This document shows positions 1-22,748 of a DNA stretch of 22,748 nt, piece by piece (the first letter of the stretch is position 1; every line of letters begins with the position of its first letter). This DNA comes from Candidatus Nanohalobium sp. Lineage in GTDB: Archaea; Nanohalarchaeota; Nanosalinia; Nanosalinales; Nanosalinaceae. The DNA is taken from NCBI GenBank assembly GCA_042217545.1, contig JBDGSM010000028.1:10834-33581 (forward strand). Direction: 5' to 3'. Position numbers and translations under genes: made by a program. The notes under the pieces were generated by a model. The model ran no database searches, had not been told where the DNA came from, and worked only from the letters and a program-made list of their open reading frames with translations.

Positions 1-92
1 ACCTGTCGGTTCTTGGAGCGCTCTGGAAGGGCTGGAGCATACAGATCAAGGAAGATCACAGCATAAGTGGATCCGCAGGAAGAAAGTACTGA
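1..92 (+). CDS. possible 3' end of an upstream gene (partial, unknown product)
   Basis: Open frame from base 3 (LSVLGALWKGWSIQIKEDHSISGSAGRKY) ends at TGA 90-92, followed by a T-rich tract; no recognisable motif. Confidence 0.3.
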   Translation, partial: LSVLGALWKGWSIQIKEDHSISGSAGRKY

Positions 93-255
93 GAACCTCT
101 CAAAGAGCAATTTTCTTTATTTTTAGCCGTTCTCCAAAAATTTAGATCGTGGTTGTTCGCCTGAAACGAACTCTCGTTAGTTAGAAGTTGTTACCCCTCA
201 GCAACTTCGTAAGGTATTAAAAAGTATTGGATGTTTGCTCTAATTTAACACTCTT

Positions 256-852
256 ATGTTCTATGGTGTTCATAATTTTCGAACATTCCTGGTGGTTTGT
301 GAGTACAAGAAGGATTATTTAGGCCTCGAAACAGCAATCTGCCACATGGACCGGGGCGAGGATGATCAACTTGCGGTGTTCGTGTCTGAGGACAGTAGGG
401 TGCTAGAGGAGATCATCGATGAAGTCGATGTGATTGTGAGTGATAGATCAGATCTTGAAGGCCTTGCTCCCGGTAAGTTCCACGACCTGGGTCATGATGA
501 GGGGAGGGTTCTCGAGCTGCTGAGATCGAAGGGTGTTTCCACCGCTGTTTGCCTGGGGTATCGACGGCTTTTCTCCGGTTCATTCCTGGATCAGGTTGAA
601 TGTGAGATGTACAACCTGCATCCATCGATCCTTCCTGCGTTCAAAGGCCTTGATGTGTACGAAAGAGTGGTCGATAGAGGTGTCAAGGTTTCAGGTGCTA
701 CAGTTCATAGGGTTTCCGAGGAGATGGACGAAGGAGAGATCATCGATCAGATCAGTTACGGTGTCCCTGAGGATGTGAGTGTTGGAGAGTTGAAGAAGTA
801 TGCGGCGAAGTATGAGGTCCGAATTGTGAGAACAAATCTAGAAAAGTTGTGA
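256..852 (+). CDS. formyltransferase, PurN/GART-like (formyl_trans_N fold)
   Basis: YNLHPSILPAFKG...SGATVHRV.EEMDEG.II with catalytic N, H and D; lacks the N-terminal SGxGSN loop of true PurN. Confidence 0.8.
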   Translation: MFYGVHNFRTFLVVCEYKKDYLGLETAICHMDRGEDDQLAVFVSEDSRVLEEIIDEVDVIVSDRSDLEGLAPGKFHDLGHDEGRVLELLRSKGVSTAVCLGYRRLFSGSFLDQVECEMYNLHPSILPAFKGLDVYERVVDRGVKVSGATVHRVSEEMDEGEIIDQISYGVPEDVSVGELKKYAAKYEVRIVRTNLEKL

Positions 853-897
853 CTATAGAATAGTTAAAAATTTAAGTGTGGTTGATTAAGGTACGTT

Positions 898-1767
898 ATG
901 TCTATTCAGAGTCCGTCCTCGTCGAAGACATATCCGAAACATATGGAAGACCCTGAGGAATGGTTTGAACCAGAGAAAGAAGTCCCCGTTTTCTCGTCCT
1001 GGGACGAACAACTGAATACCCTTCACACAGGAAATAGTGCCGGTAATAGAGCGATGCGAGAGCGAGGAGTTACTTTCGATGAGAACCTTTCTAATCACAG
1101 TCCTTTTGCGGATAATGCCAAAATACACCATGAGGTCAAGGTAAAGGACAATATACCTTCCGAAAGTCGTGATCACCTGCTAGAAGATGAGGCAGGAGAC
1201 CTAAATCTTGAATTGGATGAAGAAGGCAGAATGTACCAAGTTAACATGTTTGAGACCATGGACTGGAACGGAATGGACATTAATGGAGAAAATATACCAA
1301 CCACAGACCGGGAGACAGATCTGCTAGGGCTTCACGCCATAATGTATGAGGACAGCTCAGGTGACGAGTACCTTCTACACTGGGATCCATGCAAATACGA
1401 CAGCGATACAGGGGAGAAGATGAAGTTTGAAGAAATAGATGGGCTACCTGACTTAAGCAGTCCTGTCAACACTGAAGAAAATGATAACTACTTCGAGAGC
1501 TACGAGAATCATGGCCGAGAAGAAGGTCTTGACCAGGTTTACAACTCACTTATTACTGGAAGCAACAATATTTACAACGAAGCTAATTCAGAGATGGAAG
1601 AAGAATCCGCGAGAAACAACGAGGACGACCTTGATACTAGTGAAAGTGTTTACGATAAAGCCTGGGAAGGAGAAAGATGGCGAGCAATGGCTGACGCAGT
1701 TAGGAACCTTAATGATTCAATGAGCCGAGGATACACACCTGAAAAAGGCAGAACAGTCACTTTTTAG
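898..1767 (+). CDS. acidic hypothetical protein (family A)
   Basis: 289-aa D/E-rich ORF with an AT-rich TATA-like tract upstream; a decayed copy of its C-terminus lies at about 2600-2704. Confidence 0.75.
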   Translation: MSIQSPSSSKTYPKHMEDPEEWFEPEKEVPVFSSWDEQLNTLHTGNSAGNRAMRERGVTFDENLSNHSPFADNAKIHHEVKVKDNIPSESRDHLLEDEAGDLNLELDEEGRMYQVNMFETMDWNGMDINGENIPTTDRETDLLGLHAIMYEDSSGDEYLLHWDPCKYDSDTGEKMKFEEIDGLPDLSSPVNTEENDNYFESYENHGREEGLDQVYNSLITGSNNIYNEANSEMEEESARNNEDDLDTSESVYDKAWEGERWRAMADAVRNLNDSMSRGYTPEKGRTVTF

Positions 1768-1807
1768 TCTGATAAATAACCAATATGAGATAAAGGTGAA
1801 GAATTCT

Positions 1808-2251
1808 ATGGATAAAGAAGAAATTCAGAACCATCTGGAAGAGGATATCAGAGACCTCATTTCATCTATAGCAGAACAGATAGAGGAAATGATGTTCGAA
1901 GAGGCTGAGAAACAGCTGGAAGAAGAAATTGAAAGAGATGAATTCCCAAGAAGAATGCCGGTCATCCGAAACCAGCTTGAAATACCAGAAGAAATCAGGG
2001 AACTCGAGAAACTAAAAGCCAACCTGCAGGAAGCCGATAAAATACTGCATGACAACCCAAAAACGATCGGAGACGAGCACGAATTCATAGATAAACCTTA
2101 CAGCCAGGAACCATCCAAAGAGGAGCTCAAGCAATTATCAGAAGACCTGGAGGACATAGATAGGGAAAATATACTAACCTGTGATAAAGAGGAGATAAGC
2201 AAAGCCAAAGAAAAAATAGATTCCTTCAAGAAAAGCCGTGAGAAGGCCTAA
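1808..2251 (+). CDS. acidic helical hypothetical protein (family B, copy 1)
   Basis: ATG at 1808 gives MDKEE, the same start as paralog 2745-3161; shared EEA(E/D)KQL, E(I/V)PE and NL(Q/K)E. Confidence 0.75.
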   Translation: MDKEEIQNHLEEDIRDLISSIAEQIEEMMFEEAEKQLEEEIERDEFPRRMPVIRNQLEIPEEIRELEKLKANLQEADKILHDNPKTIGDEHEFIDKPYSQEPSKEELKQLSEDLEDIDRENILTCDKEEISKAKEKIDSFKKSREKA

Positions 2252-2530
2252 AGACCGTTTTCATCAATTTCTCCATTTCTGATCCTGGAGCAGGAGATAG
2301 GTCTCTGTCTTCAGCTATATCCTCAAAATGCACTTCACCTGTTCTTCACGCTGTATGCTGCCGTCGACAATAGATAGGTCTACCTCTGCATCGGACTCTG
2401 CTATATCTTTCGAGACTCTGTCACCGACCGCGATAAGCCTAGAAAAATCTCTTCTTTGAAGCCCATCTATGACTTCGTCTTCTTGAAGTATCGGGACTCT
2501 CGGCTTCTTCAGTTCCCTCCTATCTTCTTC
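2248..2530 (-). pseudogene. internally deleted, frameshifted relic of the DPCK-PPAT fusion gene
   Basis: Minus strand reads EEDRRELKKPR...RRDFSRLIAVGDRVS...DLSIVDGSIQR, then with frameshifts AEDRD/ISCSRIRNGEIDENGL*, matching the N- and C-termini of 4301-5254. Confidence 0.85.
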
Positions 2531-2599
2531 ATGGCCTGTAGAAAATCATTTTCTAAGCTGAGCGGGCAAGTATCTCGACTTCGTATCTTTCAGGATTTT

Positions 2600-2704
2600 T
2601 TAAGGAAGCGTAGTCTCTAGGAAATTCTTCTGGCTGACGCCGTCAGAAACCTGAAAACTTCTATACAAGAAGGCTATGGTCAAGAACAAAGAATCAGCTT
2701 TTAG
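2600..2704 (+). pseudogene. C-terminal relic of a family A paralog
   Basis: 2630-2704 reads LADAVRNLKTSIQEGYGQEQRISF*, versus MADAVRNLNDSMSRGYTPEKGRTVTF* in 898-1767; in-frame TAG upstream at 2618-2620. Confidence 0.75.
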
Positions 2705-2744
2705 ACAGTAAAAAACCAATACTATATTGCAGGGTATCATACAG

Positions 2745-3161
2745 ATGGATAAAGAGGAATTCGCTGAAACTGTAGAAGACGGAAAAAAGAGATTCAGTAT
2801 CGAGCAGCATACCGTGCTTAAGGAGGAGGCAGATAAACAGCTCGATATAGATCTTGAGCCGGGAGAGGCCTCAAAAAGGAAAATTAGCTTGCTTAATAAA
2901 ATAGAGGTGCCTGAAAGATATTACAAAGCTAAGAAAATCCGTTACAACCTCAAGGAAGTTGAGAACATGCTATTACAGGATGAACACTCAGTTGATACCA
3001 GCTCTGAAATAGCAGAAAATACCATAGAAGGTATAAAAGATATCAAAGCTGATTCTGCAGATCTAGAAGAACTGGAAAACTTTTACCAGACAATCGAGAA
3101 GTTTATAGTCGAGGAAAAAGGCGTAAAATCGCCAGAGCTCGAAAACCAAGATGAGGCCTGA
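2745..3161 (+). CDS. acidic hypothetical protein (family B, copy 2)
   Basis: ATG at 2745 (MDKEE); paralog of 1808-2251. Confidence 0.7.
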   Translation: MDKEEFAETVEDGKKRFSIEQHTVLKEEADKQLDIDLEPGEASKRKISLLNKIEVPERYYKAKKIRYNLKEVENMLLQDEHSVDTSSEIAENTIEGIKDIKADSADLEELENFYQTIEKFIVEEKGVKSPELENQDEA

Positions 3162-3269
3162 AGAGAAATTGACAAGAATTGATTCGAGAAACTATTTTTC
3201 AAATTAGTAGGAGTTCTGAACACTTCTCTCCCCTAAGTAACAAGAAGATGTGAGTACAATTTCTGGTTT

Positions 3270-4304
3270 ATGACTGAAACTATGATTGAAAGGATTAGAG
3301 AGGAGATGAGTGAGGAAGGCCTTGAGCTTTTTGTGATCAGTGATTCAGATAATATTCTCTGGGCTACGGGTGAGGAGTTTTCCGGGTATATCTTCCTGAC
3401 TCAGGACCGGGTTGACGCAGTACTTCCCAGGTTTTTCAGGTATGAGGATGTTTCTATGTTTGACAGTGTAAGTTATGGTTTCAAGAGAAGTGATTACAAG
3501 GAGGTTATTGATGATATGGTTGAGAGGTTTTCAGGGATGGACACTGCGATCGATGAGGAAAACGATACTATAGAGGATGAACTTGATGCTGAAGTATCTG
3601 GCATGGTTACGGAGATGAGGAAGGTCAAGACTGAGGAAGAGGTCGGGAAGATCAGGAAGGCCTGTGAGATCACGGATCGGGCTTTGAAGGATCTGAGGCA
3701 GGAGCTGTTTTCAGGCCTTACGGAGTGGGAGGCAGTAGGCAGGTTGAAGCAGTTCTATATTGGCGAAGAGGTTCAGGAGTCTTTCATAACTAATGAGGGG
3801 GAGTCTCTGGTTCAAAGGAATAGTTTGAGGCCTCATAGAGGTCCGGAGTCCGAGGTTGTGGAAGGTGATGATCTGGTGATTGTTGATACCGGTGCTCGTT
3901 TTGAAAACTACTGTGCTGATGTCACCCGTACTTACTGTGATAATGCTTCTGACAGGCAGCAGAAGGTGTTTGATGATGTTAAAGAGGTTCAGCGGCGGAT
4001 GATTGATATGATTGAGCCAGGTCGTTCGATAGCTGATGTTAAGCAGAGAGAACTGGATATTTTTGAGGAGAAAGGATATGAAGTTGAGAAAAATGTTCTT
4101 TATTACAGTCATGGTATAGGTATTGTAGCGCATGAGCCCCCTACTATAACCCATGAGTCTGAAGAAGAGTTTAAAGAGGGCATGGTAGTCACTATAGAGC
4201 CAGGCCTGCATATAGAAGGCCTTGGCGGGGTCAGAATAGAAGACACGGTTCTCGTAACCGAAGAAGGGTCAGAAAGGCTTTCAAAAGCCCCTATCGAGCT
4301 TTAA
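3270..4304 (+). CDS. pepQ: Xaa-Pro aminopeptidase/prolidase (M24B)
   Basis: Metal-ligand motifs VDTG...ADVTRT, SHGIG...HE, IEPG, GVRIED; creatinase-like N-domain. Confidence 0.9.
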   Translation: MTETMIERIREEMSEEGLELFVISDSDNILWATGEEFSGYIFLTQDRVDAVLPRFFRYEDVSMFDSVSYGFKRSDYKEVIDDMVERFSGMDTAIDEENDTIEDELDAEVSGMVTEMRKVKTEEEVGKIRKACEITDRALKDLRQELFSGLTEWEAVGRLKQFYIGEEVQESFITNEGESLVQRNSLRPHRGPESEVVEGDDLVIVDTGARFENYCADVTRTYCDNASDRQQKVFDDVKEVQRRMIDMIEPGRSIADVKQRELDIFEEKGYEVEKNVLYYSHGIGIVAHEPPTITHESEEEFKEGMVVTIEPGLHIEGLGGVRIEDTVLVTEEGSERLSKAPIEL

Positions 4305-5254
4305 AGTGTCAGGCCTTCCCGATCGATCTCCTCATTTCTTATCCTTGACGAGGAGATTATATCTCCGTCCTCAGCCTTCAGCTTCTTCACTACTTCAAGA
4401 GCCAGGCTCTCTCTTCCCAGCTCCTGGCGTTTCAAGTTAATTTTTCGACCGTTCTCCAGTGTTTCCGGAGTGACAAGCAGTTTATCACCTTCCTCTACCG
4501 CGTTACCGTAGATGTCGTTAATTTCCAGAAGCCTTGCACTTTCCCTGGCATCCAGTCCTTCCAGGAAGTTGCTTATTCTTTTTTTACGTTCTTCAAAGCT
4601 GTTCTCGGGTTTTTCACCTATCTTCTCCCTGAACATCTCATCCGAAGTGACTCCAATATCCACTTTTTCCGCCTTCTCAAGCGCTGTCAGCAGCAGGTAA
4701 CGGTGTCCTGCATGCAGTCGGTCCCAGCTACCGCCCACGATCAGATGACTGGAACTTTGAAAGTCCAGGATCTCCTCTGCAAAACTCCTGTTCTCCTCCG
4801 AAGGCTCCATAAGAACTGCACCTTGATCCCATAGGCCGTAGACTATGACAGAATCTTCCGGCGCAAATAAGAGTGCGGGAAGGGCCAGCAAATCCTCCTC
4901 GCCGTTGACCTCCAGCTTTGTCCTGCATCTGAGCGAAGAGGCCTTACGTACTGCCGTCCAGGCCTCCTCAGTTATCCCTCCGGCAGGATTTTCCACTTTG
5001 AAAGCTCTTTCAGAGTCTATGGAGGTTCTTTCTTCCACCTTCAGTTCTCTACGCTGTATGCTGCCGTCAACTATAGAAAGATCGGGCCGAACTGCGGAGC
5101 CTTCAAGATCTCCTGAAACCCTGTCCCCAACCGCTATGACCTTTCCGTAGTCTCTCTTCTCCAGTTCTTCAACAACTTTATCTCCCTCAAATACTTCTCC
5201 TCTTGGTTCGCGCAGTTTCTCCTTGTCCCGGTCTGAGAGCTCGTATACCGTCAT
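4301..5254 (-). CDS. fusion: GTP-dependent dephospho-CoA kinase (DUF359) N-domain + phosphopantetheine adenylyltransferase C-domain
   Basis: N-half VGDRVS, IVDG, NPAG.IT, GEEDLLALP, IVYG; C-half GG.WD.LHAGH (HxGH), GVTSD, VTPET, ISSSRIR. Confidence 0.88.
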   Translation of the reverse strand: MTVYELSDRDKEKLREPRGEVFEGDKVVEELEKRDYGKVIAVGDRVSGDLEGSAVRPDLSIVDGSIQRRELKVEERTSIDSERAFKVENPAGGITEEAWTAVRKASSLRCRTKLEVNGEEDLLALPALLFAPEDSVIVYGLWDQGAVLMEPSEENRSFAEEILDFQSSSHLIVGGSWDRLHAGHRYLLLTALEKAEKVDIGVTSDEMFREKIGEKPENSFEERKKRISNFLEGLDARESARLLEINDIYGNAVEEGDKLLVTPETLENGRKINLKRQELGRESLALEVVKKLKAEDGDIISSSRIRNEEIDREGLTL

Positions 5255-5323
5255 GAGGCCTTACATTCGAACCTGTTTCCCGGAGTTTAAATCACTGGGC
5301 TCCCGTCCACATGGACCAGGCAT

Positions 5324-5919
5324 TCAGAAGTCGTAATCCCTGATTTTCTGGAAATCATTCATCGGCCCGAAGTCGTTCTCGCCGTTTGAGTCAAGGACCA
5401 GTGCTTTGTCCGAAAGCTCCGTATATGGCTTAAACAGCTGTCGGATACCAGGGGTGCTGCAAAGCTGATTTCAACCGCTCCCTGCTTGGTGACACTGCCC
5501 AGAGCTGCAGCTATCCTGTTGCTATCGGTTACTACGTCGTCAACAAGGAGAACTTTCTTCCCGGCCAGCAATGCATGGTTGTCGGAGTACTTAAGTTTTT
5601 CAAGGCCTAGCAAGCGGCTTTTAACTATTCTGGCATGGTCTATGAACGCACCGGAGACCTGGAACTTGTTCTTAACAGTTCTATCGACCCAGACAGTTCC
5701 CTCGTCAGCTACACCAGCCACGACGGTATTGCTCTCGCCAGGAACATCTATGCTTTCCGCAAGCCGGAGATCTAACTCCGTTCCAAGCTCTTCTGCTACA
5801 GTTTTTGCCACTTCAAATCCGCTGATCGAGCAAGCAAGGACTATATCCGGGTCAAGGCCTTCCTCAGCCATCTTCTCCGAAAGTTTCCGCCCCGCCTCAT
5901 CTCTGCTTTCAAAAGACAT
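5324..5919 (-). pseudogene. phosphoribosyltransferase-like protein, probable 1-nt frameshift near 5419
   Basis: FESRDEAGRKL start and LLVDD core; PRPP loop degenerate (VDDVVTDS). Adding one G at about 5419 gives an acidic tail ELSDKALVLDS...DYDF* ending at 5324; could be a sequencing error. Confidence 0.55.
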
Positions 5920-6048
5920 ACAGTAAAAAAAGAGATCGCGACTTAAACAGGATTTTATATCTCAAAAGATACTGTCATCAGCTGGGGTCAAGATGTATAC
6001 AAGAAGATGTAGCGACCGCAGGCCCGAATAAGGCCTCCTGTACATGAA

Positions 6049-6426
6049 TCAAGGTGATCGGGCCAGTATCTCCACCTCGTAACCCTCAGGATCCTTCACA
6101 AATGCGTAATTCCCGGGACACTCCTCTGGAGGCCTGTAATCCTCTCCACCGGCTTCAACGGCTTTCCGGTATGCATCCTCCAGGGCCTGACCTTCTTCGG
6201 TGTGGATGGCGATATGGCCGAATCCTTCACCTTTCTCGTACTTTTCATCCTCTCCATGGTTGTAAGTTAACTCTAGCTCCGCGGTCTGGTCTTCAGGTCC
6301 CAGGAAGTACAGGTCAAAGGTCTCGTTCTCCTTCTTCTGCTTTAGCTCCCAGCCAAAGGCCTTCTCGTAGAACTCTATGACTTTTTCGGGGTCGGAAACT
6401 CTCAGCATCGTGTGCGCTATCTTCAT
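6049..6426 (-). CDS. gloA: lactoylglutathione lyase / glyoxalase I (VOC family)
   Basis: HTMLRV.D, LELTYN, G.GFGHIA, FVKDPEGYEVE; ATG at 6426. Confidence 0.85.
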   Translation of the reverse strand: MKIAHTMLRVSDPEKVIEFYEKAFGWELKQKKENETFDLYFLGPEDQTAELELTYNHGEDEKYEKGEGFGHIAIHTEEGQALEDAYRKAVEAGGEDYRPPEECPGNYAFVKDPEGYEVEILARSP

Positions 6427-6460
6427 GCATAGCAAAGTAGGCCTCGAGGTTTTTGTCTCT

Positions 6461-6847
6461 TCAGTTCTGCGGCAGGATATTCACTGACTCGGTATGCTTG
6501 CTGCCTTCAAGACTGTTGAAGAACTCGATCACGTCCTCGGCGACACCATTCGTGTGGAAAACCTCCAGGCAGTTCTCGCCGTCCAGCTTGCTGTGGAGCT
6601 GGGTCGTTATAACATCGTTGAATTCGTGCGCGATCTCAGCAATCTTCTGTTCTCTTCTGTGTGGATGTCTTGCGATGATAACTGCGTTAAGGTTTCCTTC
6701 CAGCCTCCGATTCTCCTGCATCTCCTGATGCAGATTCTCCACTGCCTTCCGTATCAGCTCGCTCCGTCCATTGAAGCTGGCTTCGTCCTGAATCTCATCG
6801 ATTTTTTCCAGAGTTTCTTCATCCAGAGAAAGACTTACTATTTCCAT
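6461..6847 (-). CDS. NikR-like ribbon-helix-helix transcription regulator
   Basis: N-terminal RHH (VSLSLD...RSELIRKAV) plus a NikR C-domain with H...H..L...CLE. Confidence 0.8.
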   Translation of the reverse strand: MEIVSLSLDEETLEKIDEIQDEASFNGRSELIRKAVENLHQEMQENRRLEGNLNAVIIARHPHRREQKIAEIAHEFNDVITTQLHSKLDGENCLEVFHTNGVAEDVIEFFNSLEGSKHTESVNILPQN

Positions 6848-6947
6848 ACAGAATGGGCTAATAACGAGGCCTTAAAAATTAATAACCGGGGCCGGTTAGA
6901 CAGGTGTACCAGATAACTTTAAGGCCTGAAATCCCCTCAACACTGGT

Positions 6948-7520
6948 ATGGGAAAGATGCCGGAGATCCCGGAACACAGCTACAGGGAATACGCCAAGAT
7001 CGCTCTCAGAGTTTCCATGGGCTGGATCTTCCTGACCGCGGGCCTTTCAAAACTCGTCGAACACGGACTCGCCTACCCCAAGGCCTCGGGATACCTCAGC
7101 TCCGCTGTCCCGATCGCCACGCCCAAGATAACGCTCGGCTTCCCCGAGATAATAGGCCTTCCAGGACTTCTGCTTGTGAAAGCCGGGACTTTCCTCGTTG
7201 AACCGCTGATGCAGCTCCTCGCCTCGGCACCGTTCATCGGAACACTTGTCGTGGCTTCAGAGCTGTTCATAGGCCTTTCACTTCTCCTCGGCCTTCTGAC
7301 CTGGCTCGGGTCAGGTCTCGGCGCCTTCATGATGCTCCTGTTCTACTACGGGAACGCGGAGTGGAGCCACGGCCTCCTCAACAGCGACGCGGTCTACCTG
7401 ATCCTGTTGATCTCCCTGATCGCATTCAGAGCCGGTGAAAACTTTTCACTCGACAGCTATATCTCCGAGAAGATAGAAACAGACAACCGGATACTGAAGG
7501 CCTTCCTCGGCGTCAGATGA
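6948..7520 (+). CDS. DoxX/DoxD-family membrane protein
   Basis: LRVSMGWIFL.AGLSKL and ELFIGLSLLLGL motifs, about 4 TM segments, AG..FSLD tail. Confidence 0.8.
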   Translation: MGKMPEIPEHSYREYAKIALRVSMGWIFLTAGLSKLVEHGLAYPKASGYLSSAVPIATPKITLGFPEIIGLPGLLLVKAGTFLVEPLMQLLASAPFIGTLVVASELFIGLSLLLGLLTWLGSGLGAFMMLLFYYGNAEWSHGLLNSDAVYLILLISLIAFRAGENFSLDSYISEKIETDNRILKAFLGVR

Positions 7521-8592
7521 AGTCCTTCACGGTCTCGAAGAAGGACTTGTCCGTCTCCTTCTCCTTCTTGTACTTCTCGAAGACCTCTCTGTCTTCCTCT
7601 TCCGCGTCCTCCGGTATTTCGACGTCCAGCTTCACGTAGAGGTCGCCGTAACCTCTTCTGCCAGGCATCCCCTTACCCGATAAACGCAGGACCTGGCCTG
7701 GCTGGGCGCCTTCAGGAACCGTCACGCTGTAAGTACCGGAGGGAGCATCGATCTCCGCCTCGGCTCCGAGGACTGCGTCCCCGAGGCCCAGGTCCAGGGT
7801 CGTGAACAGGTCTGAATCCCTGCGCTCGAACTCATCGCTCGCTTCAACACTCACGTAGATATAGAGGTCGCCCGAGCGGCCTTTCCTCGACGCATTTCCT
7901 TTACCTTGGAGCCTGACCTTCTGACCATCTCTCACACCCTTCGGTATATCCACGGTGATCTGCTCCTCTTCCTCCACAAGGCCTTCACCGTTGCATTCGC
8001 TGCATTTCTCTTCAGGTATCTCCCCTGTTCCATTACACTCGGGACATTCCTGTACTGTCTGAGCTCTTCCGAGAGGAGTCCTCTCGACCTTCTTGACGCG
8101 GCCTTCTCCGCCGCAGTTCGAACACGTCGTAGTATCTCCGTTTTCAGCACCTGTCCCGTCACAGGCCTCGCATTCGTGCTTCCTGGAGACCTGGAAGCTT
8201 TTCTCCACTCCTTTGTAGGCCTCTTCCAGCGTGATGCTTGTCTGGATCCGGAGGTCTTCTCCTTTCTGCTGTCTCCTGCCTCTTCCTCCGCCGAAGCCTC
8301 CTCCCCCGAAGATCTGCTCGAAGATGTCCTGGAAGTTGGAGGCGGCCTGGCGTCTTCCGCGGGAGGAAGAGCCCTCCACTCCCTGCTTTCCGAACCTGTC
8401 GTACTTCTTCCTCTTCTCCTCGTCTCCGAGGACGTCGTAGGCCTTGTTTATCTTCTTGAACTTCTCCTCGTCAGCAGCCTCAGAGTTGCTGTCCGGATGG
8501 TATTTCTTCGCTTTTTTCCTGTAAGCCTTCTTGATCTCATCCTGCGACGCGTCTTCGCTGACTCCCAGAATTTCGTAGTATTCCTTCGCCAT
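7513..8592 (-). CDS. dnaJ: chaperone DnaJ
   Basis: J-domain with HPD, G/F region, four CxxCxGxG repeats, C-terminal domain. Confidence 0.97.
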   Translation of the reverse strand: MAKEYYEILGVSEDASQDEIKKAYRKKAKKYHPDSNSEAADEEKFKKINKAYDVLGDEEKRKKYDRFGKQGVEGSSSRGRRQAASNFQDIFEQIFGGGGFGGGRGRRQQKGEDLRIQTSITLEEAYKGVEKSFQVSRKHECEACDGTGAENGDTTTCSNCGGEGRVKKVERTPLGRAQTVQECPECNGTGEIPEEKCSECNGEGLVEEEEQITVDIPKGVRDGQKVRLQGKGNASRKGRSGDLYIYVSVEASDEFERRDSDLFTTLDLGLGDAVLGAEAEIDAPSGTYSVTVPEGAQPGQVLRLSGKGMPGRRGYGDLYVKLDVEIPEDAEEEDREVFEKYKKEKETDKSFFETVKDFI

Positions 8593-8691
8593 GAAACTTC
8601 TGAAAGTTTCACCATCAGAGCACGTTCAACAATTTGAACGCACTACAGGGTGTAGAAAGGTTTTGAAGAGGAGAGGATCTGGAGGAAGTCA

Positions 8692-10635
8692 TTATTCCTC
8701 CTTTTCCTCAGCCGATTCTGATTCAGATTCGGCGTTGGTATCGACTTCCTCGTAGTCTGCATCAACTACTTCATCGTCGCCCGAGTTTGCTGCGCCTCCC
8801 ATTCCTCCCATGTTCTGAGCGGCCTGTTTCAGGTCTTCCTCGGACATGTTGGATGGATCAACGCCTCCCATTCCGCCGGCTTGCTGGCCGTCGTACATCT
8901 CCTGGCCGATCTCCTGTAGCTTCTGTTCAAGGCCTTCAATAGCTTCTTCCAGTTCTTCCTTCGCTTCTCCGAGGTTATCGGCGTCTTCCGTTTCCGCTCT
9001 GACTTCTTCCAGGTTCTCGATTTCATCTTCGACTTCATCGATGGTTTCATCATCTACCTGGTCTTCAAAGTTCTCAAGCTGGCTCTGGGCCTGGTTGATC
9101 ATCGAATCCGCTTTATTTTGCGCTTCGATGAACTCCCGCTTCTTCCTGTCTTCTTCCTCGTGTTTCTCGGCTTCCTCCTTCATGTCCTCGATCTCATCAT
9201 CATCCAGGCGTGAAGCGTCGTCGATGCTGATCGAGGCCTCTTCTCCACTCTGCTGTTCCTCTGCAGAGACCTGGAGGATTCCGTCAGAGTCTATCTCGAA
9301 GGTTACCTCGATCTGTGGCTGTCCGGCAGGAGCAGCAGGGATTCCCTGTAAATTGAACTGTCCCAGGGACTTGTTATCCCTCGCCATCTCTCTTTCTCCC
9401 TGTACCACGTGGACGGTGACCATGGTCTGGTTGTTCTGAGCTGTAGTAAACGTCTTGCTTTCTTCTGCTGGAATAGTTGTGTTCTCCTCGATAAGCCTCT
9501 CTGTGAGGCCTCCCTTGACCTCTACACCAAGACTCAACGGTGCCACGTCGAGTAGGAGGATGTCGTCCATGTCTCCGGAGATGCTTCCTGCCTGGGTCGC
9601 TGCTCCATCCGCCACTGCTTCTGCAGGGTTGACTTCCTGGCTTGGCTTCTGGCCTGTGATAGTCTGTACGTGTTCACGGACTGCTGGAACTCTTGTCGTT
9701 CCTCCTACAAGGATCACCTCGTTGATACCGGACTTGTCGACTCCAGCATCGTCTATGGCTTTCTCTGTAGGATCTGTCGTCCTCTGGATTAGGCCTTCGA
9801 CAAGTTCCTCGAACTTGCTTCTCGTCAGTTCTATGTCGACGTTGTAGGTGTCTCCATCTTCCTGATGGATGAATGGTATGTTGATTTTGGTCTTCTTACG
9901 CGAAGAGAGCTCTTTCTTCGCCTCTTCAGCGTTTTCCCTGATTCTCTGCATCGCCTCATCGTTGCTTGAGAGATCGATTCCGTTCTCGTCCTCGAACTCT
10001 TCCAGAACGTAGTCGACGATCTCCTGATCGAAGTCGTCTCCTCCCAGGTCGTTGATTCCCTCTGTACTCTGGACCTCGTAGATCCCGTCTCCCATCTCCA
10101 GGACGGTGACGTCGAAGGTTCCTCCTCCGAAGTCGTATACGAGAACTGTCTGATCCTTGTCGTCGTCAAGGCCGTACGCCAGGGAGGCGGCTGTCGGCTC
10201 GTTCAGAATCCTTTCAACTTCAAGGCCTGCTATCTCTCCAGCATCCTTCGTCGCCTGCCTCTGAGTGTCATCGAAATGCGCTGGGACTGTGATTACTGCT
10301 TTATCGAATGTTTCTCCTGTCTTCTCCTCTGCATCATTTTTCAGTTTCTGAAGGATCTTGGCAGAGATCTCCTGTGGCGTGTAGTCCTCTCCTTCAAGCT
10401 CCACGGTGTAATCTTCTCCCATGTGGCGCTTGATGGATTTCACGGTATTTTCCTGGTTCGTCAGCATCTGGTTCTTCGCAGGCTTGCCGACGAGAAGCTC
10501 TTCGTCGTCAAAGGCCACGATAGAAGGCGTCACACGCTCGCCTTCCGCGTTTTCTATTATCTCTGGTTCTCCATTTTTTACATGAGCCATTGCGCTTCTT
10601 GTCGTACCGAGGTCGATACCGAGAATCTTACCCAT
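8692..10635 (-). CDS. dnaK: chaperone DnaK (Hsp70)
   Basis: [30 protein letters not shown] tail; ATG at 10635 with AGGTG SD; lacks the N-terminal insert, as in archaeal/Gram-positive DnaK. Confidence 0.98.
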
Positions 10636-10758
10636 TGTTTGATCGCACCTGTTTTTACAGATATGAATAAAAACTTTTAAACGGTGACGGAACCTCGAGG
10701 AAACCTCCTGGGACCTGAAACCCAAGAAATAAGTTTGTCATGTCTAAATAACAATTCT

Positions 10759-11354
10759 ATGTCGGCGGAGAGGATAACTTCGGAGGAAGGCCTTGAAAGG
10801 CTACAGCAGGACAGCAAACCGTTGAATGAGTCGCTGGAACAGGCTTTGAACGGGTTAGAGGATCTATCCTCAGGCTTCTTGGTTCCGCCACTACAGGACC
10901 GAAGATGCGCACTCTGTGATCTTGAAAAGTTCCCGTGCTCCGTGGATGAAAATGTCATGGTCGAAGATGAGGATTACTTGGTGGTCGAGGCCGCGGATAA
11001 GAATACACATCGTGTCAGGAACATGATAGTCCTCAAAGATCACGAAAAATATCCGAGCGACGAAGAACTTGAAAATTACGCTACGGAGGCCTTAAAGGAC
11101 CTCGTGAACTATTCTTCTACGGAGGAAGGCCAGAGGGTCGCGGTATACGCAGATATGAACACCTTCAACCATCCGCATATCATGGCGAGCGATCTTGAAC
11201 CAGAGGATCCTGGAGAAGCGGCTCTGGAATCGATAAACAACTACCTTGTCTTCAAGGACTCGGAAAGCCTGGGAGAACCGGAAGCTGAATACTACGGCGA
11301 TAGCGTCGGAGAAGGCCTACTGGAAAGATTTTATGGAATGGCCAGGAAAGGCCT

Positions 11355-11358
<4 letters not shown>
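10759..11358 (+). CDS. HIT-like superfamily protein (divergent)
   Basis: CALC near the N-terminus, IVLKDH and HPHI; acidic; stop codon supplied by the IS right end. Confidence 0.55.
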
Positions 11359-12496
<1,138 letters not shown>

Positions 12497-12641
12497 CTGC
12501 ACCCGACCCAAGAAAGTTAAAATACTTGACTTTTAAATTGTTGTTGGAAGTGTAGCACTCGACCCGCTACCTTCTATCCGTGGGGTGTATCCCCGCCGTA
12601 AACGGCGAGGGTTTACCCCACTACTCATCCTTTTCTAAAGT

Positions 12642-13142
12642 TTACTCGTCTTCGCTCTCGCTGACCACTACTTCTGCAGGCCTCAGAACTTTCTCGTTGT
12701 ACGTGTAGCCAGGCCTCTTCTGCTCCAGTACTTTCCTGTCTTCCTCGTGTTTCCTGGTTTCCACGGCGTTGTGGATATTTGGATCGAACTCTTCGCCTTG
12801 GGCGTCGATCCTCTGCAGGCCTTTCTTCTCCAGGGTCTCGTACAGCTGGTCGGACACCATCTTCACTCCCTGTAGAAGTGTCGAGTCTTCATCTGCGGAC
12901 ATGATCGCTCTTTCCAGGTTGTCCATGACTGAGATAAGTTCCTCCGCAAGCTTCTCGCGGGCCTGTTCCTTGTGTCTCTCCTTTCTCTCGTCTTCTTTTT
13001 TCCTGTAGTTCTCGAAGTCGGCCTTTGCTTTCTTCGCTGCTTCCTCCCATTCTTCGGCGGTTTCCTCTGCGTCTATAGCTCTTTCCTCCATTTCCTCCAG
13101 TGCCTCGATGAGTTCTTCGCGGGAGAGGTTTTCGTAGTTCAT
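12642..13142 (-). CDS. grpE: nucleotide exchange factor GrpE
   Basis: ADFENYRK, DNLERA, FDPNIHNAV, GY...KVLRPAEVVV. Confidence 0.96.
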   Translation of the reverse strand: MNYENLSREELIEALEEMEERAIDAEETAEEWEEAAKKAKADFENYRKKEDERKERHKEQAREKLAEELISVMDNLERAIMSADEDSTLLQGVKMVSDQLYETLEKKGLQRIDAQGEEFDPNIHNAVETRKHEEDRKVLEQKRPGYTYNEKVLRPAEVVVSESEDE

Positions 13143-13226
13143 ACACCCGGAAGATAGGCCTTGAAGTTTTTAATTCGGTACGAAAAACCGGAAACTCTTA
13201 AATTGTTATCTTCCGGTAGTAACTTC

Positions 13227-13968
13227 ATGGTTGAGGGTTACTGGGGTCACGAGGAATAACTCTAACGGTGTGGAAATACAGGGTTCGCTGGATAGAGCGC
13301 CTGAAGGCCTAGGTATCAACGTCTGCGACTCCAACGTCAACGAAGATGAGATGTACTGGGGGAAAACTTACGACACGGGGGAACCTGTTCTCGTAAAGGA
13401 TGGCTCTGTCGAGTTCGGAAACGCGGCTCCGGCGAACCTGCTGGCTTAAGAACTTTTCTCCGATACAGGGATCAACGTTCCGGACGTCGGATACTCCTCG
13501 GAAAGAGATGAGGTGTATATGGAGGCTCTCAACAGTTACAGCAAAGCGGTCTCGACTATAGGCGAAGGTGAACAGGAGGAGTTCCTGGATCACGTGGCTG
13601 CGAAGGCCTTGATCGGCGACTCCGATTTTATGCATAATTTCGGGAGGTTGGAAGGCGGTTACGCGTTGATCGATCCTGATCAGGCTGGTGCGCCGATTCA
13701 AACGTTTGAAAATAAGATTTTCGACTACTTGGAGGTTGTAAACTCGGGAACATCTTTCAATGTCTCTCATCAGGACTTTCAGGACGCCCTGGGAAGAGTT
13801 TTCCGTGAGGCCGGTGAACAGCATCTTGAGGACTCTCTTTCGAAGCTTGAAGCTTTCAAAGATGATATACCCGCTTACGCCAACTTTGAACCTGTGTTTG
13901 TCCGTGAGAACTTTCGCTCTGCTCCAAACTCCGGGGAAGTTACTGGAGCTGAAAGGCCTCGTGTTTGA
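13227..13968 (+). pseudogene. HipA/PI3K-like kinase pseudogene
   Basis: Track ORFs 13231-13449 and 13513-13968 share one frame, split only by TAA at 13447. Joined: VLVK...ANLLA*ELF...GINVP...ALIGDSD..HNF......LIDPD. ATG at 13227 is in frame if one G of 13235-13237 is removed. Confidence 0.6.
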
Positions 13969-14023
13969 TTCTGGTGTTCTGTGAATCCTAGAGTTGATAT
14001 ACCTCCTTTGTTAAGAACTGTTT

Positions 14024-14506
14024 ATGGCTGAGAAGGATCATCCCTTTGTCGATGCGACGGCGCGTAAAACCTCTACTATCGTCACCAAGCACAGTATTGC
14101 TATACCTGAAGATGAGCAGAAGTTCAGGAAGTCGGAGCGGGCCTGGAACTGGGAGAAGATTGTTGACCTGATTTTCCCGGAGGAGCAGTCGCCTAAGAGG
14201 AACAGGTACGCGAAGATCTTTCTCCGTGAATTGAAGGATGAAGGCAGTATTGACTCGGAGAAGCTAAATTCGTTCGATGAATGGGGTCATGAGAAAGGCC
14301 TGAGTAATTTGAAGAACAATATTTTGCCAAAACTGCGGCGTGTAGGTATAATTCAGTACGAATACCTCGAGTATCGTGGCGAGAGAGAAGGCTCTCAGGG
14401 CCGTCGAAAAGTCATAAAGCCAGCAAAATCTTTCACTTCGATACTTGACTCTATGGCGAACGGCTGGGCGGCTTTCGAGTCAGCTGCATACCAGAATCAG
14501 GATTGA
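14024..14506 (+). CDS. hypothetical protein, possible winged-HTH DNA-binding domain
   Basis: 160 aa, less acidic than its neighbours; ILPKLRRVGIIQY resembles a wHTH recognition helix and wing. Confidence 0.65.
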   Translation: MAEKDHPFVDATARKTSTIVTKHSIAIPEDEQKFRKSERAWNWEKIVDLIFPEEQSPKRNRYAKIFLRELKDEGSIDSEKLNSFDEWGHEKGLSNLKNNILPKLRRVGIIQYEYLEYRGEREGSQGRRKVIKPAKSFTSILDSMANGWAAFESAAYQNQD

Positions 14507-14593
14507 GGCCTGTTAACCTCCGCCTTTCTTCTTAATCGTAATGGGGTAGAGGGCTCTAGCGATATTTAGGCCTGCAGCTTCTCTTTCAAACTT

Positions 14594-14710
14594 CTAGAGC
14601 GCTGTGGCTGTGACGAGGTTTGCCTTTGCCGAGACCCTGGTTTCCTGGCGTCTCTCATCTTCTGCCTGGGCCTGAAGCTCTGTCTCGAAGTTGCGTACGT
14701 TAGCGTTCAT
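14594..14710 (-). CDS. unannotated 38-aa small protein MNANVRNFETELQAQAEDERRQETRVSAKANLVTATAL
   Basis: GAGGTG SD at 14722-14727 plus a CA-rich spacer, like the histone and dnaK starts; host-like E/Q/R content. Confidence 0.6.
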   Translation of the reverse strand: MNANVRNFETELQAQAEDERRQETRVSAKANLVTATAL

Positions 14711-14980
14711 TTTGGTTGTTGCACCTCTTTCGTGTTGGCGTGTGTTTTTGTGATCCTCGATGGGTTGTACACAATCTGTGGTGGAAGTTTGGATAAGGCC
14801 CGTAGACAGATCCCACCTTGCAAGCAGGATCTGCCCTTTCTTGGCCTGGTTCCTTCAGGGATATAACATATCCCTTTAACCTCTGTGTCCCATAGAGGCA
14901 GAGGAACCATTCCAATCCAAAACCCTTGATGTTCGCGGTCGGTCATTGGCCCGTCGTACAGGCCAAGACTTCATCCCGCT

Positions 14981-15109
14981 TTACTCTGCCAGGTAGTTAA
15001 TAATGGAGAATGTAGCCTTGGCCTGGTTATGGGTGGGTCTCACCAGATCCATTGCCATGCACATGTTCCCGGCGGACCAAGTAGTATTAACCAAGGCCAT
15101 TTTCGACAT
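14981..15109 (-). CDS. possible leaderless 42-aa ORF MSKMALVNTTWSAGNMCMAMDLVRPTHNQAKATFSIINYLAE
   Basis: ATG lies about 21 nt after TTTTAAA; composition is not acidic, so it may be incidental. Confidence 0.25.
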   Translation of the reverse strand: MSKMALVNTTWSAGNMCMAMDLVRPTHNQAKATFSIINYLAE

Positions 15110-15129
15110 ACTCTAATAGTCGACCCATG

Positions 15130-15136
15130 TTTAAAA
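15130..15136 (-). promoter_or_regulatory. TATA-like box for the 14510-15110 transcript
   Basis: TTTTAAA just past the stop of 15146-15898, with spacing like other promoters in the window. Confidence 0.5.
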
Positions 15137-15145
15137 GTCTTCTGT

Positions 15146-15898
15146 TCAGTCCAGGTATGGCTCGAAAATATCCGCTCTCAGCTGCTTATGCGTGCGTTCA
15201 AGAAGATCTCGCAGATTCACGGTATCATACTGGTTGTACTTGACCAGTTTTCTCAAAGCTTCTTCATCTCCCTGGTTTTCGTACTTTTTCCAGAGCCGGA
15301 TGGCTTCACGGCCGTCTATGTCCTCGAGGTCTCTCTCGATATTCATCTGTTTCTCGATATTCTTCAGGCCTCCAGAATAACCGAGGCGCTTGCAGGTGTA
15401 CATCAGGTCGAGATGCGGGTTCTCTATCTGCATGTCGAAGCTTTTCTCCAGGAATGGCTGGTCGAAACGTTTACCGTTGAAGGAAACAATCATGGAGGCC
15501 TTGAAGAACTCCTGCTTCAGGTTTTCCCGGGTCAGGTCCTGGCCTCGGATCAATGTCTTGGTCTCATCTCCTCTGTGAATGCTTACAGTAGTGACCTTGT
15601 TCCTCTCCGGCTTCAGACCTGTTGTCTCGATGTCGAAGAATGCAGCGTCGTCCTCAAAGTTCCTGTAGGTCCTCCAGAGTTCCTTCTTCGGAAATTTCTG
15701 CTTGAAGAATGCTTCATTGTTGACTTCCAGGTTTTTCCTGGCTTTCCTGATGAAGTTCATCAGTTTCTCTTTCCGGGCATCGCTGATATCTGATGTGTCT
15801 TCGACGTGATCCCAGTGGGTGATCCCTTTCTTCCAGTATTTTTTCTCGGTCTTCTCTCCGATGCCAGAAACGGGTATGAAACTGTTCTCGATGCGCAT
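15146..15898 (-). CDS. YprB-like RNase H-fold (DEDD) exonuclease with N-terminal HhH
   Basis: FFDIETTGL, SFNGKRFD.PFL, HLDL, YNQYD; N-terminal SGIGEKT. Confidence 0.88.
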   Translation of the reverse strand: MRIENSFIPVSGIGEKTEKKYWKKGITHWDHVEDTSDISDARKEKLMNFIRKARKNLEVNNEAFFKQKFPKKELWRTYRNFEDDAAFFDIETTGLKPERNKVTTVSIHRGDETKTLIRGQDLTRENLKQEFFKASMIVSFNGKRFDQPFLEKSFDMQIENPHLDLMYTCKRLGYSGGLKNIEKQMNIERDLEDIDGREAIRLWKKYENQGDEEALRKLVKYNQYDTVNLRDLLERTHKQLRADIFEPYLD

Positions 15899-15953
15899 GT
15901 AACTAAAAAATAAGAGAAGGAGAATAGGTTATAAGTCAAACCCTTCCGCAGCT

Positions 15954-16151
15954 TTAAGCGGAAGTTCTGACGTCGTCAGCCTGAACCGTCTTACGACCGG
16001 CGTGTTCTGCGTACTGCTTTGCTTCGCGAGCTCTGTCTTCTGCGTATCCTTCTAGCTCATCTCTTAGCTCTTCTACAGCATTTTCAGAAACTCTTGCTGC
16101 GCCAGCCTGCTTGATGATCCTCTTGACGGGTGCGAGTGGTAGTTCTGCCAT
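15954..16151 (-). CDS. archaeal histone (HMfA/HMfB family)
   Basis: MAELPLAPVKRIIK.AGA.RVS...HAGRKTV..DD; SD GGAGGTGA at 16158-16165. Confidence 0.96.
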   Translation of the reverse strand: MAELPLAPVKRIIKQAGAARVSENAVEELRDELEGYAEDRAREAKQYAEHAGRKTVQADDVRTSA

Positions 16152-16390
16152 TTGTTGTCACCTCCGTGAATGAAAGCCTCTAAAGCCTATTACCTTATTC
16201 TTTGCGCTCCTATAAAAACGTTTGGCATTATTCAGGCCTCAAATCAGGTTAAAGCATACTAAAGCACTCTTGTTTTAGTTTAGGGGTTTTGAAGACTCCG
16301 TTTAATATCTCAGCTTCTCCCCTGATTATTATTCTCTCCTACAATGGTGGACGAAAACCTATTACCTGAGTGCCGAACCAGGAAGGCCTG

Positions 16391-17050
16391 TCACACGATT
16401 TGCTTCAACTCAACGGTCACATCTCCGTCAACATCCATGACTCCGTACCTTCCATCAATGACGGCGCCAGGATTCACCAGTTTCGTCCCACCGACCTCGT
16501 CCACACCGTAGGACTCGTGTATATGGCCGGTCAGAACCAGGTCAAAACTCTTCTCTTCTATCAACTGGCCAACCTCCTCGCTACCGACATGCTTGCCATC
16601 AACCAGATCAAGGTTCGTGTCAGCAGGAGGCTGATGAATCACTGCGATCTTCCTGTCCGAGGCCATCCGACCGTAGAGCGTATCCAGGGCCTCGTAGATC
16701 TCATCGCCCGAAGGCTCGAAAGGCGTGCCAAAAGGAGTCTGGCCGCCGCCGAAACCGACCACATCAAAGGTCTGGAAAGACGCGATTTTCTTGTGGATAT
16801 TCATCCTGTGATCGATCAAGGCCTTCACACAGCTTTCCTCAACGTCCATGTTTCCGGGGACAGATTTCGCCATCTTCCCGGTTTCCTCGAACTCTTCCAG
16901 GACTTCCTGGAGCCGTCCCTCGTAATCGCTGAACTCGTTAGCATCACTCAGATCTCCGGCACATAGAAGGGCATCAAAATTTTCTTTCTTGACGATCCTC
17001 CTCAGGTTTTCCAGGTCTCCATGGACATCAGTAAGGAGTAGAACTTTCAT
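16391..17050 (-). CDS. calcineurin-like metallophosphoesterase (Icc-related)
   Basis: DVHG, GDL, GNMD, HQPP and GHIHE motifs. Confidence 0.9.
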   Translation of the reverse strand: MKVLLLTDVHGDLENLRRIVKKENFDALLCAGDLSDANEFSDYEGRLQEVLEEFEETGKMAKSVPGNMDVEESCVKALIDHRMNIHKKIASFQTFDVVGFGGGQTPFGTPFEPSGDEIYEALDTLYGRMASDRKIAVIHQPPADTNLDLVDGKHVGSEEVGQLIEEKSFDLVLTGHIHESYGVDEVGGTKLVNPGAVIDGRYGVMDVDGDVTVELKQIV

Positions 17051-17122
17051 ATTCAGAAGAATATGCTCCCAGGGATAAGAACCCCACGGGAATACTTAAC
17101 TTTCCAGATTCTCTTACCCGGT

Positions 17123-20100
17123 ATGGAACTCGAGGCCCAGGTTCTTGACGCTGACTACATGGTAGAAGACGGAGAAGTAGCAGTAAGAGTATTCGCCAGG
17201 TCCAGAGATGGAGAAGACTACCTCATCAGAGACGCAGAGTTCAAGCCATATCTCTACATAGTACCTGAAGAAGGCCTAGAAGAACTGAGAGAGACGATAG
17301 AGGAGGAAAGGCCTTTCAGGGAGGACGAAGACGAACTTCCAATCCTCGAGATCGAAGAGAAAGAGATGATCGACGGCAAAGAAGAAGTGAAGGTTCTGAA
17401 AGTTTCCACGAACATCCCTGCGAACGTTCCCAAGTTAAAGAACAAGTTCTGGGATCTCGAGGAAACAAAGGAATGCAGGGAGTTCGACATACCTTTCTAC
17501 AGGAGATACATGATGGATAAAGGCCTCAGACCGAACCAGTGGCACAGATTTTCGGGTGAAAGCTTTGAACCGCAGGATATGGAGAAAGGCCTTGAAGTAG
17601 AGAGCATAGAGGAGGAAGAGCAGGGAAGTCCGGACTGGAATATGCTTGCGTTTGACCTGGAGGTCTACGAGAACGAGATAATCATGGCCTCGCTCTACAG
17701 CGAGGATTACGAGAAACTTCTTACTACTGAGGAGATAGATGAGGAGTACGTCGAGGTTGTGGAGAGTGAAAAAGAGCTTATAGAGCGTTTCGTTGAGATC
17801 GTGAACGAGAGGAACGTCGATATACTTACAGGCTACAATACTGACGAATTCGACTTTGATGTTCTGAGGGATGGGTCGAACAGGCACAACATGACGCTCT
17901 CACTGGGGCGTAACGGGGAGAGGATGAAGTTCAACCAGAGGGGCCGTTTCAAAGGCGCCCGTTTGAAAGGCAGGATGCACCTGGATCTCTACCCGTTCAT
18001 CGAACACGTTCTTGCACCAGGTATTGACTCGGAGACTCTGGATCTGGATTCGGTTGCGGAGGAGATGCTTGGCCGGAACAAGGACGAGATGAGTTGGGAG
18101 GACATGAAGAAAAGCTGGGAAAACAAGGAGAACCTCTCAGAGTTCGCCCAGTATGCCCTCAAAGACGCGGAACTTGCACTGGAACTTGCTCAAGAGATAG
18201 TCCCACAGGTCACAGAGCTTTCCAGGATCACAGGCCTCATTCCATTCGACACCTGCAGGTTGACCTATGGACAGTTAACAGAGAACTTCCTGATAAGGGA
18301 GGCGCATCTCAGAGACCTGCTGGCGGAGAACAGGCCTTCACAGGACTCACGCAGGAAGAGACAGCGACAGGGCGCATATTCAGGAGGCTTTGTCTACACG
18401 CCGGAGGAAGGCCTCTACGAGGACATAGTAACTCTGGACTTTCGCTCCCTTTACCCGACGGTGATGGTGGCGCACAACATCTCGCCCGACACGTTGAACA
18501 TCGAGGACTGTAGAGATCAGTTCGAGATAGAGGAGTTCGACTACAGGTTCTGCCAGGACAAGCAGGGTTTCTTCCCGGAGCTGATTGAAGGCCTCGTGGA
18601 CGACCGATACACGATAAAAGAGGAGATGAAGGAGGAAGAGAAAGGTTCCGCTGATTACAAGGCCCTGGATAATGAGCAACAGGCGAAGAAGATTCTGGCG
18701 AACAGTGTTGGTCCTCATACCTACCTCGTCCTGGAAGATCCAGGAGGCAAGATTGTTGTGAAGTCAATCAAGAATTTCTACAGTTCTCTGGGTGCTGAGG
18801 AGAAGCCAGTGAGAGGTAGTAATGTAAAGGATGTAGGTGGATGGCGTGCTTTGTCTGTTGAAGGAGATAAAGCTGTCTTCAAACCGGTTTACGCCGTCAG
18901 CCAGCATGAACCGGACGATGCGTACAGAGTGAGGACGAGGATGGGGGAGGTCACTGTAACAGGTGATCACAGCTTGATTTCTATGAAGGGGGAGTCGAGC
19001 AACAGGATTCGAGACTCTAGCTTTGATGGGTTGGAGGAGGTGAAGGGTTCAGAGGTGGCGGAGGATGATGTTATAGCACAGGTGAAAGACCTGGAGTTAA
19101 AGGAGTCCCAGCAGGAAGTAGTAGTTCCAGAGGTATTGAAAGACTGTCCTGAGGACTTCTGCCTCTACATCCCTAAATCCGAAAATCTGGAGAAGAGAAA
19201 CTGGTACGAGCGAAGGAAAGACCTTATTGAAGCAGTTGAAGACGGTAAGAACTCCTCAGATATCAACTCGTCCGATAGCTTCGGAAACAAGGTCTTGGCG
19301 AAAGCCAGGGAGGAAGGCCTTGTCAGGAAGGTAGAAACTGTCGGAGACCAGGGAAACATCTATGAATGCGAGGTGACGGAGAAGGGCAGGGAATACAGGG
19401 AGTTCTATGATACCTTCCAGAAAAGAGAGAAAACTTCCAGCCACTATGTCATACCGCTGGAAGAGCTCGAGGAACTTCCTCCCAGAGAGATACTTGAGAA
19501 ATCCTCAGTGGCAAACAGGAGCGGCCGAGCCAGGAACAAGATACCAGCGGTCATAGAGCTTGACCAGGAGTTCGCATCTCTTCTGGGATGGTTCGTCGCG
19601 GAGGGGCACTTCAGAAAAGACGGCAAGGAGAACGAAGATTACACTGACTCTGCCATAGCCTCAGATAATCCCGAGCACAGGGAGGAGGTTCAAGGCCTTT
19701 TCAGAGAGGTGTTTGACTACGATGCCAGTATAAACGGGAGACAGGTCAGCTGCTGCACTTCCACGATAGCAAGACTGCTTTCCAGACTCTGCGGTGATAA
19801 GGCTGAGAACAAGAAAGTGCCGGCACCCATCTTCAACAGTGAGAGACCTGTGAGAGAGGCCTTTTTGAAGTCCTACTCGCTGGGAGATGGAGATGAGGAT
19901 GGCAGAAGGTTCTCCACGATAAGTAAAAAACTACAGGCCGGGCTCTCAACACTTCTCAAGGAACAGGATACGGTACTCCATAACGGCTTTGACACTGAAA
20001 CCTACAGAGTATCGAAGAGATCCAGGACACAGGGACAGAAAATAGTTTCAGGAGATCTATACGGACAGAACCCGATAGAAATAGAGCAGATAGAAAAGCC

Positions 20101-20995
20101 TGAAAAAGTATACGACATATCAGTAGAGGATACAGAGAAATTCGTCACGGCAGAAGGCCTGGTCCTACATAACTCTTTCTACGGTTACCTGGGCTATAAC
20201 GGCGCCCGCTGGTACTCGAGAGAGGCCGCGGAGGCCACGACTTACATGGGCCGTGAATACATCGAGGAGACTATCGAGATGGCTGAAGCAGAAGGCTACG
20301 AGATCGTCTATGGGGATACGGATAGCGTATTCCTCAAAAAAGATAATATAAAGGAGGATGTCCATGGATTCCTAGATAAGGTAAACTCGGAGCTTCCGAA
20401 GTTCATGGAGCTTGAGTTCGAAGGCTTCTTCAAAAGAGGTTTTTTCACTTCAAAGGATTCTGGTGAAGGCGCAAAGAAAAAGTACGCATTGATCGACGAG
20501 GAAGGCAACATGAAGATCACGGGCTTCGAGCAGGTACGCAGGGACTGGAGTCCGATAGCGAAGAGAACTCAGAAAGAAGTCCTGAGAAAAGTCCTGGAGG
20601 ATGATGTCGATGAGGCCTTCGAGGTTGCGAAGGAGCGTATCGAGCAGTTGAAACAGGGCGAGATCCCGATTGAGGATCTGAAGATCTACACTACATTGAC
20701 TAAGCCGCCTGAAGAGTACGAATCGACTTCCCCGCATGTAGAGGCTGCGAAGAAGGCCAAGCAGCGTGGAGAGGAGATCCAGGAGGAGTCAACGATCACT
20801 TATGTCATCACGAGTACCGGGCATTCGATCTCGGACAGGGCGGAGATACTGGAGTACGCGGAGGACTACGATGCTGATTACTATATCGAAAACCAGGTTA
20901 TCCCTGCCGCTCTCCGCGTGCTGAAGGTCTTCGGATACACAGAAGATCAGCTGAAAGGCAAGGGCAAGCAGAGCGGCCTCGGAAGGTTCCAGTAA
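17123..20995 (+). CDS. polB: family B DNA polymerase precursor with one intein (extein about 800 aa)
   Basis: Exo I DLE, Exo II YN.D.FD, Exo III Y...D; DFRSLYP, K...NS.YG, YGDTDS; uracil-pocket EFDIPF; PIP box QSGLGRF; likely ATG at 17123. Confidence 0.97.
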   Translation: MELEAQVLDADYMVEDGEVAVRVFARSRDGEDYLIRDAEFKPYLYIVPEEGLEELRETIEEERPFREDEDELPILEIEEKEMIDGKEEVKVLKVSTNIPANVPKLKNKFWDLEETKECREFDIPFYRRYMMDKGLRPNQWHRFSGESFEPQDMEKGLEVESIEEEEQGSPDWNMLAFDLEVYENEIIMASLYSEDYEKLLTTEEIDEEYVEVVESEKELIERFVEIVNERNVDILTGYNTDEFDFDVLRDGSNRHNMTLSLGRNGERMKFNQRGRFKGARLKGRMHLDLYPFIEHVLAPGIDSETLDLDSVAEEMLGRNKDEMSWEDMKKSWENKENLSEFAQYALKDAELALELAQEIVPQVTELSRITGLIPFDTCRLTYGQLTENFLIREAHLRDLLAENRPSQDSRRKRQRQGAYSGGFVYTPEEGLYEDIVTLDFRSLYPTVMVAHNISPDTLNIEDCRDQFEIEEFDYRFCQDKQGFFPELIEGLVDDRYTIKEEMKEEEKGSADYKALDNEQQAKKILANSVGPHTYLVLEDPGGKIVVKSIKNFYSSLGAEEKPVRGSNVKDVGGWRALSVEGDKAVFKPVYAVSQHEPDDAYRVRTRMGEVTVTGDHSLISMKGESSNRIRDSSFDGLEEVKGSEVAEDDVIAQVKDLELKESQQEVVVPEVLKDCPEDFCLYIPKSENLEKRNWYERRKDLIEAVEDGKNSSDINSSDSFGNKVLAKAREEGLVRKVETVGDQGNIYECEVTEKGREYREFYDTFQKREKTSSHYVIPLEELEELPPREILEKSSVANRSGRARNKIPAVIELDQEFASLLGWFVAEGHFRKDGKENEDYTDSAIASDNPEHREEVQGLFREVFDYDASINGRQVSCCTSTIARLLSRLCGDKAENKKVPAPIFNSERPVREAFLKSYSLGDGDEDGRRFSTISKKLQAGLSTLLKEQDTVLHNGFDTETYRVSKRSRTQGQKIVSGDLYGQNPIEIEQIEKPEKVYDISVEDTEKFVTAEGLVLHNSFYGYLGYNGARWYSREAAEATTYMGREYIEETIEMAEAEGYEIVYGDTDSVFLKKDNIKEDVHGFLDKVNSELPKFMELEFEGFFKRGFFTSKDSGEGAKKKYALIDEEGNMKITGFEQVRRDWSPIAKRTQKEVLRKVLEDDVDEAFEVAKERIEQLKQGEIPIEDLKIYTTLTKPPEEYESTSPHVEAAKKAKQRGEEIQEESTITYVITSTGHSISDRAEILEYAEDYDADYYIENQVIPAALRVLKVFGYTEDQLKGKGKQSGLGRFQ
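18704..20173 (+). mobile_element. intein (490 aa) with LAGLIDADG homing endonuclease at the region III (pol-b) site
   Basis: KILAN|SVGP...VTGDH...LLGWFVAEG...FLKSYSLGDG...VYDISV...LHN|SFYGY. Confidence 0.95.
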
Positions 20996-21028
20996 CGGTT
21001 TTTTAACACCGGATGAGAAGGTTTTCCT

Positions 21029-22300
21029 ATGGTCCTGGGCTTCTCCGGATTCGCCGCCAACGCAGTTATAGGCCTTATCTCTATTGTTCTACTTGTTTTT
21101 GGAGCTGAAATCGTTGTTTCCAAGATGCAGGCAGTTGCGAAGGCCTTCGGAGTCTCCGAGGTCGTTATCGCGATGACCATCGTTGCGGTCGGTACCTCTC
21201 TACCTGAACTGGCTCTGCACTTTATAGGATCGCTTAACATACTACAGAGCTCGGGAGCCATCTTCCAGGTATTTTCCGGCGATATAGCTCATCTTCTGCT
21301 GGTTAGTCACGCAGAAGTAGTCCGGAGCATGGCGGAACAGGGCCTTATAACGGCTCAGGCCTCTGCGAGTTCCACAGAAGTTTTCAGGGAGACATCTGGT
21401 GCAGTTCTGGGCGCGAACATCGGTAGCGACGTTGTCCAGCAGACGCTGGTCCTCGGACTTGTAATCTTTTCCTCGTCGCTGCTTGCTGACCGGCACAGCT
21501 TCCGTTTCTCCAGGAAGTTCCTGATCAGGGATTATGCCCCCATGATGGGGACCACGCTTATGACCCTGATACTAGCACTGAACTGGAGAGGAGTGCTCAG
21601 CTTCCTGACTGGAGGGCCTCTCAAAGTCTCCGGAACTCTCACCCGGCTTGACGGCCTTGTACTGGTAGGTAGCTTTGTAGCTTACATTCTGTACCAGTAC
21701 TCGACCAGGAACGAGGAGCTAGCAGATCAGGGCGACGCCGAACCATCTTCAAGACCCAAGATCGACTTAATTATCGGCCTGTTTGCAATGGGCCTTGTAC
21801 TCGGTTCTGCGGAGATATTTCTTAGAGTTGTGGAGCTTGCAGTCGAACAGACAGGTCTCTCAGGATCGATGATCGGTGTTGCATCTGTAGGTGTCGTTTC
21901 TGCGTTCCCCGAGATGATAACAGCTATCTCTGGCCTTCGCCAGGGAAGTGAAGGTGTCTCGCTGGGAACGCTGATAGGAAGCAACATAACCAACCCTCTG
22001 CTTGCCATCGGCTCCGGAGCGGTCATCTCTACTTACGCGGTTCCAAGGCCTCTGGTGCTCTGGGACCTGCCGATGGAAACCATTACGGCAGGCCTACTCC
22101 TCGGATACATGTTCTCGAAGGAGGCGGTCGGAGATGTACTTGCAAAACCTGCGGAAAAGATCGGGCTTGAACGTACAGCTAAGACATTGAGGGAGACTGA
22201 GAACAGGGTTCTCTCCATAGCCGGAGCAGTATTCCTTATCGCACTCTACTTCATCTACCTGTACGTCAGGTTCACTTACTTCCAGTACGACTTCGCATAG
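21029..22300 (+). CDS. sodium:calcium antiporter (CaCA, YrbG-like)
   Basis: Alpha-repeats GTSLPE...GANI and SAFPE...GSNI; multiple TM helices. Confidence 0.9.
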   Translation: MVLGFSGFAANAVIGLISIVLLVFGAEIVVSKMQAVAKAFGVSEVVIAMTIVAVGTSLPELALHFIGSLNILQSSGAIFQVFSGDIAHLLLVSHAEVVRSMAEQGLITAQASASSTEVFRETSGAVLGANIGSDVVQQTLVLGLVIFSSSLLADRHSFRFSRKFLIRDYAPMMGTTLMTLILALNWRGVLSFLTGGPLKVSGTLTRLDGLVLVGSFVAYILYQYSTRNEELADQGDAEPSSRPKIDLIIGLFAMGLVLGSAEIFLRVVELAVEQTGLSGSMIGVASVGVVSAFPEMITAISGLRQGSEGVSLGTLIGSNITNPLLAIGSGAVISTYAVPRPLVLWDLPMETITAGLLLGYMFSKEAVGDVLAKPAEKIGLERTAKTLRETENRVLSIAGAVFLIALYFIYLYVRFTYFQYDFA

Positions 22301-22309
22301 GTGTAAGAA

Positions 22310-22495
22310 ATGAAGAGGTCAAGTAAAATCAAGCTGGTGTTCGGGTTCGAGGCCTTATCTCTTATAGGCATAGTAGCAGGTATTTACTTCCTTGAAGCCG
22401 ACGTGGCAGAGGCCTATGGTCTGGAGTTCCTAGGCGCAGATCTTGCCGCCATGATAACCACTTTCGGACTGTTAAAGATGAGAGAGCTTACATAG
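22310..22495 (+). CDS. small two-TM membrane protein
   Basis: 61 aa, two hydrophobic segments, AGGTG SD-like sequence upstream, follows the antiporter. Confidence 0.55.
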   Translation: MKRSSKIKLVFGFEALSLIGIVAGIYFLEADVAEAYGLEFLGADLAAMITTFGLLKMRELT

Positions 22496-22497
22496 GT

Positions 22498-22560
22498 CTA
22501 TTTGAAGACTTCTCCGGTCTCCATCGACCAGAGGACAAGATCAAGTTCTTCCAGAGGTAC
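22498..22560 (-). pseudogene. ogg: 3' fragment of an 8-oxoguanine glycosylase/AP lyase (Ogg2-type)
   Basis: VPLEELDLVLWSMETGEVFK* matches the ELDL.(L/I)W...TG.V.K C-terminus of Ogg2; the upstream part is replaced by tnpB sequence. Confidence 0.65.

Positions 22561-22748
<188 letters not shown>

Follow-up and report, generated by a model that had tools for sequence, protein, structure and literature searches.

The window, that is, the whole 22,748-nt stretch of DNA analyzed here, encodes among others an M24 peptidase, DnaJ, DnaK, a TnpB-like protein and a family B DNA polymerase, and is strewn with the palindrome AGGCCT. In the list below protein families were assigned with Pfam; a position is termed permissive when its amino acids permit AGGCCT, and converted when it holds the word.

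321..22415, strandless (palindrome): extent of the 76 AGGCCT copies (exact count), density 3.3 per kb
898..1767, + strand: ORF without family assignment, 0 of 3 permissive positions converted, GC 0.44
3270..4304, + strand: M24 peptidase, 6 AGGCCT, 6 of 6 permissive positions converted
5256..6927, strandless: five non-ORF (spacer) AGGCCT, starting at 5256, 6031, 6439, 6867 and 6922
7513..8592, - strand: DnaJ, 4 AGGCCT, 4 of 7 permissive positions converted
8692..10725, - strand: DnaK, 5 AGGCCT, 5 of 5 permissive positions converted
11486..12511, - strand: TnpB / IS605-OrfB-like ORF, 0 of 4 permissive positions converted
13156..16389, strandless: seven non-ORF AGGCCT, starting at 13156, 13305, 13954, 14506, 14568, 16234 and 16384
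17063..20995, + strand: family B DNA polymerase with intein, 13 AGGCCT, 13 of 18 permissive positions converted
22350..22415, strandless: two non-ORF AGGCCT, starting at 22350 and 22410

The first of the 76 sites starts at 321 and the last occupies 22410–22415. Dinucleotide-preserving shuffles of the window (n = 100) gave 6.60 ± 2.40 copies with a maximum of 12, and in none of the 100 was 76 reached; the preliminary description, which had put the number at about 76, is therefore confirmed. Sixty-two copies lie within 21 ORFs, in the frames AGG-CCT (7), xAG-GCC-Txx (20) and xxA-GGC-CTx (35), and 14 lie outside ORFs. Sixty of the 97 permissive positions in the window hold the word. With polymorphism in view this DNA was sought among sequencing runs, and two contig-type runs of a single study contain it, both of them possibly its source.

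The genome under study (G000), a draft in 82 contigs, comprises 1,032,751 bp at a GC content of 49.3%. It possesses 3699 AGGCCT sites, making this the commonest of all 4096 hexamers, at 15.1 times the zero-order expectation, 13.0 times that of a dinucleotide Markov model and 2.4 times that of a third-order Markov model; the runner-up palindrome, AGATCT, reaches 2.3-fold. All 82 contigs are enriched (median 3.61 per kb, minimum 1.33 per kb), so the excess is not a peculiarity of the contig from which the window comes. A second enriched genome, G003, carries the word at 19.6 times expectation.

Based upon ORF calls which are crude (ATG start, at least 80 aa), the coding DNA of G000 contains 2899 AGGCCT sites, 515, 976 and 1408 in the three reading frames, compared with 555.5 ± 18 after permutation of synonymous codons inside each gene and 278.6 ± 17 after shuffling of the codon order. 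The preliminary description had allowed that the excess might vanish under a dicodon-preserving null; it does not, as a dicodon Markov model predicts 792 and 536 copies in the two frames spanning three codons, in which 1408 and 976 are present. Non-ORF DNA has 762 copies in 192 kb, which is 19 times chance, the short spacers being enriched 24-fold and the long non-ORF stretches 16.8-fold. The excess is thus of comparable strength in each of the compartments measured, genes as well as spacers, and the earlier statements that AGGCCT occurs in all frames and between genes, and that amino-acid usage does not suffice to explain it, both hold. That its cause works at the level of DNA, and not through amino-acid usage, is supported.

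The word approaches saturation. In G000, 2871 of 4292 permissive coding positions (66.9%) are converted, against 12.9% by synonymous permutation, an odds ratio of about 14 by our own arithmetic from these two percentages. The dipeptide RP is written AGG-CCT in 71% of cases in G000 and 83% in G003, against 11% in the non-enriched G011; the corresponding values are 70%, 71% and 8% for X-G-L written xxA-GGC-CTx, and 60%, 72% and 9% for [KEQ]-A-[FLSYCW] written xAG-GCC-Txx. Protein sequences themselves are bent toward contexts able to hold more copies: in shared aligned columns G000 has 280 RP, 810 XGL and 622 XAT contexts, whereas G011 has 166, 554 and 348, and only 426 of 1195 G000 sites stand on an amino-acid context shared with G011. 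This case shows that a force acting upon DNA can leave a visible imprint on the protein complement of a reduced symbiont.

Named relatives were retrieved using the DnaJ of the window as query, and they support placing the organism among the nanohaloarchaea. Comparison with L009 (an SG9 record; 77% nucleotide identity) gave 31 of 44 and 30 of 54 sites conserved, while 24% of all other hexamer positions are; AGGCCT sites, whose conservation the preliminary description had wished to see examined, thus persist between enriched species at 56–70%. Between the enriched L011 and the non-enriched L010 of the same genus, conservation falls to 3 of 39 sites, the background being 22%. The L010 counterparts depart from AGGCCT at each of its six letters and through every type of base, and are often two to five changes away from it. 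The sites are thus a derived state relative to the non-enriched kin, and they stem from many different sequences via all kinds of substitution.

One might imagine that biased repair or gene conversion without uptake is responsible, a site-reading nuclease or glycosylase turning near-misses into AGGCCT on heteroduplex or damaged DNA, comparable to very-short-patch repair; Elhai 2015 (PMC4390886), in the part bearing on the matter, proposes such a model for highly iterated palindromes (HIPs). The equal strength of enrichment at synonymous and non-coding positions and the quick build-up in L011 relative to L010 are in its favor. In non-ORF DNA, however, the one-letter variants are raised: GGGCCT (outer letter) 1.9-fold, and the inner transitions AAGCCT 1.5-fold and AGACCT 1.6-fold. 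Because these transition neighbors are enriched and not depleted, methylation-directed repair, which had been suggested earlier, is not favored. The origin of sites through all substitution types, at six positions and often by two to five changes, likewise speaks against biased repair, as does the mutual interference of sites below 50 bp described later, which it leaves unexplained. Thirty-one genomes were scanned with the profiles PF00145 (C5 methylase), PF03852 (Vsr), PF01555 and PF02384. Vsr was found in none of the 31 and PF00145 in none of the enriched genomes G000–G003, so that, together with the enriched transition neighbors, the marks of Dcm/Vsr-type repair are missing. We consider biased repair unlikely.

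Nor does any other searched family support the methyltransferase link of the preliminary description, which had proposed profiling for a co-occurring methylase: among the 31 genomes no searched methylase or Vsr family tracks the trait. Within G000–G003, PF01555 and PF02384 gave a weak match to a 297-aa protein shared with non-enriched kin, and a type I HsdM in G003 alone. A scan of G000 ORFs for amino-methylase motif IV returned five matches, none a DNA methylase candidate. These results bear also upon the notion of a self-mark in defense or restriction, whereby AGGCCT would be modified by a family outside those covered, or a nuclease would spare AGGCCT-dense DNA. GGCC-directed restriction pressure does exist in the family: in the non-enriched G018 GGCC occurs at 0.15 of the expected frequency, irrespective of the flanking bases (627 kb examined), G017 (73 AGGCCT sites) carries a C5 methylase, and in G000 itself GGCC is depleted with other flanks (CGGCCG 0.31, GGGCCC 0.17, TGGCCA 0.43). 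Restriction normally depletes its target word, however, the enriched genomes have no common methylase by PF00145, PF01555 or PF02384, and PADLOC returned weak SMC-like matches only for the Rad50-like ATPase considered below. A self-mark is in our judgment improbable. In avoidance of restriction sites the same word family is concerned, and G018 shows the classical GGCC depletion; AGGCCT differs in sign, having accumulated to near saturation. No CRISPR arrays were found in G000 or G003.

Copies of AGGCCT avoid one another within about 50 bp. Conversion is 40% with the nearest other site at 6–15 bp, 49% at 15–30 bp, 60% at 30–50 bp and 70–74% beyond, and 12 inter-site gaps shorter than 10 bp were observed where 130 are expected. 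In DNA outside any ORF of at least 60 aa, A is favored at -1 (0.39) and T at -3 in G000, whereas the favored bases in G003 are G at -1 (0.45) and, each at 0.49, A at -2 and T at -3. These flanks add only 0.05–0.33 bits per position to the 6-bp palindromic core, and such "dialects" are lineage-specific in non-coding DNA as well.

The interference would be expected if an abundant sequence-specific nucleoid or segregation protein bound AGGCCT under weak selection per site, since its footprint would render a second site within some 50 bp useless. The dyad-like, lineage-specific flank preferences in non-coding DNA, the conservation of sites above background and the uniform strength in genes and spacers agree with this, and Xu et al. 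2018 (PMC5861425) inferred, in the passages that treat the question, selection and a nucleoid role for the cyanobacterial HIP1. It demands, however, effective selection on thousands of sites in a small-genome symbiont. A binding protein of this kind seems to us rather unlikely, though worth serious thought. Alternatively, the interference could represent avoidance of hairpins between two self-complementary copies. The avoidance of hairpin-capable close pairs, and the presence of the word in all frames and in short spacers that are likely transcribed, would also suit a function in RNA, the word, as a palindrome, being present in every transcript irrespective of the strand read and hence a possible target of an RNA-binding protein or nuclease. 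No test result speaks for RNA reading specifically, and the long non-ORF stretches are similarly enriched; for HIP1, an RNA role is unsupported in the relevant passages of Xu et al. 2018 (PMC5861425). We regard an RNA function as very improbable indeed.

In the family 13 of 50 species, which as relatives are not independent samples, are enriched. They are spread over four genera, with 3 of 3 species in g1, 5 of 5 in g26, 3 of 3 in g29 and 2 of 6 in g2, so that both the on and the off state occur inside one genus. This fits the earlier inference of a lineage-specific cause, and would be odd for a core architectural system such as a nucleoid protein. In a DnaK+DnaJ+GrpE tree L011 is sister (97/99) to L010 and stands apart from the clade of the window and SG9; a single-protein tree on the same question is a polytomy. 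G003 is no nearer to G000 than are G011 or G018 (median identity difference +1.2 points, 490 proteins). Sixty percent of the sites common to G000 and G003 stand on amino-acid contexts also present in G011, and 80% of the lineage-only sites on contexts absent from it. Common descent of two enriched clades is thus unsupported by tree, identity and site-context comparisons, and the build-up in the enriched lineages appears to have been mostly independent.

A gene-content screen of G000 ORFs against the whole of G003 (enriched), the whole of G011 and 61% of G018 (both non-enriched) left 89 long and 17 short candidates. These were mostly metabolic, including genes of glycolysis, glycogen metabolism and pyruvate dehydrogenase. 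When the distribution of fifteen candidates was examined, none proved exclusive to enriched genomes. An operon of an Mre11/SbcD-like protein and a 655-aa Rad50-like ATPase is found in all three enriched genomes with a completeness of 92% or more (G000, G001 and G003) and, by the same query, in 2 of 32 non-enriched ones; because it is present in the non-enriched G034 (52% identity) and G014 (31%) this MR-like operon is not sufficient for the trait. A small three-helix protein (G000 C25:10822-11292) occurs among 36 genomes only in G000, G001 and G003, and its predicted fold gives no sign of DNA binding. It was rejected as the determinant since metagenome contig L221, which bears a 66%-identical copy, shows a density of 0.17 sites per kb, with conversion at 2 of its 32 permissive positions. 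The window ORF at 10759–11358 was not found in G001 and is present in non-enriched genomes, in which a 223-aa protein without assignment, YgjP, a 460-aa protein, a Methyltransf_11 protein and a 205-aa fragment without assignment also occur. The same is true of HxlR, TrmB-like, PadR, SWIM zinc finger and Ogt-like proteins, and this too counts against a nucleoid protein. NreA was dropped owing to a match in the examined part of G018, and DNA ligase and tRNA synthetases are distinguished solely by high G000–G003 identity.

The nearest parallel to AGGCCT is cyanobacterial HIP1 (GCGATCGC) with the alternate HIPs, as presented in portions of Elhai 2015 (PMC4390886), Xu et al. 2018 (PMC5861425) and Rodriguez-Cruz et al. 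2026 (PMC13756078). Both are short, GC-cored palindromes at least 15-fold over chance, lie in genes (in all frames) and spacers, are conserved beyond background between related genomes and missing in some lineages, and have a cause that is unexplained, for HIP1 long so. AGGCCT differs in having six letters rather than eight and three to five copies per kb rather than about one, in occurring in an archaeon rather than in cyanobacteria, in the repulsion of its copies at short range, and in that the profiles searched found no cognate methylase such as accompanies HIPs. The preliminary description had likened AGGCCT to a highly iterated palindrome, and its genome-wide statistics, its presence in all frames and spacers and its cross-species conservation sustain this. 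AGGCCT therefore behaves like HIP1, yet parts from it over the methylase, since the searched methylase and Vsr families do not track the word. Our literature search found no paper joining AGGCCT with nanohaloarchaea, haloarchaea or DPANN, and the portion of the SG9 preprint (10.1101/029934) covered by a term search mentions neither palindrome, motif, restriction nor methylation.

Other hyper-abundant words are tied to the movement of DNA. The uptake sequences of the Pasteurellaceae (USS) and Neisseriaceae (DUS) are asymmetric words of 9–12 bp, present about once per kb and read by known competence proteins, and are thought to spread through uptake bias plus recombination. Like them, AGGCCT is hyper-abundant in coding and non-coding DNA, shapes proteins, is spaced more evenly than chance, has lineage dialects and needs no methylation; unlike them it is a 6-bp palindrome, and any uptake system or receptor for it would be putative. 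Chi is an asymmetric, replication-oriented word, few-fold enriched and read by RecBCD or AddAB. The partial tracking of AGGCCT by the MR-like operon recalls this association of a short over-represented word with recombination nucleases; AGGCCT is, however, palindromic and at 15.1-fold far beyond such enrichment.

The explanation which we tentatively prefer, while giving it clearly less than an even chance, is that AGGCCT is the recognition word of a putative factor and acts like a DNA uptake or exchange signal. A protein that can be gained or lost would read AGGCCT, and DNA carrying it would preferentially be taken up or otherwise recombined into the chromosome. Copies would then accumulate by molecular drive, as proposed for bacterial USS and DUS and lately for HIP1, a roughly uniform per-site advantage holding the word at about two-thirds of the positions able to carry it. 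The passages on uptake in one HIP1 paper, according to which HIP1 raises transformation efficiency and is proposed as an uptake sequence (PMC13756078), lend support. So do the uniform strength, the saturation, the bent proteins, the persistence and derived state of the sites, their interference and dialects, the patchy distribution, the mostly independent build-up and the MR-like operon. Selection for sites bound by an architectural protein would predict all of these statistics just as well. Against an exchange signal also stand the failure of all 15 tested candidate genes to be exclusive to enriched genomes, the fact that a 6-bp word tells self DNA apart through density alone, and the spacing: where sites already recur every 270 bp, one more should add little to uptake, unless the tracts that recombine are very short. 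We know of no report of natural transformation in nanohaloarchaea.

A bolder form of the exchange reading, which we hold to be doubtful, is that AGGCCT is the first archaeal "self" word for DNA exchange, one whose reader can be gained and lost and which recombination has driven to near saturation. At least two lineages of one family that are not sisters would have acquired the trait, either separately or because the reader was transferred, and in neither case with a methylase. If so, exchange drive would have rewritten permissive codons in two cases out of three, along with about a thousand amino-acid contexts. Ever since HIP1 became known, short palindromes of such abundance have posed a problem, the debated causes being selection, repair bias and DNA uptake. 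The present case is unusually clean, in that a six-letter word fills two-thirds of its possible places in genomes of about 1 Mb, with no confounding methylase by the profiles searched. As the trait is present in 13 species of a single family and lacking in 37, with both states in one genus, its cause is testable.

AGGCCT also provides a strong marker when these lineages are to be binned or recent DNA acquisitions in them recognized. The TnpB-like ORF lies in an AGGCCT-free stretch (11355–12677), is single-copy in G000 and has no match in G003, G011 or the examined part of G018; it is probably a recent arrival, judging from these comparisons. The length of the stretch around it is no statistical anomaly, as 46 gaps of at least 1200 bp were counted against 44.6 expected. 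The ORF at 898–1767 sits in another AGGCCT-free stretch (651–2243).

The copies of AGGCCT in the window, put at about 76 by a hand count and read as a large excess in the preliminary description, number exactly 76 (span 321–22415) against an expectation of 6.6 ± 2.4, and this count was attained in 0 of 100 dinucleotide-preserving shuffles. The genome to which the window belongs (G000, a 1.03-Mb draft in 82 contigs, with the window at C21:10834–33581) carries 3699 copies, or 3.6 per kb, an excess of 15.1-fold over a zero-order, 13.0-fold over a dinucleotide Markov and 2.4-fold over a third-order Markov model. AGGCCT is its most frequent hexamer, the second-ranked palindrome standing at 2.3-fold, and other symmetric flanks around GGCC are low (CGGCCG 0.31, GGGCCC 0.17, TGGCCA 0.43). 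Since all 82 contigs are enriched (minimum 1.33, median 3.61 per kb) the excess is neither local nor confined to the contig of the window.

Based upon a crude set of 1027 ORFs (ATG start, at least 80 aa, 81% of the genome), 2899 copies are coding and fall in all three frames, as AGG-CCT (515), xAG-GCC-Txx (976) and xxA-GGC-CTx (1408), while a further 800 lie outside the set (4.2 per kb); the word thus occupies every frame as well as intergenic DNA, as had been claimed. Amino-acid usage is, again as proposed, insufficient to explain it: permuting synonymous codons within genes leads one to expect 555.5 ± 18 coding copies, and permuting codon order 278.6 ± 17. Nor does the excess vanish under a dicodon Markov null, which predicts 792 copies as xxA-GGC-CTx and 536 as xAG-GCC-Txx. 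Among permissive positions, those at which the encoded amino acids are compatible with AGGCCT, 2871 of 4292 in G000 are actually so written (converted), and the three contexts behave alike in a second enriched genome, G003, but not in the non-enriched relative G011.

Permissive contexts written as AGGCCT
RP dipeptide as AGG-CCT: G000 71%, G003 83%, G011 11%
X-G-L as xxA-GGC-CTx: G000 70%, G003 71%, G011 8%
[KEQ]-A-[FLSYCW] as xAG-GCC-Txx: G000 60%, G003 72%, G011 9%

By our own arithmetic the odds ratio for the permissive positions of G000 relative to the synonymous null (12.9%) is about 14, and chance is exceeded 19-fold in non-ORF DNA and 24-fold in short spacers, so that a single, roughly uniform per-site bias across genes and spacers accounts for the excess. 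The G000 proteome is itself bent towards contexts which permit the word; in the same aligned columns it has 280 RP, 810 XGL and 622 XAT against 166, 554 and 348 in G011, which shares the amino-acid context at only 426 of 1195 G000 sites. A strong, uniform, DNA-level force, switchable by lineage, generates AGGCCT and maintains it even where the protein changes as a result. A role of the word at the RNA level appears most improbable.

Within the window 21 ORFs hold 62 of the 76 copies; of its 97 permissive positions, 60 are AGGCCT. The ORFs with sites are housekeeping genes, for example those for DnaK, DnaJ, GrpE and the first protein listed here; the other two ORFs are without the word and look like recent arrivals.

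17063–20995, forward strand: family B DNA polymerase of 1310 aa with an inserted intein (Intein_splicing match at residues 597–1037)
11486–12511, reverse strand: TnpB / IS605-OrfB-like ORF with a Cas12f1-like TNB domain, 0 of 4 permissive positions converted
898–1767, forward strand: ORF, 0 of 3 permissive positions converted

The TnpB-like ORF is present as a single copy in G000 and gave no match in G003, G011 or the 61% of the non-enriched G018 which was searched.

Gaps of less than 50 bp between sites are depleted (below 10 bp, 12 against 130 expected; at 10–20 bp, 67 against 126). Conversion of permissive positions is 40% at 6–15, 49% at 15–30 and 60% at 30–50 bp from another site, and 70–74% where the nearest other site is more than 50 bp away; the returns of the force diminish within about 50 bp. 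Long site-free stretches occur at chance frequency (46 against 44.6 expected), which rules out the two site-free gaps of the window as length anomalies. In DNA outside any ORF of at least 60 aa, the favoured flanking bases of G000 are A at −1 (0.39, with T at just 0.11) and T at −3; those of G003 are G at −1 (0.45), A at −2 (0.49) and T at −3 (0.49). Because this flank preference is weak, lineage-dependent and extends past the hexamer, it speaks for a protein reader over plain chemistry. We infer that a sequence reader of AGGCCT exists which can be gained.

The window and the enriched SG9 record (77% nucleotide identity) have the word in common at 31 of 44 and 30 of 54 sites, against a background conservation of 24% over all remaining hexamer positions. 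The corresponding value for the enriched record L011 and its non-enriched congener L010 (76% identity) is 3 of 39, with a background of 22%, and the L010 counterparts show changes at all six positions, of all base types, often in two to five letters. Taken together, conservation in SG9 and the varied L010 counterparts indicate that sites arise from many sequences and then persist. That the word stems from biased repair seems unlikely to us; against Vsr-like correction, the transition neighbours GGGCCT, AAGCCT and AGACCT are enriched 1.5–1.9-fold in non-ORF DNA rather than depleted, a pattern resembling the halo that mutational decay would leave.

A count of AGGCCT covered every species genome of the family Nanosalinaceae, 50 in number, of which 13 are enriched (G000–G003, G037–G041, G053–G055 and G057) and 37 are not.

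Enriched species in four genera of the family
g1: 3 of 3
g26: 5 of 5, at 0.95 to 4.75 per kb
g29: 3 of 3
g2: 2 of 6 (G003 and G057, not G056, G058, G059 or G060)

Some species are strongly depleted. G018 has 55 sites in its whole genome, and its GGCC stands at 0.15 of expectation irrespective of flanks (627 kb examined), the classical signature of GGCC-specific restriction. The non-enriched G017, with 73 copies, has a C5 methylase between two YgjP-like genes.

In a DnaK+DnaJ+GrpE tree the enriched L011 is sister (97/99) to the non-enriched L010, with the J07AB43 record, and both stand apart from the clade of the window and SG9. In one syntenic region L010 is 79% identical to G003, and SG9 67%; a comparison of 490 proteins puts G003 no nearer to G000 than G011 or G018. 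A single-protein family tree lacked resolution; the 529-aa conserved protein on which it was based lies in G011 inside a 1569-aa open frame (C1:24802–27798; L169, L172) and matches in two pieces, which suggests an intein. G000 and G003 have 558 of 1365 aligned sites in common; 60% of the shared sites fall on amino-acid contexts present in G011 too, and 80% of the lineage-only sites on contexts missing from it. These figures suit convergence upon the same permissive positions better than common descent, and thus the word was probably switched on two or more times, or else its reader was transferred between lineages; loss in several lineages may be the alternative to repeated gain. On this evidence the enriched lineages do not form a sister pair, and their sites accumulated largely by convergence.

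The genes for IleRS, ArgRS, LysRS, SerRS, DNA ligase, thymidylate synthase and dTMP kinase (in G000, C49:5236–8307, C51:1291–3486 and others) show an identity between G000 and G003 13–39 points above that to G011, which may reflect gene transfer between enriched lineages. Clusters for glycogen metabolism, gluconeogenesis and pyruvate dehydrogenase are common to G000 (C26 and C10) and G003 (881–900 kb and 948–956 kb), with up to 84–87% identity; G011 is without them. G000 further has an open reading frame of 8305 aa (C9:32587–57504), presumably for a giant surface protein.

The suspected link to a methyltransferase was not supported. The first four enriched genomes to be examined (G000–G003; two of them single-contig assemblies with 98% and 95% completeness) yielded neither a C5 methylase nor Vsr. 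Matches to PF01555 and PF02384 were limited to a 297-aa protein, also present in non-enriched kin, and a type I HsdM found only in G003, and do not track enrichment. That AGGCCT is a defence-linked mark we consider quite improbable. Five G000 ORFs with the amino-methylase motif IV were rejected as methylases, being housekeeping-like or surface proteins.

A screen for G000 ORFs present in G003 and absent from G011 and G018 (whole G003, whole G011, 61% of G018) returned 89 long candidates, mostly metabolic genes, and none of 15 candidates tested for distribution was exclusive to enriched genomes. The first two of the following came closest.

G000 C12:131–3100: operon of an Mre11/SbcD-like phosphoesterase (345 aa) and a Rad50-like ATPase (655 aa)
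G000 C25:10822–11292 (L210, L211, L212): acidic protein of about 163 aa with no Pfam family
G000 C40:5982–6233 and C12:5738–5995 (L225–L232): small protein of 87–96 aa, duplicated in G000, with a CxC...CxH motif which we take to be SWIM-like

With the G000 query the operon was found in 5 of 36 genomes, three of them enriched (G000 and the single-contig genomes G001 [L206] and G003 [L205]); it is present in the non-enriched G034 (L209) and G014 (L208) as well and so is not exclusive to enriched genomes. The acidic protein, predicted to form three long helices (pLDDT 78.6), occurs among the 36 genomes in G000, G001 and G003 only and on six metagenome contigs, one of which is non-enriched, and so it too lacks exclusivity. 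The CxC...CxH protein occurs in each of the enriched genomes G000–G003, and likewise in three genomes without enrichment.

The uptake sequences USS and DUS shape proteomes, are evenly spaced, fall into dialects and involve no methylation, and AGGCCT resembles them in all of this. From these parallels, and because a recombination nuclease partly goes with the enrichment, we would tentatively suggest a mechanism akin to an uptake or exchange signal, whereby DNA with AGGCCT would be preferentially acquired and recombined. Recent evidence that HIP1 promotes transformation (PMC13756078) points in the same direction. Alternatively the copies might be binding sites of an architectural protein, which we hold to be doubtful; the gathered statistics fit this and an uptake or exchange signal without separating them. 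A full-text literature search found no paper which joins AGGCCT with nanohaloarchaea, haloarchaea, DPANN or archaeal over-representation, and the SG9 preprint makes no mention of such a motif. HIP1 and the alternate HIPs (PMC4390886, PMC5861425) are the closest known kind. AGGCCT agrees with them statistically in its excess, its spread over all frames and spacers and its conservation between related genomes, but no methylase was found to go with it, and it differs further in its archaeal setting, shorter length and higher density.
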